Below, piece by piece: positions 1 through 64,000 of a stretch of DNA of 64,000 nt. Position 1 is the first letter of the stretch. Every line of letters begins with the position of its first letter. The translations under genes were made by a program, and so were the position numbers. The notes under the pieces are model-generated. The model did not search any database. It saw only the letters and a list, made by a program, of their open reading frames with translations, and was not told the origin of the DNA. This stretch comes from Diplonema japonicum (Eukaryota > Protista > Euglenozoa: Diplonemea), in contig OZ025738.1 of NCBI GenBank assembly GCA_964019335.1, forward strand, positions 62,001 through 126,000, read 5' to 3'.

Positions 1-286
1 GTTTCAACAGAGCAGCCTGCTTCTTGCACACCACCACCTCAAGCATGCTCCCATCCTCAAAAGGAAGATCTCCGACGAGCTTCCCACCGCCGTCGTCATC
101 AGCAGTCGCCACCACCTCCCCATCGAAGGTGAGGGTGAAGCTGTCCACATCCAACCCTCCCATCGATGCGATCCTCTCCTTCACCTTCTTCATCTCCTCC
201 GAAGCCTCTGCCTCAATGCTGATGGTCTCAGAGGTGGGGAACCTCGCCTGCAGCGTCACTGCCGATGGTCCCTCGCTTTCCTTCAT
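1..286 (-). CDS. 5' part of a gene with an N-terminal ubiquitin-like domain; runs off the window edge
   Basis: Manual translation from ATG at 286: MKESEGPSAVTLQARFPTSETISIEAEASEEMKKVKERIASMGGLDVDSFTLTFDGEVV...LPFEDGSMLEVVV, a ubiquitin-fold pattern. Open to position 1. Not in the ORF track. Confidence 0.7.
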   Translation of the reverse strand, partial: MKESEGPSAVTLQARFPTSETISIEAEASEEMKKVKERIASMGGLDVDSFTLTFDGEVVATADDDGGGKLVGDLPFEDGSMLEVVVCKKQAALLK

Positions 287-365
287 GGCCCCACTTCTTT
301 TCTTTTTCTTTTGCAATCCTGTGGTAATGAAAGTTCGATGTTCGTTCGTAATCTGTGTTGAAGGT

Positions 366-565
366 TTCAGTGTGCATGGGGGGTGCTCACTGTTCAGTTC
401 CGCGGCTGCTGTCTGGTGCCTGCGGTGGCTGTTTGTCGCGACGAGATGGACGGCATCTGGGCGAGAAACATTACATGGAGTTGTGCAAGGTAGGGGGGCT
501 GTTTGGTTCGAGGAGAAGGAGTGGTCTCCTGTCGTAGCCATGTGCCGTCGGGCAGGGAGATGGCG
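366..565 (-). mobile_element. 3'-end relic of LINE family A
   Basis: Encodes MFLAQMPSISSRQTATAGTRQQP, nearly identical to the ORF2 C-terminus at 50165-50330, plus the terminal motif ggtgctcac(c/t)gttcag. Confidence 0.85.
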
Positions 566-881
566 GACTCCTTGTCACCACGCAGCACGTTGCCGTTCGT
601 CAAACACCCCAACCACAACATCTAATATGTAGACACCAACCGGGTCCATATCGGCAGGCATAAACTGCATAAAGCCCCTATCAAGAGTGTACCATGCTTG
701 GTCTATGAACAGCCCACCCACACGATGCACTTCTGCTTCCCGACACATGGTCCCTGCTATGCTCAGTCTCGTGATGGTCTGCATGTCTAGCGCAATCACC
801 CTTACATACGGATCGTATCCACGAAGAAGGTTGTCCGAGCTTATCTAACCCTCAGTGTCCTTTGTAACGATCCATCTGACC

Positions 882-3800
882 AGTGGCCCCGCGAGGTAAA
901 GTAAAAAGAATAAGAGGGAAGGAGGGAAGGGGGGAGGAGGAAGACATTCTTTTCTTTCAGTAAGAAGTTTTTTCTTCTTCTCCTTTTTAAGGAACGTTGG
1001 TTCTTAAAAAAAAGGGGGGGGGGGCGGGGGGGAGAGAGAAAATCCTTCGTTCGCTTGCGAACTAAACCTAAATAAAACGATAAGATTATAAATGGCGGCC
1101 TGTTTTAGGCATCCATCTCCAAAAAAAAAAAAACGTTGGTTAAAAATACATAAATAAATAGAAAAGAAACTCTTATAGCCCATCTTCTTTCTTTGTTTCT
1201 CCGGTCTTCTTAGGGCAGGAAATCTTTTTCTGGGTACCTCGCATAAGCAGTTCGCGACATATCAACATCCCAAGAGCCCAAAAGGTACCAAGTGCCCTTG
1301 GAACCGAGAGTATTACAACTAGTTCTCCTACGCACGGATTCTTAGACAAGCAAAAAAAGAAAAAAAAAAAACCCTTGTACATAAAAATCAACTAACAGGC
1401 GCTGGAGTCTTTGTTTTAGAAATAGAGAAAAAAAGAATATAAAAAAAAAAACATAGTGCAGTATTACGGTATGTTGAAAAAAAAAGAACCTTTGGGGAAA
1501 ATACTGAAACGGGTCCAGAAAATGCAACTTAACCATCTATCAACGAGCGTCTATATATAGACGATTTGAAAAAAATCTTTTACGCAAAGGGCTTTCAATG
1601 CAATACGGCCCGGCCCTTTCTTGCCGGCGGGGTCCTGCGCGGAAAATATGAAAAAAATAAACTAAATGCTGCCCTAACTTAACAAGAAAATGAAAAAATG
1701 AAAAAAAACGCCAGCCCAAATTTACCCTTAAAAATCACTTCAAAAAAAAGCGCCCGGAAAGAGGCTGGAAGAGGACGTTATGAGTGATGGCAGCACTGAT
1801 GGCTCATCCCTATTATGCAATTTTGATACAAACAGTGATTCTGATACGAATTCGACCGATTCCGAGTCACAGCAGGGTGATTGGACGGCAAAGCCGGAGC
1901 AGTTGGAAGGCATCCGGTTTCGTGAAGATCGAAATCCTTGTGGACCCTGTTTTGACATCAAAGGCTCAATGCCATACCATATATTCTCCAAATGCTCGTC
2001 CCAAACGTTATTCGGGTCATAACTTCGAACAATGTGGCAAATGCGGCTAAAAAAGGTGTCTCCCTGGATCTCGATGCTGCTTCTCTGCATACCTTCCTAG
2101 GTGTCCTTTTGTCGATGGACTTGGATATCAAGCCAGATTATTCTGATCACTGGCTCCACGTCTCTCAACTACACCCCTGGGTACGCCACCGTCATGTCAA
2201 GAGACCGCTTTTTGACTATTCTGGGAAATCTGTGTTTCCACAGCGAAACAAACAAGCGTGCTGACTTCTACTTATCGCAAAGGCCTCCCGGAGATCATGG
2301 ATGCCCCAAAGAAGCGAGGCCGCATGCCAAGGACGCTCATCCCGTGGGGACACCCAGTTCCACCAGCACGCGAGCATCCTTTGCACCACAACGTGGCATG
2401 ACATCATGCCAGCGTGCTTTCTATCGACGTTGGATGTTCCGGTGAAGTCGAATTTGACGTGTCCGCCAAAAGAGAATGAAAGCCGGAAAGGACATCCCGC
2501 CCCCCACCAAGTGCATATTTACAACACCGCAATGGGCGGAACCGACGCTGGGTGATGCTGTGACAAAACGCCATAAACGCTCCCTTATGACTTAAAAGTG
2601 GCCCCTAAAAGAGTATTTTTGTACTTGTTTGTTTTTTGTATCCCCTCTCGGGCACTTCAGGAACGATATTTTTGACAATGTTGTGGGGGTGGACCCTGCT
2701 GTGGGCACCCTCTCTCTAGAATTGGGACATCTGGAGGCATTTCCGGGGGCATATAGCCCCGGCGTTGCGCTGGAATAGCTTTTTTTGAAGTTTTGAAAAT
2801 TTACCCCCTGGTGGGCAAAAATGGTCCGTTGGTAGATGGTTAAGTTTAGATGCTGGTTCCTTAGGTATAACATTTACCGTAAAATAGCCGTAGACGGAGA
2901 GAGGGAGAGAAAGAGAGGGAAAGAGAGGGAGAGAAATAACTTCAATAGAACCGAGTGTTCCCGTCCAGCACGTATGGGTACTTCTCAAGCCAAGAATGGC
3001 GATTCTGCTTTCTTTTTCTGAAAAACCGAACCAACTTAACCTCATTGGGATTACACTCCTTCCCTCCCCGACAAAAATAAAATAAAATAATTACGATCGA
3101 GAAAAAAAAATTAAAAAACAACCACCACCCCCCCTCCCCCCGACTTGTACATTATTCTTAATCAGACACTATTCCTCTGCCGCGTTGATGGTGGGCACGC
3201 TCACACTCACCTCCTCCACCATCGTGACGCGCTTCGTGAAGTACCACTCGCATCTTGTCTCGTGCCAGTCGGGCAGGCCATACTGCTCACTCCAAGCAGA
3301 TCTCGATCTCCAGATGTACGCCTTCCCTCCAGCAAGTGCTACAAGTGTCTCTTTTTGCTTCTCCACATATTCAACATGTTCGAGAAGCTCTTCGCTCTGC
3401 TCAGCAGCAACCTCTTCCTTCAGGACACGCTTCCCTTCTTCGCGCATCGTCTTTGCCTCTTGTTCCCGCGTCTTGTCATGTTCCACAGCGTCATTACACC
3501 TGTCACCGATCCTCAGCTCAAGTGCCTCAAAGCCTATATCCCCAACCTCGTAGTGATAAGCTTCTTTTTCTTCTAACTTCTTTCCCATTCTCTGACGCTT
3601 TGCTTTCAGCGAGAAAGTATCACCCTCCCTTGTCAGACCTAGCACCGCCGCAAACTTCGCCTTCTGATACAAACGGCTTGTCGCACCCAACTCCTGGTTG
3701 CGGACAATGAGGTCGAAGGAACCGCCCCCCTCGTCCACAAGGAGAGCCACCTTGTTCCCTGACTCTGACACTGCCACCCTGCTGATCGTTCCCAGAGAGA

Positions 3801-6800
3801 AGGGGGCGGCGCTCGGAATAGCCATGCTTATCACCGCATTGTTCTCCCCGACGAGGATGCAGTGAAGGTGCGTCTCTGATAAGCGGACATCCTTCACGCT
3901 GTTGACGTGCAGGTCAAGGCTTCTCGTGTACAGCCTCTTTGCCGTTTCGCGTTGCACAACCCAGCTGTGGATGGACAGGCCGTCCTTGCTCACAACAGAC
4001 ACCACGTCGTTGGAGGTGGTCGCCGTCGCAGGGTCGATGTCCGTGTCGATGTAGAAGGTGCTGTGTTTTCGCAGCGTCCTCGTTTCTTCAGGCAGTGTGA
4101 ACACGCTGCACTCCCACCGCTTTTGTGTATCTCTGCGCCATGCCAGCACCTTGTCCACCATCGGTGTCACAGCCGACCAGACAGGGTTCTGTTCGATTTC
4201 CTCGTGCTTGTACGGATAAACCTGCTCCACAGTTCTTCTTCTATCTGACGAAACACCAGTCAACAAACTGTTAGCAGAAGGATAGTCTTCCTTGACCTCC
4301 ACAATGCCAGCATGCAGCACACCAGCTTTTGTCACCCAGCATATGCCCATGTCCTTATCAGTCTTAATTATGCACATGCTTTTGGCGTTTCCTAGGCTGC
4401 TGTCTTCTATTCCTTCCTTCATTCTTAACCTCGTGTTCAACATCCACACCATCCCATGGTCGGTGATGCCTATGATCCTGCTGGCCGCAAGTGTGCTTGT
4501 GTTGCACTCCTCTACCTTTGTCGCACGATTGTTCTTCATGTTCACGTCCACCACGTGAGGAATGCCACCCGCTACCCAGGAAACGACAAGAACGACGAAC
4601 CCGTTCCTCCACACAATTCTGCTGTGAACGCTGGAGCTGCTGACACTGTCTGGGATCTTCTGGGAAAACACAATGTCCTCACCTCCGAACCTCACCCTGT
4701 CACGGTACACCTCAGCAACATAGTCCTCGTCACTGCGACGCGTCATGGCAGCAAAGGACACCAAGCCGGGCAAGGGGCGTGAAGTCACCTTCATCTTTCC
4801 ATCTGCACCGAATTTTCCAAGGTGCGCCCTGGGGTGGCAAGTGTCCTTCAAGTCATCCTCATTAAGCAGCGTCCTATCGAATGTGTTGTCATCAAGGTGT
4901 GCCCCCTTCACGCTGACCCCACGCAAGTCCATCCCAGCAAAGGCCTCGTTTGCTGCCGACAGGATCGTCATCGCCACAGCACCAGGAACCTTGCAGAACT
5001 TTAGCTTCGACAGCTCCAAAAGGGAGTACAGAGTGTCCTTGAAACACTTCTCCGACGCCATCTTCGCCACGTACTGCCGTAAAACCACAGGAAAGCACAT
5101 CAAGTACTCCATCTTCACGTCCCAGTCCGCACATGCTGCATTGCACGTCTGAACAAGGTACTCGGAGGCCTGCTGCTCCGACACATCAAGGGCATCCGCC
5201 ACCCTCGCTTGCATCACATGACACTCCTTGCTGAATAATACACGCACCTGTTCTTCGTGTGTTAACTCCTCCTTCTGTTTCTCGTTCAGATTCGAGAACG
5301 TCGAAACGAAGAACCTCGTGGCGCAGCGGTTCAGCGGGAACTCCATGAGCTTGTCGCGGATGGCCCATGCTGTGAAAGCGTACTGAAGCCACATGTCGAC
5401 AAAACGGAACGTCTTCTTCCCCGACGGACCCAGCACTGTCCTGAGAGGGGACGAGGCGTACATGTCACGAACGAACTGCATCCTGCGCTCTTCTTCAAGG
5501 TCAAAGGTGCTGAGATCGCACTCTTCGAGGAATAGGTCGCACCTCTTATGGTAGTGGGCGATGGTCGTCTGCTGACGTGCCATCTGAAGCGCAAGGGAAC
5601 CATTGTAGTCAAACATGAGGGTCATGATGTTCCTGTCGCTCATGCTGGGGTACTTCTCGTAGAACATGTCCTTCGAGAGCATGAAGTACCTTTCTACGTT
5701 GCTTCTGAGGAAACTCAAATCAAGGACCGGCTCCTCACACAAGTTGCACATGCAGTCGCTTGTCACGTCTCTAAAGGAACGAACCAATGAAAGCGACAAA
5801 ACGCTATCATTCGCTCCCAGGTATTTCATGAACTTCTCGAATACCCGCCTCTGCCACACCGTGGCCTTGCCAGACACGATTATGCCCTCAGCTTCCTCAG
5901 TGGTTAGGTCCTCTATCCTCAGAACCTGGCACCTCGACATCATCTTTCCGTCCTTGTCGACACTCCCGAACAGTTTCTGGTGTGTGTACTGCAAGAATGC
6001 CACGTTCGCAGAGACAAGAATGATGGGGTCGCCCCATTCGCTTAGAGCATTGGACTTGCGCAATATGTTAAAGGTAAACTCCCTGTCGAGGTGCGAGTAC
6101 CCTTCGAGGATCAACACAAGCTTATAATCTTCACCGCTTTTCTCCTTCAACTTCCTGATGTTGCTGACGGTGAACCCGTATTCCTTAAGAGCCCCTTCCA
6201 CCAGCTTCTCCCTTGGATCCTTCAGCTTTGGCAAGTATATGAACACGGGGACAAGAATTTGTGCTGTCTCTTTTCCCTTTTCTTCCTTTTTGTCTTTGTA
6301 ACACTCCCACAGCCTCTTCTCCACAAGCCGAAGGAACTCTTCGCAGCCGCTCTGATTCCCGTCGAACACAAAGCTGTTGTCCTCTTCATGATTCTTCCAA
6401 CCAAGGATCCTCTTCACAAACATATCCACGGTTTCAGTTTCTTTTTCTTTAGTTGTGTTGTCGCTGAAGGAGACCTTCAAAAATGAGTATTCGTCGGTAC
6501 GCTCACATTGATGCTTCATACGCAGGATGTCATCCTCCAGCTCCCTGTGCAGCTCCAGGTACTCGTGAATATCGCTGACATCCTTCGCGATGTCCTGGAC
6601 AGCCTTCTCAATCTGTACTGCCCTGTTCAGAATGCCTGCGGTGAGAAGCATTGTGGCCCCCACCATTGTGCTTGTCCCCTCCAGGTTCCTTACGTACACG
6701 GTGATCGCCCTCTGGGCATTCTGTAGGATCTTGTCTAGGGGCTTAATTGCTTCCTTCATCACGGTCTCTCCTCGGAGTCTCAGCAGCTCGTCTACCTCGT

Positions 6801-8330
6801 CCAAGAGTTCTGATATCTTTTTCTTGTACTCTTTCGCCTGCGTGGGGAGGGTCATCCCCATGTAGTCCTTCATTCCTTTGAAAGACAGCGCCTCGTGGAG
6901 AGCTCCGACCACCTCTTCGCGATCGCACAGCAGTGAGCGCGACAGCTGCTCGCTCACATCGTGTTTCTGACTGTCTGTCAGGTACCTGCCGTCCTCGAAG
7001 GCGATGACCTCGTAGCACGCCATCACAGACCTGCACCGCAGCTTCAGCGAGGTGTTTGAGCTGGTGTCTTTGCCCAGCAGCAGGTCCGTCATTGCGGAAA
7101 CAGAACCATCGATACTCTCCAGACTCTGCCCTCTTGTATCGTTGTACCACTGGTCGATCTCTCTTATGAACTCCACTGATCCCTTACCGGCCTTTTCCGC
7201 CTGATATTTCACGGCGCCTCCTACAAGCTCTTTCGCATCCTTGATTTGCTCGGTGAGCTTCTCTGGGGACGGCCTCTCGAACGTCAAAAACTCCAGCAAG
7301 CAATCCAACAGGACATCGGTTGCTGTTGCTGGGAACTTAACGGTGTGCGTTGCTGCTGGGTCGTTCTCAACCGGGATGCGCTGGTACCACTTCTGGTCGG
7401 CCTTACCGTAAGATATCCTGCCGGTCCAGTCCCCTGCGGAGCGGACGACAGCACGGTTGAAAAGCAGCATTTCAGCCAAGTTTGCGATCCACAGCAGGGC
7501 GTGGGTGGGGTCGGCGTGCTTGAGGCTACCATCATGAATGACATCCTCGTGGAACGACTTAATGGCTGATGTAATGGTTTCCGCAAGACGCAGGCAGTCA
7601 CCGTCTCGTTTTCTATCGGTGAGGGCCTGTACTGTATTCCGCAGAAGCTCGCACTTCACGCCGAGGGTGAAGCACTCGTAGGTGGAGAACGTGATGAACC
7701 CTTCTGCCTTGACCTTTTCTATGATGCTTTCGATGACCTTCTTTCCGTCCTTTAAAAACTCTCCTACCTTTGAAATGGACCCAGGTAAGCCGGTAGCTAT
7801 GCTGAAAACGGTTCCCCCGAACTTACAAATGGACTCTATGAGCTCATTGTCTGACTGTCCTATGACCTTCACTCCAACAGACACGATGTGGAAGTCGGTG
7901 ATGGATACGACATGGCGGCGGGCCTCGTACTTGACCTCCTCCAATTCCTTGACAAGGTTCTCCAGCTTCTTTTCATTGTGGTCCTCTGGTGGGGTGGTCT
8001 TTGCAAGGCGGAACATGAGGAAGGCAGCTGAACGGTGCAGGTGTATGTTGTTGAAAGTGATGAGCTGCCGTTTGTCGCTCTCCATCGTGTCGGACATGAG
8101 GGAGATCTTCAGAATCTTGAGGATACCGTACACGGCCTCGTAAAGACCTTTCCATTCCTCTTCTTTAAAGGGCTTCTGCTCGACCCCAAACACATGCTCT
8201 TGCATCTTAAACCACTTCACAAACTCTTGTGTTGCCACCCACTTGTCCCATTGTGCTACGTCCCCTCCATACCACGCCTCTTCTAGATTCGCCAGCTTCC
8301 TTGAAAGGTCTTTCTTGAATTCTGAATCGA
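882..8330. repeat. Segmental duplication copy 1 (NLR-like gene plus 3' flank); copy 2 at ~15748-22620
   Basis: Near-identical sequence starting at cagtggccccgcgaggtaaag (882 and ~15748) and running through the CDS to DSEFKKDL. Confidence 0.9.
1533..2839 (+). mobile_element. Internally deleted piggyBac-like DNA transposon (1307 bp)
   Basis: TTAA at 1529-1532 and 2840-2843. 13-bp TIR CCATCTA(T/C)CAACG. Broken transposase motifs FLGVLLSMDL..PDYSDHW, MSRDRFLTILGNLCF and YNTAMGGTD. Empty site aatgcaac-CTAA-gtttag at ~16313-16330. Confidence 0.92.
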
Positions 8331-8541
8331 CGTCATCCTTATTATTGTTGCAGATAAACATATTCTTCACAATGCGAACGGCTGCTGCCATCTTTCCTTC
8401 TTTCTTTACAACGGACTTCTTACCCGTCTCCATTGTCGGCGCGTTGCTTGTTCCGAACCCAGCTGCTTCGCCGAAACTATCGTAGTTGTTCAGACTCGAA
8501 TCGGGCACCAGCTGTTCCAGGCACTCTTCTGAGTCCGACAT
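3169..8541 (-). CDS. NLR-like protein A (helical N-term, degenerate NACHT, pentapeptide, beta-propeller-like C-term), 1790 aa
   Basis: FVFDGNQSGCEEFLR..LW..VPVFIYLP..LVEGALKEYGFT..IRKLK..LILEGYSH and AMTILSAANEAFAGMDLRGVSVKGAHL match the NACHT-pentapeptide-WD40 architecture. The C-terminus is beta-rich. Confidence 0.75.
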   Translation of the reverse strand: MSDSEECLEQLVPDSSLNNYDSFGEAAGFGTSNAPTMETGKKSVVKKEGKMAAAVRIVKNMFICNNNKDDVDSEFKKDLSRKLANLEEAWYGGDVAQWDKWVATQEFVKWFKMQEHVFGVEQKPFKEEEWKGLYEAVYGILKILKISLMSDTMESDKRQLITFNNIHLHRSAAFLMFRLAKTTPPEDHNEKKLENLVKELEEVKYEARRHVVSITDFHIVSVGVKVIGQSDNELIESICKFGGTVFSIATGLPGSISKVGEFLKDGKKVIESIIEKVKAEGFITFSTYECFTLGVKCELLRNTVQALTDRKRDGDCLRLAETITSAIKSFHEDVIHDGSLKHADPTHALLWIANLAEMLLFNRAVVRSAGDWTGRISYGKADQKWYQRIPVENDPAATHTVKFPATATDVLLDCLLEFLTFERPSPEKLTEQIKDAKELVGGAVKYQAEKAGKGSVEFIREIDQWYNDTRGQSLESIDGSVSAMTDLLLGKDTSSNTSLKLRCRSVMACYEVIAFEDGRYLTDSQKHDVSEQLSRSLLCDREEVVGALHEALSFKGMKDYMGMTLPTQAKEYKKKISELLDEVDELLRLRGETVMKEAIKPLDKILQNAQRAITVYVRNLEGTSTMVGATMLLTAGILNRAVQIEKAVQDIAKDVSDIHEYLELHRELEDDILRMKHQCERTDEYSFLKVSFSDNTTKEKETETVDMFVKRILGWKNHEEDNSFVFDGNQSGCEEFLRLVEKRLWECYKDKKEEKGKETAQILVPVFIYLPKLKDPREKLVEGALKEYGFTVSNIRKLKEKSGEDYKLVLILEGYSHLDREFTFNILRKSNALSEWGDPIILVSANVAFLQYTHQKLFGSVDKDGKMMSRCQVLRIEDLTTEEAEGIIVSGKATVWQRRVFEKFMKYLGANDSVLSLSLVRSFRDVTSDCMCNLCEEPVLDLSFLRSNVERYFMLSKDMFYEKYPSMSDRNIMTLMFDYNGSLALQMARQQTTIAHYHKRCDLFLEECDLSTFDLEEERRMQFVRDMYASSPLRTVLGPSGKKTFRFVDMWLQYAFTAWAIRDKLMEFPLNRCATRFFVSTFSNLNEKQKEELTHEEQVRVLFSKECHVMQARVADALDVSEQQASEYLVQTCNAACADWDVKMEYLMCFPVVLRQYVAKMASEKCFKDTLYSLLELSKLKFCKVPGAVAMTILSAANEAFAGMDLRGVSVKGAHLDDNTFDRTLLNEDDLKDTCHPRAHLGKFGADGKMKVTSRPLPGLVSFAAMTRRSDEDYVAEVYRDRVRFGGEDIVFSQKIPDSVSSSSVHSRIVWRNGFVVLVVSWVAGGIPHVVDVNMKNNRATKVEECNTSTLAASRIIGITDHGMVWMLNTRLRMKEGIEDSSLGNAKSMCIIKTDKDMGICWVTKAGVLHAGIVEVKEDYPSANSLLTGVSSDRRRTVEQVYPYKHEEIEQNPVWSAVTPMVDKVLAWRRDTQKRWECSVFTLPEETRTLRKHSTFYIDTDIDPATATTSNDVVSVVSKDGLSIHSWVVQRETAKRLYTRSLDLHVNSVKDVRLSETHLHCILVGENNAVISMAIPSAAPFSLGTISRVAVSESGNKVALLVDEGGGSFDLIVRNQELGATSRLYQKAKFAAVLGLTREGDTFSLKAKRQRMGKKLEEKEAYHYEVGDIGFEALELRIGDRCNDAVEHDKTREQEAKTMREEGKRVLKEEVAAEQSEELLEHVEYVEKQKETLVALAGGKAYIWRSRSAWSEQYGLPDWHETRCEWYFTKRVTMVEEVSVSVPTINAAEE

Positions 8542-8702
8542 CTTTTCTCTTCTTTTTTCTTTTCTTTTTTCTCTCGTTTTTTCTTTTGTCCTCCCCCTCT
8601 CCCCTTCCCCTGATTATGTGGCTTCTTTGGTGCAAAATTAAAAACAAACAAAAAAAAAGGAGGGCTTTGTTAATTAACGCAAAAAAAAGAAGAAGAAAGA
8701 AG

Positions 8703-9305
8703 AATGACTTTGGTTGCTTATAAACCGCCTGGCGTACAAGCAACTGCAGGCGCAGTCTACTTGATTACAGGGGGTGCTCCTCGGCCGAGCAGTAGCTTCT
8801 TCTGCGTTCCGCGCTGTGTCCTTAATGCGTGGTGTTCTCCTCCATGTCCGCTACCAGCACTGACAAGAGAGTTGATGAGGACCGCTGACAAGGGGCACCC
8901 TTGTAGAATGCCATTTGTCACTTCAAAGGCGTCTCCCACTCCATTAGGAAGTGACAGGTTGGCGTGAACGTGTCGTGGTCCCGCTATGCATAAGCGTAGT
9001 CCTAGTTCCTCAACCAGCCTCAGGGATAGCTCCTGTGGCACTGTATCGAAACATTTTTGGAAATCTACAGCGACCCCATGTAACTGTAATCCTCCAAGTA
9101 TTGCTGCTTCAACCGGTGTCAGTTGCATAACAAAAGAATAACTCGTCGACAGCTCAGCGAGCACATCATCACAGCCATGGCCTGGTCGGAACCCGTGCCG
9201 GAATGCTATCCCTTATCCACTTTTCCTGCCAGAAGAGCACTCCCTTCAGCCTCACGCATGCCCACAATCTATATACGACACTTGTGACTGTGATCGGCCT
9301 GTGGT
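8703..9305 (-). mobile_element. Degraded LINE reverse transcriptase fragment joined to a LINE-like 3'-end repeat
   Basis: DFQKCFDTVPQ and NGILQGCPLSAVLIN, plus frameshifted RPITVTS/HGFRP remnants, all homologous to the RTs at 50-61 kb. Confidence 0.9.
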
Positions 9306-10533
9306 AACTGAAATGGTTTTAAGTTAGGATGAAGAAGCGAAAAAATAGGTAAAAAGGGGGGGTGGAAAAGAATAAATACTGCATACGAAAACAGAGAGTC
9401 GAATAAAAGAGGGAAAAAGTGACTGACATCCTCAAGAGGAGCCTCCCACGTACCAGGAATTAAGCAGAGGTTGCTTCCATGGCCCGTATCATCGCCGGAA
9501 AGAATAATGAAAATAACGGAACGAAGTGAAGTAGGAAAAGAGAAAAGAGGCCTGTGGTAAAGAATTAGGATGAAAGGCACGACTTCTTTTGCACAATAAT
9601 GGCACAAGAGGCATAAAGCGGGGCTAATGCGGTGCTGCGAGTAGGGTCGCACCCCCGATGCCTTGCGTCTTCACCAGAACGGTTTGTATCGAGACCTTTT
9701 TGACCTTGGGGAGCCCACTGCTACGGGTGGAGTCTGCTGAATCGCTAGCATTGCCATAACGGTCGCCCGAGGGAGAGCAGCCTCACACACGGTTTTCCCT
9801 GCTTTAACATAGTGCACGTAAACCCCTTTCCCGCCTTTTGTACCGATCCCAACAAATGCCACATAAAGCCCTCCTCTATAGAACTCGAACCCGGGAAACA
9901 TGTGATAATTGGGTACGAAACAGTGATTTGTTGCTGATGCAGTTCAAGACTGAAACTCGAGAGGAAAGGAATGTGAGTAGCTCACCCTAAAGTCTAAAAA
10001 CAACAAAAGGAGCGCCCCTCGTGAAACTATTAAACTATGATGAGGTGGGAGGAAAACGAGAATGAATGGGGATGGGGATGAAACTGGGGGGGAGCCGGGA
10101 TGGTCAGGACTTACTTTACAGGACTTCCAATACCATGTGGCCGGTATTGGACCTTCTGAAAAGTTCTTTGTACCCAAAAGGGGGGAAGAAGAAGAAGAAG
10201 AAGGAGAAGAATATCCGGGGTTTTTGTTCCTGAGGGTGCCGCTCCTCAGTACCCTCTGTTTCTTGTCAAATATATAGGGGTGGGTATGTGGGGGCTTTTT
10301 TTCTTTCACACTTTTCATTCGCTCCCAGCTGCCTTGATCGGCTTTGCTACGTCGGCGGGATGGTTCTTTTTTCTTTTTCTTTCTGCGAGAAACAGGATCG
10401 TTACAGGAACGTTATTATCTGTTCTTCACGCCATCGAGCTGTTCGTTCATTTCTTTCTCTCTTTTTCACAACACAAGAAAAAGCAGGAAAATATCTACAC
10501 GTGCACGGGGGAAAAGATTCTACAACTCACGCT

Positions 10534-13500
10534 TTACTCTGTGTTGCTGTTTTGTGTCACGTCACCGTCGCTGAGAGCCTTCTTCACATCTGCCTTTCCC
10601 TCCGTGATGAGGATGTGTAATGCGTCGGTGTGTCCGTTACTAGCCGCTCTGCTATACGGGGTAATACCGTAGTTGTTGGCCCTGTTCACATCTGCCCTTC
10701 CTTCCGCGATGAGGACACGTAATGAGTCAGTGTGTCCATTATGAGCCGCCATAAAACACGGGGTAATACTGTCTATGTTGGCCCTGTTCACATCTGCCCT
10801 CCCCTCCGTGATGAGGATACGTAATGAGTCAGCGTGTCCATTCTGAGCCGCAACGAAACACGGGGTAATACCGTCGTTGTCGGCCTTGTTCACATCTGCC
10901 TTCCCCTCCTTGATGAGGATACGTAATGAGTCAGTGTGTCCATTCTGAGCCGCCATAAAACACGGAGTAATACTGTCTATGTCGGCCTTGTTCACATCTG
11001 CCTTCCCCTCCGTGATGAGGATACGTAATGAGTCAGTGTGTCCATTCTGTGCCGCAACGAAACACGGGGTAAAACTGTCGTTGTCAGCCTTGTTCACATC
11101 TGCCTTCCCCTCCATGATGAGGATACGTAATGAGTCAGCGTGTCCATTCTCAGCCGCAACGAAACACGGGGTAATACTGTCGTTGTCGGCCTTGTTCACA
11201 TCTGCCTTCCCCTCCATGATGAGGACACGTAATGAGTCAGCGTGTCCATTCTGTGCCGCAACGAAACACGGGGTAATACCGTCGTTGTTGGCCTTGTTCA
11301 CATCTGCCTTTCCTTCAGTGATAAGGATACGTAATGAGTCAGCGTATCCATTATAAGCCGCTATGTAACACGGGGTGGCACTGTCGTTGTTGGCCCTGTT
11401 CACATCTGCCTTCCCCTCCGTGATGAGGATGCGTAATTCGTCAGCATGTCCACTATGAGCAGCAATGAAACACGGGGTAGTACCGTCGTTTTCTGCCTTG
11501 TCCACATCTGCCTTTCCCTCCGTGATGAGGATACGTAATGAGTCAGCGTGTCCACTTCGAGCCGCCATGAAGCACGGGGTAGTATCGTCGTTGTTGGCCT
11601 TGTTCACGTCAACCTTTCCCTCCGTGATGAGGATACGTAATACGTCAGCGTGTCCATTCTGAGCCGCAATGAGACACGGGGTAGCACCGTTGCTGTTGGC
11701 CTTGTTCACATCTGCCCTTCCTTCCGTGATGAGGATACGTAATGAGTCAGCGTGTCCATTCTGAGCCGCAACGAAACACGGGGTACTACCGTCGTTGTAG
11801 GCCTTGTTCACATCTGCCTTTCCTTCCATGATGAGGATGCGTAACGCGTCAGCGTGTCCATTCTGTGCCGCAACGAAACACGGGGTAATACTGTCGTTGT
11901 CGGCCTTGTTCACATCTGCCTTTCCTTCCGTGATGAGGATACGTAATGAGTCAGCGTGTCCATTATAAGCCGCTATGAAACACGGGGTAGCACCGTCGTC
12001 TTCTGCCTTGTTCACATCAACTTTTCCCTCCATGATGAGGATACGTAATGTGTCAACGTGTCCATTCTGAGCCGCCATGAAACACGGGGTAAAACTGTCG
12101 TTGTTCACATCTGCCTTTCCTTCCGTGATGAGGACGTGTAATGAGTCAGCGTGTCCATTCTGAGCCGCTATGTAACACGGGGTAATACTGTCGCAATCGG
12201 CCTTGTTCACATCTGCCTTCCCCTCCGTGATGAGGACACGTAATGAGTCAGCGTGCCCATTCTGAGCCGCAACGAAACACGGGGTAATACTGTCGCAACT
12301 GGCGTTCACATCTGCCTTCCCCTCCGTGATGAGGATACGCAATGCGTCAGCGTCTCCATTCTGAGCCGCCATGAAACACGGGGTAGTACTGTCGTTGTTG
12401 GCCTTGTTCACATTTGCCTTTCCCTCCGTGATGAGGATACGTAATGAGTCAGCGTGTCCATTCTGAGCCGCCATGAAACACGGGGTAGTACCGTTGTTTC
12501 TTGCCTTGTCCACATCTGCCTTTCCTTCAGTGATGAGGACACGCAGTGAGTCAGCGTGTCCATTATCAGCCGCAACGAAACACGGGGAAATATTGTTGCA
12601 ACCGGCCTTGTTCACATCTGCCTTTCCCTCCATGATAAGGATACGTAATGGGTCAGCGTGCCCATTCTGAGCCGCCACCATACACGGGGTAGTACCGTCG
12701 TTGTTGGCCTTGTTCACATCTGCCTTTCCCTCCGTGATGAGGATACGTAATGAGTCAGCGTGTCCATTCTGAGCCGCCATGAAACACGGGGTAGCACCGC
12801 GGCTGTCGGCCTTGTTCACATCTGCCTTTCCTTCAGTGATGAGGATACGTAATGAGTCAGCGTGCCCATTCTGAGCCGCAATGAAACACGGGGTAATATT
12901 GTCGCAAGCGTCCTTGTTCACATCTGCCCTCCCCTCCATGATGAGGATACGTAATGAGTCAGCGTGTCCATTCTGAGCCGCCATGAAACACGGGGTAGTA
13001 CCGTTGCTGTTGGCCTTGTTCACATCTGCCTTTCCCTCCGTGATGAGGATGCGTAATGAGTCAGCGTGCCCACTATGAGCCGCTATGAAACACGGGGTAA
13101 TACTGTATATGTCAGCCTTGTTCACATCAACCTTTCCTTCAGTGATGAGGATGCGCAATGCGTCCACGCAGTCGCGTTCAGCGGCAACAGAGCACGCAGT
13201 GCCGCCAAACGCATCCACCGTATCCGCCGCCAGCCTCCCAGAGAGGAGGACATCCTTCAGAAGGTCAGCCCGATTCCTTGCGGCCGCCGCATGAAGCACT
13301 GTCCACCCTTGACGCGGTCCCTCTTCCTCGTTCGCTCCCCAAAACCTGTCGCCGAGCACCTGCACCACCTTGTCGAATACAGCCCGCTTGCAAGAACACG
13401 CAAGAAGCCCGACACCCGCTGTGTGAAGTTCCTTTGGTACCCCAGCAAGGTCCGCTCCCTTGCTCAGCAGAACTACCGCACTCTTCTCGTGGCTCCTGTC

Positions 13501-14901
13501 CTTGTTCATCCGCAACACTGCTGAGAGCGAAGCGTTCAGAGCCTCAGAGTGAGCTGTGGGTGACAGGGACAGGTTGGCACAGCACAGCGACACCACCTGC
13601 TCGTTGTGCTCCAACTCTGCCGCCTCCTGAAGAACCGTCTTGCCGACTTCCACAACAGGCATTGTCGTGCTGAGCGGGTAGTCTACAAACCTTCCTTCAC
13701 GTGTCACCGGATGGAGTTCAAAGCTTCTATTTATCGTGAGATTCGTCTTGATCGTATGGAGGAGCTTCGCGTTGCGGACACGCTCCACCTGTGTCATGAC
13801 GTCTCCAAGCCTGCCCCAGTGATGGAAGTCGATTTCGTGCAGCTCCACCACAACCACGCGACGCATGCTTGTGTCGAGAGCCACCTCCAGCAGACGCATC
13901 ACACCGATGTCAGGGCGCCCCACCACCCGGAACTGGGTGTTCGCTGCGATCAGAACCTCCTTCTCCTCGGGGTACATGCTGAACCGAGCGATGCTCCGCC
14001 CAGTCTTAACCCGAAGAATGAGGATCGTCCCCTGAACCTCTTCGTCCCGACCGCCGCCACGCGTCTTCCCAAGGAAGTCCTTCACCACCCCAGGGCTCTC
14101 AGTTGCACTCGTGGGGTGCGGCATCGTCACCACCGCCCCCATAGAGTACAGCGACTCACTCACCCGGAAGTCAATTGCACGGAACACGGTCCCCTCGTAC
14201 TTCGGCTGCGACATCATTGCTCGGTGCAGGGAATAGGCGAAGTCCTTCATCGGCTCATAGCGCTCCCGCTCCCCACGGAACGCCACCTCACGCATCGCCT
14301 TGTTCACCCCGTAGCACAAGGGGCTATCCAGACTGTACAGCCGAAGGTACGGCTCCGACTTCCCCTCTACCTGCTGCACCGCCCACTCCGCAGCACCCTT
14401 CGCATCACCCTTCGCAGTCATCGCACTCCCCATCGCAGCCTCCACCGTCGCCAGCATCGGCCTTGAACACGACGCACCTTTGAAGAACTCGCTCCACCCT
14501 CGGTCCACGTCGATCTCGCCGACCCCGTCGCTGTACCGGCTCACTACTCCCTCATTCGCTGCCACCACCCTTCCTCCAGCCACCTTTTTTATTTCTCTAT
14601 TTTCTTTTTTACTTTTTCTTTATACCTTGAACGCTTTCGCCGCCTTCTGAAGCTCTTCACGCGCCTCCGACACCAGTGATGACACGCTGTCCCCCACACC
14701 GCGCTCGTTGTTGCGCTTCAGGAGCCTCTGCATCACAGCAATCACGCTGTGGCACAGTGCGTCGTGCCACTTCCCCATCGCCGTGTCCAGCTCCACCTCG
14801 ATGGTGGTGGTTGCTGTACCCCCCACGCTGCTCGCCAACTGCCCACGCAGCTGCTCCACCGCTTCCCACGCTATTTCTACAGCTCCCTCTCCCGCCGTCA
14901 T
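10534..14901 (-). CDS. ADP-ribosyltransferase (R-S-E clade)-ankyrin repeat protein; exons 14901-14626 and 14583-10534, ~1441 aa
   Basis: ART motifs VFRA, TSAT and EEKEVL at ~13920-14350, followed by an ankyrin array. A phase-0 GT..AG intron at 14625-14584 joins the 93-aa ORF to the 1349-aa ORF. Confidence 0.88.
10590..13135 (-). repeat. 25 tandem ~102-bp (34-aa) ankyrin repeats
   Basis: Consensus ADVNKAxxxxxTPCFxAAQNGHADSLRILITEGK, counted from the translation. Two units carry small in-frame deletions. Confidence 0.95.
14584..14625 (-). other. 42-nt A-rich cis-intron
   Basis: AAG|GTATAAAG...AAAAAAG|GTG. Removal deletes an in-frame TAA and keeps the frame. Confidence 0.8.
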
Positions 14902-15049
14902 GGCTTCTTCTTCTTTTTCTTGTTGATAATTGCAGGTAGGTAATCTGTGTGGATGTATGTTGTGAACATGTGAACAAACAAACTGGAGAAATAAAATGCT
15001 GAGAAGGAGGTGAGCAAGGAGAGAGGAAGATCATATCAATAAAAGACTC

Positions 15050-15365
15050 AAATCTATTTATGGTGCCCACCGTGGAGTGGAGATCCTACACGTGCCTGTC
15101 ACCATTCTGTGGTTGCACGGCCGTCGGGGTTTGCCCTTCCGTCATGGATGGCATAGGTCTAAACAAGAAAAAAACAGTAAAATAGCCACCACTGCCCTTA
15201 CGGGGCACAGGCCACGTTAGACCTGTTCGTTGCAAAAAAAAAAAAAAAAAAACTTAAAAGATGACCTTGGTTGCTTATATGCACAAGCAACTGCAGGCAC
15301 AGTCTACTTGATTACAGGGGGTGCTCCTCGCGTGCGGTGTGCAACTCAACCCTAGCAGGGCGGGA
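15050..15365 (-). mobile_element. Two short LINE 3'-end relics (family-A-like at ~15050-15160; second repeat family at ~15260-15365)
   Basis: First encodes PMPSMTEGQTPTAVQPQNGDRHV*, similar to the family A ORF2 end QPQNGDRLV*. Second shares gtctacttgattacagggggtgctcctc with ~8755 and ~32345. Confidence 0.7.
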
Positions 15366-16622
15366 CAATGACAGGTCATCAAGTTCAGCTTGCTCGAGAC
15401 TATGCAGTAGCTGCAGAAGAAGGCAAGACGAGATATGAGAGGTTGTGGAAATAGGGAACCCCTGAAAAGAAGAAGAAAAAAAGGGGGGGGGAAGGTGTTC
15501 TGCAGTCGTCAGCGTGGAGGGTGCTGGAGGGACTTTGCCTCACCTGTAAATTGTTATCTGCCAACAATCACCAAACACGTTTTGCAGGATAAACCCCCCA
15601 ACCTTACAGCAAAGACGGGTTCTGTCCTGCAAAAGGCATACCGAGCGGGTACCTCACAGCCTAGGACATATATCCCCTCATTCCTCAATGCGCTGTCCTT
15701 GAGGCTGGAGAGGCACGTCCACTAGGCTGGAGAGTACTGCCTCTGGCCAGTGGCCCCCGCGAGGTAAAGTAAAAAAAATAAGAGGGAAGGAGGGAAGGGG
15801 GGAGGAGGAAGACATTCTTTTCCTTCAGTAAGACACCTTTATCTTTCTTTCTTTCTTCGTTCTTCTTTTTTTTTTCTCTTTTTTCTTCTTCTCCTTTTTT
15901 AAGGACGTTGGTTTTTAAAAAAAAAGGGGGGGGGGGAGAGAGAGAGAGAGAGAGAAAATCCTTCGTTCGCTTGCGAACTAAACCTAAATAAACCGAAAAG
16001 ATTATAAATGGCGGCCTGTTCTTAAAATACATAAATAGATAGAAAAGAAACTCTTACAGCCCATCTTCTTTTTTCTTTCTCTTCGCATAAGCAGTTCGCG
16101 ACATATCAACATCACGAGAGCCCAAAAGGTACCTAGTGCCCTGGAACCGAGAGCATTACATAGTTCCTATGCACGGGTTCTTAGACAAGCAGGGTAAAAA
16201 AAAAAAAAAAAAACAGAAATAGAGAAGGAACAAAAAAAAAAACATAGTGCAGTATTACGGTATGTTAAAAAAAAAAAAAAGAACCTTTGGGGAATACTGA
16301 AACGAGTCCAGAAATGCAACCTAAGTTTAGGTACATTTACCGTAAAATCCGTAGACGGAGAGAGGGAGAGAAAGAGAGGGAAAGAAATAACTTCAATAGA
16401 ACCGAGTGTTCCCGTCCAGCACGTATGGGTACTTCTCAGGCCAAGAATGGCGATTCTGCTTTCTTTTTCTGAAAAAAACCGAACCAACTTAACCTCATTG
16501 GGATTACACTCCTTCCCTCCCCGACAAAAATAAAATAAAATAATTACGATCGAGAAAAAAAAAATTAAAAAACAACCACCACCCCCCCTCCCCCCGACTT
16601 GTACATTATTCTTAATCAGACA

Positions 16623-19600
16623 CTATTCCTCTGCCGCGTTGATGGTGGGCACGCTCACACTCACCTCCTCCACCATCGTGACGCGCTTCGTGAAGTACCA
16701 CTTGTATCTTGTCTCGTGCCAGTCGGGCAGGCCATACTGCTCACTCAAAGCGGATATCGATCTCCAGATGTACGCCTTCCCTCCAGCAAGTGCTACAAGT
16801 GTCTTTCCTTGCTTCTCCACATATTCAACATGTTCGAGAAGCTCTTCGCTCTGCTCAGCAGCAACCTCTTCCTTCAGGACACGCTTCCCTTCTTCACGCA
16901 TCGTCTTTGCCTCTTGTTCCCGCGTCTTGTCACATGCCGCACAAGGGAGAGGCCTGTCACCGATCCTCAGCTCAAGTGCCTCAAGGCCTATATCCCCAAC
17001 CTCGTAGTGATAAGCTTCTTTTTCTTCTAACTTCTTTCCCATTCTCTGACGCTTTGCTTTCAGCGAGAAAGTATCACCCTCCCTTGTCAGACCTAGCACC
17101 GCCGCAAACTTCGCCTTCTGATACAAACGGCTTGTCGCACCCAACTCCTGGTTGCGGACAATGAGGTCGAAGGAACCGCCCCCCTCGTCCACAAGGAGAG
17201 CCACCTTGTTCCCTGACTCTGACACTGCCACCCTGCTGATCGTTCCCAGAGAGAAGGGGGCGGCGCTCGGAATAGCCATGCTTATCACCGCATTGTTCTC
17301 CCCGACGAGGATGCAGTGAAGGTGCGTCTCTGATAAGCGGACATCCTTCACGCTGTTGACGTGCAGGTCAAGGCTTCTCGTGTACAGCCTCTTTGCCGTT
17401 TCGCGTTGCACAACCCAGCTGTGGATGGACAGGCCGTCCTTGCTCACAACAGACACCACGTCGTTGGAGGTGGTCGCCGTCGCAGGGTCGATGTCCGTGT
17501 CGATGTAGAAGGTGCTGTGTTTTCGCAGCGTCCTCGTTTCTTCAGGCAGTGTGAACACGCTGCACTCCCACCGCTTTTGTGTATCTCTGCGCCATGCCAG
17601 CACCTTGTCCACCATCGGTGTCACAGCCGACCAGACAGGGTTCTGTTCGATTTCCTCGTGCTTGTACGGATAAACCTGCTCCACAGTTCTTCTTCTATCT
17701 GACGAAACACCAGTCAACAAACTGTTAGCAGAAGGATAGTCTTCCTTGACCTCCACAATGCCAGCATGCAGCACACCAGCTTTTGTCACCCAGCATATGC
17801 CCATGTCCTTATCAGTCTTAATTATGCACATGCTTTTGGCGTTTCCTAGGCTGCTGTCTTCTATTCCTTCCTTCATTCTTAACCTCGTGTTCAACATCCA
17901 CACCATCCCATGGTCGGTGATGCCTATGATCCTGCTGGCCGCAAGTGTGCTTGTGTTGCACTCCTCTACCTTTGTCGCACGATTGTTCTTCATGTTCACG
18001 TCCACCACGTGAGGAATGCCACCCGCTACCCAGGAAACGACAAGAACGACGAACCCGTTCCTCCACACAATTCTGCTGTGAACGCTGGAGCTGCTGACAC
18101 TGTCTGGGATCTTCTGGGAAAACACAATGTCCTCACCTCCGAACCTCACCCTGTCACGGTACACCTCAGCAACATAGTCCTCGTCACTGCGACGCGTCAT
18201 GGCAGCAAAGGACACCAAGCCGGGCAAGGGGCGTGAAGTCACCTTCATCTTTCCATCTGCACCGAATTTTCCAAGGTGCGCCCTGGGGTGGCAAGTGTCC
18301 TTCAAGTCATCCTCATTAAGCAGCGTCCTATCGAATGTGTTGTCATCAAGGTGTGCCCCCTTCACGCTGACCCCACGCAAGTCCATCCCAGCAAAGGCCT
18401 CGTTTGCTGCCGACAGGATCGTCATCGCCACAGCACCAGGAACCTTGCAGAACTTTAGCTTCGACAGCTCCAAAAGGGAGTACAGAGTGTCCTTGAAACA
18501 CTTCTCCGACGCCATCTTCGCCACGTACTGCCGTAAAACCACAGGAAAGCACATCAAGTACTCCATCTTCACGTCCCAGTCCGCACATGCTGCATTGCAC
18601 GTCTGAACAAGGTACTCGGAGGCCTGCTGCTCCGACACATCAAGGGCATCCGCCACCCTCGCTTGCATCACATGACACTCCTTGCTGAATAATACACGCA
18701 CCTGTTCTTCGTGTGTTAACTCCTCCTTCTGTTTCTCGTTCAGATTCGAGAACGTCGAAACGAAGAACCTCGTGGCGCAGCGGTTCAGCGGGAACTCCAT
18801 GAGCTTGTCGCGGATGGCCCATGCTGTGAAAGCGTACTGAAGCCACATGTCGACAAAACGGAACGTCTTCTTCCCCGACGGACCCAGCACTGTCCTGAGA
18901 GGGGACGAGGCGTACATGTCACGAACGAACTGCATCCTGCGCTCTTCTTCAAGGTCAAAGGTGCTGAGATCGCACTCTTCGAGGAATAGGTCGCACCTCT
19001 TATGGTAGTGGGCGATGGTCGTCTGCTGACGTGCCATCTGAAGCGCAAGGGAACCATTGTAGTCAAACATGAGGGTCATGATGTTCCTGTCGCTCATGCT
19101 GGGGTACTTCTCGTAGAACATGTCCTTCGAGAGCATGAAGTACCTTTCTACGTTGCTTCTGAGGAAACTCAAATCAAGGACCGGCTCCTCACACAAGTCG
19201 TACATGCAGCTTCTGATTGTCTTGTGCAGAGCGCTGCTGCTGGGACTATTGCGGAAGGCGTTGACCTTGTCAAGCTTACCGAAGGTGAACGTGCCAGTAT
19301 GAGAATGGAACGTTTTAACGATAGCTATAACTATACTATGGCTGACGGGCCCTGAGAGAATGTCGTAAACGCCATGCAGACCACCCCTACCTCCATCTTT
19401 GAAAACCTCCAATAATATCTTCAAGCGGCCGAAGACAGAGATGCATGACCTCAGGTAGTTTATGTCGCTGCTGTCCTCCTTGCACCTCAACAAGATGCTA
19501 TCTAGGCATTTCTCAAAGCGGTCTGCAATGCATTGCAAGTCACTGTCGAAGCGAGGTAACCTGCAGTCGGTGAGAAACCCTACAACGGCTTCCAACTGAC

Positions 19601-22600
19601 GCGTCGTCAGACTGGAAATGAAGCAACCGACATTCTTGGAAACAAAGTCTGCTAAGTGCGACCGCTCTGTTGAGTGCTGGAGCCAGCGAATCTGCATACC
19701 TTCCGACTTGTTATCCCGCTGATCCTTCTGATCAAGACAGCCACTACTGTTCTGCTGCGTGTGCTCTTGTATTATCTGTACGCCCATGACGTCCTCTACC
19801 TGAAGACGTTCCTGTAGTACACTTAATAACCCCTCCTCCTCCTCAAGACGCTGCTCTATGTTGCCTCGAGCCTGCGTGCGACCAAGATAGCTACCCCATG
19901 AGGTCAAGCGGTCTATCGTCCGGAACTCCTCCACAGCTACTTCTTTGAGCTGTTTCCACAAGACCTCGGAGTACTCTTCAGCCGTCTTGTCAGCCTTGAG
20001 AACGCTGTCGCTTGTCCCGTCTCTAAAGGAACGAACTAATGAAAGCGACAAGACACCTTGCCTTTCGGGGTCAAGATTCGTTCCTAGGTATTTCATGAAC
20101 TTCTCGAAGACCAAGGAGACCTTGAGCATCTGCCACACCGAGGTCTTGCCAAACTCAATGATGCCCTTAGCTTCGCCAGTGTCTAGGTCTTCTATTCTCA
20201 GAACCTGGCACCTCGACATCATCTTTCCGTCCTTGTCGACACTCCCGAACAGTTCCTGGGGTGTGTACTGCAAGAATGCGACGTTCGCAGAGACAAGAAT
20301 GATGGGGTCGCCCCATTCGCTTAGAGCATTGGACTTGCGCAATATATTAAAGGTAAATTCCCTGTCGAGGTGCGAGTACCCTTCGAGGATCAACACAAGC
20401 TTGTAGTCCTCACCGCTTTTCTCTTTCAGCCTCCTGATGTTGCTGACGGTGAACCCGTATTCCTTAAGAGCCCCTTCCACCAGCTTCTCCCTTGGATCCT
20501 TCAGCTTTGGCAAGTATATGAACACAGGAACAAGATCTTGTGCCGCCTCTTCTTCCTCTTCTTTCTTTTTGTCTTTGTAACACTCCCACAGCCTCTTCTC
20601 CACAAGCCGAAGGAACTCTTCGCAGCCGCTCTGATTCCCGTCGAACACAAAGCTGTTGTCCTCTTCATGATTCTTCCAACCAAGGATCCTCTTCACAAAC
20701 CCATCCACGGTTTCAGTTTCTTTTTCTTTAGTTGTGTTGTCGCTGAAGGAGACCTTCAAAAATGAGTATTCATCGGTACGCACACGATGATGCTTCATGC
20801 GCAGGATGTCATCCTCCAGCTCCCTGTGCAGCTCCAGGTACTCGTGAATATCGCTGACATCCTTCGCGATGTCCTGAACAGCCTTCTCAATCTGTACTGC
20901 CCTGTTCAGAATGCCTGCGGTGAGAAGCATTGTGGCCCCCACCATTGTGCTTGTCCCCTCCAGGTTCCTTACGTACACGGTGATCGCCCTCTGGGCATTC
21001 TGTAGGATCTTGTCTAGGGGCTTAATTGCTTCCTTCATCACAGTCTCTCCTCGGAGTCTCAGCAGCTCGTCTACCTCGTCCAAGAGTTCTGATATCTTTT
21101 TCTTGTACTCTTTCGCCTGCGTGGGGAGGGTCATCCCCATGTAGTCCTTCATTCCTTTGAAAGACAGCGCCTCGTGGAGAGCTCCGACCACCTCTTCGCG
21201 ATCGCACAGTAGTGAGCGCGACAGCTGCTCGCTCACATCGTGTTTCTGACTGTCTGTCAGGTACCTGCCGTCCTCGAAGGCGATGACCTCGTAGCACGCC
21301 ATCACAGACCTGCACCGCAGCTTCAGCGAGGTGTTTGAGCTGGTGTCTTTGCCCAGCAGCAGGTCCGTCATTGCGGAAACAGAACCATCGATACTCTCCA
21401 GACTCTGCCCACTCTGCCCTCTTGTATCGTTGTACCACTGGTCGATCTCTCTTATGAACTCCACTGATCCCTTACCGGCCTTTTCCGCCTGATATTTCAC
21501 GGCGCCTCCTACAAGCTCTTTCGCATCCTTGATTTGCTCGGTGAGCTTCTCTGGGGACGGCCTCTCGAACGTCAAAAACTCCAGCAAGCAATCCAACAGG
21601 ACATCGGTTGCTGTTGCTGGGAACTTAACGGTGTGCGTTGCTGCTGGGTCGTTCTCAACCGGGATGCGCTGGTACCACTTCTGGTCGGCCTTACCGTAAG
21701 ATATCCTGCCGGTCCAGTCCCCTGCGGAGCGGACGACAGCACGGTTGAAAAGCAGCATTTCAGCCAAGTTTGCGATCCACAGCAGGGCGTGGGTGGGGTC
21801 GGCGTGCTTGAGGCTACCATCATGAATGACATCCTCGTGGAACGACTTAATGGCTGATGTAATGGTTTCCGCAAGACGCAGGCAGTCACCGTCTCGTTTT
21901 CTATCGGTGAGGGCCTGTACTGTATTCCGCAGAAGCTCGCACTTCACGCCGAGGGTGAAGCACTCGTAGGTGGAGAACGTGATGAACCCTTCTGCCTTGA
22001 CCTTTTCTATGATGCTTTCGATGACCTTCTTTCCGTCCTTTAAAAACTCTCCTACCTTTGAAATGGACCCAGGTAAGCCGGTAGCTATGCTGAAAACGGT
22101 TCCCCCGAACTTACAAATGGACTCTATGAGCTCATTGTCTGACTGTCCTATGACCTTCACTCCAACAGACACGATGTGGAAGTCGGTGATGGATACGACA
22201 TGGCGGCGGGCCTCGTACTTGACCTCCTCCAATTCCTTGACAAGGTTCTCCAGCTTCTTTTCATTGTGGTCCTCTGGTGGGGTGGTCTTTGCAAGGCGGA
22301 ACATGAGGAAGGCAGCTGAACGGTGCAGGTGTATGTTGTTGAAAGTGATGAGCTGCCGTTTGTCGCTCTCCATCGTGTCGGACATGAGGGAGATCTTCAG
22401 AATCTTGAGGATACCGTACACGGCCTCGTAAAGACCTTTCCATTCCTCTTCTTTAAAGGGCTTCTGCTCGACCCCAAACACATGCTCTTGCATCTTAAAC
22501 CACTTCACAAACTCTTGTGTTGCCACCCACTTGTCCCATTGTGCTACGTCCCCTCCATACCACGCCTCTTCTAGATTCGCCAGCTTCCTTGAAAGGTCTT

Positions 22601-22670
22601 TCTTGAACTCTGAATCGATGTCACCCTCACTGATGCGGAACAGCTTCTTCAGAACATCCTTGATTTTCAT
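16623..22670 (-). CDS. NLR-like protein B, 2015 aa
   Basis: Near-identical to protein A but with a different N-terminus and an extra 266 aa (19210-20007). Confidence 0.75.
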   Translation of the reverse strand: MKIKDVLKKLFRISEGDIDSEFKKDLSRKLANLEEAWYGGDVAQWDKWVATQEFVKWFKMQEHVFGVEQKPFKEEEWKGLYEAVYGILKILKISLMSDTMESDKRQLITFNNIHLHRSAAFLMFRLAKTTPPEDHNEKKLENLVKELEEVKYEARRHVVSITDFHIVSVGVKVIGQSDNELIESICKFGGTVFSIATGLPGSISKVGEFLKDGKKVIESIIEKVKAEGFITFSTYECFTLGVKCELLRNTVQALTDRKRDGDCLRLAETITSAIKSFHEDVIHDGSLKHADPTHALLWIANLAEMLLFNRAVVRSAGDWTGRISYGKADQKWYQRIPVENDPAATHTVKFPATATDVLLDCLLEFLTFERPSPEKLTEQIKDAKELVGGAVKYQAEKAGKGSVEFIREIDQWYNDTRGQSGQSLESIDGSVSAMTDLLLGKDTSSNTSLKLRCRSVMACYEVIAFEDGRYLTDSQKHDVSEQLSRSLLCDREEVVGALHEALSFKGMKDYMGMTLPTQAKEYKKKISELLDEVDELLRLRGETVMKEAIKPLDKILQNAQRAITVYVRNLEGTSTMVGATMLLTAGILNRAVQIEKAVQDIAKDVSDIHEYLELHRELEDDILRMKHHRVRTDEYSFLKVSFSDNTTKEKETETVDGFVKRILGWKNHEEDNSFVFDGNQSGCEEFLRLVEKRLWECYKDKKKEEEEEAAQDLVPVFIYLPKLKDPREKLVEGALKEYGFTVSNIRRLKEKSGEDYKLVLILEGYSHLDREFTFNILRKSNALSEWGDPIILVSANVAFLQYTPQELFGSVDKDGKMMSRCQVLRIEDLDTGEAKGIIEFGKTSVWQMLKVSLVFEKFMKYLGTNLDPERQGVLSLSLVRSFRDGTSDSVLKADKTAEEYSEVLWKQLKEVAVEEFRTIDRLTSWGSYLGRTQARGNIEQRLEEEEGLLSVLQERLQVEDVMGVQIIQEHTQQNSSGCLDQKDQRDNKSEGMQIRWLQHSTERSHLADFVSKNVGCFISSLTTRQLEAVVGFLTDCRLPRFDSDLQCIADRFEKCLDSILLRCKEDSSDINYLRSCISVFGRLKILLEVFKDGGRGGLHGVYDILSGPVSHSIVIAIVKTFHSHTGTFTFGKLDKVNAFRNSPSSSALHKTIRSCMYDLCEEPVLDLSFLRSNVERYFMLSKDMFYEKYPSMSDRNIMTLMFDYNGSLALQMARQQTTIAHYHKRCDLFLEECDLSTFDLEEERRMQFVRDMYASSPLRTVLGPSGKKTFRFVDMWLQYAFTAWAIRDKLMEFPLNRCATRFFVSTFSNLNEKQKEELTHEEQVRVLFSKECHVMQARVADALDVSEQQASEYLVQTCNAACADWDVKMEYLMCFPVVLRQYVAKMASEKCFKDTLYSLLELSKLKFCKVPGAVAMTILSAANEAFAGMDLRGVSVKGAHLDDNTFDRTLLNEDDLKDTCHPRAHLGKFGADGKMKVTSRPLPGLVSFAAMTRRSDEDYVAEVYRDRVRFGGEDIVFSQKIPDSVSSSSVHSRIVWRNGFVVLVVSWVAGGIPHVVDVNMKNNRATKVEECNTSTLAASRIIGITDHGMVWMLNTRLRMKEGIEDSSLGNAKSMCIIKTDKDMGICWVTKAGVLHAGIVEVKEDYPSANSLLTGVSSDRRRTVEQVYPYKHEEIEQNPVWSAVTPMVDKVLAWRRDTQKRWECSVFTLPEETRTLRKHSTFYIDTDIDPATATTSNDVVSVVSKDGLSIHSWVVQRETAKRLYTRSLDLHVNSVKDVRLSETHLHCILVGENNAVISMAIPSAAPFSLGTISRVAVSESGNKVALLVDEGGGSFDLIVRNQELGATSRLYQKAKFAAVLGLTREGDTFSLKAKRQRMGKKLEEKEAYHYEVGDIGLEALELRIGDRPLPCAACDKTREQEAKTMREEGKRVLKEEVAAEQSEELLEHVEYVEKQGKTLVALAGGKAYIWRSISALSEQYGLPDWHETRYKWYFTKRVTMVEEVSVSVPTINAAEE

Positions 22671-23829
22671 CTTTCTCTTTTTTTCTTTCTTGTTGTTCCT
22701 TCTGGCTTTCTACGTGATGGCAGTGCACCAAACATGGAAGAAAAAAGGGAAAAAAGAAGGGGGAAAAAAAAGGGAAAAAAAAATAGTTCCGGCACATTAT
22801 TCCATTTGTCTGTTTGTGCTCGTGTTGCGAAAAACCACAAATCCTGCCTCCGACACTGTTAAGTGTATCAGTGCCTTCTTTCAAATCGATGCATTCTAGT
22901 TTCTTCGCATATATACAGTCTTTTACGAACTACCTGTTGGCGGTACGTTAATCTGACGACCAATAGAAGAAAGACTGGTCATCGAACTCGATGGCTTCTA
23001 GTTTTCCGCACCCCTGACAAGATGTGATCAACGGAAAGAGCTTTTGGGAGGGATGAGATGGACTCACGACAGGTGGTGGCACCCATAAGAAACCTTTAGT
23101 TCCTGCAACTGAACGCTTCTCATGTCTGCCCCCACATGGACCATGGAGCCCAAGTTCCTGAAGCTCTTCACCGCCGCTGACCTCTCCCTCCGTGTAAACC
23201 AGCAGCACACCCCGCCTTCTTGTACACCGCCTCCTTCCCTGACACTTCCACATCGTGAACCCCGCTCTTCATGAAACCTTCCTGTTACAGGCTCCCACTG
23301 CCTCCTTCCCCAACGACTGTTAGATCGTTTCATCAGATTTTGCTTTTGCCCCCCCCCCCCCCTCCCCTAGGGCTATACTGGCAAGAAACGGGGCAACGTT
23401 TCCATTTCCGTTTCCTTATTCTTCAGATACCTAAGGATACGCGCCCCTTCTTAAGGAACCCAAAGTAAGGAAACGTTTCCGTTCCCCTTCCTTATCTTCA
23501 AAAAAGTGCTTGGAAACGCGTTTCTTGCCAGCATAGCCCTCCCCCCCGGGCCCCTGTCATGTCGTAGTGCCCGTCTGGCATGTCGGACTCCATGTGCTCT
23601 GCCGTGAGCGGGAGGTTCGAACGCTTCGAGGGCTTTTGCGTCTGGCGGTGGCAGTCCAGATTCCAGATGCCGCTCGGCCGAGTAATCCTTATCCAACTTC
23701 TCAGCGTACATCGCCCGCAGCTCTGCGCGCGTCTCCTCGCCGATCTCGTCGAAGATGCCGCCGAGGCTCCCCGACACCTCAAGGAGCTCCATAGCGAAGC
23801 CGACATCTTTCTCCGGGGGGGGTGTTCTT

Positions 23830-24030
23830 CACGCGCGTAAGCAGCACCATGTCATCTTCAGCAAGGCACCCGATTGGGCTGCACACCAGCAGGTTCAGCG
23901 GCGTTACCTTGTTGGACGATGAAACGTGATCCGTTGCAGAGACCAGCTGGGGGTTAAGGTTTTTGAAGAGTATCGGTGCCCCAACCTTTAGCCGTAACTT
24001 CTGGAGTGGGACCCCCGTCGTGATTATGAG
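23830..24030 (-). mobile_element. Helitron/PIF1-type helicase fragment (frameshifted)
   Basis: TGVPLQKLRLKVGAPI..KNLNPQL, then after a shift LCNGSRFIV, matching the LxLKVGAPxMLLRNL..GLCNGTR helicase motif. Confidence 0.75.
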
Positions 24031-24775
24031 GTTCATAATCTCTTCTCTGACCAGGTCCCCGCCCTTGGGCCCCCCCTTTTGGCCAAGAATTTGGTGCTCT
24101 TTTCTTCTGAGGCAGAGTTCGTTAACCTCGCGCTGCTTGGCATTAGTCGGACAAAGGATCAGGGAAGGTGTGCTGTTTTAGGTCTTCGCGATTGTTGTAT
24201 ACTTCCTTCTTCCCTTTGTTTCCCCGTGCGCTCTTTAGGTACAATCTGCACGGAAGCTTGGTTACGTCCTTCCCCGTGTTCTTGCGTATTTCATTTAGGT
24301 CGCCCCTCGCCACACCCTTTTTTGTTTCCCGTATTAATTATTTTGGTAAACACGCGCACACTAAAGTAATACTCTTCGAAAGATCAATGAGAGGAAGAAG
24401 AGTGGTAAGAAAAATAAAAAAAAGAGCTTCCTTCGTCTCTTACGAACACTTTCTTAACCTTCGTTCACAAGCCCAGGGCACTATTCTCTCTTTAAATTCA
24501 AGGGGGAGCATGATAAGGGAGGTCCCGGCACAACCCTACTTACTGCGTACTTCTCTTCCCGCCTTGCTGAGTCCTTCAGTCCCTTTTCATTGTGTAATAT
24601 CCCAGGGAAAAAAAGAGAAAAAAAAAAAAACAAAAGAAAAGAAGGGGGGCTTAAATCTTTCTACCCGTCCCTATTTCTTTTTTTCGATCGAATATAAAAA
24701 AAAAAAAAAAAAAGAGAGAGAAGAAAAAAAAAAAAAAAAAAAAAAAAGAGAAGGAACCCGACCGTTCTCTCTGCA

Positions 24776-27700
24776 TCACCCAGGGTTGACATTCAGTTTA
24801 GCTAATGCTTCCTCAACCCTTATCGGTAATTCAATGTCCTTGGGCATGGGTTGCCGCATCTGACAAACTCGCAAGTTGTCCGGCTTATCAAAGGACACGT
24901 ATTGAGGTTCGGGTGCGGACAGCCCTGGAAGCACCTCTATAGCAATACGACGTATTGTGACCCTGTGTGTGACTATCATGGGGAACGGCTCCCATATCAC
25001 AAGCTCGCCGCTGCTGCTCCTCAAAGACTGGTAGCCATCACCAATTAAGTCGCGAAAATGGTCGGATTCTTGATTCTCCGCCGGCAGTTCTTCCTCGTGC
25101 TTTGTGTGCACGCACGTCGCGACGCCTGTCAGAATTGTCGTTCCTGAACTCAGCTTATCCAGATTCGCACTAGTCAATTCCATTACCTTAGCCCATTGTA
25201 GTGGTTGCCTCCCACGAATTCTGATATTGACGGCATCCTTCTCCACCTCGACGTAGAATGGCACCCGTGCTACCTGTGCGAGGGGTCGCTTCCATACGTC
25301 TTTAATGCTCTCCGTGAGCACACGGAAGTTCATGACAACGGTCTCTTCGTTCTTGCTGAATGCTTCCAAATGCGTTTTGAAGTCGGGTTCTAAGGTCAGG
25401 TCCGTGACATCGCTCTGCTTACTGAAGGCAGGATGCAGCGTCAAATGCTTGGCGGGTATGGCAGCAATACTCTCAATTGAGCAGAGAGGGCAGTCCGTTG
25501 GTATGCCCACAGAACACTGCTTGAGGCTAAGCTCATGACCCTTGCTGCACCGCCACTTCGATTCAGAATCACATCCTAATGTGCCAGCACTGAGGTGGCA
25601 TTCAAGAAGGATCTCGTGCTTGCAGGCTCTCACGTTCCAGCACTCGCGCGGTACCAACTCACAGCACTTGATATCAAGGCGCGCTGCCGCCTTGTTCTTA
25701 CATGGAACATGCGTGTGGCCGCAAGGCAGCCGAGTAGGGACAGGTTCATAATAGATAGCGGCTGCGCTCACACTCACCTCCTCTACCGTTGTGACGCGCT
25801 TCGTGAAGTACCACTCGCCCCCCGTCTCGTGCCAGGAGGGCAGGTCATACTGCTCTGTGATGGCACACCTCCATCTCCAGACGTATAAGTCAGTGCCCAC
25901 AAGTGCAACCAAAGTCCTCCCTTGCATCTTCACGTCTTTGATCTCCTTGCCCATCGACAGCAATTCTCTTGACACGGATGCAGTCTCGGCATGCAGCACT
26001 TTCATCCTTTCCGTTGTGCGGGCCTTCAGCTTCCTGGTCAGTGAGTTTACCTTTACTTCGGTCTGCACTTCGTGCTCACTTATCGTCACTGTGCTGGCAC
26101 CTTCGTCGGAGAGCTCGGTTTCATTCTCTTCTTCTTTGCGGCCGTTTCTAATATCCAGAGAGCCGAGGCCTATCTCACCCACATCGAAGAGGTACGTCTC
26201 TGTGTCTCCCATCGACACCGTCAGTCTGAACAGATTGGCCTCGTCATTCCACTCCACATCATGAACCGTGTGCTTCACCCTTTGGTATAGACGGCTCGTC
26301 ACGCCTGTCCTCTGGTCGCGGACAATGAGGTCGAACACCTTCGCTGTGCTGTCGCAAACAAGGATCGCGACCTTAATCCCGTCGGCAGACAGGGCTATCT
26401 TGCTGATGGTGCCTGAGAAGGGCGCGCGGCATGGAACGCGCATGCAGACGTAGCCGCTCGTATCCTCAATGAGGCAGTGCACGTTTGCATCGGAAACCTG
26501 CACACAACGCACGGGCTTCTCGAAGTGCTTTGTGTACAACCTCTTCGACGTCCAATCTTGCAAGTCCCAGCTGTGGATGTTGCCGCTGTCATCACCCACA
26601 GACACCACGGAGTCAGACGTGGCAGCCAATGTGGGATCGATGTTATGGTGCGTGTAGAAGGCGCAGTAGTCGTGGAGCGTCCCACTCTTGCTCAGCAAGA
26701 AAACGCAGCATTCCCACCTGTCGTCGTCCGTCATGCGCCAGGCCAGCACCTTGTCCTTCATTGATGTCAGTGCCTTCCAGTCGCCATGTTGTCGGTCTCG
26801 TTCGAATAGGTGTCCGTCAACCACAATACCTGCGTGAAGTCTGTCTGCAACCCAGCAGACTCCGAATGTGGAGTCCGTTGTCTGAAACATGCACACGTGG
26901 CTGGCGTCTCCCGCGGATCTGCCTGCGTCGAGCCTGGTCACCCTCTCGTGATCGGATATCAATGCCTGGGAATTCTCGATCGTAGATTCTCCACCGCTGT
27001 TCACCACCTCATACTTTATATGACCGTAGCTTGGCTCACGTTCTCTTGCGTCCTTGTTCTCCAACATCCACGCGACCCCATGGTCGGTGATGCCTATGAT
27101 CTTATGGATGTCGCTCACCGACAACGATTGGCATGTTTCCGAAACACGTGCTGTTATGTTTACAACGTATGCAGTGCTTGTCGCCTCCTCCACCCAGGAA
27201 ACGACTAACATTAGGAACCCGTTCCTCCACACAATTCTGCTGTGAACGCTGGAGCTGCTGACACTGTCTGGAATACCGTGGGAAAACACAATGTCCTCAC
27301 CTCCGAACCTCACCCTGTCACGGTACACCTCAGCAACAGTGTCCTCGTCACTGCGACGCGTCATGGCAGCAAAGGACACCAAGCCGGGCAAAGGACGTGA
27401 AGTCATAGTCACTTTTCCATCTACTCCGATCTTTCCAAGGTGCGCCCTGGGGTGGCAAGTGTCCTTCAAGTCACCCTCGTCAAGCAGCGTCCTATCGAAT
27501 GTGTTGTCATCAAGGTGTGCCCCCTTCACGCTGACCCCACGCAAGTCCATCCCAGCAAAGGCCTCGTTTGCTGCCGACAGGATCGTCATCGCCACAGCAC
27601 CAGGAACCTTGCAGAACTTTAGCTTCGACAGCTCCAAAAGGGAGTACAGAGTGTCCTTGAAACGCTTCTCCGTTGTCAACTTCGTCACGTACTGCCGCAG

Positions 27701-30700
27701 CACTATGGGGAAGCTCATCAAGTGTTCCATCCTCACGTCCCAGTCCGCACATGCTGCATTGCACGTCCGAACAAGGTACTCGGAGGCCTCCTGCTCCGGC
27801 ACACCAAGGGCATCCGCCACCGTTGCCCGCATCACACGTCGCTCCTTGCTGAATAACGCACGCACCTGTTCGTATGATACGCCCCCTGGTATCTCGTTCA
27901 GCTTCGAAAACTCTGCAACGAAGAACCTCGTGGCGCAGCGGTTCAGCGGGAACTCCATGAGCTTGCTGTAGATGGCCAATGCTGTGAAAGTGTACTGGAC
28001 CCATCTGTCCAAAAAGCAGTAAACCTTCTCGGCACCATCCATCTGCACTGTCCTAAGAGGAGATGCAGTGTACAAGTCACGGACGAACTGCTTCTTGTTG
28101 TTTTCGACTTCTCCGTGGAAGAAGTCGCACCTCCTTTCATAAAGGCCTGTGGTGGTGTGCCGACGTGCCATCTGCAGTGCGAGGTTCCCGTTGTACTGGT
28201 GCAGTTCGGTGACGAAGTCCTTGTCGCTCATGCTGGGGTACTTCTCGTAGAACATACCCTTCGACAGCTTGAAGTACTCACTGAAGTCCATTGACGCGAG
28301 GCCGATGGTCTCGTCGCAGAGGCAGAATATGCACCCTCTGATCACGGAACACAGCGCACTGTCGTTTGACCCTTCCCCCACCACGATGTCGATCAGACCA
28401 CGAATCGTGAACTTTGGCGAAAGCGACAGGAGCATATCTTCGGCCGATAGAGCTATCTCTGCAAGAGGCCCGAGAGGCTCCTCTTCATCCCCCATCTCGA
28501 ACTCATCGAGCTCCTGCTTTCTGATCCCCTTGGCAAGCTTTCTGAGAATATCAGTCGGAATCTCAAGACGCTCATAGATGCTGACTAGCGCATCCCTCTC
28601 CCCGAACTTGTACACCGCGGATAGTATTCGTAGACTGCTGAAGACATAGATACACGACAATAGGAACTTTCGGTTCTTTATACGTTCACGAGCTTCAAAC
28701 ACGAGGCGGCTCAATATTCCCATGTGAGCGGATCGTCCTGGGAGGACCCTCTCCTGCTGCCTGTTTGCCCTTGCGCACAGCTTCTGCCTACAGTGGCTCA
28801 CGACAGTCGTGCAGAGCCCCCCGATCATAGTCATGACGTCATGGAGGTCGGGGCAGTCGGGTACCTTCTGCTTGAGTAACGACCTCACCACGTCGCGCTG
28901 CCCGTCTGTCAGATTCTCGGCGAAGTCACAGATCATCTTTGTGACGTTGGAGCAAACTGTATTGGCACGCCCTGCATGCCTTTCTTTCTGTTCTAACGCT
29001 GCCGTGAACTGCGGATTAACATGGCTGGCAACCTCTACAAGCCTTTCCCTAGCCCAGTCGATCAGCTCCTTCCACGCATTGTTGACGTGCTCCGGAGTTC
29101 CTGCTGGACCACGCGTGACCCAGTAGGCCCTTGCTGCAGCGTCCGCCATTCTGACGTAACCCCTGTTCCCATGAACAAACGCTCGCAGCAATGCGAGAGT
29201 CATGTAGTTGCACTGTTTTGGACGAAGGCTCTTAATCACGTATGTCGTGTACCTCTGAAATAAAAGTGTGGCCCTGAGCTTCTGCCACACTGAAGTGCAG
29301 TCTGCATGCATCACATGCATGATGTCATCCATGGACATCTCTGCCATCTCTAAAATACGGCACTCGGAAGTGAGTTTCCCGTTCCTGTAGTTCCCGAAGA
29401 TCTGCTGAGGTGTGTACTGCAAGACGTCGGTGTTCGCAGACACAAGTAGGATGGGGTCTCCCCACTCGTCCATCGCATTGCTCGTCTTGATGCGGTGGAA
29501 GGTGAACTCCTGGTTGAGTTGTGAATAGCCCTCGAGGATGAGTACTAGCCTGTACGCGCCACTGTTTGCTTCCTGCTTCAGCTTTCTGATGTTCCTAGCT
29601 GTAAACTTATGCCTCTCAAGACCTTCTTCAATAAGCCTTTTGGAAGGGCTCTTCAGCGCAGGTAGGTATATGTGTAAAGGCACAACAGTTATGTCGCTGG
29701 GGGGCTCGCACCACAGGCTCTTCTCCACCAGCCTCATGAACTCTTCACAGCCCCTGTGGAGCCCATCGAACACAAAGCTGTATCCAAAATTATCTTCCTT
29801 CTTCCTCTGGCTCAGCTCGTGTATATGCCTTGAAAACTCCGTAACGCCATACGTCACCTTTCTGTCCACTCGCTCAGTCCACTCCTTCGCCCTCCGCAGC
29901 TTCATGGTCGTCTGGATGGCCTTTAGAACCGAGTACTTCTCAAAGTAGGCTGCAAGCTCGCACCGCTTTGTCTTCATTGCTTCGATGTCATCGTCTAATT
30001 CCCTGTTCAGCTCCAGGTACTCGTGAATATCGCTGACATCCATCGCGATGTCCTGAACAGCCTTCTCAATCTGTACTACCCTGTTCTGGATGCTTGCGGT
30101 GAGAAGCATTGTGGCCCCCACCATTGTGCTTGTCCCCTCCAGGTTCCTTACGTACACGGTGATCGCCGACTGGGCCTTCTGTAGGATCTCGTCTAGGTGC
30201 TGAGTTGCCTTCTTCATAACGGAGGTTCTGCGGTGTTCTAGCAGCTCGTCTACTTCGTCGAGTAAGCTGGTCAGCTTCTCCTTGTACTCCTGGGCCTGTG
30301 TCTTCAGGGTCATCCCCATGTAGTCCTTCATTCCTTTGAAAGACAGCGCCTCGTGGAGAGCTGCGACCACCTCTTCGCGATCGCACAGTAGTGAGCGCGA
30401 CAGCTGCTCGCTCACGTCGTACGCCCTGTCACCGATGTTTCGCCCGTCTTCAAAGGCAAGAACCTCGTAGCACGCCATCACAGCCCTGCACCGCAGCCTC
30501 ACAGCATCCATTAGAGTCTCCGTGTCGCCATCTTCAGTGTTCCCTAGAAGAAGCTCAGTCACGCTGACAACCTCCTCCTTTACCTTGCGAAGAGCTTCGT
30601 CGTCCCAGTCACTGATCTTCTGTGCGAATGCTGCCGTGTCAACTGACTTGACCCCCATCTTCTGCTCACTCACGGCGACGAACATGAGATCCTTCGACTT

Positions 30701-31831
30701 CTCAATGCACTTTGTGAGGTCCTCGGGCGACGGCCGCTTGTATTTCAGCAGCTCCAGCAAGCAGTCGACCATTGCGCTCTTTGCCTCTTGTGGGAAGGTT
30801 ACGATGCGTTTGTCGCCGTCGACCGGTATGCGCTGGTACCACACCTCATCCCCGGGGATCCTGCCCGCAGTGACGTCCGCGGACCTTGTGACTGCTCTCT
30901 TGAACAGAAGCATCTCAACCAAACACTCCGCCCACAGCATGGCGTGGCGAGCATCGAGGAAGGCAGCCGCAGCACCGTCCGAAGAAGACTGAACACTGTG
31001 GAAAGAGGCGATGCTCTCGGCCAGCTTACTACCAGAGTCGGAGGGAACGGCGGAAGGAAATATCTCACTCATCAGCAGCTGGTGCTTCAGAGCGAGGGCA
31101 AACCGGTCGTAGACAGCACAACCCCTGAATTTCTCCGCCTCGCATCTCATGGAGACTGCGTCAAACGCCTTCTTACCCTCCTCTAGCACGGTCATGAGAC
31201 TGTCGAAGCCAGGTGATGCGGCAGCGCTTACGAAAGTTGCACCGAAACTCAAGGCAGTGTTTGTAAGTGCGTTGTCTGTTATGCCTTGCTCGCCAACGAT
31301 GTTGACCCCGTTTCGAAGGACGAGCGCGTTGCTGGCTGACACAGGATGGGTGTGTGCGATGTATCTCTTTTCTTGGAGCTTTTCGATGAGGACCTCCAGG
31401 GCCTCCTTTTTACATGGGGTGGGGGGGTCTGTCACCGCGAGTCGGAACATGAGGAACGCAGCTGCACTGTACAAACGGATGTTGACGAATGTTAGAAACT
31501 GCCTACTGCCGTCGTCCTCACCCCCGTTCAGGAGCGACTGCAAAAGCACCTCAAGGATGCTGCACAGTGCAGAGTACAGCGACTCCCAGTCTTCAGCGTT
31601 CTGGTGCTCCAAGCTATGCCCGAAAAGCTGTTCTTGCATTTTGAACCATTTGACAAAACCTTGCGCCACGGCCATTTTGTCGTGAAAGGAACAGTCGGCC
31701 TCCCATTGCCGGGTGAGGACCTGCTGCCTCTCCTTGAGCTCCTTTTTGAATTCATCACTTGCAGATACCTTCCCAGGCCCACAGAGGGAGAGAACACATT
31801 CTATGCACTGCTCCAAAGACGGTAGACTCAT
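24776..31831 (-). CDS. NLR-like protein C, 2351 aa, with a C-terminal NF-X1-like Cys/His-rich extension
   Basis: Colinear with A and B (FVFDGLHRGCEEF, LILEGYSQ, identical pentapeptide block). About 320 extra C-terminal aa beginning PTRLPCGHTHVPC...CSKGHEL..C...CPLC. Confidence 0.75.
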   Translation of the reverse strand: MSLPSLEQCIECVLSLCGPGKVSASDEFKKELKERQQVLTRQWEADCSFHDKMAVAQGFVKWFKMQEQLFGHSLEHQNAEDWESLYSALCSILEVLLQSLLNGGEDDGSRQFLTFVNIRLYSAAAFLMFRLAVTDPPTPCKKEALEVLIEKLQEKRYIAHTHPVSASNALVLRNGVNIVGEQGITDNALTNTALSFGATFVSAAASPGFDSLMTVLEEGKKAFDAVSMRCEAEKFRGCAVYDRFALALKHQLLMSEIFPSAVPSDSGSKLAESIASFHSVQSSSDGAAAAFLDARHAMLWAECLVEMLLFKRAVTRSADVTAGRIPGDEVWYQRIPVDGDKRIVTFPQEAKSAMVDCLLELLKYKRPSPEDLTKCIEKSKDLMFVAVSEQKMGVKSVDTAAFAQKISDWDDEALRKVKEEVVSVTELLLGNTEDGDTETLMDAVRLRCRAVMACYEVLAFEDGRNIGDRAYDVSEQLSRSLLCDREEVVAALHEALSFKGMKDYMGMTLKTQAQEYKEKLTSLLDEVDELLEHRRTSVMKKATQHLDEILQKAQSAITVYVRNLEGTSTMVGATMLLTASIQNRVVQIEKAVQDIAMDVSDIHEYLELNRELDDDIEAMKTKRCELAAYFEKYSVLKAIQTTMKLRRAKEWTERVDRKVTYGVTEFSRHIHELSQRKKEDNFGYSFVFDGLHRGCEEFMRLVEKSLWCEPPSDITVVPLHIYLPALKSPSKRLIEEGLERHKFTARNIRKLKQEANSGAYRLVLILEGYSQLNQEFTFHRIKTSNAMDEWGDPILLVSANTDVLQYTPQQIFGNYRNGKLTSECRILEMAEMSMDDIMHVMHADCTSVWQKLRATLLFQRYTTYVIKSLRPKQCNYMTLALLRAFVHGNRGYVRMADAAARAYWVTRGPAGTPEHVNNAWKELIDWARERLVEVASHVNPQFTAALEQKERHAGRANTVCSNVTKMICDFAENLTDGQRDVVRSLLKQKVPDCPDLHDVMTMIGGLCTTVVSHCRQKLCARANRQQERVLPGRSAHMGILSRLVFEARERIKNRKFLLSCIYVFSSLRILSAVYKFGERDALVSIYERLEIPTDILRKLAKGIRKQELDEFEMGDEEEPLGPLAEIALSAEDMLLSLSPKFTIRGLIDIVVGEGSNDSALCSVIRGCIFCLCDETIGLASMDFSEYFKLSKGMFYEKYPSMSDKDFVTELHQYNGNLALQMARRHTTTGLYERRCDFFHGEVENNKKQFVRDLYTASPLRTVQMDGAEKVYCFLDRWVQYTFTALAIYSKLMEFPLNRCATRFFVAEFSKLNEIPGGVSYEQVRALFSKERRVMRATVADALGVPEQEASEYLVRTCNAACADWDVRMEHLMSFPIVLRQYVTKLTTEKRFKDTLYSLLELSKLKFCKVPGAVAMTILSAANEAFAGMDLRGVSVKGAHLDDNTFDRTLLDEGDLKDTCHPRAHLGKIGVDGKVTMTSRPLPGLVSFAAMTRRSDEDTVAEVYRDRVRFGGEDIVFSHGIPDSVSSSSVHSRIVWRNGFLMLVVSWVEEATSTAYVVNITARVSETCQSLSVSDIHKIIGITDHGVAWMLENKDAREREPSYGHIKYEVVNSGGESTIENSQALISDHERVTRLDAGRSAGDASHVCMFQTTDSTFGVCWVADRLHAGIVVDGHLFERDRQHGDWKALTSMKDKVLAWRMTDDDRWECCVFLLSKSGTLHDYCAFYTHHNIDPTLAATSDSVVSVGDDSGNIHSWDLQDWTSKRLYTKHFEKPVRCVQVSDANVHCLIEDTSGYVCMRVPCRAPFSGTISKIALSADGIKVAILVCDSTAKVFDLIVRDQRTGVTSRLYQRVKHTVHDVEWNDEANLFRLTVSMGDTETYLFDVGEIGLGSLDIRNGRKEEENETELSDEGASTVTISEHEVQTEVKVNSLTRKLKARTTERMKVLHAETASVSRELLSMGKEIKDVKMQGRTLVALVGTDLYVWRWRCAITEQYDLPSWHETGGEWYFTKRVTTVEEVSVSAAAIYYEPVPTRLPCGHTHVPCKNKAAARLDIKCCELVPRECWNVRACKHEILLECHLSAGTLGCDSESKWRCSKGHELSLKQCSVGIPTDCPLCSIESIAAIPAKHLTLHPAFSKQSDVTDLTLEPDFKTHLEAFSKNEETVVMNFRVLTESIKDVWKRPLAQVARVPFYVEVEKDAVNIRIRGRQPLQWAKVMELTSANLDKLSSGTTILTGVATCVHTKHEEELPAENQESDHFRDLIGDGYQSLRSSSGELVIWEPFPMIVTHRVTIRRIAIEVLPGLSAPEPQYVSFDKPDNLRVCQMRQPMPKDIELPIRVEEALAKLNVNPG

Positions 31832-32288
31832 TTCCTTTTCTTTCTGTCCTTAAAGGTGATAAAGAGGGTTGTATAAATAATGAGGGAGAGAAGAAAGAGA
31901 GAGGGGAAAAAAAAAAAGGAAAAATAAGAGAAAAAAAAAAAAGAATAGTCCTTTATCATACGTCTTCTTTCTTTTTTTCTCGTTCCTTCTTTTCAGTGAG
32001 AAAGGTCTTGTTCGTATAAAAAAAAAGGACAGCGATAGAATCACAACTCTCAGAAAACAAGAAAGGGAAGGGGGTTCGGAGGGGGGGGACGGTAGTAGAC
32101 TAATAGTTTTGAACTTGTCTTTTCTTCTGATTTCTCGCTTTAAAAGACGAGGCCGTCCTCATCCACAACAAAAAAAAAAAGAGAATAAAATCGTAAAAAA
32201 AAAAAAAATAAGGAAAATAAAGTAAGTAAGTAGTAAAATACCGAAAAAGGGGTGGCTAGGAAAAGAAAACACAAAAAAAAAAAAAAAA

Positions 32289-32620
32289 ATGGGGCTTTGA
32301 TTGCAACACTAGGTGGCGTTAAGCGTGCAATGAAGCACGAACTACCTACTTGATTACAGGGGGCGCTCCTCGGCCGAGCAGTAGCTTCTTCTGCGTTCCG
32401 CGTCGTGTCCTTAATGCGTGAGGTGTGCTCAACCCTAGCCGGGGCGTCCCGGGTAACCAAGATTCTGTGCTCGTGCAGTCTGCTGCCTGTTCGTCACCCT
32501 GAGCATCTGCGTTACGTTCTTCCACTCGGGCGCTACCGGTGATGACCGACGAGGAGGTCAACAGCGAACAACACATCTGATGTACTTCTTATATTTTCAT
32601 GTTATCCCCACCACCTCAAA
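32289..32620 (-). repeat. Dispersed LINE-derived 3'-end repeat (also ~8703-8835, 15260-15365, 40441-40480, 42280-42530)
   Basis: Terminal ~45 nt (atggggctttg.ttgcaacacta..tggcgttaag.gtgca) match the 3' end of LINE B at 56745-56785. The body is shared with 42320-42525. Confidence 0.8.
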
Positions 32621-32946
32621 AAACATATATAAGAGTTAAGGGAGACCGGTGTTGGCGGTGCCGCCGCCTAGTTCGTCACGGTGAAAAGATCAACAGCGAA
32701 CAACACATCTGATGTTCCTCTTATATTCTCACGTTATCCCCACCGAAAAATAAAACAAAAACTAAAATAAAAAAAGAAACCAAAGAGGAACTAAGCACGC
32801 TGCCGGGTAATAGAACCTCGAGAAAGCTTGTAAAACCCGAAATCAGGTAGGCCAATATTCCCTCTGTAGATAAAAAAAAGAAAAAAGGGGGAAACAAATA
32901 GAATCTACATCCCCACTTTTTTTACCTTTCTTCGCTTTTCTTGTTT

Positions 32947-33360
32947 TTACTTCTTCTCGGAAGGTGATGTAAAGCGCAGGTAGGTCTCGGTGTTCATGAC
33001 CAGATTATTCTCCGGCAGAATAAAAGGGCTGTTTGTACCGAGACTCCTGTTCTCGTCCAATATGAGCGCAGCCTCCTCTCGAATCCTGGACATCTTGCTG
33101 CCATAAGCGAAGTCATATTGGTAAGCGGCGCCAAAGCTCATTGGGACTAATGGTACCAATCCCGAAGGGTTGCCTTTCTTAAACCACAGTGCCGCGCCAC
33201 CCACGGCCACGGTTGCCACGAAGGCCCCGTAGAAGTTTAAAATATCCCTGGCCTGCGCTATCTGCACCGCGATCATCATCTCCCGCTGTTGCATAGCAAG
33301 CTTCTGCTGCGTGGAGATCATGTTGTCCTTGGCAGCCTCGACAGATGCACTGATGCCCAT
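32947..33360 (-). CDS. Plasminogen receptor (KT)-like / DUF2368 membrane protein
   Basis: QREMMIAVQIAQARDILNFYG...LVPLVPMSF..AYQYDFAYGSKMSRIREEA family signature. Confidence 0.8.
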   Translation of the reverse strand: MGISASVEAAKDNMISTQQKLAMQQREMMIAVQIAQARDILNFYGAFVATVAVGGAALWFKKGNPSGLVPLVPMSFGAAYQYDFAYGSKMSRIREEAALILDENRSLGTNSPFILPENNLVMNTETYLRFTSPSEKK

Positions 33361-33506
33361 TTTTCTTTTTTTTTTTTTTTTTTTTTTTTTGGAAGAAATC
33401 TATTTTTTTTTTTTTCCCCCAGCTATTGAAAAGAAAAAAAAAAAAATAGGTAATTAAGCCTTTGTAAAACTGCTCTTTACTGCCTCCCCCCCTCCCCCCT
33501 TCCCCC

Positions 33507-34400
33507 TTACCGAGGTACAGACGATGGTTTCAAGACGTGCATTGAGCAGGTGAGGTTGACGTCCACATGCATGACGGCACCGAAGTTGTCGAACTCCCCG
33601 CAGTACTGCGGTGCGGAGAAGATGGTCACGAGCTGCTTGCCCGAGAAGAACTCGTACCCGCCCTCCACCACCTGGTGCGCACGAACCACGAGGTCGAATC
33701 CGTTCGCCGCAAGGAACCGCTGCAGGTCTTCCGGCGTGAACTCGGGGACTCTGGTGCGCGTGTTAACGTCCACCTCCAACACAGGCTGAGCCCACAACAG
33801 CTCACTGACAAGGCCTTCTCCAGGTAAGTCAACAGGCAACGCAACACGTTTAATGCTGTCAACCGTCTTCAAACCATAAGCCAGCCCACCATGCACGCAG
33901 AATATTCTTTCCCCCACACACCCTGCCAGAGGCAGACAGTTGAACACTGCTACAAACTGCTTCCACAGCTTCACATTGTACCTTCTCTTGCAGTCATCGT
34001 AGAATCCGTAGATCCTGTTTACAGACGCACACTCATGGTCCCCCCTTAGCAGGTGTATGTCACTAGGATAGAGTACCTTGTAGGCTAGTAGTAGGCATAT
34101 TGTTTCAAGGCTGTACTTACCTCTGTCAACGTAGTCACCGAGGAAGAGGTACCTCCCACCGTTGCCAGGGGGTTTCAGTGCCTTGAATATTTGAACCAGG
34201 TCGTTGAACTGCCCGTGGATATCGCCTACTACTGTCACGGGGGCAGGCATCTCAACGTAACTTCCGCCCTTTAAGAGCACCTCCCTCGCGTCTTCCAGAA
34301 GGTCTTGCATCAGCTGCTCTTCTATTGCTACCTTTCCGTCGAGTCCCTCCCCCGACCGCCACAGGAGCTCCACCATCTGAACTGCAGGCGACTTCGCCAT
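33507..34400 (-). CDS. Divergent PP1-type Ser/Thr protein phosphatase
   Basis: GDIHGQ, GDYVDRG, YGFYDDCKRRY, HGG, RAHQVV and FSAPQYC motifs. Start placed at MAKSP (34400); the upstream part of the ORF is a duplicated low-complexity flank. Confidence 0.9.
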   Translation of the reverse strand: MAKSPAVQMVELLWRSGEGLDGKVAIEEQLMQDLLEDAREVLLKGGSYVEMPAPVTVVGDIHGQFNDLVQIFKALKPPGNGGRYLFLGDYVDRGKYSLETICLLLAYKVLYPSDIHLLRGDHECASVNRIYGFYDDCKRRYNVKLWKQFVAVFNCLPLAGCVGERIFCVHGGLAYGLKTVDSIKRVALPVDLPGEGLVSELLWAQPVLEVDVNTRTRVPEFTPEDLQRFLAANGFDLVVRAHQVVEGGYEFFSGKQLVTIFSAPQYCGEFDNFGAVMHVDVNLTCSMHVLKPSSVPR

Positions 34401-34429
34401 CTTTTCCTTCCTTTGGGATCGCGTGGGCA

Positions 34430-35230
34430 AAGTGAAAAAAAAGATATAAGAAGGGCTCCTTTTGATGAAAAAAAAGAGTCGGTTTTGTTTGTGCACAGCC
34501 GGGGTTAACCTGTAGAAGGATAAGCCCATCAATGCCACCACTACTCTTTTTAGCAATAACAATTCATTATCAATATATTGTTTTTCTTGTTCAAGCAAAA
34601 AACTCAAAGTGCAGGACAAACCCCCTCATGGAGGGCCGCCCTTGGGAAAAAAAAAAAAAAACGGGAACTAGCCGTCAAAGACTCGTTCTCGCAATATCAA
34701 AAAAAGGCACCTGCTTTTCAATTTACTGAAAAGAATGAAGGGAGGTAGGGGTAGTCGTAAAATGGGCTTTTTCAGGTGGAGCAAAAAAAAAAAAAAAGAA
34801 AAACAACCTCTGGCTGACATCTAGACAGTCAATCAGAAAACAAAAACAAATGGGATGCCATGGCCCATCTTACTTACTTATTTCTTTTCTTTTCTCTTCC
34901 GTAGGCACGGGGAGGGAAAATATAATGAAAGGAGAGAGGAATCCTAAGAAAGAAAAAAAGAAGTAGGTATTAAGAAAGAACAAAGAAAAAGAAGGGCTCC
35001 TTTTGATGAAAAATAAGAGTCGGTTTTGTTTGTGCACAGCCGGGGTTAACCTGTAGAAGGATAAGCCCAACAATGCCACCACTACTCTTTTTAGCAATAA
35101 CAATTCATTATCAATATATTGTTTTTCTTGTTTAAGCAAAAAACTCAAAGTGCAGGACAAACCCCCTCATGGAGGGCCGCCCTTGGGAAAAAAAAAAAAA
35201 AAAAAAACGGGAACTAGCCGTCAAAGACAT
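34430..35230. repeat. Direct duplication of ~250 bp (34430-34680 and ~34990-35230)
   Basis: Near-identical gaagggctccttttgatg...gggaactagccgtcaaagac. Confidence 0.85.
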
Positions 35231-35574
35231 ACGTGCAGAGCCCACGTTTCGATTGTGCCATAAAGTGAGGTGGGGGGAATATAAAAAAAAGTATCTCCCG
35301 CTGGCCTTAGAAAGTAAAAAAAAAAGGGGGGGGTCGGCTAATTGTTTGTGCAAGCCGTTTTCACCTACAGTAGGGATAAACTGGCAAGCTCTTTTTTGCA
35401 ATAACAGTTCTTTTCAAAAACCTGTTTACTTGTTCCAGCAAAAAAACAAAAATGCGCTTTTGAAGTCGTACCAGTATGAACAGATAGTCGCGATTTTAGT
35501 GGTGCCATGCAAGGAGCCCGAAAAGACTAAAAGAAGCTTTAGGAAAAATCGATAAAACCTCAGTGTGATACCTT

Positions 35575-36114
35575 TCAGCACTCTGTGCCGTACCCAGCCT
35601 GCTGTCCCAGCGCACGAGTCAGCACCACCTCTATGACCAGTCAGCACCACCTCTATGACACTAACCAACACGATGAAGGCAAACCCATAGTTGAGGTTCA
35701 TCTCGTCAGCAAACTTCAGCGTTCTCCCATAGTAGGGGTAGCCCAACGAAGTGGTCTAGTGTGTGGTGGTGTGTTCTTCCTTTTCTACTTATTCTTTACT
35801 GTCATAAAGAGGCAGCTTGCAGCATGCAAGGCACAGACAGCCATCTAAGCGTTGTTGTGCCTCATCCAGCAGATCCCCGCAATCACCGCACCCGTGAGGG
35901 GGCCCATCGCAAGGCCTGCCATCACCAGCACAGCATACGTCCGCGAAGTTAAAAGTCAAACCCTTCAAGTCTATGTCCTTCACACTGTCGATCAGCGACC
36001 TGCAGTTAAAGTTTCATTCTCGGCCATGTAGCTGGCTTGGGTAATGGCAATGAAGTAAATAATCCAAGCAGCAAAGGCCGCGAGGGTGTGGACCAGAACA
36101 CCTGTGGAAGACAT
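35575..36114 (-). pseudogene. Amastin/claudin-like tetraspan copy 1 (deleted, frameshifted)
   Basis: Homologous to 37506-38139 but has lost the splice donor and several coding segments. Confidence 0.8.
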
Positions 36115-36628
36115 CTTTTGCTTTTTCTTTTCTTTCTTTTTTTCTTTTAAACTGAGTGTTAAAGGACTCTACTTCTGCAGGCTAAAAGGCTGAACCGCAA
36201 CCCATCCAGGCTAGGGGGCCACTACCGGCGGAGTGGAAGTGTTTTGACGACAAAAAAAGTACGTCACGCTGAAAGAATATAAAAAACGAACACAAGAGGA
36301 CCGTAGTGCACGTCAGGGGGAAAAAAAAAAATAAAAAAAGAAGAAAGTTAAGAAAAGAGGGAGGAAAAGAGAAATGATTTCTTTAAAAAAGGGCCTTTCC
36401 AATTTCTTTGAAATTAATGAGGGGGGGGGGGGGGGTGTTGAGGAAACAAACTAAGAAGGTCACTCAAGCACGCATAGCACTCCATTGCAGCTAAAATAAT
36501 ATTACGTGCAGAGCCAGGCAAAAAAAAAAAAGAAAGAAAAAGAACATCTCTGGCTGACTTTTAGAAGTAAAAAAAAAAAAATATATATATATTCACTATG
36601 ATAGGAACGAAGTGGTTAGCAACGGCCC

Positions 36629-36664
<36 letters not shown>

Positions 36665-37505
36665 TACCTGACGCCAGGGCCCATCTTTCAGCTAGAATCC
36701 TATTCTTTTTTTCTCTTCTTTCTTCTTTTCTTTTTCTTTTTCTTCCGCAGGCACGGGGAGGGAGAGAGTAATGAAAGGGAGAGAAAGAAAGCTTAAGGGA
36801 AAGAAGAATTTAAAAAAACTTAAGGGTTAACCTTAAAAGAAACTATTTTCAACTATTAAAAGAAAAGTACGTTAGCAACACATGGCCACCACCAGCGGTC
36901 AAGTACCTGCGGTGGCTGATTGTTGCGATGAGCAAAACTACTTAGCACCGAGCTAGGTAGTGGACGGTGTGGCCCGAGGAGAAGAGTGGCTCCTGTGGTG
37001 GGAATGACCTTTCACTTCGTGCAGCACCTCTGGACACGACCCAATAATAAAAAAAGAGAAAAAAGTGGGAAACAGATGACAATTCAGAGGCGCCAATGTT
37101 TGCACCACCTGCCTTGCGCCTGCTGATATCGGCTCAAATACGCAGTGAGCCCACGCTTTGATTGTTGCCACAAAGTGAGGTGGGGGGGTATAAAAAAAAG
37201 TATCTCCGCTGGCCTTTAGAAAGTAAAAAGAAAATAATAAAAAAAAATCAAAAAAACCACACCGCGATGAGGGTCGGGGGGGGAAAAAAGTGGGTGTTTC
37301 TTTTCTTTAACAAATAACCAAAAAGAAGCAGCCTTTACTTTACGTGAAATCACGCCTCTTAGAAATCGTACTAAAAATAAACAGGATAAACAAAAAAGTC
37401 TTAGCGGTGCCATGCGGTATGTGACACAGCGGCCACCCTTGTGAAACCTTTTCAAAAAAGAGGAACCCGAAGAAAGAAATCGTTAAAACCTCAGTGTGAT
37501 AGTTT

Positions 37506-38139
37506 TCAGCACTCTGTGCCGTAGCTAGCCTGCTGTCCCAAAGGTGTGCCCTGCTCGTAGTTCCCGCTGGGTGTGTTCCCCTTCAGCATAAATGCCGCAC
37601 CAGTCAGCACCACCTCTATGACACTAACCAACACGATGAAGGCAAACCCATAGTTGAGGTTCATCTCGTCAGCAAACTTCACCTTTCTCCCATAGGAGGG
37701 GTAGTTTGACGAACTGGCCTAGTGTGTGGTGGTGTGTTCTTCCCTTTTTGCTTCTTCTTTACTGTCATACCTCATATTCGAAAAGTGCTACCATCAAGAT
37801 CCACGTCAGGCCGACAAAGAGGCAGCTTGCAGCATGCAAGGCACAGACAGCCATCCAAGCTTTGTTGTGCCTCATCCAGCAGATCCCCGCAATCACCGCA
37901 CCCGTGAGGGGGCCCATCGCAAGGCCTGCCATCACCAGCACAGCATACGTCCGCGAAGTTAAATCCCTCAGGTCTATGTCCTTCACAGTGTCTATCAGCG
38001 ACCTGCAGTTGTCCGACTGGTATATCCCTACCCTGCACCCATTCCCGGCCATGTAGCCGGCCTGGGAAATGGCAATGAAGTAAATAATCCAAGCAGCAAA
38101 GGCCGCAAGGGTGTGGACCAGAACACCTGTGGAAGACAT
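37506..38139 (-). CDS. Amastin/claudin-like four-TM protein, 193 aa; exons 38139-37771 and 37718-37506
   Basis: Four hydrophobic segments and a CRVGIYQSDNC loop. A phase-0 52-nt GTATG..TAG intron (37770-37719) restores the frame. Confidence 0.7.
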
Positions 38140-39273
38140 CTTTTGCTTCTTTTCTTTTTCTTTTAAACTGAGTGTTAAAGGATTCTACTTCTGCAAGCTC
38201 AATCCGTTCAGGCTACGGGGCCATTCGGATCCAGCCGTTCTTAAAAAAAAAGGACCTTTTTGAAAAATAATGAGGGGCGCACCAAACAAAAAGGGGGGGG
38301 GGGGGGAGTGCTGAGGAAATAAACCAAGAAGGCAACTCAAGCACGTATTGCAGCTTTAAAATAAATTACGTTCAGAGCCAGGCAAAAAAGAAATATATGA
38401 GTTAAAAGAAGTCTTCTAAAAGAAACTAGTTTGGCGCTCCATTTTGTTTGTGCGCACGAGCGGAATTTTACCTAATATAATAGCTCATTACGCTGCCATC
38501 AACTAGAGTCTTTGTGAGACGCCCCCTTGTTCTCATCCAACAATGGGACGCCAGGGCCCTCTTTCAGCCAGAATGCTCTTATTCTCTTGTTCTTTTTTTT
38601 CCCGTAGGCACGGGAAAAAGAAGAAGAAGAAAAACCTAAGAAATTATTTCAACTAGAAAAGTACGTTAGCAACACATGGCCACCACTGGCCACACCTACA
38701 TTCATCTTCTGCGGTTGCAGTCTGGTGCCTGCGGTGGTTGACTGTTGCGATGAGAGACTAGTGACAACAATTCTCCCTATTCGAGCGCTTTAAAAGAAGA
38801 AAAAAAAGAGAAAAAAGAGGAAAACAGATGACAATTCAGAGGCGCCAATGTTTGCACCATCTGCCTTGCGCCTGCTGATATCGGCTCACATGCGATAAAA
38901 TTTCAGTGTGCATGGGGGTGCTCACTGTTCAGGCAAAAAAAAAAAAAATATATGAGTTAAAGGATGTCTTTGTGAGACGCCCCCTTGTTCTCATCTTCTA
39001 CCTGCACCTATCCCCTTTCAGCAGCGGTTTCTCCTCCTTTGGTGGTCTTGCCGGCCTTCTCCCCAGCCTGGCCGCTCTTTCTCTTCGTTCTCTTGCCCAT
39101 TGTCCTTTCAACGCCTCTAGGTCATAAACACGATAAAAAAAAAGAAGCAGCCTCTTCTTTTTACGCTAAGAAATCGCGTGCCCTTTTTTTTGAAGTCGTA
39201 CCAAAATGAAGGTTAAAACAAAAAAAGAAGCAGAAAAGGATCTAAAGAAGTCTTTGGAAAAATCGATAAAACC

Positions 39274-39899
39274 TCAGTGTTCTGTGCCGTAGCTAGCCTG
39301 CTGTCCCAAAGGTGTGCCCTGCTCGTAGTTCCCGCTGGGTGTGTTCCCCTTCAGTATAAATGCCAGCATAAATGCCGCACCAGTCAGCACCGCCTCTATG
39401 ACACTAACCAACACGATGAAGGCAAACCCATAGTTGAGGTCCATCCAGGTAGCAAACTTTCCTCCGTACGAAGTGTACTGGTGTGGTGGTGTGTTCTTCT
39501 TTTTTCTGCTTCTTTTCTTTACTGTCATACCTCATATTCGAAAAGTGCTGCCATCAAGATCCACGTCAGGCCGACAAAGAGGCAGCTTGCAGCATGCAAG
39601 GCACAGACAGCCATCCCAGCGCTGTTGTGCCTCATCCAGCAGATCCCCGCAATCACCGCACCCGTGAGGGGGCCCATCGCAAGGCCTGCCATCACCAGCA
39701 CAGCATACGTCCGCGAAGTTAAACCCTTCAGGCCTATGGCCTTCACAGTGTCTATCAGCGACCTGCAGTTGTCCGACTGGTATATCCCTACCCTGCACTC
39801 ATTCCCGGTCATGTAGCCGGCCTAGGAAATGGCAATGAAGTAAATAATCCAAGCAGCAAAGGCCGCGAGGGTGTGGACCAGAACACCTGTGGAAGACAT
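39274..39899 (-). pseudogene. Amastin/claudin-like copy 3 with premature TAG at codon 26
   Basis: CAG>TAG at 39824-39822. Otherwise intact, with an intron at 39530-39478. Confidence 0.7.
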
Positions 39900-40689
39900 C
39901 TTTTGCCTCTTTTTCTTTTCTTGTTTTTTTTTTTTTTTCTCTTTTTTTTTTGTTTTCTTGGTGCTGAGTGTCAAGGGACTTCAACAAAGGGCAATAGAAA
40001 GAAGAAGAAAAAATAGAAAAAAATAAAAAAAAGTAAAACGTTTGAAAAAGAGGCCTTCCTAGATTCCCCTTCAAAACCTTGCTGCGTCAAAAGAAAAAGG
40101 CGCAGAAGGAAGGTACTACCTAGTACTGACCCTGTTGGGAACACAAAAACCTGAGAAAGTTAACCCTCGTGCGTTGGGTAGAAGGAAACAGACCTATGTG
40201 GCCCTGGTGTGCAAGGCCTGGGGTGTCAAACGCATAAGCCTCACTAAATTAATCGGAGCGTGGCTTCTGGGTACCGCTGCTCGTTCAATGAAGCCAATTT
40301 CAGGTCTCGCTTTCTTTTTTTTCTTTCAGTTCTTTCTCTAGGTTTCGCAGTTAGTGAAGGTCAAAAAAAAAAAAGAAAAAAAAGAAAAAGGAGCTTTTGC
40401 AAGTCGAGAGACCTGTTCTTGGGAAGGGAAAATTTAGAAGAATGACTTTGGTTGCTTCATAAACCGCCTGGCGTGCGAGTAACTTCTTTACCGTGCTGGC
40501 AGGTGTTGCTACCCTAAATACCCAGGTATCCTTCTGTGCTGAAGGATATAACGATGTAAATATAAATATTTACGTGAGCGCGAGAAGGAGGAAGACTGCC
40601 GGCCTTCTCCCCAGACAGGGCTGTTCCTTTTATGTTTCGGTTTTATGAGCCAAAAAAAAAAAAGGGGGAAAAAAAATATATGAGTTAAA

Positions 40690-41478
40690 GGAAGTCTTTG
40701 TGAGACGCCCCCTTGTTCTCATCTTCTACCTGCATCTATCCCCTTTCAGCAGCGGTTTCTCCTCCTTTGGTGGTCTTGCCGGCCTTCTCCCCAGCCTGGC
40801 CGCTCTTTCTCTTCGTTCTCTTGCCCATTGTCCTTTCAACGCCTCTAGGTCATGCTTGGTCTTCGGTGATGCAAATATCGCCCTCCTGTTCCATCCGATC
40901 ACCGCCTTTGTCCTCCCGATGGATCGTAGTGTGTGCACCCTTGTGCTCGGCTCAGCTGGGAAGGCCCTCCTTCCTTTCACCTTCTTCAGACCCTCCCTAG
41001 CTCCCATGTGTGCCAGATCTTCTTCATCAGTCCATGCAATCTCCTCGCTTTCTGCTGTACTTCTGCGAGATCCCCCAGCTTCCCTCCAAGGGTCTTCCCG
41101 GTCACGTTCTCGAAATCCAGTGCCAGCTCCACCGTCGACACTGACGTGTTCCTGCTGCCTGCATACCAGCGCAGTTGCCGCATCCACCTCAGCACCTCCT
41201 TCGTGTACTCACGTAGGACATCCCCTGCCGGTAGCTTGCCGAAGTCCTTGTCCGACGGTACTGGGTGTTCTTGACCTTGTGTGATCTCCAGCCACTGGTG
41301 TGTGTGGTACACCTCCTGCCTCTTCGCCTGTAGGGCTGCGTCCCGCTCCCCCACCACCGCCAGCAGGTACCTCTGCGTTCCTTCGAGCCTTTCCCTGACA
41401 TCCTTCCCTGCTCCCCTTGGCAGGATGCCATGCAGCTTCGTACACGGTTCCAGCCCCCTGCGCGTCGTGCCTTCGTGT
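40690..41478 (-). mobile_element. 5'-truncated LINE related to family A (ORF2 C-terminal domain); its 3' end is duplicated at ~38960-39125
   Basis: LHGILPRGA, VLRWMRQLRWYAG, ELALDFE and RVHTLRSIG align with the ORF2 C-terminus at 50165-50850. Confidence 0.88.
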
Positions 41479-42901
41479 TTAAAAAATAGAAAAAAAAAGC
41501 AACCCGTCCTCTTTGTGTGAAAAAACAGAAAAATAAATTTAAATAAAAACAAAAACGGGAAAAGAATCGGTAGGGAAAAAAAGAAAAAAAAAAGGGGGGA
41601 AAATTGATAAATTTCGGTGTGCGGGTTGGTGCTCACCATTCAGGGAAAAAAAGAAGGAGGCTATACAAAAAGAAAAATGAACAAAGAAGAATAGAAAAAT
41701 AAGAAGGTCTTTAACGACACCTCCCTTTCTCTATACTTCTTCTGCCCTTTTTTCTTTTCGCCTCCTTTTTTTTATTCCTCTTCCCTTTTTCTCTGTTTTC
41801 CTTACCACTCTTACCCGAGAGCTGGTGAGAGTGGTTAAGGGGGGGACCCTTTGCAAAACAAGTATCTTAGTTATTTCGCTTTTTTTTTTTAGGTCACCCA
41901 CCCCCCCCACACCCCGCCTCGCGTACAGCATACGGAAAAAAAATTCACTACGAGAAGGAACGAAGTGGATAGCAACGGCCCACAAAAGAAAGAAAAAAAA
42001 AGAGAAAAAAGAGGGAACAACTGGCAGTTGCACCTGTCAACAAGCCAAGAGCCTGTTCTTGCAAAAAAAGAAAAAGAGTCGATTTTTTAAGCATTTTTTT
42101 GTCAGTGCATGAAAATAAACATTTCTCGGGGATATATATCTTCATGCTACCATTACTCTTTTCTGTGCGTTGGGTTTTGCAGGAAAAAAAAAAAAAGAAA
42201 AAAAAAGAGGAAACCTTTGGGAAAAAGTACCCAAGATACCTCAACAATGTGCAAAGAAGAAAAATATATTGAGTTAAAGGAGGCCGGTGTTGGCGGCGCC
42301 CTGCACAAGAACTGTCTACTTGATTATAAGGCGCTAGCTCAACCCCAGCCGGGGCGTCCCGGGTACCAAGATTCTGTGCTCGTGCAGTCTGCTGCCTGTT
42401 CGTCACCCTGAGCATCTGCATTATGATCTTCCACTCGGGTGCTACCGGTGATGACCGACGAGGAGGTCAACAGCGAACAACACATCTGATGTTTTTCTCA
42501 TATTTTCATGTTCTCCCCCACCACCTGAGAAAAAAAAAAAAGAGATATACAGCTAGGAACTAGATTTAGATGGAAAATAAAAAGTCTTTTCAAAAAGGTA
42601 GAGTGCTCGCTTTTCTTTTCTTTCCTTTTTTTTTTTTTAAAAAGAAAAAAAGATTGCTTTTTTTTATTTTTAACTTTCTTCCTCCCACGAGGCCTCCCGC
42701 CACGGCTTTAAAAGAAAATGATAGTTGAGAAGTAAGTCATCTTTTTCAAATAATATAGTATAAACAATATAAAAAAAAAAATAAAAAAAAAAAGAAAAAT
42801 ACAGAAGTTTTTATCATTTTTCTTTTTTTCTTTTTTCTTTTTTAAAAAACCGTACAAAAAAAATCTTGCAAATGTGAAACAACAAAAATAACAAAAAACA
42901 A

Positions 42902-44377
42902 CTAGAACTCAAACACCTCCGTATGGAAATCAAAGGCAACCCCGTCGCCAGAGCAAGCCAAACAGGCCTTTCTAACAGCCTCTCCGAATCTCGGGGGCCC
43001 GCAGAAAAGAACCGCAACTTCTTCAGAATCTCCTGAACGGGTACCACAGGCAACAAGGATCTCCTTTCTAATCGCAGCGAGGTAAGGCTGTGGATCAAGC
43101 CTTGCCAGCTGTATGGTGGGGGACACATGGGGTATACACCCCGATGCTGCTCCAGACGGACCGGTTAAACAAAAATGTGTAGCAACCCTTTCGTTCACAG
43201 GTACACAGTTCACGAAGGCGTCCAGCATCTGCGCGCACCGAACAGACCAGCAAAACCAAACTCTGCTCACAACCCTCCCGCGACTACTCTGCTCCAGCAA
43301 ATCATGAACCAAGTAAAGCCAAGGAGTCAACCCCACACCACCGGACACCATTACAAAATGTTGATACCGATCGCCTTCGACGTCCAACCTTGGTTCACCA
43401 TACGGTCCTTGCAACAGTAAATCGTACCCATTATTGTCAGGCGGTCTCCGCAAGGCCAGCTCGTGCAGACCATTTGTCCAGTCGCCCAATACTCTGATCA
43501 TCAATGTCAGCTCATACCCACCGCACTCCCTGTCAGGGTTCGCCCTCTCCCTTGAAATGGTAAACGGGTGCGACTCGAAATAAGTTAGTTCAGGAACGGT
43601 GAGATACACGTACTGCCCGGGGCGTCCGATTCTGTGCTGGGTGTATATTCTAATCTTGACGGTTCGTCCGCCGGGAATGGGGTCGAAAAAACCTTTTCTG
43701 GGAAGCTTGCCAAAGGTCCCGTAAAGGAAACGAACAAGAACGTCAGCTGTCCAGAACCCCACACCTATCATAACGTAGTAAGCCTTATGGAACATAAGGG
43801 CCACGATAGACGCTAAAATCAGTGCTACATGGCTGTAGTAAAATGTGTTGTAAAATGAACGGCGAAAACCAGGGTGGCCCGAGGCTACAAGAAGAGAAAG
43901 ACATCCCATAGCAATCCAGCCCGTCAGTTCTGCTTTAGAGCCTGCTGAATCGCCCCTCCATGTGTCTATTAAGTAGCACATTCCAATGTGGTAGTAACTA
44001 TTTAGAATTGTCATGACAGCAGACACCTTGTGGTACCACAGCCTTCTTTCCACAGGGACGCCCAGAAGAAAGGTGAGGGGGGAGTTTTTGCAGGCCGTTG
44101 CAATGGTTAGTACCAGAGGTCCCTGCACCCAATGTCCGGTTTTTCCCATCCCTTCGTGATTCTGCCTGTTAAACCCTTGCATCGTGATGAACAGCAGAAA
44201 CGGAAGCAGCATCAGAGCCTCACCGTATGTGAGCGTAATGTAGTCATTTACTATTGCGTAGTTTTGAAGAAGTGTTGCAGCCTTCCACCTCACAGGCACG
44301 TACAGGCGCTCCAAGCGGTTCCTGTTCTCATAAGGAACCCACACGGGGGCGGTCCCGTCTGGGGTGGCGCGTTGCAT
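42902..44377 (-). CDS. Ferric reductase / NADPH oxidase-like flavocytochrome
   Basis: Heme His pairs (WYHK..YYH; YSH..MFH), HPFTIS (FAD), GGVGLTP and CGP (NADPH), terminal EVFEF. Confidence 0.92.
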   Translation of the reverse strand: MQRATPDGTAPVWVPYENRNRLERLYVPVRWKAATLLQNYAIVNDYITLTYGEALMLLPFLLFITMQGFNRQNHEGMGKTGHWVQGPLVLTIATACKNSPLTFLLGVPVERRLWYHKVSAVMTILNSYYHIGMCYLIDTWRGDSAGSKAELTGWIAMGCLSLLVASGHPGFRRSFYNTFYYSHVALILASIVALMFHKAYYVMIGVGFWTADVLVRFLYGTFGKLPRKGFFDPIPGGRTVKIRIYTQHRIGRPGQYVYLTVPELTYFESHPFTISRERANPDRECGGYELTLMIRVLGDWTNGLHELALRRPPDNNGYDLLLQGPYGEPRLDVEGDRYQHFVMVSGGVGLTPWLYLVHDLLEQSSRGRVVSRVWFCWSVRCAQMLDAFVNCVPVNERVATHFCLTGPSGAASGCIPHVSPTIQLARLDPQPYLAAIRKEILVACGTRSGDSEEVAVLFCGPPRFGEAVRKACLACSGDGVAFDFHTEVFEF

Positions 44378-44837
44378 TGTTTTGTTGTATCGTGTAACCT
44401 TTTTTTTTCTTTTCTTTTTTTTTTCTTTTCTTCTAAATAATATATGGGGACCCCTTCATATGTGTTATCCATTTGACAAACGCTACACTTCTGACTGAGG
44501 TACGACTTTGCCAATCCCATCATCCCGGTTGTCCCTTGCTTCAGATGCCCGCAGGTCTGACACTGTATAATGCTGTCCTTTGGAAGGGAAGGTAAGCTCG
44601 GGAGCACTGACGGCACTCGTGAACACGTCCCCGATGGAGGTATTAAAAAAATAGTCGGCTGATTGTTTGTGCAAGCCGTTTTCACCTACAGTAGGGATAA
44701 ACGGACAAGCTGCCTCTACTCTTTTTTGCAATAACAATTCTTTTCAAAAATTTGTTTACTTGTTCCAGCAAAAAAAAAAAAAAAAAAAAACATGCAATGA
44801 ATAAAAAAAAAAAGTCGAAACCATTTCTTTTCTTTTG

Positions 44838-44872
<35 letters not shown>

Positions 44873-44962
44873 AGGCCGCTCCTTTATCACAAGTGAAAAG
44901 AAGACCCCCTTTTTTTTTCTGTAAAGAAAAAAAAAAAATTTTTTTTTTCTTTTCTTTTTTGT

Positions 44963-47275
44963 CTAAATAGCAACAGGGTGCTCACGGCCCCACGGAGTGA
45001 CGAACAACTCAGGCGACCCGGCCTTCAATGACTTCTGCAACCTTGAATAAACAGAGTTCTGAAGGTCGGTGTTGCAAACAACCGTCTGGGAAAGCTGCGG
45101 AGTGGACCCAGTAGCAATGGAGGTGATGGTCGGTAGAAGCGGGTCAGGAGACTCTTGCGAATCGTTCGAGTCGTCCACGTGCGGGCAGACGATGGCGAAG
45201 ACAGTTACGTGCATCATGTTCACCTTCAGGATACCGACAACCTGCGTGACGTAAGAGCTTCCTATCACTGCGGCAATCGATGAAGGAACGATCGCCCACC
45301 CATACTTCACAGAAAATGCGTGCGCCCCTTGCATGATATCGATGACATCACCCGCCATGGTAAAGCCTCGTGTTGTAGAAGTACCAAGATTGCCCGACCG
45401 GACCCTGCCATTCGCCATTCCACAATGGAGCCCTCTATCAAGCATGACAGCTACACCGCATGCCTTGACAACTGGCCCGTCACAGTGCGAGGCAATGTTC
45501 CACGACAGGTGTAATATGTCGGGACTGAACATACCGAACCCGTGAAGGACACCTCGGCTTGCCGTTGCCATGGATTCCAACCTGGGGAGAACTGCGGCAA
45601 GCTTATCAGCAACCTGTCCTTGGATGGAAACCATCATCACCACACCGTTGGTCTGCCGCAGGGTCAACGCTGTTACCGGTTTCTCCACGTTCCCCTCCCA
45701 GCTCGCTGTGGATCCTCCCTCCGACCCATTGTCCGGGCCGTTCACCAAAACCGTTTTCGGTAAAAAAGCACGGTATTCTGCTAAGGATGAACAAGCAAAC
45801 GTAAGACCCTGATGCAACACGGCTACCTCAGATATCATGAAAGGCTTCTCCTGCTTGTCGAGCTCCTCCGCCATCCCAGTAAGGTCCATCACCTCGAGGA
45901 ACGATGTCGTTCCGGCCAGCAATGACAGCGGGCGGGAGATGAATATAATCTCAACGCTTGCGATGGCGAGGTCCACGACAAAGATGACGACACAGCATAT
46001 GATGAGCTGCACCAAGGCGCGAAGGATGACCTCGTTCACAGATGCAACAGACCGGATCCACAACAGCTCGAAGGTCACATGTGTGGTGGCATGGATCTCA
46101 GACAGCCTGATGAAGTAAGCCCCGCCCTTCAGACTCGTCGTCACGTTCCGGTTCACCTTGTACAATGGTGTGCGCTTCTCGATATCGCTATCCTCGAAGT
46201 ACTCCCCGTACCTTACCCAGACTATCATGTTTGTGGCCCCTAACGATGAGTCAAAGAACGACCCGCGTTCTCGTGGCTTCGCGGCCTTCACAGCGTCGGA
46301 AACAGTGGGCCCAAGCTCGTCCACAGGAAGCAAACATTCAGCTCCCGCAAAATCGGAGCAGCTGAAGCACTTCGAGTAACATCCAAAACGAATCGCCGGC
46401 GCCTTGTACAACGTGTGCGCAAACACACGGTCTGTCTCGGTGTCGATGATGGCAAGCTCCGTGTAGTCCTGCTTGAACTCATGGATGGTCTCAGTCCAAG
46501 GCCGGAACGTGAAGAAGCCTATCATAACAAGCGTGTAGGAGCCATCCCATAAAGGGAGGTTGTACTGCTTCCTGTAGTGCAGGTAAGAGTAAGGCGACCC
46601 ATCGACCGCGGTCCAAAAGTAAGGCACGGACCAAGTCCCGTTGTGAGGTGTGTCTGTCATCCAGGTTCTGACAAGCGTCTCCGTCGTCTCGGGGACCGAG
46701 GTGTGGAGAATGCTCCGATCAGGTATCCCTGTGGTGTTGTCGATGGAGGTGGTGTACTTAATGTGGGTGTTGTTGGTGAACCCGTCACTGTGCACGTACT
46801 CCACAAGCCAGTATTTACCGTACTCTCCGTTGGAGTGGATGATAGGGTCGTACCACACTGACACACGGGCGTAGCCTTCAGGGTCTTTCCACGGTGGTGT
46901 GCATGTTGTGCAGGTTTCATCGTGTTCTTTTGAGAGGAAGAAGCCCACACCGTAGTCCTCAGTTGGGCGCAGGACTGCAAACGCGCCTGCTGTGTACAGG
47001 TCGGCCACACCCTTCATCCCTAGTCTGGTCACATTTATCAAGTCGGCCCTGTTCAGGAGAAGCCAGCCTTGGGTGGTGGACTCGACTGTCCTTAGCAGCA
47101 TGCCCGCGAGGCGTTGTTTGGCATTTTTCGCGGTGGCCTGGCTGGTGTCGTCCACGGCATTCTTCAGCACAGACACAGACTCTGTGTACAGCAGCCATCC
47201 TGCTATCAGAGATATTGTGGTGGATATCACTGTCGAGACGAAGATGATCGCCTTTGATGGAATCCTGCTACGCAT
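44963..47275 (-). CDS. Receptor-type protein: two TM helices, extracellular sensor, HAMP-like linker, degenerate class III cyclase-like domain
   Basis: N-terminal TM, TM2 (QLIICCVVIFVVDLAI), SEV..L..SLAEYRAFLP linker, and LHCGMANG...GNLG...FTMAG cyclase-like motifs. Confidence 0.7.
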   Translation of the reverse strand: MRSRIPSKAIIFVSTVISTTISLIAGWLLYTESVSVLKNAVDDTSQATAKNAKQRLAGMLLRTVESTTQGWLLLNRADLINVTRLGMKGVADLYTAGAFAVLRPTEDYGVGFFLSKEHDETCTTCTPPWKDPEGYARVSVWYDPIIHSNGEYGKYWLVEYVHSDGFTNNTHIKYTTSIDNTTGIPDRSILHTSVPETTETLVRTWMTDTPHNGTWSVPYFWTAVDGSPYSYLHYRKQYNLPLWDGSYTLVMIGFFTFRPWTETIHEFKQDYTELAIIDTETDRVFAHTLYKAPAIRFGCYSKCFSCSDFAGAECLLPVDELGPTVSDAVKAAKPRERGSFFDSSLGATNMIVWVRYGEYFEDSDIEKRTPLYKVNRNVTTSLKGGAYFIRLSEIHATTHVTFELLWIRSVASVNEVILRALVQLIICCVVIFVVDLAIASVEIIFISRPLSLLAGTTSFLEVMDLTGMAEELDKQEKPFMISEVAVLHQGLTFACSSLAEYRAFLPKTVLVNGPDNGSEGGSTASWEGNVEKPVTALTLRQTNGVVMMVSIQGQVADKLAAVLPRLESMATASRGVLHGFGMFSPDILHLSWNIASHCDGPVVKACGVAVMLDRGLHCGMANGRVRSGNLGTSTTRGFTMAGDVIDIMQGAHAFSVKYGWAIVPSSIAAVIGSSYVTQVVGILKVNMMHVTVFAIVCPHVDDSNDSQESPDPLLPTITSIATGSTPQLSQTVVCNTDLQNSVYSRLQKSLKAGSPELFVTPWGREHPVAI

Positions 47276-47604
47276 TTTCCCCTCCCCCCTTTCCACCACT
47301 TCCCTTTTCTTTTTTATTGTGTGGGTGTGTTAAAGTATGAGGGGGTGGGGGGTGGGAAACAATTGTCCCGTCAAAAAAAAAACTTTTTTTTTTCTTTTCC
47401 CCTCTAAGAAAAAAAAATAAGGTTAGAAACTAAAGGGGAAAAAAAAAAAAAAAAAAGAACATGGAAAATAAAATAAATAAATAAAAAAAAAGCTGAGGTT
47501 TTTCTTTTTTCTTGCTTTCTTTCTCTCTCCCCCCCCCCCCCCCCCGTTTGTTAATTTGACAAAGTACTCGTCCCCGTTTAAAAAAAAACGCTTTTTCTTT
47601 TTTT

Positions 47605-48627
47605 TTAAATACTGTAAACCAATCTGGTGTTCTCTCTGGCAGCCCTGTAGACATCGTCAATGCCAACATGCTTTATCTTAGCTAGCTCGCTCGCTATATA
47701 AGGAATATGCCCAGGGTGGCAGATCGGCTGCGCCCTCTGCTTCCCAGGGCTCAGCATATTCGGCAACATATAAGGGCCATCCGTCTCAAGAAGCATTCTG
47801 CTCAAAGGCACTGCTTCTGCAATCATACCCCTAAGCCGCTGAGTCTTGGCACCAGGAAAGGTAATCCCGCCTGTGAACCCCAGATAGATATTGGGAAAGC
47901 TATCTAACAAGGTAGTGGTACCTAACACATCCGGGGACCCCCAAGAGTGAAGATGAAACTTTTGAGACCGGGCGCAGTTTTTTTCAAGAACCTCGAGAAG
48001 CGTTCTGCACTCTCCTCTGTAGTGAATTACAATAGGCTTATCAGGTACAAGGTTAGAAGCAATCTGGAGCTGCTTCTCGAAAATGGGAAGTTGGACATCA
48101 ACACCAGCAGCGCCCTTTTTCTCAGATGTCACATCAAGACCAATCTCACCCCAACCCACCATTCGCTCGTCCAAGGCCATTTCTATCATCTTCTGTTCGA
48201 TTCTGTCGTTGTAATAACCGGCGTTGTGGGGGTGGATCCCAACTGTGCCGAATACATTTGCGTACTTTCCGGACTGGATGAGGTCGGGGTAGGCGGACAA
48301 GGCGTCCGAGAGTATGGCTGTCGGGTCGCAGAAAACTGATATAACTGCCTCATAGTTGGCAGGCATTTCGTTTAACATCAAGAATTCCTCCCATGTCCCC
48401 ACCTTGCTCTTCTCCAAGACATAGTCGAGGTGGCAGTGTGTGTCTACATACCCAATGGTGCTGTTCTCCACTGGTACATCAACAACGTCAGGTGCCGATG
48501 AGTGTAGGCTTATGCAGTCCCTCGACACGTGCCCTTCGACGCCGCAGTTGAAGCAGACAGGCGGGCCCTTCTTCCCTTTCTTGCCCCCCTTTCCGCCGCC
48601 CTTTTTGCCCCCGCCCTTCGTTGCCAT
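47605..48627 (-). CDS. TatD-family DNase with an N-terminal K/G-rich tail and CCHC zinc knuckle
   Basis: CFNCGVEGHVSRDC, then DTHCH, GIHPH, GEIGLD and LETDGPY. Confidence 0.92.
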   Translation of the reverse strand: MATKGGGKKGGGKGGKKGKKGPPVCFNCGVEGHVSRDCISLHSSAPDVVDVPVENSTIGYVDTHCHLDYVLEKSKVGTWEEFLMLNEMPANYEAVISVFCDPTAILSDALSAYPDLIQSGKYANVFGTVGIHPHNAGYYNDRIEQKMIEMALDERMVGWGEIGLDVTSEKKGAAGVDVQLPIFEKQLQIASNLVPDKPIVIHYRGECRTLLEVLEKNCARSQKFHLHSWGSPDVLGTTTLLDSFPNIYLGFTGGITFPGAKTQRLRGMIAEAVPLSRMLLETDGPYMLPNMLSPGKQRAQPICHPGHIPYIASELAKIKHVGIDDVYRAARENTRLVYSI

Positions 48628-49145
48628 TTTCTTTTTTCTTTTTTCTGATAAAAAAAAAAAAAAAAAAAAGGAGGGGGAAACGCTGCAGTACTGTGTGTTC
48701 GACAAGGGTCGTCTGGACTGTCTTTTTACTCACACCCCCCCTTTTTTCTTTGGTGTGCTGATGTGTAACAACACAGCGGCCCAGGAATCGGGCCCATTCC
48801 GTCCGTAACCTCTTCCACCGAAAAAGAAGAAACCTGCGACAGAGACAAGCACGGTGACAACAAATAAGAAGTTTTACGCACCTCTTTTGCTGACATCAAG
48901 AAAACTGGCAACGTTCTAATGATCACCGTAGCCCTTAAAACACAGGAACACCCGTGAAATTGCTCGACGATATGGGCTCAAGGCAGCTATTCAGCTCAAG
49001 CAGGAGCTCTAGCTCTCCATGTGCCATCGTCCCATGATCACCCCTACTCCCGACGGTTACCGCGAGGTTAACAACCTCCAAAAAGACTGGATCAAAGCGA
49101 TGATGTGGATGCTGAGACGTTCGTATTTTGCTTTCTTCTTGTTGG

Positions 49146-49181
<36 letters not shown>

Positions 49182-50164
49182 GCATTAATCAAAAGGGGGG
49201 TGGGGGGTGGGTTTGTTCTTTTCTTTTTATTCTTCCTGATAGAGGGGAGGGGGGTAGCTGAAGTGTTGGGGAATGGAGGGGGGGTCCTTTACCTTTCTTA
49301 TCCTTTTCTTTTTAAACCCCCGATTCGTTGGACAAATCAAAAAGAAAACGCTTTCTTTTTTTCTTTTTTCTTTTTTTGTTTTCTTGCAGAATTTGTTTCT
49401 TCAGAGGGGGAGGGGAAGAACACGCGTAGCCTTTCTGTACAAGAAATCTGCCTTTGCTGGGTATTTGAAATGTTTACTGAAGAAAAAAAAAAAAAAAAAA
49501 CACAGAAAAAGCAGGATAAATACTGCATACGAAAACAAAGAAAAACCGAATAAAATAATAGAAAAAAAATAAAATAAAATACTGTAAAACGAAAAACTCC
49601 GGGTTTTTTTTTTTTTTTTTGGCGTCCGGAATTCTTTTTTGTAAAGTCGTCAGGGGGGCCTGGTCCACTACCACCGAAACGGCAACCGCGCGTAGAAAAA
49701 CCCACCAGATGATCCTATGGCGAAAAGGAAGAGAGTGTAACTTAGCCCTAGCCAAGGAAACAGCTGCACAAGGAATAAAGCCCCCCTTCGTGTCCAGGAG
49801 TTCTCTTCAGTCCAACATTATTCGTTTTACAGTGTGAGACGCCCCCTTGTTCTTATAAAATAAATGCTGCCTCTTTGTGTGCGACATACTGTTGCCGTGG
49901 TTACAAAAATCGTATTGCAATCTCTCATGCGGTGGCTTTTCGATAGCACAGCCGACTAGCCTGAGGCACAACCCTGCTCTGAAAATCAAGTGCTTCCCTT
50001 TTCTCTTTTCCTCTTTTGAAAATTTTCAAAAAAAAAGGGGGGGGGTGCGAAAAAAAAAAAGAATACAACATTCAAACACATAGACCTTACCACTGGTTAA
50101 AAAAAAAAAAGAAAATTTGATAAATTTCGGTGTGCGGGTGGGTGCTCACCGTTCAGGGAGAAAT

Positions 50165-53100
50165 TCACACTAATCGGTCACCGTTCTGCGGTTGCTGTCT
50201 GGTGCCTGCGGTGGCTGTTTGTCGCGATGAGATGGACGGCATCTGGGCGAGAAACATTGCTTGGAGTCGTGCTAGGTAGGGGGCGGTTTGGCTCGAGGAG
50301 AAGAGTGGTCTCCTGTCGTAGCCGTGTGTCGTCGGGCCCCCAAGATGTCGAAGGGTGTGTACCCTTGTCTTTGCGTTGGCGGGGAAAGCATTCTTCCCAC
50401 TCTTTGCTGTGCATTTCTGAATACGTCCTAAGATGTATCGCATCCTTCCAGCCTTCTCTGTGAGCCAGTCCTGGTCGTCGAGGGGTCCAGCCAAGGACTG
50501 CCGGGTGGCCTGCTCATAGTCTACTGCGAGCTCCATCGTCGTGACGGACGTCAACTTCCTACCTGCGTACCATCTTAGGCTTTTCAGCCACCTGAGGACG
50601 CTCTTCATGTAGAACATTAGGACCTTTCCCGACGCTCCGTTCGATTTCAACAGCTCCACTGTGGGCACAGTGTGCTGCTTCCCCGTTGTGATCTCATCCC
50701 ACGGGTTGGTGGTGAGGATTCTGGTGCTCCGTTCAGCCGCTCTGGCGTCTCGTCTTGACACGACATCCAACAGGTATCGTTGCACGACTGCCGCCTGTTG
50801 CTTCGCAGCCCCCGTTGCGCCCCTTGGAATGATCCCGTGGAGGGCGGTCACTGCAGGTAGGTCACTTCGTGTCATCCCGCCATATCTTTCGTTTGTCAGG
50901 GCAGCTCTCGCTGGTGCACATTCCCATAGGGCGTGCTCCGTGACTTCTGTCGTCGTCTGGCACCGATGGTCGCAGACGTCGCACGCAAGAGACGAGCTTT
51001 CCACACCCTCACGTTCATCCAATTGCTTCCCCCACACTCGAGGGTGTACCGTGAACACTGCACCGCTGATGATCCGCCGCAGTCTGTACGATATCAGCGG
51101 TCTCCGTGACTGGAGCTTCCTCCACCAGGCGTTCGTGGACGGACATGCACCCGCTTCCATTCCAGCAAAAGACGACCTGCCGTGGATCAATTCCTTTGCA
51201 ACAGCCGGTCTGATCGCCTGTCTTACTTCATGGCGTCTCGCACTGGGCACCAGAGCGCGCAAACCTTCAATGAAGGACCACCCCTTGTTCAGGAAGGGTA
51301 GCCACCTCTTCAGCAAGACCCCTAGCGGCCCCCTCTCCTCGTCGTCCTCTCGCTCCCGGTACAGTGTAACAATCTCATTGACTCGCTGCCACAGTTGTGG
51401 GGAGGTGAGGCTTTCTCGCACCAGGCAGTTCACCGTGTTGTAAACAATCTTCGCTTGTGGATATGCTGTGTGTCCAGGTAACAGCACATTGAGCACAGCC
51501 ATCGGGGATCTCATCCTGAAGCGCGGTCCCCACAGGGAAGTCACCGTCGCTGTACAGAGTTTTTTCAGCTGGTTGTCAGACGGCGCAGCGTAGGTCGTAC
51601 CGTATAGACAGGATGGTAGCACAGTGCCCGTCAGCATTGACGCCTTGTTCCCGAAGCTTAATGGCAATGCACCAAGCCGGGACAAACGGCCTTCGGCGGA
51701 ATGTAGCTTGTCCAAACTATGTTTCCCGTTCATGTTCAGGATCACGCCAAGCGCCTTGATCCCCTTCGTCACTCTGAACGATGAGCCTGTGCACTTCAAC
51801 CAAGGGCCGATCTCATCCTTCGTCGAGAATGCTTGTGACTTGTTTTCGTTAAGGCGCATGCCTGTCCGCTCGCAAAACTCGATTGTTTTGTTGGTCGCTC
51901 TCTTGAGTACCTCGACCAAACGCGCAAGTAGGTACGCGTCGTCCGCGTACGACAGCGATCGCGAGCCAGGTACCTCAGCAATCACGCACTTCACCATCAC
52001 TGACACCAGAGCGTTCACCAGGATGACGGAGATTGGACACCCTTGGAGAATTCCATTTGTCACGTGGAACTCGGAACCCACGCCAGTAGGGAAGCGGAAA
52101 CGTCTTTTGAGGCCTGCGTACATCGCTTTGAGCGGGGTCAGTATCCTCTGGTGCAAACCCAGGTCTTGCATAAGCCCGAACGCTACTTTCTGTGGCACCC
52201 TGTCGAAGCACTTGACGAAGTCCAGTGCTATGCCGTTAAGAGGGGTGTTGGTCAGCATCGCCGTCTCCAGCTGCGTGCTGAGCTCCATCAGGATGCTGTC
52301 CGTCCCGTGACGTGGTCGAAAACCATGCTGCGAGTCGTCCGCCCATTTCTCTTGCCATGGCGATATATCACGCAACCTGGCACAGGCCCACAGTCTGTAG
52401 ACCGCACTCGTGACTGTGATGGGGCGGTGGTTGAGCGGAGTCCTCTCGCCTCCCTTCGGGATCAGCGTAACCAACGCCGTCAGGAGTGCCTTCGGCCACT
52501 TCCCTGTCACCTCGATGGCGTTGAAGAGCATCGCCCACGCATCCAACAATACATTTGGCATAGCGCGAAGTTCTGCCATCCTCCACCCATCAACTCCCGG
52601 TGCTGTCCTCGTCGATTTCTTGGCCAGAACTGCTCTCAGATCAGCCCCTGTCAGTGGCTGGAGCACCATGTCATGCGTCGAGATGTATGGCCCGTATCTA
52701 GCCTTGAAGGCCTCGTACGATGGTTCTTCATGCCCTTCACCGTACATCTGGAGCACGCCGTCCCATTCCGCGTGCATCATCCTGTCCATCTCGTCGAGGT
52801 CTGCGGTCAGCACTCCGCCGCTCTCCACTGCCTGCGCCGCTGACGTAGAAGTGTTTTTCACAAAGGCGGTCATCCCCCTCCGCTCCTCCTGGAACTGGGT
52901 GTTGATCCTCGCCTCGTACTTCTTCTCCCGCTCCACTCTCGTGTCCTTTGCGATCTCGCGTAGTAGCGAGGAGAGGTTGTCGTCTAGCAGTTGAAGTCTG
53001 GTGACAATCGACTCCAGGTCATCCTTCAGCAAGTTCCTATCAAACACTGGAGGGTTCGGCAGTTTCTCCAGCAAACTCAGAGCATTCGCCCAAGTCTTCA

Positions 53101-54250
53101 ACAGAACTACTGGCATGTTGCACACTTGTCCCTTGTCAATCATCACCTGGATTTCCGCGCTGATGTGTGCAAGCTTCCTCTGCAAACAGGCAATCGACTT
53201 CTGTCTACCCACCGCTGCGCCCGTGGCTTCCTTTACAGACTTGGCCGACAGGCATTTCTCCTTGGGTTTGCGCTCCTCGCCCCTCCCTCGGAAAGTCTTC
53301 TGTTGCTCCATCGGCACGCCTGTGATGCAGTGTCTTTCCGAGACGTCAGCCAGCACACGGTATGCGCCGTCGATGTCCTCAAGTTTTTGGATGAATCTCT
53401 CCGCCTGTAGCAGCTCAATCACGTGGTCATCACTAGCAGTCGACACCGGCAGTTCCTTCGGGATGAAGTACTTGCGTGTCTTGCTCTTGAGAGTAGGGAT
53501 ACACAGTTTGATGGAGAGGCATCTGTGTTCGTTGGTATACACCGTGTCGTGGACCCACGCCTTCTGTAGTCCCGCCGCAGCGATCGGGTTCATCAAGACG
53601 TAGTCGATGCGTGTCTTTGTGTCAGTGGCTCTCACAAAGGTGTGGCTCGGCCTTACCCCGTCTTTCTCGGCCTGCATTGCTGCTGCATCCACCCAGTCAC
53701 ACCCAACCGCCTGCTGTAGTACACCTGATTGCGACACCTCGGTGTTTAGGTCCCCCGCGACGATGATAGGAACATCTCCCAGGGCACATCTCATCTCGTT
53801 CAGCACCTTGTTCAAAAGTGTCTCACGCTGGTGTTTGCCGTAACTTCCCGAGTGGCAATATACCACAATGAGGTGGAGCCACATGTCTCGTCCGTCCAAG
53901 TTGATCATAGCATGGACCCACCTGTTGCCGTCGTCCATCGAAGCGACTGCTTTGACTATCGCCGGCCTGCACCGCTGTACTAGTATGCCGACTCCACCTC
54001 TTTGTGCTTTGTCGGGAGCAGCAAGTCCATCGACCACGATACCGGGCTGTGGGTTTCCCCACAGCGCACGATACCTGCCGTTGTCCTCAACATGCCTCCC
54101 AATCATGTGTTGTCCGTGTGCGGTCAGCTTCACTTCCTGCAAGCACGAGATGTCGCTCTCCATGGCCAACACCTCGTCCACCTTATTGCTCAGGGACCCC
54201 ACATTGAGAGTTGTGATTGTGAGCGAATTGGGGTCCCTAGCTCCACCCAT
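50165..54250 (-). CDS. LINE A ORF2: AP endonuclease, reverse transcriptase, Cys/His finger, C-terminal domain
   Basis: NVGSL, LQE, GDLN, RIDY (APE); DFVKCFD, QGCPIS, YADD (RT); CDVC..H..WEC. Confidence 0.95.
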   Translation of the reverse strand: MGGARDPNSLTITTLNVGSLSNKVDEVLAMESDISCLQEVKLTAHGQHMIGRHVEDNGRYRALWGNPQPGIVVDGLAAPDKAQRGGVGILVQRCRPAIVKAVASMDDGNRWVHAMINLDGRDMWLHLIVVYCHSGSYGKHQRETLLNKVLNEMRCALGDVPIIVAGDLNTEVSQSGVLQQAVGCDWVDAAAMQAEKDGVRPSHTFVRATDTKTRIDYVLMNPIAAAGLQKAWVHDTVYTNEHRCLSIKLCIPTLKSKTRKYFIPKELPVSTASDDHVIELLQAERFIQKLEDIDGAYRVLADVSERHCITGVPMEQQKTFRGRGEERKPKEKCLSAKSVKEATGAAVGRQKSIACLQRKLAHISAEIQVMIDKGQVCNMPVVLLKTWANALSLLEKLPNPPVFDRNLLKDDLESIVTRLQLLDDNLSSLLREIAKDTRVEREKKYEARINTQFQEERRGMTAFVKNTSTSAAQAVESGGVLTADLDEMDRMMHAEWDGVLQMYGEGHEEPSYEAFKARYGPYISTHDMVLQPLTGADLRAVLAKKSTRTAPGVDGWRMAELRAMPNVLLDAWAMLFNAIEVTGKWPKALLTALVTLIPKGGERTPLNHRPITVTSAVYRLWACARLRDISPWQEKWADDSQHGFRPRHGTDSILMELSTQLETAMLTNTPLNGIALDFVKCFDRVPQKVAFGLMQDLGLHQRILTPLKAMYAGLKRRFRFPTGVGSEFHVTNGILQGCPISVILVNALVSVMVKCVIAEVPGSRSLSYADDAYLLARLVEVLKRATNKTIEFCERTGMRLNENKSQAFSTKDEIGPWLKCTGSSFRVTKGIKALGVILNMNGKHSLDKLHSAEGRLSRLGALPLSFGNKASMLTGTVLPSCLYGTTYAAPSDNQLKKLCTATVTSLWGPRFRMRSPMAVLNVLLPGHTAYPQAKIVYNTVNCLVRESLTSPQLWQRVNEIVTLYREREDDEERGPLGVLLKRWLPFLNKGWSFIEGLRALVPSARRHEVRQAIRPAVAKELIHGRSSFAGMEAGACPSTNAWWRKLQSRRPLISYRLRRIISGAVFTVHPRVWGKQLDEREGVESSSLACDVCDHRCQTTTEVTEHALWECAPARAALTNERYGGMTRSDLPAVTALHGIIPRGATGAAKQQAAVVQRYLLDVVSRRDARAAERSTRILTTNPWDEITTGKQHTVPTVELLKSNGASGKVLMFYMKSVLRWLKSLRWYAGRKLTSVTTMELAVDYEQATRQSLAGPLDDQDWLTEKAGRMRYILGRIQKCTAKSGKNAFPANAKTRVHTLRHLGGPTTHGYDRRPLFSSSQTAPYLARLQAMFLAQMPSISSRQTATAGTRQQPQNGDRLV

Positions 54251-54289
54251 GAAGATGTCCCTCCGGATGTCTTCATGGCTGGCGTCCCT

Positions 54290-56591
54290 TCAGTTGAACT
54301 CGTCAGGGTCATGTTCGATTGGTAGGATGGGGGTCATAGTGTTAGCTATGGCCATGTGCACGTCAGGTGTGGCCGCACATGTCGGTGTGCCGCCGGGCAG
54401 GTATATCGGTGTCATCGAACCCGTTGCACTCGTGGGGACAAGGGCACCCGAATGTGCCTTCTTGCTGGTCGTCGTGTCGTCGCATTTCCTCTTCTTGTCC
54501 GTGCGCTTCGCAGTCTGGATGTCCTGCTGGATAGACTGGACAGTCTTAACCAGCTCGGACACCGCCACAGCCACCGCATCCAACCTCTCGAGACGTGTTG
54601 TTACCATCTCCATCTGCCTGCCGAGAGCTTGCATGTTCTGCTCCATCGACTTCACTAGCGAGATGGTCGCGGCAGCCTTCCTCTCCATGTCCACCACTCT
54701 CGCTTCCATCGCTTTCCTCTCCTGCTCGTGCTCCAGCTCTTTCTTCCGCGCCCACTCCTCGAAAGCGTCGACAGACGCCATCGTTTTCGTAGCAGGTGCT
54801 GGCGCGTTCGGTGGGGGTAGAGCCTCGGCTACCGGCGTTGAGTGCGTCGCAGGTGTTGACGCAGCGTGGTGTGTTGACGCCTGCGTGTCCGACACTGGCG
54901 CAGGTGTAGGCGCGGATGATGGGTTCGCCTGCCCGGCTTGTCTGCCCCATATGGCGTTCGGCGGCAATGTGAATACGGCCTTATTACTGTCACTCGCGCC
55001 CTTCTTGTTCTTCTTCTTCTTCTGCAGGTCACCCTCCAGCGGCTGGATGGTCCAACGCGTGCCCTGGACATTCAGAACCAGACCTCTCGGTTTCGAGCAC
55101 GAAGTCACGGCCCAGGACTGTTTTTCGCCAAACCTATGCCTTCCTCACCGTGACCGGCCATCCCGACCGTTTCAAGCGGTCTTCCAGCTCGAGGCCGTTC
55201 ATCGAAGAGGGCACCCCTTGTACCTCATAGTGCTCGCCGTCGAGCAGTGTCGCTGCTGTCGCTGTCACCTTCAGATCGGCATGTCGGTCTTTGAGCACCC
55301 GCCTTGCTGTGTCAAGCTCGGCTTTCGGTACCCTTACCCCGTAGACGACGGACTTGCCCGACTTCTTGAAGGTCAGTCCCCATCCGCACACTTCACGCCT
55401 GAACAGCAGTGCCGCTTTCAGTGCCGTGCCCTCCAGCCACAAAACCGGCAGGAGATCGCGTGCTTCCCACGGTTGGCGCACAAACACGCCGTCCTCGCCA
55501 CTGCGCATGAGGATCGACTGGACATCGGTCTTCATCACCGTGATTGGGACCTCGAAAACGCCGTCCCGCTTCCTGCCTCTCTTGGTGAGGTACCGCCCTG
55601 CTCTCTCCCTCAGCCATGTCAATACTCTCGACCTGGCCTTCTCGGCGTCCAGCGATGTTTGAGTAACCAGATAGAGTTCCGAGGTGCAGGTCTCCGGCTC
55701 CTCCAGCTCCTCCTCTTCCTCCATCTCCTCCTTGTTTGCGTCCGGCATCGCAGGGTGACCATTGCGGGCAGTAGTGACCGTTGCAGCCGGCGCGCCCCTT
55801 AGCCACTCCGCTGCCAACCGTTCAGAGCCTTGCGGGACAAGGTACACCGCCCGCTCCGGCTGTGTCTCCGCCCCTTCCCACTCCCGCACGTGCACGGGCC
55901 ACTCGTCCTCGGCAAGGCATGCGATGATGGCCTTGCGTGCCGGCTTGCCCTGCTCCTTCTTCTTCCCGTCCTTCGCGCCCTCGCTGCGGATGGGGAGTGG
56001 GATCCTCACCGGCGGCACATACGCTGTAGTGGTAGGCATCTTCGAGTCCTCCCCTTTCACCGCGCAGACGTAGTGGCCCTCCACATAGCCCAGCCATAGC
56101 GTGGCCGTGTCTGGTACCTCATTCCTACTCCCCGGCTCGAAGCAGCTCAGGGTGAGGATGTCATCCCTTACAGCAAAGACACAGATCCTGCGTCCCATCA
56201 CCACGGACATCGTGCTGACCGTCAGCCTGTCCGCCCACGTTCCCGAAAGAGCTACCAGCCTCTGGTACTCCTTCCACGCCGCAGCCTTCTCCCCTTCCTC
56301 CACCATCATGAAGGAGGAGTAGTCCTTCCCCGCCAGATGAGAGGCCACCACCTCCCGCAGCGCCCCCGCCTCGTCCCTCGCGCCGTGCACCGCGTACGAC
56401 ACCGCTTCGAAGAAGCACTCTCCCTGCCTTCTTCCGGTGTCTATCACCTTCCAACCCTCCAGCCTATTGGCCAGATCCTGCACCGCTTCCCTCGTCTTCG
56501 GCCTGGTGGATTCGCCGGACTTCCCCTTATGAGAGGAAGCCCGCCCAGGAACCGCCGTCGTGGAGGCTCCACCTCGGCCTTGCGGTGGCAT
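54290..56591 (-). CDS. LINE A ORF1 with OTU cysteine protease domain, split by a frameshift near 55139
   Basis: GECFFEAVS...W...GHY. The 485-aa and 272-aa ORFs align as one protein with LINE B ORF1 across W..G..W. Confidence 0.8.
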
Positions 56592-56632
56592 TTTTGTCGT
56601 CGTGACTTTTGATTATCCGAACCCAGTGTTCC

Positions 56633-56665
56633 CTGGTAAAGAAAAAGAAAAAGAGAAAACCTTAA
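56633..56665 (-). promoter_or_regulatory. Candidate trans-splice acceptor for LINE A ORF1
   Basis: Polypyrimidine tract ending ...ctttttctttacCAG about 41 nt upstream of the ATG at 56591. Confidence 0.45.
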
Positions 56666-56799
56666 TTAATTTCCAGCACCCGCTATGATACTCCTTACTG
56701 AAGTGGGCCCCCAACATCGGAAAAAAAAAAAAAAAAAAAAAAAAATGGGGCTTTGGTTGCAACACTATTTGGCGTTAAGTGTGCAGCGTGGTGGGGGGT

Positions 56800-59700
56800 C
56801 TATCTTGTGTTGTTACCCTTCTGCGTCGCTGCATTTTTATCGGCAGATGGGGTGGGGATACTTCGGGTAGGTTCGAGGTAGGTCGGCACGAACTTGTCGC
56901 TCCAGTCGTCTCTCCCCGGTGAACCGGTTGCGAGTCGCTGTTCGAGGATGAAGCGCACCTTGTCGTACGATGCGAATGTGGGTCTGCAGGTATACCCTCG
57001 GATCCGTTTGTTTGCACCAATGGATCGGAGGGAGGATGTCAAGAAAGGTTTCCCGGGGATAGGAGGGGGTCGTGCTTTCTTTTCGGCCACCTCTGACAGT
57101 TTTGTCAGAACTTTAGCTAGCCGGTTTGCACGCTTACGTACGTCAGCCGTATCTTCCAAGATGAGCTGTTTGGTCGTGGCCTCAAAGTCGAGTGCGAGCT
57201 CTATCCTTGAGACTGAACCATGTGGGCTCCACTGCAGCATGCGAAGCCATTTGAGCACTTCTGGGACAATCGTATCCCCTTGGAAGTGTTTCAGTCCGTT
57301 GTTCTTGTACCAATCCAGGCTTGGCACCGAGCACCCTCTTCCAACCAGCGGTCTGTTCCAAGGGAACCTTTCTACCGCGGCCTTCTTCGTTTCCTGCTTC
57401 GCGCTCACTCTCCTGATGATCGCAAGCAGCATCTGTTGTATTACCTCTGGCCGTTCCGTCTTACATTCCAGAGGGATGATGCCGTGTAGTGCAAGGCAGC
57501 GTGTGATCCCCTCTTGCCTGTATGCATGCATTGCAGGGGCGAACTCAGGTGCACCGCGTACCTCTTCGTGTGCCTTGCATTTCCAGAACGTGTGTATGGT
57601 GTACTCGTCTTGCGTGGTGAAGAGCGCCTCACACCCAATACATTGTACCTCTGGTTCGACGATCGGGTAGCTGCGGAACATGGCACCCGTGATCATCCTC
57701 AAGCCAAGTCGTTCCTCTTGCACGGACCTGGCACTCTTCCACACCTCGTTAGTGCGGACTTCGTCAATTGCGCGGCCGACACCAATAAAGGAGGGTCTGC
57801 CTTTGGCAACTGCGTTCCTTCTGATCGCTTTCGTCACTCGCCGTATCTCATGACCTCTGGCAGCTTTATGCACGCCCAAGAGGGCCCTGGCCCAAGGCCA
57901 TCCGAGCTTGGCTGGTTCCAGAAGACGCAGGAGTGTTCCTATGGGACCAGCGGACCTCATATTCTTCGTGTACTTCTTCCGGATCTTTCTTGCACGCTTT
58001 CGTATTCTTCGATTTTCCGCTAGCCTCAGGACGGTGCCCGCCGTCTTGTAGGCAAAGGCAGCAAGAGGGTCGTGTGTGTGGCCCGGTAGTGCGATGTTCA
58101 AGAGCGCGCCCGATGAGCGCGTGGTGTTGTACGGACCCCACAGACAATCTGTTATAGCGATCCTAAGGGCGTCGATCTTCGCGTTTGACGGTGGGGCATA
58201 TGGCGCACCGTATAAGGCAGCGGGTAGAATAGATTGGCTCACGATGAGGGCTTTCTTTGTAAAGGGTAGTTGTAACGCGGCCAGTCTCTTGGCTGTCTCG
58301 ACCGCTTTCTCCACCCTCTTGTTGTCAGCCCTACCTTTCCTTTCCATTGACAGAGTGACTCCAAGGATCTTCACCTTCTTCTTCGTAGCAAACGTAAATC
58401 CACCCTGTCGTAGAGTTGACGTATACTTCTTCACGGTGCTGAAAGCAAGCGTCTTCTCGTGGTTCAGAGCCATCCCTGTGATTTTACAGAACTCGGATAC
58501 TCTATCAACAGCTCGCTGTACGTGTCGTTCTGACTTCCTGCTGTACATCGTCACATCATCGGCGTATGAGGTAGTTTTTGCCTTCGTCAAGTGTCCGATT
58601 TCTTTGACCATGATCGACAGCAGTGCGTTGATCAGAACGGCCGACAGCGGGCACCCCTGGAGGATTCCATTGTCCACGTGTAGCACCTCGCCTACCCCAA
58701 GCGGTAGTTTTAGTCGGCGTTGCAGATTCTCATACACGTATCGCATCGGACGGGTGATGGATACGCTCAGGCCAAGGTCCTCTACTAACGAAAGGGCAAT
58801 CTCCTGCGGAACTCGATCAAAGCACTTTTGGAAGTCCAGCGCTAAGCCATACAGTGGCCTCCCACCTAGGAGTGCATCCTCTACCATTGTCGATATGTCC
58901 ATGAGGACATGGTCAGCTCCGTGTTTGGGCCTGAAGCCGTGCATGGTGGGATCGATCCATTTCTCCTGCCATTCGAGAACATGTTTGAGTCGGACACAGG
59001 CCCACAGGCGGTAAATCACACTGGTGACGGTGATCGGTCGATGGTCAAGCGGTTGGCCTGTACCATTTTTCGGGAGCATCGAGATCAACGCAGTCATCAC
59101 AGTGTCGGGCCAACGACCCTGTAGCTCAATAGCATTGAAAAGGTCCGCGAATGAGCCAAGAACATCGTCCGGCAGACAATGGAGCTCAGCAAAGCGCCAC
59201 CCGTCAACAGCACACGCAGTCTTCTTCTTCGTTCTCGCGAGGACTACGCGCAAGTCCTGCACCGTAATCAGAGGACATGTCATTTCGGTGCGTTTGATGA
59301 ACTGTCCGTAGGTCGCTTTGAATTTCTTGTACGACGGCTTGGTCTCTCCGTTTCCGAAGAGGCAGAAAACTTTCGCCCAATGCTGCTCCAAGGTCCTCAA
59401 CATTTCGACTGCGTTAGCGGTGATCTGCCCACTGTCGCGCCGTACGGTTTGCGTGGTCTTCGTTTCTTGTTCCACCGTACCATCCTTTAAAAATGCCGTC
59501 ACACGTTTACGGTCCGTGCCAAACTCTTCCGCAGTCCACCTCGCGTACTCCTTGTTCCGGTGTCTCTTGTTGCGGCTGATTATCTCAGCGTTCGACTTCG
59601 CAGCCCTACCCCTAAGCTCAGCCATCGCCGTGTAAATCTCGTCGTTACAAGACCAATCTTGGGGGTCGGGTCTCTCAGTCCATAGCTTCAGACGCACTGC

Positions 59701-61176
59701 AGTGGTGTACACGTTACGTATCTGTGCCCTCATCTCGTGCGACATGCATCCTATCGCGGGTGTTTCTTCCATTCGTCGGATCAATGATTTAATCTTCCGC
59801 TTAAGGATCGCGACTTGGTTCTCTTTGCAGGTCGCTGCCCCACACCCTTCATGATTCGACGGTGCGGAAATCTCCCGAAGCACCGGTTGCCGCAAGTCTC
59901 CTCGCCCCCGCTGTGTGAGATCGGCTCCTAGGAGGTCCTCAACAGCGACGGCTAGGTATCGAATGGCCGAGTTCAGGTTAGTCAGCAGGGTAGTGTTGAA
60001 GATTCTGCGGTCGAACAAGCCAGGCGTTCCCGTGATGACGGTGTTCGGACATTTGAGCTGTCTGGGTACCTTGTACATGGGTACAAGTTGCCGCATGGCT
60101 GGTAACTTCAGCGTCACAGTTAGCGCTCGATGCGACGGCACGCCTATGTCTTCAGTAACACAGGACACAAGCGCTGCAGCAGCTATGGGGTTCATCAGGA
60201 TGTAGTCGGGTCTTGTGGCTGCAACGGCAGTAACGTAGGTGGGGCTTGGGTCCCTCCCTTGATGTTTTGCAAACATCGCGGATGCGTCCACCCAGTGCGT
60301 GTTAAGCGCATGTTGCAATGTAGGAGATGCATCGATTGTAGTGTTCATATCTCCAACTACAATGATCGGGACCTGGCCTAGCGATATCCGCAATCGGTTT
60401 AGGATATTGCAAAGTAAGGTTTCGCGAGCAGCGACTCCAGCCTTCGACTTATCAACATCGGCGTACAGGTTAACTACGTGTAACCACCTGTTGCCTTCAC
60501 CCATCGCGTACATTACATGTTGGAATCTCGTCTGCTGTCCAACATCCGGGAGGACATGCTGTTCTATGCAGGTGCCGGGAATACGGTATAATGTGGCGAC
60601 GCCTCCCCTCTCCGCTAAGGTTGGGGATTCAACACCGTCCAGCATCAGTCCACGTTGCGGTTTCCCAAATATGACACGCCTCTGCGTCATACCCGGATCC
60701 CCCTTCATTGTTGTAGCCACTTGGAATTGTGTCGTAGCCGTCAGCGCCGTCTCCTGAACACACAGGATATTGGCTGTTACCTTCTTGAGGATGTGGAATG
60801 TGTTGTTCCACGAAGTAACGTTAACCGATGTTATCGTCACTGTGTCGCACGTTTTCGCATCACCTATCGATGTCAAGGGCGGACGCGGAACACTACCTTT
60901 CGTGCCTTGAGGTTCTCCCGCTGGAACGTAGAAGTCCTTCCATAATCCTGTCGTCTTCACCTTGAGGGATATCTTCTTGCATGGCGGGCCAGGGTTGGGG
61001 TGCACATCACCATCAGCTAACAGCCTGAGGAGTGCCTCCATCGCGATGTTTGAATATGCATGTTTTTGGTTGCATATTCGGGGAAGGGAGAAGTAGGGGC
61101 TCATGCTAAACACTGAAGGGGGGTAGCAGAGCAGGGGAACACTGATTGGGAGGAAGATCATGATACGGGTCCTCAT
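56800..61176 (-). CDS. LINE B ORF2: 2A-like peptide, AP endonuclease, RT, zinc finger
   Basis: ATG overlaps the ORF1 stop (ATGA, 61176-61173). LLADGDVHPNPGP; VQET, GDMN, RPDY; DFQKCFD, QGCPLS, YADD; CIGC..H..WKC. Confidence 0.9.
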   Translation of the reverse strand: MRTRIMIFLPISVPLLCYPPSVFSMSPYFSLPRICNQKHAYSNIAMEALLRLLADGDVHPNPGPPCKKISLKVKTTGLWKDFYVPAGEPQGTKGSVPRPPLTSIGDAKTCDTVTITSVNVTSWNNTFHILKKVTANILCVQETALTATTQFQVATTMKGDPGMTQRRVIFGKPQRGLMLDGVESPTLAERGGVATLYRIPGTCIEQHVLPDVGQQTRFQHVMYAMGEGNRWLHVVNLYADVDKSKAGVAARETLLCNILNRLRISLGQVPIIVVGDMNTTIDASPTLQHALNTHWVDASAMFAKHQGRDPSPTYVTAVAATRPDYILMNPIAAAALVSCVTEDIGVPSHRALTVTLKLPAMRQLVPMYKVPRQLKCPNTVITGTPGLFDRRIFNTTLLTNLNSAIRYLAVAVEDLLGADLTQRGRGDLRQPVLREISAPSNHEGCGAATCKENQVAILKRKIKSLIRRMEETPAIGCMSHEMRAQIRNVYTTAVRLKLWTERPDPQDWSCNDEIYTAMAELRGRAAKSNAEIISRNKRHRNKEYARWTAEEFGTDRKRVTAFLKDGTVEQETKTTQTVRRDSGQITANAVEMLRTLEQHWAKVFCLFGNGETKPSYKKFKATYGQFIKRTEMTCPLITVQDLRVVLARTKKKTACAVDGWRFAELHCLPDDVLGSFADLFNAIELQGRWPDTVMTALISMLPKNGTGQPLDHRPITVTSVIYRLWACVRLKHVLEWQEKWIDPTMHGFRPKHGADHVLMDISTMVEDALLGGRPLYGLALDFQKCFDRVPQEIALSLVEDLGLSVSITRPMRYVYENLQRRLKLPLGVGEVLHVDNGILQGCPLSAVLINALLSIMVKEIGHLTKAKTTSYADDVTMYSRKSERHVQRAVDRVSEFCKITGMALNHEKTLAFSTVKKYTSTLRQGGFTFATKKKVKILGVTLSMERKGRADNKRVEKAVETAKRLAALQLPFTKKALIVSQSILPAALYGAPYAPPSNAKIDALRIAITDCLWGPYNTTRSSGALLNIALPGHTHDPLAAFAYKTAGTVLRLAENRRIRKRARKIRKKYTKNMRSAGPIGTLLRLLEPAKLGWPWARALLGVHKAARGHEIRRVTKAIRRNAVAKGRPSFIGVGRAIDEVRTNEVWKSARSVQEERLGLRMITGAMFRSYPIVEPEVQCIGCEALFTTQDEYTIHTFWKCKAHEEVRGAPEFAPAMHAYRQEGITRCLALHGIIPLECKTERPEVIQQMLLAIIRRVSAKQETKKAAVERFPWNRPLVGRGCSVPSLDWYKNNGLKHFQGDTIVPEVLKWLRMLQWSPHGSVSRIELALDFEATTKQLILEDTADVRKRANRLAKVLTKLSEVAEKKARPPPIPGKPFLTSSLRSIGANKRIRGYTCRPTFASYDKVRFILEQRLATGSPGRDDWSDKFVPTYLEPTRSIPTPSADKNAATQKGNNTR

Positions 61177-63296
61177 CTTTGGCGATGTGTGCTCTTCCCT
61201 GTTGCACACTTCTGATGTTGTTGTTTTTGTTGATGTTGTTGTAGAAGTTGTTGAGTTGCGCCTAGCTGTTGCACCATAGGCGCCATTGCCTGCGCGATCA
61301 ACCTTTGTACCACATCGGTAGCTCCAAGCGGGTCTTGGGTGGGCGGGGTCGGTTCTGGTTTCTTGGTAGCGGTAACCTGCTGTACGGCCTGCTGCAGTTG
61401 CTGGATCTGTTGGACGATGGGTTTCAGTGCCTCTGCGATGATGCCGTTCACCATGTCCGCCCAGTTCGGTGGTGTAGGCTGCGGGGACGACAACGAAGGT
61501 TGTTGGGGTTTCCAGGCGCTCGTCGTGCCACCTTGGAACGTCACAGTCCCGCCGATCCCTACACCTTCCTTCTTCGCCTTCGGGTTTTTCGCCTTTGGGT
61601 TTTTCGCCTTCGGGTCTCTCGCATTCGGGTTCTTCGCCTTCGCCCCAGCCGTCTTTTTCGGTCTTTGGTTTACCACAGTCTTCGATGTCACGTCGCCCTT
61701 CTCCGCGTCGGTCTCCTCCATCTTGGCGTCCACTCGGCGCTCGTTCTTCTTCCTTAGCAGTCCGATCCCACCGAACAGCGGCACCTCGAACCCGGGTGGC
61801 TCCTTCTGTGCTAGCAGCATCCACCTTTTGGTCGACCCTCTTAGGGATGACCGAGTCACCTCGACCGTCCACCCCCATGCAGCCAACATCATCTTGAGCT
61901 CTGTTGGTCTCATGTCGCGTGGCACCTTCTCCAGATACCAAGCCTCCGTCTGCGGTGTCGCTAGACCCTTGGCTTCGAGGTTCTTCCGGAGTTCGTTCTC
62001 CGCTGTACCCGGCGCCACACGAATACCAACCCGCTGTCGCTGGTCCACCGCAACCCCAGCGTATTGCTGGTACTTCTGTGCCACCGAGACGGCCATCTCG
62101 AGTGTCATACCCTTCTTCAGCCACACCACGCTGTCAGAGGTCTCATCCATCGGCAGCCTTGCGGTGATCCCGTCCTTGCCACTCCTACCTAGTAGCTCCG
62201 GTGCTCTGTTGGATGCCACACAGACCGTGGTCTTCGCGCACTCCGGGTATACCCTCGGCCTGGAGAGGTCGAAGTCCTTACCTCCAACCCAGGTGGTGAA
62301 CATTTTGTTGGCCTCATCCAACGAGGACTTCTTGTGTAGCGTGAGATGCACCAGCGTCGTGCACTTCTTCTTGATGGTTTCCGCCTGTCTTGCCATGGGG
62401 GCGAGATCGGACCAACCCATATGTGACATCCAAACTGTCAGTGATGTCGTGCCGGAGCGGTCTGGAAGGTCAAACGCGACTTGTTGCTTCTTGCCAGGGA
62501 TCGCTGGTAGCGGTTGGCGGGAGATGAGAGTGAGGTGCTCCGGTTTGTGGTGCGACAGGTGCCATTCGCACGCTGCCATGTCTTCCTGCTCGACTAGCAT
62601 GACACCACAGCAGTTTTCCGTCACACCGATGATGTCTGTAATGATCGGGAATGTCCAATCCAATTCGCGCAGCTTCAAGTTCGCAAATGTTTTCGGTGGG
62701 AGGGGTTCCTTCCCGGCGATCATCTCCGGGAGGGATGCGGTCTCCGGCCGTACCAGGACTGGGTTGGTCGTCAACAGGCCGTCCGGGCCGTCCGCGTCTT
62801 CCTTCTTCAGGGCGTAGTATTCACCCCCGATCTCAGCCAGCCAGCCGACTGGCACCCCCTGCGCGTGGCCAATCATCTGTGTAGTGATGACCTCCCCGTC
62901 CGTCTTGACGAGCCCAATGGGCGCGCCAATGCGCTCCGCGTAAGCGAGGATGGCGACTTCGTCGCCCCTTGCATTCCACTTCCTCAGGCTCGCGACGTAG
63001 TCGTCGAGCCTGACGGCAAGGAACCTCGCGTACAGCTCCTTGTTCGACTCCATCACCGACGCAACCAACTCGCGGATCGTCGCTTCGGCGCTTACCTCTC
63101 CGTGTCTGATAAAGGAGAGACAGCGAAATAGTTGTCCTCCTTGGTTACCGCATGAACGCAGGCGGAAACCGTAGCTCCTCACCTGCCCGTCGTACCACTT
63201 ACGCACCTGATGTGCCCACCCCTTCTCGCTCGTCTCTTCGCGGCCGAAGCCCCCGGGCGGCGCCTCCGAGGAGGCGGACGAGCCGGGTTTTGTCAT
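61173..63296 (-). CDS. LINE B ORF1 with an inactive-looking OTU domain
   Basis: GGQLFRCLS...IRELVA...Y...GDEVAILA...GEYY. Basic KNPKA repeats and a Q-rich coiled C-terminus. Confidence 0.85.
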   Translation of the reverse strand: MTKPGSSASSEAPPGGFGREETSEKGWAHQVRKWYDGQVRSYGFRLRSCGNQGGQLFRCLSFIRHGEVSAEATIRELVASVMESNKELYARFLAVRLDDYVASLRKWNARGDEVAILAYAERIGAPIGLVKTDGEVITTQMIGHAQGVPVGWLAEIGGEYYALKKEDADGPDGLLTTNPVLVRPETASLPEMIAGKEPLPPKTFANLKLRELDWTFPIITDIIGVTENCCGVMLVEQEDMAACEWHLSHHKPEHLTLISRQPLPAIPGKKQQVAFDLPDRSGTTSLTVWMSHMGWSDLAPMARQAETIKKKCTTLVHLTLHKKSSLDEANKMFTTWVGGKDFDLSRPRVYPECAKTTVCVASNRAPELLGRSGKDGITARLPMDETSDSVVWLKKGMTLEMAVSVAQKYQQYAGVAVDQRQRVGIRVAPGTAENELRKNLEAKGLATPQTEAWYLEKVPRDMRPTELKMMLAAWGWTVEVTRSSLRGSTKRWMLLAQKEPPGFEVPLFGGIGLLRKKNERRVDAKMEETDAEKGDVTSKTVVNQRPKKTAGAKAKNPNARDPKAKNPKAKNPKAKKEGVGIGGTVTFQGGTTSAWKPQQPSLSSPQPTPPNWADMVNGIIAEALKPIVQQIQQLQQAVQQVTATKKPEPTPPTQDPLGATDVVQRLIAQAMAPMVQQLGATQQLLQQHQQKQQHQKCATGKSTHRQR

Positions 63297-63498
63297 TTTG
63301 AATGATTTGATAGTTTACCCAGTAACCCCCCCGAAAAAAAAAACGGGGCAAAAAGATCATCCTTTTTCCTTTCTTTTTTCCTCTTTTTTGTTTAACCTCA
63401 CGCCAGTTTGCAGCGAGGAGAAAGAAAAAAAAAAAAAAAAGAAAATCGGATTTTTTACGTCATCCCCCCCCCTCTTATCTTTTTTTTTCTTCCGTCGC

Positions 63499-63954
63499 TC
63501 AACACACCACACAGACGGCACACTGCACATCGCAACCAGGGTCACTATCTATCGGGAGGGAAAGGCACTCTAGCTCGAGATCGTTGGGGATGTTGTGCTT
63601 TATGCACACCGAGTCGAGGAGGGTTCGGAGGGCAGGCAGGTGCTTGGTCAAAGTTGCGTCCTCCCTCAAGGGCAGGGCTACAGTGAGGTGAACCCCCTCA
63701 AAGAGGAGAATACACTCACTTGAAGTTGCCTGAAACCGTGCGCCCGTGATCTTGTGCATCATCAGAGAGCCGTTGCAGGTCAGTCTGGCTGCTCCACTGG
63801 CGTCCTTCCCAAACACAACCCACCCTGCCCCCGCAGGCCTTGGGTCGAGAAATCTCACAACCGGTTCTGAAAAACCATCGTTATCACCGGTCCTTGCTTC
63901 TTGCGTGTTCTGTTCCTTGAGCCACGCCATGCATGGCCCTGGACAGGCGGCCAT
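63499..63954 (-). CDS. Hypothetical protein ending in a CaaX-like motif (CVVC)
   Basis: GC-rich ORF between A/T-rich flanks, co-oriented with the other genes. No family recognised. Confidence 0.55.
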   Translation of the reverse strand: MAACPGPCMAWLKEQNTQEARTGDNDGFSEPVVRFLDPRPAGAGWVVFGKDASGAARLTCNGSLMMHKITGARFQATSSECILLFEGVHLTVALPLREDATLTKHLPALRTLLDSVCIKHNIPNDLELECLSLPIDSDPGCDVQCAVCVVC

Positions 63955-64000
63955 CTTCACCCATCCAGTGGTGTCCTGAATTTTCTTTTTTTTTCTTGTA

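Follow-up and report, generated by a model that had tools for sequence, protein, structure and literature searches.

Tandem NACHT-type STAND genes with degenerate NTPase motifs and a co-resident ADP-ribosyltransferase-ankyrin gene in Diplonema japonicum

The stretch of DNA that was analysed (the window) comprises 64,000 nt of contig OZ025738.1 of the marine protist Diplonema japonicum (assembly GCA_964019335.1), and all coordinates are positions in the whole window. Three large paralogous genes, designated A, B and C, lie in tandem on one strand, and a gene encoding an ADP-ribosyltransferase (ART) domain and an array of ankyrin repeats is situated between A and B. The features are listed below in the order of their coordinates, with the basis of the assignments in brackets.

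3169..8541, minus strand: paralog A, intact ORF of 1790 aa; layout: alpha-solenoid N-terminus, pseudo-NACHT nucleotide-binding domain (NBD), shortened helical region, pentapeptide segment, beta-propeller region
3172..4776, minus strand: all-beta C-terminal region of A (predicted structure)
4777..4956, minus strand: pentapeptide-repeat segment of A, aa ~1196–1255 (alignment to the paralogs L021/L022)
5755..6429, minus strand: pseudo-NACHT NBD of A, aa 705–929 (alignments, hhalign, core of the AF2 model)
8831..9554: A/ART-ankyrin spacer, two short dispersed repeats (~475 bp and ~250 bp) with copies on many contigs
10534..14583, minus strand: exon 2 of the ART-ankyrin gene, 1349 codons (Pfam ART and ankyrin families)
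~10564–13296, minus strand: 25 ankyrin repeats (repeat analysis)
~13918–14343, minus strand: ART domain, aa 81–222 of exon 2 (PF01129)
14584..14625, minus strand: intron of the ART-ankyrin gene, 42 nt, GT..AG (read from the sequence)
14626..14901, minus strand: exon 1 of the ART-ankyrin gene, 92 codons from the ATG (translation)
16623..22670, minus strand: paralog B, intact ORF of 2015 aa
18231–18410, minus strand: pentapeptide segment of B (alignment)
19284–20000, minus strand: segment of B that is absent from A (comparison with A)
19971–20708, minus strand: pseudo-NACHT NBD of B (alignment)
23349..23547: B/C spacer, dispersed repeat of ~190 bp with copies on >40 contigs
24776..31831, minus strand: paralog C, intact ORF of 2351 aa
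24779–25774, minus strand: Cys-rich C-terminal extension unique to C (Pfam negative, single copy in the genome)
29123–29869, minus strand: pseudo-NACHT NBD of C (alignment)

The original prediction had described three paralogs of 1.8–2.35 kaa, and all three ORFs proved to be intact. A and B are 94–96% identical, and the identity of C to A and B is 45–51%. B contains about 229 residues more than A (B 891–1129), which lie after the NBD; because these residues are missing from A, the function of A may be impaired. Full-length D. japonicum transcripts in EukProt match A (P0002) and B (P0001) at 99% identity. C extends ~325 aa beyond the C-terminus of A and B. This extension had no Pfam match even at an E value of 10, and a second copy was not found in the genome; an NF-X1/ZNFX1-like identity was considered for it and was given no backing by Pfam.

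Comparison of the nucleotide sequences revealed two long blocks that are 100% identical in A and B, with an identity of 88–96% in the NBD block. In the pentapeptide block the identity was 100% for A and B and 99.4% for C and B. Such tracts of 99.4–100% identity beside divergent blocks make A, B and C mosaic genes, and they bear out the recent duplication and domain exchange that had been proposed for the locus. Collapse of the assembly was considered as an alternative source of the fully identical A/B blocks and may have contributed to them, but the transcripts include one that has the 229-residue segment and one that lacks it. The proposal that the locus is cluttered with transposons calls for a correction. 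Repeats are present: copies of the two repeats between A and the ART-ankyrin gene are 80–96% identical on many contigs (1361 candidates at first look), and copies of the repeat between B and C are 75–88% identical and occur in both orientations. Within 3169–31831, however, the repeats are just short dispersed ones common to many contigs, and the LINEs lie at ~50–63 kb of the window, outside this region.

Pfam scans run directly on A, B and C gave no match at an E value of 0.01, and their relationship to NACHT proteins was established via paralogs in the same genome. L021 and L022 retain GKSGSGKST and ILDSYNE and pass the Pfam thresholds for NACHT (33.3 and 28.2 bits, respectively; cut-off 26.7), Pentapeptide and WD40. 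Alignment of the profile of 11 degenerate NBDs to L021/L022 with hhalign yielded 97.5% at an E value of 5e-12, and A, B and C are assigned to the NACHT clade (PF05729) because their NBD profile matches these Pfam NACHT-positive proteins. Profiles of the NBD alignment run against PDB sequences gave generic P-loop matches only (E 0.03–0.4). The alignments show how the NTPase motifs have changed. Walker A (canonical GxxxxGK[ST]) is FDGNQ-SGCEEF in A, B and C, in which the Lys is gone, and G..(W)G.EF in the other eight genes of what we term the dead clade. Walker B of A, B and C is degenerate, as predicted, but it is not simply absent: the Asp is substituted by Glu (LILEGYS in A), and by Val in the other eight genes. 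Sensor-1 is TSR or TTR in the canonical proteins and SAN or EAD/AAD in the dead clade, the Arg being replaced by Asn in A. The alignment of the NBDs nevertheless contains 33 invariant columns. A canonical Walker A is present in L021, L022, L034, L036 and P0006, and in 150 of the 161 outside NBD matches listed; ten of the other 11 begin past the P-loop and one is D. japonicum P0003. In the 150 best outside relatives, the P-loop is canonical in each NBD match that contains it. Overall, the motif loss and the match to Pfam-positive paralogs confirm A, B and C as proteins of the STAND/NACHT type whose NTPase motifs are dead. To judge from their sequences, these proteins and the rest of the clade cannot work as NTP-driven switches.

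The fold of the STAND module was assessed by structure prediction. The AF2 model of A 700–1790 is of moderate confidence (mean pLDDT 64.8, pTM 0.36, 17 sequences) and has beta-alpha-beta units at model residues 24–177 (core pLDDT 65–83) and helices at model residues 182–497, with a hairpin at 334–348. Foldseek searches with this model placed full-length Apaf-1 and Dark on top; the match to Apaf-1 had E values of 8e-12 to 2e-10 over ~1200 aligned columns. The predicted STAND fold is thus supported by the structure model, in agreement with the hhalign profile match. The N-terminal part (aa 1–640 of B) was modelled as an alpha-solenoid (pLDDT 71, pTM 0.72). It had no match in Pfam at an E value of 10 or in the protein Atlas, and its structure matches were to generic ARM/HEAT-like proteins only, inside the noise range for helical proteins. 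An effector fold was not found in the N-terminal 640 aa of A, B and C in Pfam, the Atlas or the structure matches; since the similarity is that of generic helical repeats, no effector output is assigned to these proteins.

Column for column, the pentapeptide segment can be aligned to the Pfam Pentapeptide match of L021/L022. In the AF2 model of A the C-terminal region consists of runs of 4-stranded beta units, and comparison of the C-terminal model with WD40 propellers by VIA-align yielded Z scores of 10–11 and rmsd values of 3.1–3.7 Å for 136–165 residues. Alignment of this region to the WD40 part of L021/L022 by hhalign gave zero signal, so the evidence for a propeller is that of the structure model. 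The model supports the notion that the C-terminal region of A, B and C is a beta-propeller that is invisible as WD40 at the sequence level. The layout proposed originally (NACHT-like, pentapeptide, beta-propeller) is backed by the Pfam-positive paralogs, the profile-profile match and the structure prediction, although Pfam is blind to A, B and C themselves.

The D. japonicum genome contains 13 full-length paralogs plus fragments, and at least 11 intact genes belong to the dead clade. The Walker A Lys, the Walker B Asp and the sensor-1 Arg are all lost across this 11-member clade, and in the tree a branch with 100/100 support, whose stem measures 1.87 substitutions per site, sets the dead-P-loop genes apart. 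These data demonstrate a single loss of the motifs, after which the clade grew to at least 11 intact genes by tandem duplication and gene conversion. Among the collections searched the dead clade was found solely in D. japonicum; in other searches the same collection yielded proteins of D. ambulator, Lacrimia, D. papillatum and a transcriptome tagged Hpha. In the representative library the STAND-module profile matched 2962 proteins. WD40 arrays were present in each of the four outside matches that were scanned by Pfam, one of which also passes Pfam NACHT, and the source of Cymbomonas P0008 names it a NACHT domain-containing protein. The ORFs of the dead clade are 5.4–9 kb (1790–3000 codons) in length, and 11 are open even though dS reaches ~1 in the old paralog pairs. 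The dN/dS ratio was 0.3–0.5 in old pairs and 0.6–0.9 in young pairs; the latter range fits relaxed constraint and diversifying selection alike. A copy of the clade with stop codons is present on contig C95, and fragments are present on contigs C81 and C86.

The gene between A and B matches PF01129 in its ART domain with 31.1 bits (cut-off 22.3). Its catalytic motifs, as read from the translation, are intact: FRA (R135), TSAT and EKEVLI (E206-K-E208) align with TVFRG, TSTS and ERELIL of the ART-containing proteins L034/L035 (see below). The ankyrin array has a 34-aa period with variation concentrated at repeat positions 1–5, 10 and 13; it varies on its binding face and probably selects the substrate. 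These observations agree well with the predicted ART with a diversifying ankyrin array. The ORF at 10534–14583 was also recovered as predicted, but it is not the complete gene, which includes the upstream exon at 14626–14901 and the intron. The two exons are in frame across the intron and are a single ORF in some paralogs, and exon 1 is kept at an equal relative position upstream of ~20 ART-ankyrin copies. Neither a hydrophobic leader nor a Pfam family was found in exon 1. The ART-ankyrin genes form a separate family of ~20 copies that occurs across diplonemids, with homologs in Lacrimia and the transcriptome tagged Hpha. Carriage of the copies by a transposon was considered and rejected: just ~100–200 bp upstream of the ATG are shared, and the remaining flanks are generic dispersed repeats.

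The ART-ankyrin gene lies inside the cluster on the same strand, 1.7–2.0 kb from B and A, and the original prediction had taken it as one half of a sensor/effector or guard/decoy module. In such a module the dead STAND proteins would sense or scaffold, and would recruit or release the ART-ankyrin protein for arginine ADP-ribosylation of targets chosen by its variable ankyrin face. A second same-strand adjacency exists on contig C96, where paralog L013 has an ART-ankyrin gene 1.9 kb upstream, and for uniform placement the two adjacencies have a P of ~0.002. The module would also supply the effector domain that was not found in A, B and C, and ART is fused to canonical STAND proteins of the same architecture in three diplonemid species: L034 of D. 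japonicum is an ART-NACHT-Pentapeptide-WD40 protein in a single ORF, L035 is alike except that an overlapping ORF encodes its WD40 part, and the same domains were found in D. ambulator P0159 and D. papillatum P0160. However, an ART-ankyrin gene is the neighbour of a STAND family member on only two of the eight contigs that bear the family; a copy was not found on the six others, including the clusters on C81, C60, C62 and C103, and for 18 of the ~20 copies no family member lies within 5 kb. Because many copies already sit on the two contigs concerned, the adjacencies are not significant once copy density is taken into account (P ~0.08). Moreover, the two ART-ankyrin copies with a STAND neighbour share 82% identity in the ART domain while the STAND genes beside them share only ~34%, so the adjacencies arose independently and are not an inherited pair. 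Finally, the fused ART domains are only 28–34% identical to the ART-ankyrin type (both are PF01129 with R, STS and ExE), and the NACHT domain of the fusion proteins is live. The co-occurrence that had been proposed as a check is thus seen as fusions in three species but not as recurrent adjacency, and the pairing of A, B and C with the neighbouring ART-ankyrin gene was not borne out; we regard the module as unlikely. The gene is more likely a co-resident of a region prone to duplication than an obligate partner, and a shared ART/STAND pathway is plausible given the ART-NACHT fusions.

A duplication-prone, repeat-rich region could also account for the clustering if the dead clade had a structural or trafficking role, like many proteins that combine a solenoid and a propeller, and the ART-ankyrin proteins were unrelated regulatory enzymes. 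The structural matches are indeed mostly to solenoid-plus-propeller proteins (nucleoporins, IFT-A, SSU processome, karyopherins), the hallmark of STAND signalling has gone with the NTPase switch, and the intergenic repeats are shared with many other contigs. Such non-immune scaffolds are nonetheless improbable, since the clade is seen in D. japonicum alone although other diplonemids are represented in the same collection, and multiple copies, fast evolution, gene conversion and variable terminal extensions would be unusual for housekeeping scaffolds. The genes might instead be drifting to pseudogenes after loss of the P-loop, with their function no longer selected; the dN/dS ratio of the young pairs, the stop-codon copy on C95, the fragments and the 229 residues lost in A fit such a decay. 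Yet 11 ORFs of up to 3000 codons have stayed open despite the dS of ~1, and the dN/dS ratio of the old pairs, the invariant NBD columns and the full-length transcripts make decay very improbable.

We consider it moderately probable that the locus is a tandem cluster of pseudo-NTPase NACHT-type STAND genes belonging to an NLR-like network, with the ART-ankyrin gene as a co-resident. According to this proposal, after the single loss of the NTPase motifs, A, B and C would serve as nucleotide-independent scaffolds, sensors or regulators in the network of diplonemids, which we infer to be the most likely role of the dead clade. The canonical members of the proposed network combine a live P-loop with an enzymatic N-terminus: the arginine-type ART in three species and the N-terminal OTU domain in L021 of D. 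japonicum. Fast evolution with raised dN/dS, gene conversion, copy-number expansion and shuffling of N- and C-terminal domains all fit a role in conflict or an immune-type role, of which they are indirect signs; we infer such a role for the clade. A wider scheme, which we put forward as quite unlikely, would be a diplonemid NLR-like immune network with arginine ADP-ribosylation as executioner, in which the NTPase-dead clade and the free ART-ankyrin proteins act in trans. This would amount to a split sensor/effector system that lacks a nucleotide switch and evolved in the endosymbiont-bearing D. japonicum.

In animals, plants, fungi and bacteria, NLR/STAND proteins have a central part in immunity and cell death. 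To our knowledge they are almost undescribed in Euglenozoa; in line with the original prediction of a lineage without a described system, our literature search turned up no publication about NACHT proteins of diplonemids or Euglenozoa. Our data place NACHT-pentapeptide-WD40 proteins in diplonemids, some with an arginine ADP-ribosyltransferase as the N-terminal domain, and we know of no description of an ART effector in NLR-like proteins of eukaryotes. A clade that has lost all NTPase motifs has expanded in one species, while the giant ORFs are open and A and B have full-length transcripts; this clade is a natural experiment on the capabilities of a STAND scaffold that has no nucleotide switch. 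The bacterial endosymbionts that D. japonicum harbours suggest a biological context for experiments on the locus (PMC13598402).

The diplonemid ART-NACHT-pentapeptide-WD40 proteins resemble the bacterial antiphage STAND proteins of the bNACHT and Avs types, in which a variable enzymatic N-terminus precedes a STAND NTPase with a repeat sensor at the C-terminus. A, B and C differ from bNACHT/Avs by having neither a recognisable effector nor the NTPase motifs, and L021, L034, B and C were matched by none of the PADLOC defence models, those of bacterial NACHT proteins included; the only PADLOC matches were to the ankyrin repeats. The predicted order in A of an alpha/beta NBD, helical and winged-helix parts and a beta-propeller is like that of Apaf-1/Dark, the likeness being model-based over the ~1200 columns. 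Apaf-1 belongs to the NB-ARC (AP-ATPase) clade, whereas A, B and C are, by sequence and transitively, on the NACHT side. Apaf-1 binds dATP/ATP and has an N-terminal CARD; A, B and C lack the NTPase motifs and have the 640-aa alpha-solenoid in place of a death-fold, and the pentapeptide segment in front of the propeller is a further feature that sets them apart from Apaf-1/Dark.

An ankyrin array beside an ART is a usual route of substrate recruitment, as in tankyrase, Shigella OspC3 and Chromobacterium CopC. The ART-ankyrin protein resembles ARTC-type enzymes (PF01129) in its score above the Pfam cut-off and its intact R-S-ExE triad, but it has no signal peptide or GPI-type leader, unlike the vertebrate ecto-ARTs. 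Tankyrase differs in its PARP-type domain and reversed domain order. The ART-ankyrin gene is endogenous, intron-bearing and present in ~20 copies, and the ART-like domain of OspC3 is of a different, divergent family. For the activity of CopC and OspC3 see PMC9239266.

The nearest outside sequences (Cymbomonas, Modicella, Linnemannia and metagenomes) have WD40 arrays and are thus similar to NACHT-WD40 proteins of the NWD type. Examples of the latter are the fungal HET-E/HET-D-like NLRs and animal NWD1/TEP1; Modicella and Linnemannia we take to be Mortierellomycotina. Variable N-terminal domains and repeat C-termini are common to the design, and one fungal protein has an ARM-like N-terminus. The P-loops of the outside proteins are canonical among the matches listed, whereas those of the window clade are not, and the window propeller is unrecognisable as WD40 by sequence. 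Plant sensor NLRs such as RRS1 and RGA5 need no intact P-loop of their own: they can dispense with nucleotide binding or hydrolysis, or have it in degenerate form, and serve in pairs or networks as sensors or regulators beside a P-loop-competent partner. They are NB-ARC-LRR proteins, and the partner genes are usually arranged head-to-head. A, B and C are of another clade and have other repeats than these plant pairs, and a consistent partner gene was not found beside the STAND family. By analogy with the plant sensor NLRs, the dead clade may provide sensors or regulators for its live paralogs.

Every large ORF of the window lies on the minus strand; three encode the giant NLR-like paralogs A, B and C, and an ADP-ribosyltransferase gene with ankyrin repeats (ART-ankyrin) is located between A and B:

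3169-8541, minus strand, A, ORF of 1790 aa
9303-9554, dispersed repeat of ~250 bp
10534-14583, minus strand, ART-ankyrin ORF (exon 2), Pfam ART and ankyrin repeats
14626-14901, ART-ankyrin exon 1 (92 codons), upstream of exon 2, ATG start, hydrophobic leader absent
16623-22670, minus strand, B, ORF of 2015 aa
24776-31831, minus strand, C, ORF of 2351 aa
24779-25774, minus strand, Cys/His-rich C-terminal extension of C (325-332 aa), unique to C
42902-44377 and 47605-48705, minus strand, ferric-reductase/NOX-type ORF and TatD-type DNase, respectively
50165-54250, 55134-56591 and 56800-63296, minus strand, two LINE-type elements (endonuclease and reverse transcriptase) with an OTU-like ORF between them

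A and B are 94-96% identical, B having ~229 extra residues, and C is 45-51% identical to both. The C extension gave no Pfam match down to an E of 10, and no second copy was found in the genome. The spacers of the cluster carry short dispersed repeats with copies on many other contigs; the one at 9303-9554 (copies 90-96% identical, 1361 first-look candidates) appears to be a young element of SINE- or MITE-like type. The LINEs are located outside the 3169-31831 range. Elsewhere in the window, the ferric-reductase/NOX-type ORF contains Ferric_reduct, FAD_binding_8 and NAD_binding_6 domains, the TatD-type DNase has a CCHC zinc knuckle at its N-terminus, and the ART-ankyrin gene and B are separated by a low-complexity spacer that includes 15779-15814.

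A direct Pfam scan of A, B and C gave no match. The window spans 62001-126000 of contig C91 in the 62.5-Mb assembly (132 contigs). A search of this assembly for relatives yielded at least 10 further full-length members of 2100-3000 aa, with three each on C81 and C60, two on C103 and one each on C96 and C62, together with a stop-codon-bearing relative on C95 and fragments on C81 and C86. The C95 copy (G000:C95:53758-56093) is a dead-P-loop member interrupted in frame by TGA and TAG stops and is probably a pseudogene; at C86:408-415 kb, N-terminal fragments of the dead-P-loop family were seen. The C103 genes, L021 and L022, have canonical Walker A (GKSGSGKST) and Walker B (ILDSYNE) motifs and match Pfam NACHT (33.3 and 28.2 bits; cut-off 26.7), Pentapeptide (42 and 39 bits; cut-off 20.2) and WD40 (38 and 34 bits; cut-off 27). 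L021 (1120-8565; G000:C103:71119-78564) also contains an OTU cysteine-protease domain (28.3 bits, cut-off 23.3, aa 845-918) between its N-terminal solenoid and NACHT, which is absent from its sister L022. In a profile-profile comparison, the 11 degenerate nucleotide-binding domains (NBDs) aligned with those of L021/L022 across both Walker motifs and on to a conserved WG motif (97.5% probability, E 5e-12), and the pentapeptide segment aligned column by column. The whole-module profile matched 2962 proteins in a library of 1.84 billion representatives; outside D. japonicum, the best matches were metagenomic proteins and proteins of the green alga Cymbomonas and of the fungi Modicella and Linnemannia. 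WD40 arrays were present in all four outside matches scanned with Pfam, one of which also passes Pfam NACHT; the Cymbomonas protein is annotated at source as NACHT domain-containing.

The Walker A of A/B/C reads FDGNQ-SGCEEF, and the lysine is thus lost. The Walker B aspartate is Glu in A/B/C and Val in the other eight degenerate genes, and sensor-1 in A/B/C is SAN in place of TSR. GxxxxGK[ST] was found in 150 of 161 NBD matches (150 best outside representatives); among the 11 exceptions, ten alignments begin past the P-loop and one is P0003, a D. japonicum family member. In a maximum-likelihood tree of the module (midpoint-rooted for drawing only), the 11 dead-P-loop genes are set apart by a branch with 100/100 support and a stem of 1.87 substitutions per site, A/B/C being sister to the other eight. 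This topology fits one loss of the NTPase motifs followed by expansion, and the dead clade is probably lineage-specific.

The structure of A 700-1790 was predicted with AlphaFold2 from a 17-sequence alignment (mean pLDDT 64.8). The model comprises an alpha/beta domain, helices bearing a winged-helix-like hairpin and ~540 residues of beta structure. The best PDB matches in Foldseek were full-length Apaf-1 (5juy, 3sfz, 3j2t, 3shf; E 8e-12 to 2e-10, ~1200 columns) and Drosophila Dark (8y6p), followed by tandem WD40 propellers. With the NBD profile match to L021/L022, this supports the STAND fold expected in the original prediction. VIA-align placed model residues 556-879 on WD40 propellers (Z 10-11, rmsd 3.1-3.7 Å, 136-165 residues). 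No sequence similarity was found between the C-terminal region and the WD40 part of L021/L022, so that its assignment as a predicted beta-propeller derives from the model. The N-terminal 640 residues of B are predicted to form an all-alpha solenoid (pLDDT 71, pTM 0.72), whose structural matches are generic ARM/HEAT/karyopherin-like and in the noise range for helical proteins; no effector domain was recognisable in this region.

The loss of catalytic motifs raises the possibility of plain decay, which we consider very improbable. The dead-clade genes are not simply decaying, since their ORFs are open across 5.4-9 kb with an old-pair dS of ~1, dN/dS is 0.3-0.5 for old pairs, and full-length transcripts match A, B, the further dead-clade member P0003 and L021 (EukProt transcripts EP01064 of D. 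japonicum match the A and B ORFs at 99% identity). Young pairs have a dN/dS of 0.6-0.9, as either relaxed or diversifying selection could produce. The nucleotide sequences of A and B match at 100% over B residues 61-483 and 1179-1898 but at only 88-96% over residues 604-1178, where the pseudo-NACHT domain lies. Between C and B, one tract (residues 1390-1449, the pentapeptide segment) reaches 99.4% identity, compared with 42-65% for the majority of the other blocks and 72-91% for a few. Such a mosaic would be expected from gene conversion, and supports the proposed domain exchange between copies; assembly collapse is a less likely source of the identical A/B blocks. Overall, the data show that A, B and C are NACHT-type STAND proteins whose NTPase motifs are dead, and that they belong to a clustered clade undergoing gene conversion.

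In the ART-ankyrin gene, exon 2 matches Pfam ART (31.1 bits; cut-off 22.3), with the R, S-x-T and E-x-E motifs all present. Its 25 ankyrin repeats (34-residue period) differ chiefly at positions 1-5, 10 and 13 of the repeat, the usual binding face. Exons 1 and 2, separated by a 42-nt GT..AG intron, were each searched separately. About 20 paralogous loci keep exon 1 at the equivalent position, and some of them have it in one ORF with the ART domain. The ~20 family copies (on C91, C66, C96, C49, C105, C106, C93 and C99) have ART domains 79-91% identical to the window copy; more distant homologs (43-51% identity) were found in Lacrimia lanifica, in an Hpha-tagged transcriptome and in a metagenome. 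In many paralogs (C66, C96, C49, C93, C99, C105) the match to the window copy is split, aa 2-54 and aa 61-350 of exon 2 aligning separately with ~120-130 nt between them; in the window copy and three more there is no such break. This looks like intron presence/absence among paralogs; the 42-nt intron has the reverse pattern.

Direct pairing of the ART-ankyrin gene with its STAND neighbours, previously proposed as a sensor/effector or guard/decoy arrangement, seems unlikely. The gene sits inside the A/B/C cluster on the same strand, and a second copy on C96 lies 1.9 kb upstream of the paralog L013, again on the same strand; two such adjacencies have a P of ~0.002 under uniform placement. However, C91 and C96 hold five ART-ankyrin copies apiece, and with these numbers taken into account the chance of both adjacencies is ~0.08; the C81, C60, C62 and C103 clusters have no copy on their contigs. 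Co-occurrence elsewhere in the genome, proposed earlier as a check, holds for the L013 pair; the remaining 18 copies have no family member nearby. Moreover, the two adjacent copies share 82% identity in their ART domains whereas the flanking STAND genes share ~34%, which indicates that the two pairs were not inherited together. We consider it more probable that the ART-ankyrin neighbour is a co-resident than that it is an obligate partner.

ART and NACHT domains do occur within single proteins. L034 (1966-7266, C102) encodes ART (26.2 bits, cut-off 22.3), NACHT (27.4 bits, cut-off 26.7), Pentapeptide and WD40 in one 1766-aa ORF; in L035 (1490-6591, C77) the WD40 part follows ART-NACHT-Pentapeptide in a second, overlapping ORF, implying a frameshift or unrecognised intron. 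Homologs of the fusions are present in D. ambulator (P0159) and D. papillatum (DIPPA_31281, P0160). By their domain composition, these fusions indicate joint action of ART chemistry and the same STAND architecture in diplonemids. They have live P-loops and ART domains only 28-34% identical to those of the ART-ankyrin family, and are no demonstration that A/B/C and the neighbouring gene pair up.

A literature search of incomplete coverage turned up no study of NACHT proteins from diplonemids or from Euglenozoa. A non-immune scaffold role of the dead clade has a small but real chance of being correct. We favour a setting in which the dead-clade proteins would act as nucleotide-independent scaffolds, sensors or regulators within a diplonemid NLR-like network, the live members of which bear ART or OTU domains.

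Follow-up and report, generated by a model that had tools for sequence, protein, structure and literature searches.

Predicted arginine ADP-ribosyltransferases fused to internally near-identical, binding-face-variable ankyrin arrays form an expanded family in Diplonema japonicum

Introduction

Vertebrate ecto-ADP-ribosyltransferases (ecto-ARTs, or ARTC) are secreted or GPI-anchored single-domain enzymes. Bacterial arginine ADP-ribosyltransferases (ARTs) such as Vis, Tre1, HopU1, SpvB and ExoS/T are secreted or injected and have no ankyrin arrays. Tankyrase (abstract of PMC9688111) joins in one chain partner-recruiting ankyrin repeats and an ART-fold domain of the H-Y-E (PARP) clade and makes poly-ADP-ribose; its ankyrin repeats form five conserved clusters (ARCs), and it also has a SAM domain. 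For the repeat domains of fungal NLRs, passages of Dyrka et al. 2014 (PMC4986451) describe 33–34-residue ANK units with high internal conservation and variation in repeat number, locate on the concave face (inner helix and hairpin) those sites that vary or are under positive selection, and call repeats highly conserved when they share at least 85% amino acid identity across a stretch of 100 residues or more.

Here we analyse a gene in a 64,000-nt stretch of DNA (the window) from the diplonemid Diplonema japonicum (GenBank assembly GCA_964019335.1, contig OZ025738.1, positions 62,001 to 126,000 of the forward strand) that joins an ART domain to a long ankyrin array. With the ecto-ARTs, represented by rat ART2.2 (1gxy), its product has in common the Pfam family PF01129, the R-S-ExE motif set and the fold (Foldseek E 1.4e-6), but it lacks a signal peptide, continues C-terminally into an ankyrin solenoid that exceeds 1000 residues and is only around 16–21% identical. 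Among proteins of solved structure, Vis matches best by sequence and Tre1 by structure; in contrast to these secreted or injected enzymes, the diplonemid gene is nuclear, bears an intron and exists in around 20 copies. The single-chain layout resembles that of tankyrase, with the recruitment of partners being putative here, and the modelled ankyrin part aligns to tankyrase ARC structures (VIA-align Z 13.1). However, the diplonemid ART belongs to the R-S-E clade, and its array varies in length and consists of near-identical units. Membership of the tankyrase/PARP family was rejected: no PARP or SAM Pfam match was found, and the catalytic motif is R-S-ExE.

The initial annotation had likened the array to the diversifying repeats of fungal NLRs, and the likeness is real as far as the consulted passages of PMC4986451 go: the internal conservation, length variation and concave-face variable sites of fungal ANK/TPR/WD repeats also occur in the diplonemid array. 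Mean unit identity here, by our own scoring, is 75% at the amino acid level, against the 85% criterion of the fungal study, and one paralog (L021) reaches 86.6%. Repeat-number variation is known here between paralogs, whereas in fungal NLRs it is a polymorphism between individuals. Also in contrast to fungal NLRs, the enzyme is N-terminal and the array follows directly, with no NOD, NACHT or NB-ARC domain. Both parts are familiar; in the literature searched, we found no account of the two combined in an expanded family whose arrays are near-identical internally and vary on the binding face. Full-text searching for diplonemids and ADP-ribosyltransferases brought up only unrelated work, and neither 'ankyrin' nor 'ADP-ribos' is mentioned in the main text of the D. 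papillatum genome paper, nor 'ankyrin' in that of the D. japonicum genome note. One paper reports that Bodo saltans virus encodes 12 ARTs and that its ecto-ART looks host-derived.

Gene structure

The gene spans positions 10534–14901 of the window on the minus strand (Table 1), within a host polycistron-like run of genes on one strand. The initial annotation had described this interval as an ART–ankyrin fusion; the fusion stands, but not as one open frame, as an in-frame TAA divides a 93-codon ORF beginning with ATG from a 1349-codon ORF without an ATG at its start. This TAA lies inside a predicted 42-nt spliceosomal intron. At the same AAG/GT site, eight paralogs have no insert, and their exon 1 reads continuously into the ART exon; others carry inserts of 43–55 nt, including three paralogs with lengths (43 and 55 nt) that are not multiples of three. 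Both the insert-free paralogs and those whose insert length is no multiple of three support its reading as an intron. One further paralog has 949 nt at the site, with both flanking frames open. The predicted intron agrees with the published D. japonicum norm (median 41 nt, 98.3% GT-AG, G/GTATG and an A-rich 3' tract, according to passages of PMC12621601).

Table 1. Features of the ART–ankyrin gene (window coordinates)
Feature	Position	Strand	Details
Exon 1	14626..14901	-	ATG 14901-14899; 92 codons, ending ...TTC AAG; N-terminal helical region
Predicted phase-0 spliceosomal intron, 42 nt	14584..14625	-	GTATAA...AAAAAAG, A-rich, GT..AG; holds TAA 14620-14622
Start of exon 2 and ART catalytic domain (R-S-ExE clade)	13774..14583	-	Pfam match 13918-14343
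Catalytic R135	14179-14181	-	In GTVFRA
Catalytic S159	14107-14109	-	In PTSAT
Catalytic E207	13963-13965	-	In EEKEV
Catalytic E209	13957-13959	-	In EEKEV
Structured linker, then degenerate N-terminal ankyrin-like repeats	13165..13773	-	Linker of small beta elements, residues ~255-312; repeats ~316-475; high pLDDT throughout
Tandem ankyrin array, 25 units (102 nt, 34 aa)	10577..13164	-	Variable hairpin and helix-1 positions
End of capping partial repeat, short tail and TAA stop	10534..10576	-	28-aa partial repeat starts upstream of 10577; stop 10534-10536

Exon 1 has no significant Pfam match and low hydropathy. A signal peptide is absent, as had been claimed (highest Kyte–Doolittle 9-residue window in the first 40 residues, 1.16), and so is a membrane segment (highest 19-residue window in exon 2, 1.06). 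This appears to be an intact two-exon nuclear gene, the product of which would be cytosolic and have 92 + 1349 residues. The protein collection that we searched holds no D. japonicum member of the family, and the assembly, in which one haplotype is represented, has no allelic copy.

The ART domain

PF01129 matched residues 81–222 of the exon-2 ORF with 31.1 bits when the whole ORF was searched and 34.7 bits for its first 328 residues, above the curated cut-off of 22.3 bits. The intact R (VFRA), S (TSAT) and ExE (EKE) set reported by the initial annotation lies where it was placed and aligns to solved arginine ADP-ribosyltransferases; in a phmmer search of PDB sequences, the R, STS and ExE motifs aligned to those of the Vis toxin (4xzj, E 7.9e-5). 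All 57 sequences of a family alignment share S202 and E209; R98, R135, S159, G185, E207 and F218 each show conservation of 90% or more. All 18 paralogs examined retain the catalytic R, S and ExE, and purifying selection acts on the domain throughout the family (147 pairs, median dN/dS 0.27). The third STS residue is T in the window copy and S in the other 17.

An AlphaFold2 model of residues 1–480, comprising only the ART domain, linker and ankyrin repeats, was confident across all three as far as the first repeats (pLDDT 91.9, pTM 0.89). Foldseek returned 61 PDB matches at E ≤ 0.001, of which ranks 1–31 are all R-S-E ARTs; the top matches are Vis, ART2.2, XopAI, Tre1, SpvB, HopU1, ExoS and C3. 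By VIA-align, ART-fold matches scored Z 13–16, with Tre1 best (Z 15.9, rmsd 2.4, 157 residues aligned) and ART2.2 close to it (Z 15.7, rmsd 3.0, 192 aligned). By profile, motifs and fold, the domain is a member of the R-S-E clade. An ExE motif marks arginine specificity (iota/ART2), in contrast to the QxE of C3, and we take the characterised ARTs among the best structural matches to be arginine-specific. The ExE motif therefore predicts arginine specificity for this domain, which is also a predicted active enzyme.

The ankyrin array and its variable face

Tandem Repeats Finder detected a 102-nt period with 25.5 copies and 84% matches over the array. Tiling confirmed the 25 repeats counted previously (23 units of 34 residues, one of 33 and one of 31) and added a 28-residue terminal part. 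Pfam models PF00023 (Ank; E 9.6e-131, 24 stretches) and PF12796 (E 6.4e-196) both match. The units are on average 85.4% identical in nucleotides and 75.4% in amino acids, and model residues 316–480 align to DARPin and other designed ankyrin chains (VIA-align Z around 13).

Variation is concentrated in the hairpin and first helix, as had been noted from the sequence, and all five hairpins quoted at that time (DIYSI, NSNGT, GCNNI, EDDGA and YNDGS) are present. Among the 23 full-length units, 84 of the 127 non-consensus residues fall in 8 of the 34 columns (chi-square against uniform, p = 2e-22), namely hairpin positions 1–5 and helix-1 positions 9, 10 and 13. These columns, 23.5% of the total, hold 65.8% of the non-synonymous but only 21.2% of the synonymous pairwise differences; because synonymous differences are evenly spread, the concentration is not mutational. 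In the model, residues 463–469 form a helix corresponding to repeat positions 7–13, so that positions 9, 10 and 13, with their i, i+1, i+4 spacing, would share one face of helix 1. The initial annotation had equated the variable sites with the positions randomised in DARPins. This is only partly borne out: the two sets overlap at positions 2, 3, 5 and 13 of the diplonemid unit, but positions 1, 4, 9 and 10 also vary and the equivalents of DARPin 33 and 26 are nearly fixed. The diplonemid unit also differs in having 34 rather than 33 residues and TPC in place of the TPLH motif.

Per-site selection had been proposed as a check and gave a divided answer: the spread is uneven and hairpin pN/pS is around 1.3–2.1 against 0.3 in the framework, but the DARPin position set, defined a priori, is below 1 (0.74, 0.59–0.94). 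Ratios above 1 came from position sets that were partly picked after the variation had been seen: hairpin positions gave 1.28 (0.94–1.9), or 1.76 (1.03–4.2) in 61 close unit pairs, and in the window gene alone the variable columns gave 1.28 and the hairpin 2.10. In the 30 closest unit pairs, the hairpin shows 15 non-synonymous and no synonymous changes. The codon-level parsimony count tends to overstate the hairpin ratio (N=159, S=8), as a codon change involving several nucleotides enters it as one non-synonymous event. Less biased measures for the variable positions are near neutral (0.97, 0.79–1.21, over all 103 pairs; 0.8–1.7 as dN over global dS). By contrast, the array framework is under purifying selection (0.28–0.42; for the window gene, the pairwise value is 0.30 and the parsimony value, from S=32 and N=42, is 0.42). 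The variable sites therefore appear to be neutral or mildly diversifying, and the case for diversifying selection is only suggestive.

Paralogs and distribution

The genome yielded 49 ART matches, and around 20 loci match the window gene over more than 1.2 kb of DNA. Paralog arrays have between around 6 and 31 units and lack collinearity from one gene to the next; such turnover of the array type supports the earlier description of it as reshufflable. Only the terminal unit clearly corresponds to a unit of a paralog (unit 16 of L025, 6 nt differences). Of 18 copies, three are broken, and a frameshift lies in exon 1 of one copy. Among 60 long database relatives, 55 match PF01129 and 34 have the ART–ankyrin architecture, which also occurs in Hemistasia transcripts at 51–60% identity; the linker is conserved in the Hemistasia homologues. 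Elsewhere in the genome, ART domains are fused to many unrelated domains, one of them in an AAA_5/AAA_16+ART protein, and there are six ADP-ribosyl-glycohydrolase genes.

Proposed function

We tentatively favour, at close to an even chance of being right, a family of target-recruiting arginine mono-ADP-ribosyltransferases with diversifying binding arrays. The linker would lead rigidly from the ART domain into a single long solenoid made of a few degenerate repeats and the 25 near-identical ones. Its concave face (hairpin positions 1–5 and helix-1 positions 9, 10 and 13) would act as a variable target-binding module that holds a protein partner, and the ART domain would ADP-ribosylate this partner or something bound to it. 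Within this reading, the arrays were probably built separately in each gene by unit duplication and loss. Since the arrays of the around 20 paralogs seem to differ mainly on the binding face, the enzymes would share one chemistry, and each of them would direct it to a target of its own. Target binding by the array is putative, and its setting may be some biological conflict, with viruses, with bacterial endosymbionts of the cell, or with prey or host.

A more specific form of this proposal is possible but doubtful: the around 20 genes would form an NTPase-free, single-chain recognition and effector repertoire of diplonemids, each member ADP-ribosylating a non-self protein, either viral or an effector of a Holosporaceae endosymbiont. 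Arrays would diversify by unit duplication, loss and concave-face substitution, giving restriction-factor-like innate immunity through arginine ADP-ribosylation, possibly together with neighbouring giant STAND-like genes.

Alternative explanations

An ordinary regulatory enzyme family is an unlikely but serious alternative. The solenoid would then serve as a scaffold or for localisation, and the variation would reflect drift at exposed positions and concerted evolution of a young array, without any conflict. In any ankyrin protein, constraint is lowest at the exposed hairpin positions, and the near-neutral values given by the less biased measures fit such drift. The hydrolase genes could complete a reversible cycle, and the many unrelated fusion partners of ART domains in this genome also favour this explanation. 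However, around 20 recent paralogs with independently built and very unequal arrays are hard to square with housekeeping. The 15-to-0 non-synonymous excess at the hairpin also speaks against this alternative, and the broken copies and the frameshifted one show a turnover typical of fast-evolving families.

The initial annotation had proposed a receptor joined to an NAD-consuming effector, like an NLR without the NTPase. In such a sensor, ligand binding to the array would free or assemble the ART domain, which would then arrest or kill the cell through NAD consumption or modification of self proteins. An intact-looking R-S-ExE ART fused to a binding-face-variable array is indeed present, but because it lacks an NTPase domain the protein is not an NLR: neither exon product had a NACHT, NB-ARC or other NTPase among its Pfam matches at E up to 1, and it has no oligomerisation domain either. 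NLR-like repeat anatomy, the expansion of the family and the decay of some copies would suit such a sensor. So would the genomic setting, as the window gene lies among three giant paralogous genes that are NACHT-like candidates, at another locus (C96:306-317k) a giant gene has an ART–ankyrin gene immediately upstream of it, and the genome also encodes the AAA_5/AAA_16+ART protein. Yet the NACHT nature of the giant neighbours is unsupported (no Pfam match at E up to 10; model pLDDT 39.5), and a giant gene adjoins only 2 of the around 20 family members. The confident single-body model of the ART domain and first repeats gives no hint of an autoinhibited state. In addition, the nearest structural relatives transfer ADP-ribose to protein arginine and do not deplete NAD, which makes direct modification of a bound target simpler than NAD consumption. 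We regard this sensor model as rather improbable.

Delivery of the protein as an effector or toxin into prey, a host or bacterial endosymbionts, with the array binding a foreign target that the ART domain modifies, has little probability. The closest solved folds do include the secreted bacterial proteins Tre1, HopU1, XopAI, ExoS, SpvB and Vis, and, according to passages of PMC13598402, diplonemids presumably invade prey or hosts and D. japonicum carries Holosporaceae endosymbionts. Against export stand the lack of both a signal peptide and a membrane segment, the size of the protein (around 1440 residues), the native intron and the position in a host polycistron-like gene run. We know of no delivery signal for diplonemids.

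Least probable of all is that the window gene is a recent, non-functional duplicate heading to decay in a family that may otherwise be functional. Its ART core has eight unique non-synonymous changes and one unique synonymous change, among them a replacement of S by T at the third STS position and changes to two residues immediately preceding ExE, and dN/dS to its nearest paralogs is 0.64–1.96, with 1.96 for the nearest at dS 0.026; these values are compatible with relaxed constraint, and broken family members and the lack of a matching transcript-derived protein in the collection searched point the same way, but 8:1 does not differ significantly from a neutral expectation of roughly 3:1, both exons are open with intact splice-site dinucleotides, the R, first S and both E residues are retained, and the array framework remains under purifying selection.

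Implications

If the arrays of these ARTs do select targets, the family would be a natural analogue of designed binder–enzyme fusions. It would then also be a candidate conflict system in a protist group that ranks among the most abundant of the ocean and among the least studied, and in a species that harbours intracellular bacteria. The family lends itself well to testing whether recognition by hypervariable repeat arrays is possible in the absence of a STAND NTPase.

A two-exon gene with a predicted 42-nt intron

The initial annotation placed an ART domain and an ankyrin array in one gene on this stretch, an assignment that we confirm with a corrected gene model. The interval comprises two ORFs in one frame, one of 93 codons with its ATG at 14901 and one of 1349 codons that starts without an ATG; the TAA between them rules out a single ORF (see the table of features). 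Every domain-assigned ORF of at least 250 aa in the window lies on the minus strand, as does this gene, and Rfam returned no family anywhere in the window.

To interpret the TAA, the junction was compared between the window gene and 17 close paralogs in the same genome. Eight paralogs (L013–L019 and L026) have no insert and read continuously as ...TTCAAG/GTGGCTGG..., and nine carry an A-rich insert precisely between AAG and GTGG, with GT...AG ends in eight of the nine. The exception is L030, in which GA replaces GT and which is broken elsewhere too. Insert lengths are 42 nt (window gene), 45, 51, 43, 55, 45, 55 and 29 nt, with 949 nt in L027. Because some of these lengths are not multiples of three (43 nt in L021, 55 nt in L023), with an open frame on either side of the insert, the TAA-containing insert is better read as an intron than as a nonsense change; a lone nonsense mutation or pseudogene is ruled out by the inserts that paralogs have at this AAG/GT site (29–55 nt, and one of 949 nt). 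The insert thus has the hallmarks of a phase-0 spliceosomal intron, here predicted from sequence comparison. It fits the published features of D. japonicum introns, which PMC12621601 gives as a median of 41 nt, 98.3% GT-AG, a 5' site of G/GTATG and an unusual A-rich tract ahead of the 3' site.

Members of this one family (L013–L030) differ in whether they carry the predicted intron at this AAG/GT site. The insert has AAGGT at each end, an arrangement compatible either with gain of the intron by target-site duplication or with its precise loss. A retroposed origin was rejected for the intron-less paralogs, as a spliced-leader relic lies upstream of none of them. Across the genome, the 16-base 3' motif of the spliced leader occurs 252 times, against zero for a reversed-pattern control; 16-nt tandem copies occur, and many copies are close to contig ends. 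At three loci (L033–L035) an identical leader-like sequence precedes the motif and unrelated sequence follows it. Dispersed insertions that carry the leader, or elements associated with it, may account for these copies.

Features of the ART–ankyrin gene and its surroundings (window positions)
Feature	Coordinates	Details
ART–ankyrin gene	10534-14901	minus strand, two exons
Exon 1	14626-14901	
Predicted intron	14584-14625	42 nt
TAA between the two ORFs	14620-14622	
Exon 2 (1349-codon ORF)	14583-10534	
Segment with window-specific ART residues	13954-14115	
Tandem repeat (Tandem Repeats Finder)	10577-13164	period 102 nt, 25.5 copies, 84% matches
Reverse-transcriptase fragment	8757-9164	just downstream of the gene
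Giant A	3169-8541	1790 aa
Giant B	16623-22670	2015 aa
Giant C	24776-31831	2351 aa
Non-LTR retroelement	50165-54250	endonuclease and reverse transcriptase ORF
Non-LTR retroelement	56800-62124	endonuclease and reverse transcriptase ORF

An R-S-E ART domain joined to an ankyrin solenoid

The exon products were searched separately, one by one. Pfam PF01129 (ART) matched exon-2 residues 81–222, scoring 31.1 bits with the whole exon-2 ORF and 34.7 bits with its first 328 residues (cut-off 22.3), and ankyrin profiles matched exon 2 at E values of 1e-131 to 1e-196. The best PDB match by sequence (phmmer) was the Vis toxin (4xzj; E = 7.9e-5); GTVFRA, PTSAT and EEKEV of the window protein align with its R, STS and ExE motifs. 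Searched exhaustively with HMMER, a set of 1.84 billion representatives contained 363 relatives at E ≤ 0.001, of which 82 reached ≤ 1e-10 and 13 reached ≤ 1e-30. Across 57 aligned family sequences, S202 and E209 never vary, and each of R98, R135, S159, G185, E207 and F218 is kept in at least 90%.

An AlphaFold2 model of exon-2 residues 1–480 (pLDDT 91.9, pTM 0.89) gave 61 Foldseek matches in the PDB at E ≤ 0.001, with Vis, ART2.2, XopAI, Tre1, SpvB, HopU1, ExoS and C3 at the top. VIA-align superposed the model on Tre1 (Z = 15.9, rmsd 2.4, 157 aligned) and ART2.2 (Z = 15.7, rmsd 3.0, 192 aligned). Because model residues 316–480 matched ankyrin and DARPin chains (Z of about 13), the solenoid begins soon after the ART domain, past a short structured linker. 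The window protein belongs to the R-S-E ART clade and to the ankyrin repeat class. Its hydropathy profile indicates neither a signal peptide nor a membrane segment.

The ART core of the window copy carries eight unique non-synonymous changes against one unique synonymous change. Among the eight are two residues ahead of ExE and the third STS residue, which is T here and S in all other copies examined. ART dN/dS against its closest paralogs is 0.64–1.96, so constraint on this copy may be relaxed. It alone also carries M-Y rather than R-F at two residues ahead of the ExE loop; this residue position varies among the closest paralogs (R, H, S, M) and is located in the substrate-specificity loops of ARTs.

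Ankyrin units vary at putative binding-face positions

The array tiles into 25 units, 23 of them 34 aa long and the others 33 and 31 aa, and a 28-aa terminal part, and every hairpin quoted in the initial annotation is present in it. Window-only unit tables cover 23 of the 25 units, excluding those of 33 and 31 aa. Among these full-length units, 8 of 34 columns hold 84 of 127 non-consensus residues (chi-square P = 2e-22). The same eight columns account for 65.8% of non-synonymous pairwise differences and 21.2% of synonymous ones in the window gene, with pN/pS of 1.28 (2.10 for hairpin positions 1–5) compared with 0.30 in the remaining columns. Positions 9, 10 and 13 map to helix 1 of the model with the spacing of one helical face, presumably the concave groove.

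For a multi-gene comparison we used 206 in-register units drawn from 16 genes (4 of the 210 candidates were out of register and were dropped), compared as 103 disjoint nearest-neighbour unit pairs.

pN/pS among nearest-neighbour ankyrin unit pairs
Positions	Pairs	pN/pS	95% interval
Hairpin 1–5	all 103	1.28	0.94–1.9
Hairpin 1–5	61 with ≤12 differences	1.76	1.03–4.2
DARPin positions, set beforehand	all 103	0.74	0.59–0.94
Framework	all 103	0.34	
Framework	61 with ≤12 differences	0.28	

A parsimony count of hairpin changes on a FastTree tree of 134 unique units gave N = 159 and S = 8, a ratio that is overstated because multi-nucleotide codon changes are scored as single non-synonymous events; scaled to the global synonymous rate, hairpin sites fall at 0.8–1.7. 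On these codon counts we read the framework as clearly constrained, and the putative binding-face positions as evolving at, or somewhat above, the neutral rate. Positive selection at the putative binding face is suggested but not established.

A paralogous family with separately built arrays

PF01129 matches 49 places in the genome, and the non-repeat DNA of the window gene recurs at about 20 loci of more than 1.2 kb at 85–95% identity, plus fragments. These roughly 20 loci concentrate on six scaffolds, and the assembly contains no allelic second copy (the closest copy is 95% identical). Two family loci, C105:188171 (a 235-aa frame) and one on C93, were left out of the comparison. All 18 copies examined retain the catalytic motifs, and ART dN/dS across the family has a median of 0.27 (147 pairs). 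Three copies are broken (L013, L024 and L030), and L029 has an exon 1 frameshift. Array size ranges from 6 to 31 in-register units. Because the window units have no one-to-one counterparts among the units of other genes, the terminal cap excepted, the arrays arose separately in each gene.

Among 60 long database relatives, 55 match the ART profile and 34 match ankyrin profiles; some of the rest have kinase, LRR, SPRY, SAM, RCC1 or WWE domains. The nearest homologues outside the genome are EukProt transcripts labelled Hpha, which we take to be Hemistasia phaeocysticola, a diplonemid. These encode proteins of 836–949 aa with the ART–linker–ankyrin layout of the window gene and TPC-type units. 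No homology to their N termini was detectable for exon 1 by BLASTP (best E = 0.010, aligning a non-collinear region). Four transcript products, from Hemistasia and others (P0003, P0152, P0006 and P0004), have a zinc-knuckle-like CxxC...H...C insert that separates the N-terminal motif from the ART domain and is absent from the window gene and its paralogs. In the protein collection, exact look-up found none of seven intron-less paralog proteins, the first 200 aa of L019 had no match, and the searches returned no transcript-derived protein of the ART–ankyrin family from D. japonicum.

Elsewhere in the genome, ART domains are fused to ankyrin repeats, to C1 plus ankyrin (as in L038, on C69) and to AAA_5/AAA_16 ATPase domains. 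In L040 (C16:607000-615000), AAA_5 and AAA_16 precede the ART domain in a reading frame exceeding 3300 aa; L036 (C15) has an open frame with ART and tubulin-type GTPase domains that may be two genes. The genome also has six ADP-ribosyl-glycohydrolase genes. PADLOC gave weak matches only (E = 0.003–0.005), and six peptide patterns, a method that detects close relatives only, found no viral relatives in IMG/VR.

Giant genes and retroelements surround the gene

Three large paralogous ORFs, giants A, B and C, flank the window gene. A and B are 95–98% identical and C is about 50–56% identical to them; about 13 such genes occur in the genome. Pfam assigned no family to giant A and a single sub-threshold match to giant C, and the PDB held no sequence relatives. 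Their putative NACHT-like parts drew only chance-level Pfam matches at E values up to 10, and an AlphaFold2 model of this part from a three-sequence alignment was too poor for use (pLDDT 39.5).

An ART–ankyrin gene lies directly upstream of a giant at two loci, 3169-14901 in the window and C96:305800-317300; no other family member is paired in this way. Identity between the two loci is only about 72% for the ART copies and about 35% for the giants. A rough calculation puts the number of such adjacencies due to chance at about 0.1, against the two seen, but the pairing could also come from shared residence in variable regions. Further along the window, an OTU protease gene sits between the two non-LTR retroelement ORFs.

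Discussion

The initial annotation read the protein as a receptor wired to an NAD-consuming effector, like an NLR without the NTPase. This is partly supported: the array resembles fungal NLR repeat domains in its behaviour (PMC4986451), but the lack of an NTPase domain means that the protein is not an NLR. Tankyrase offers the closest analogy for the logic of ankyrin repeats feeding an ART-fold enzyme, although the window protein is not a tankyrase, as it belongs to a different catalytic clade.

D. japonicum carries two Holosporaceae endosymbionts (PMC13598402). Aravind and colleagues nest eukaryotic mono-ARTs within bacterial toxin ARTs (PMC3417536). They also state that Bodo saltans virus encodes 12 ARTs, including an ecto-ART that appears to have been exchanged with hosts (PMC9503650); a virus–host arena for this ART family in Euglenozoa is thereby plausible, though not shown. 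The significance of the window gene and its paralogs would grow if the array alleles were polymorphic or if the paralogs bound different targets.
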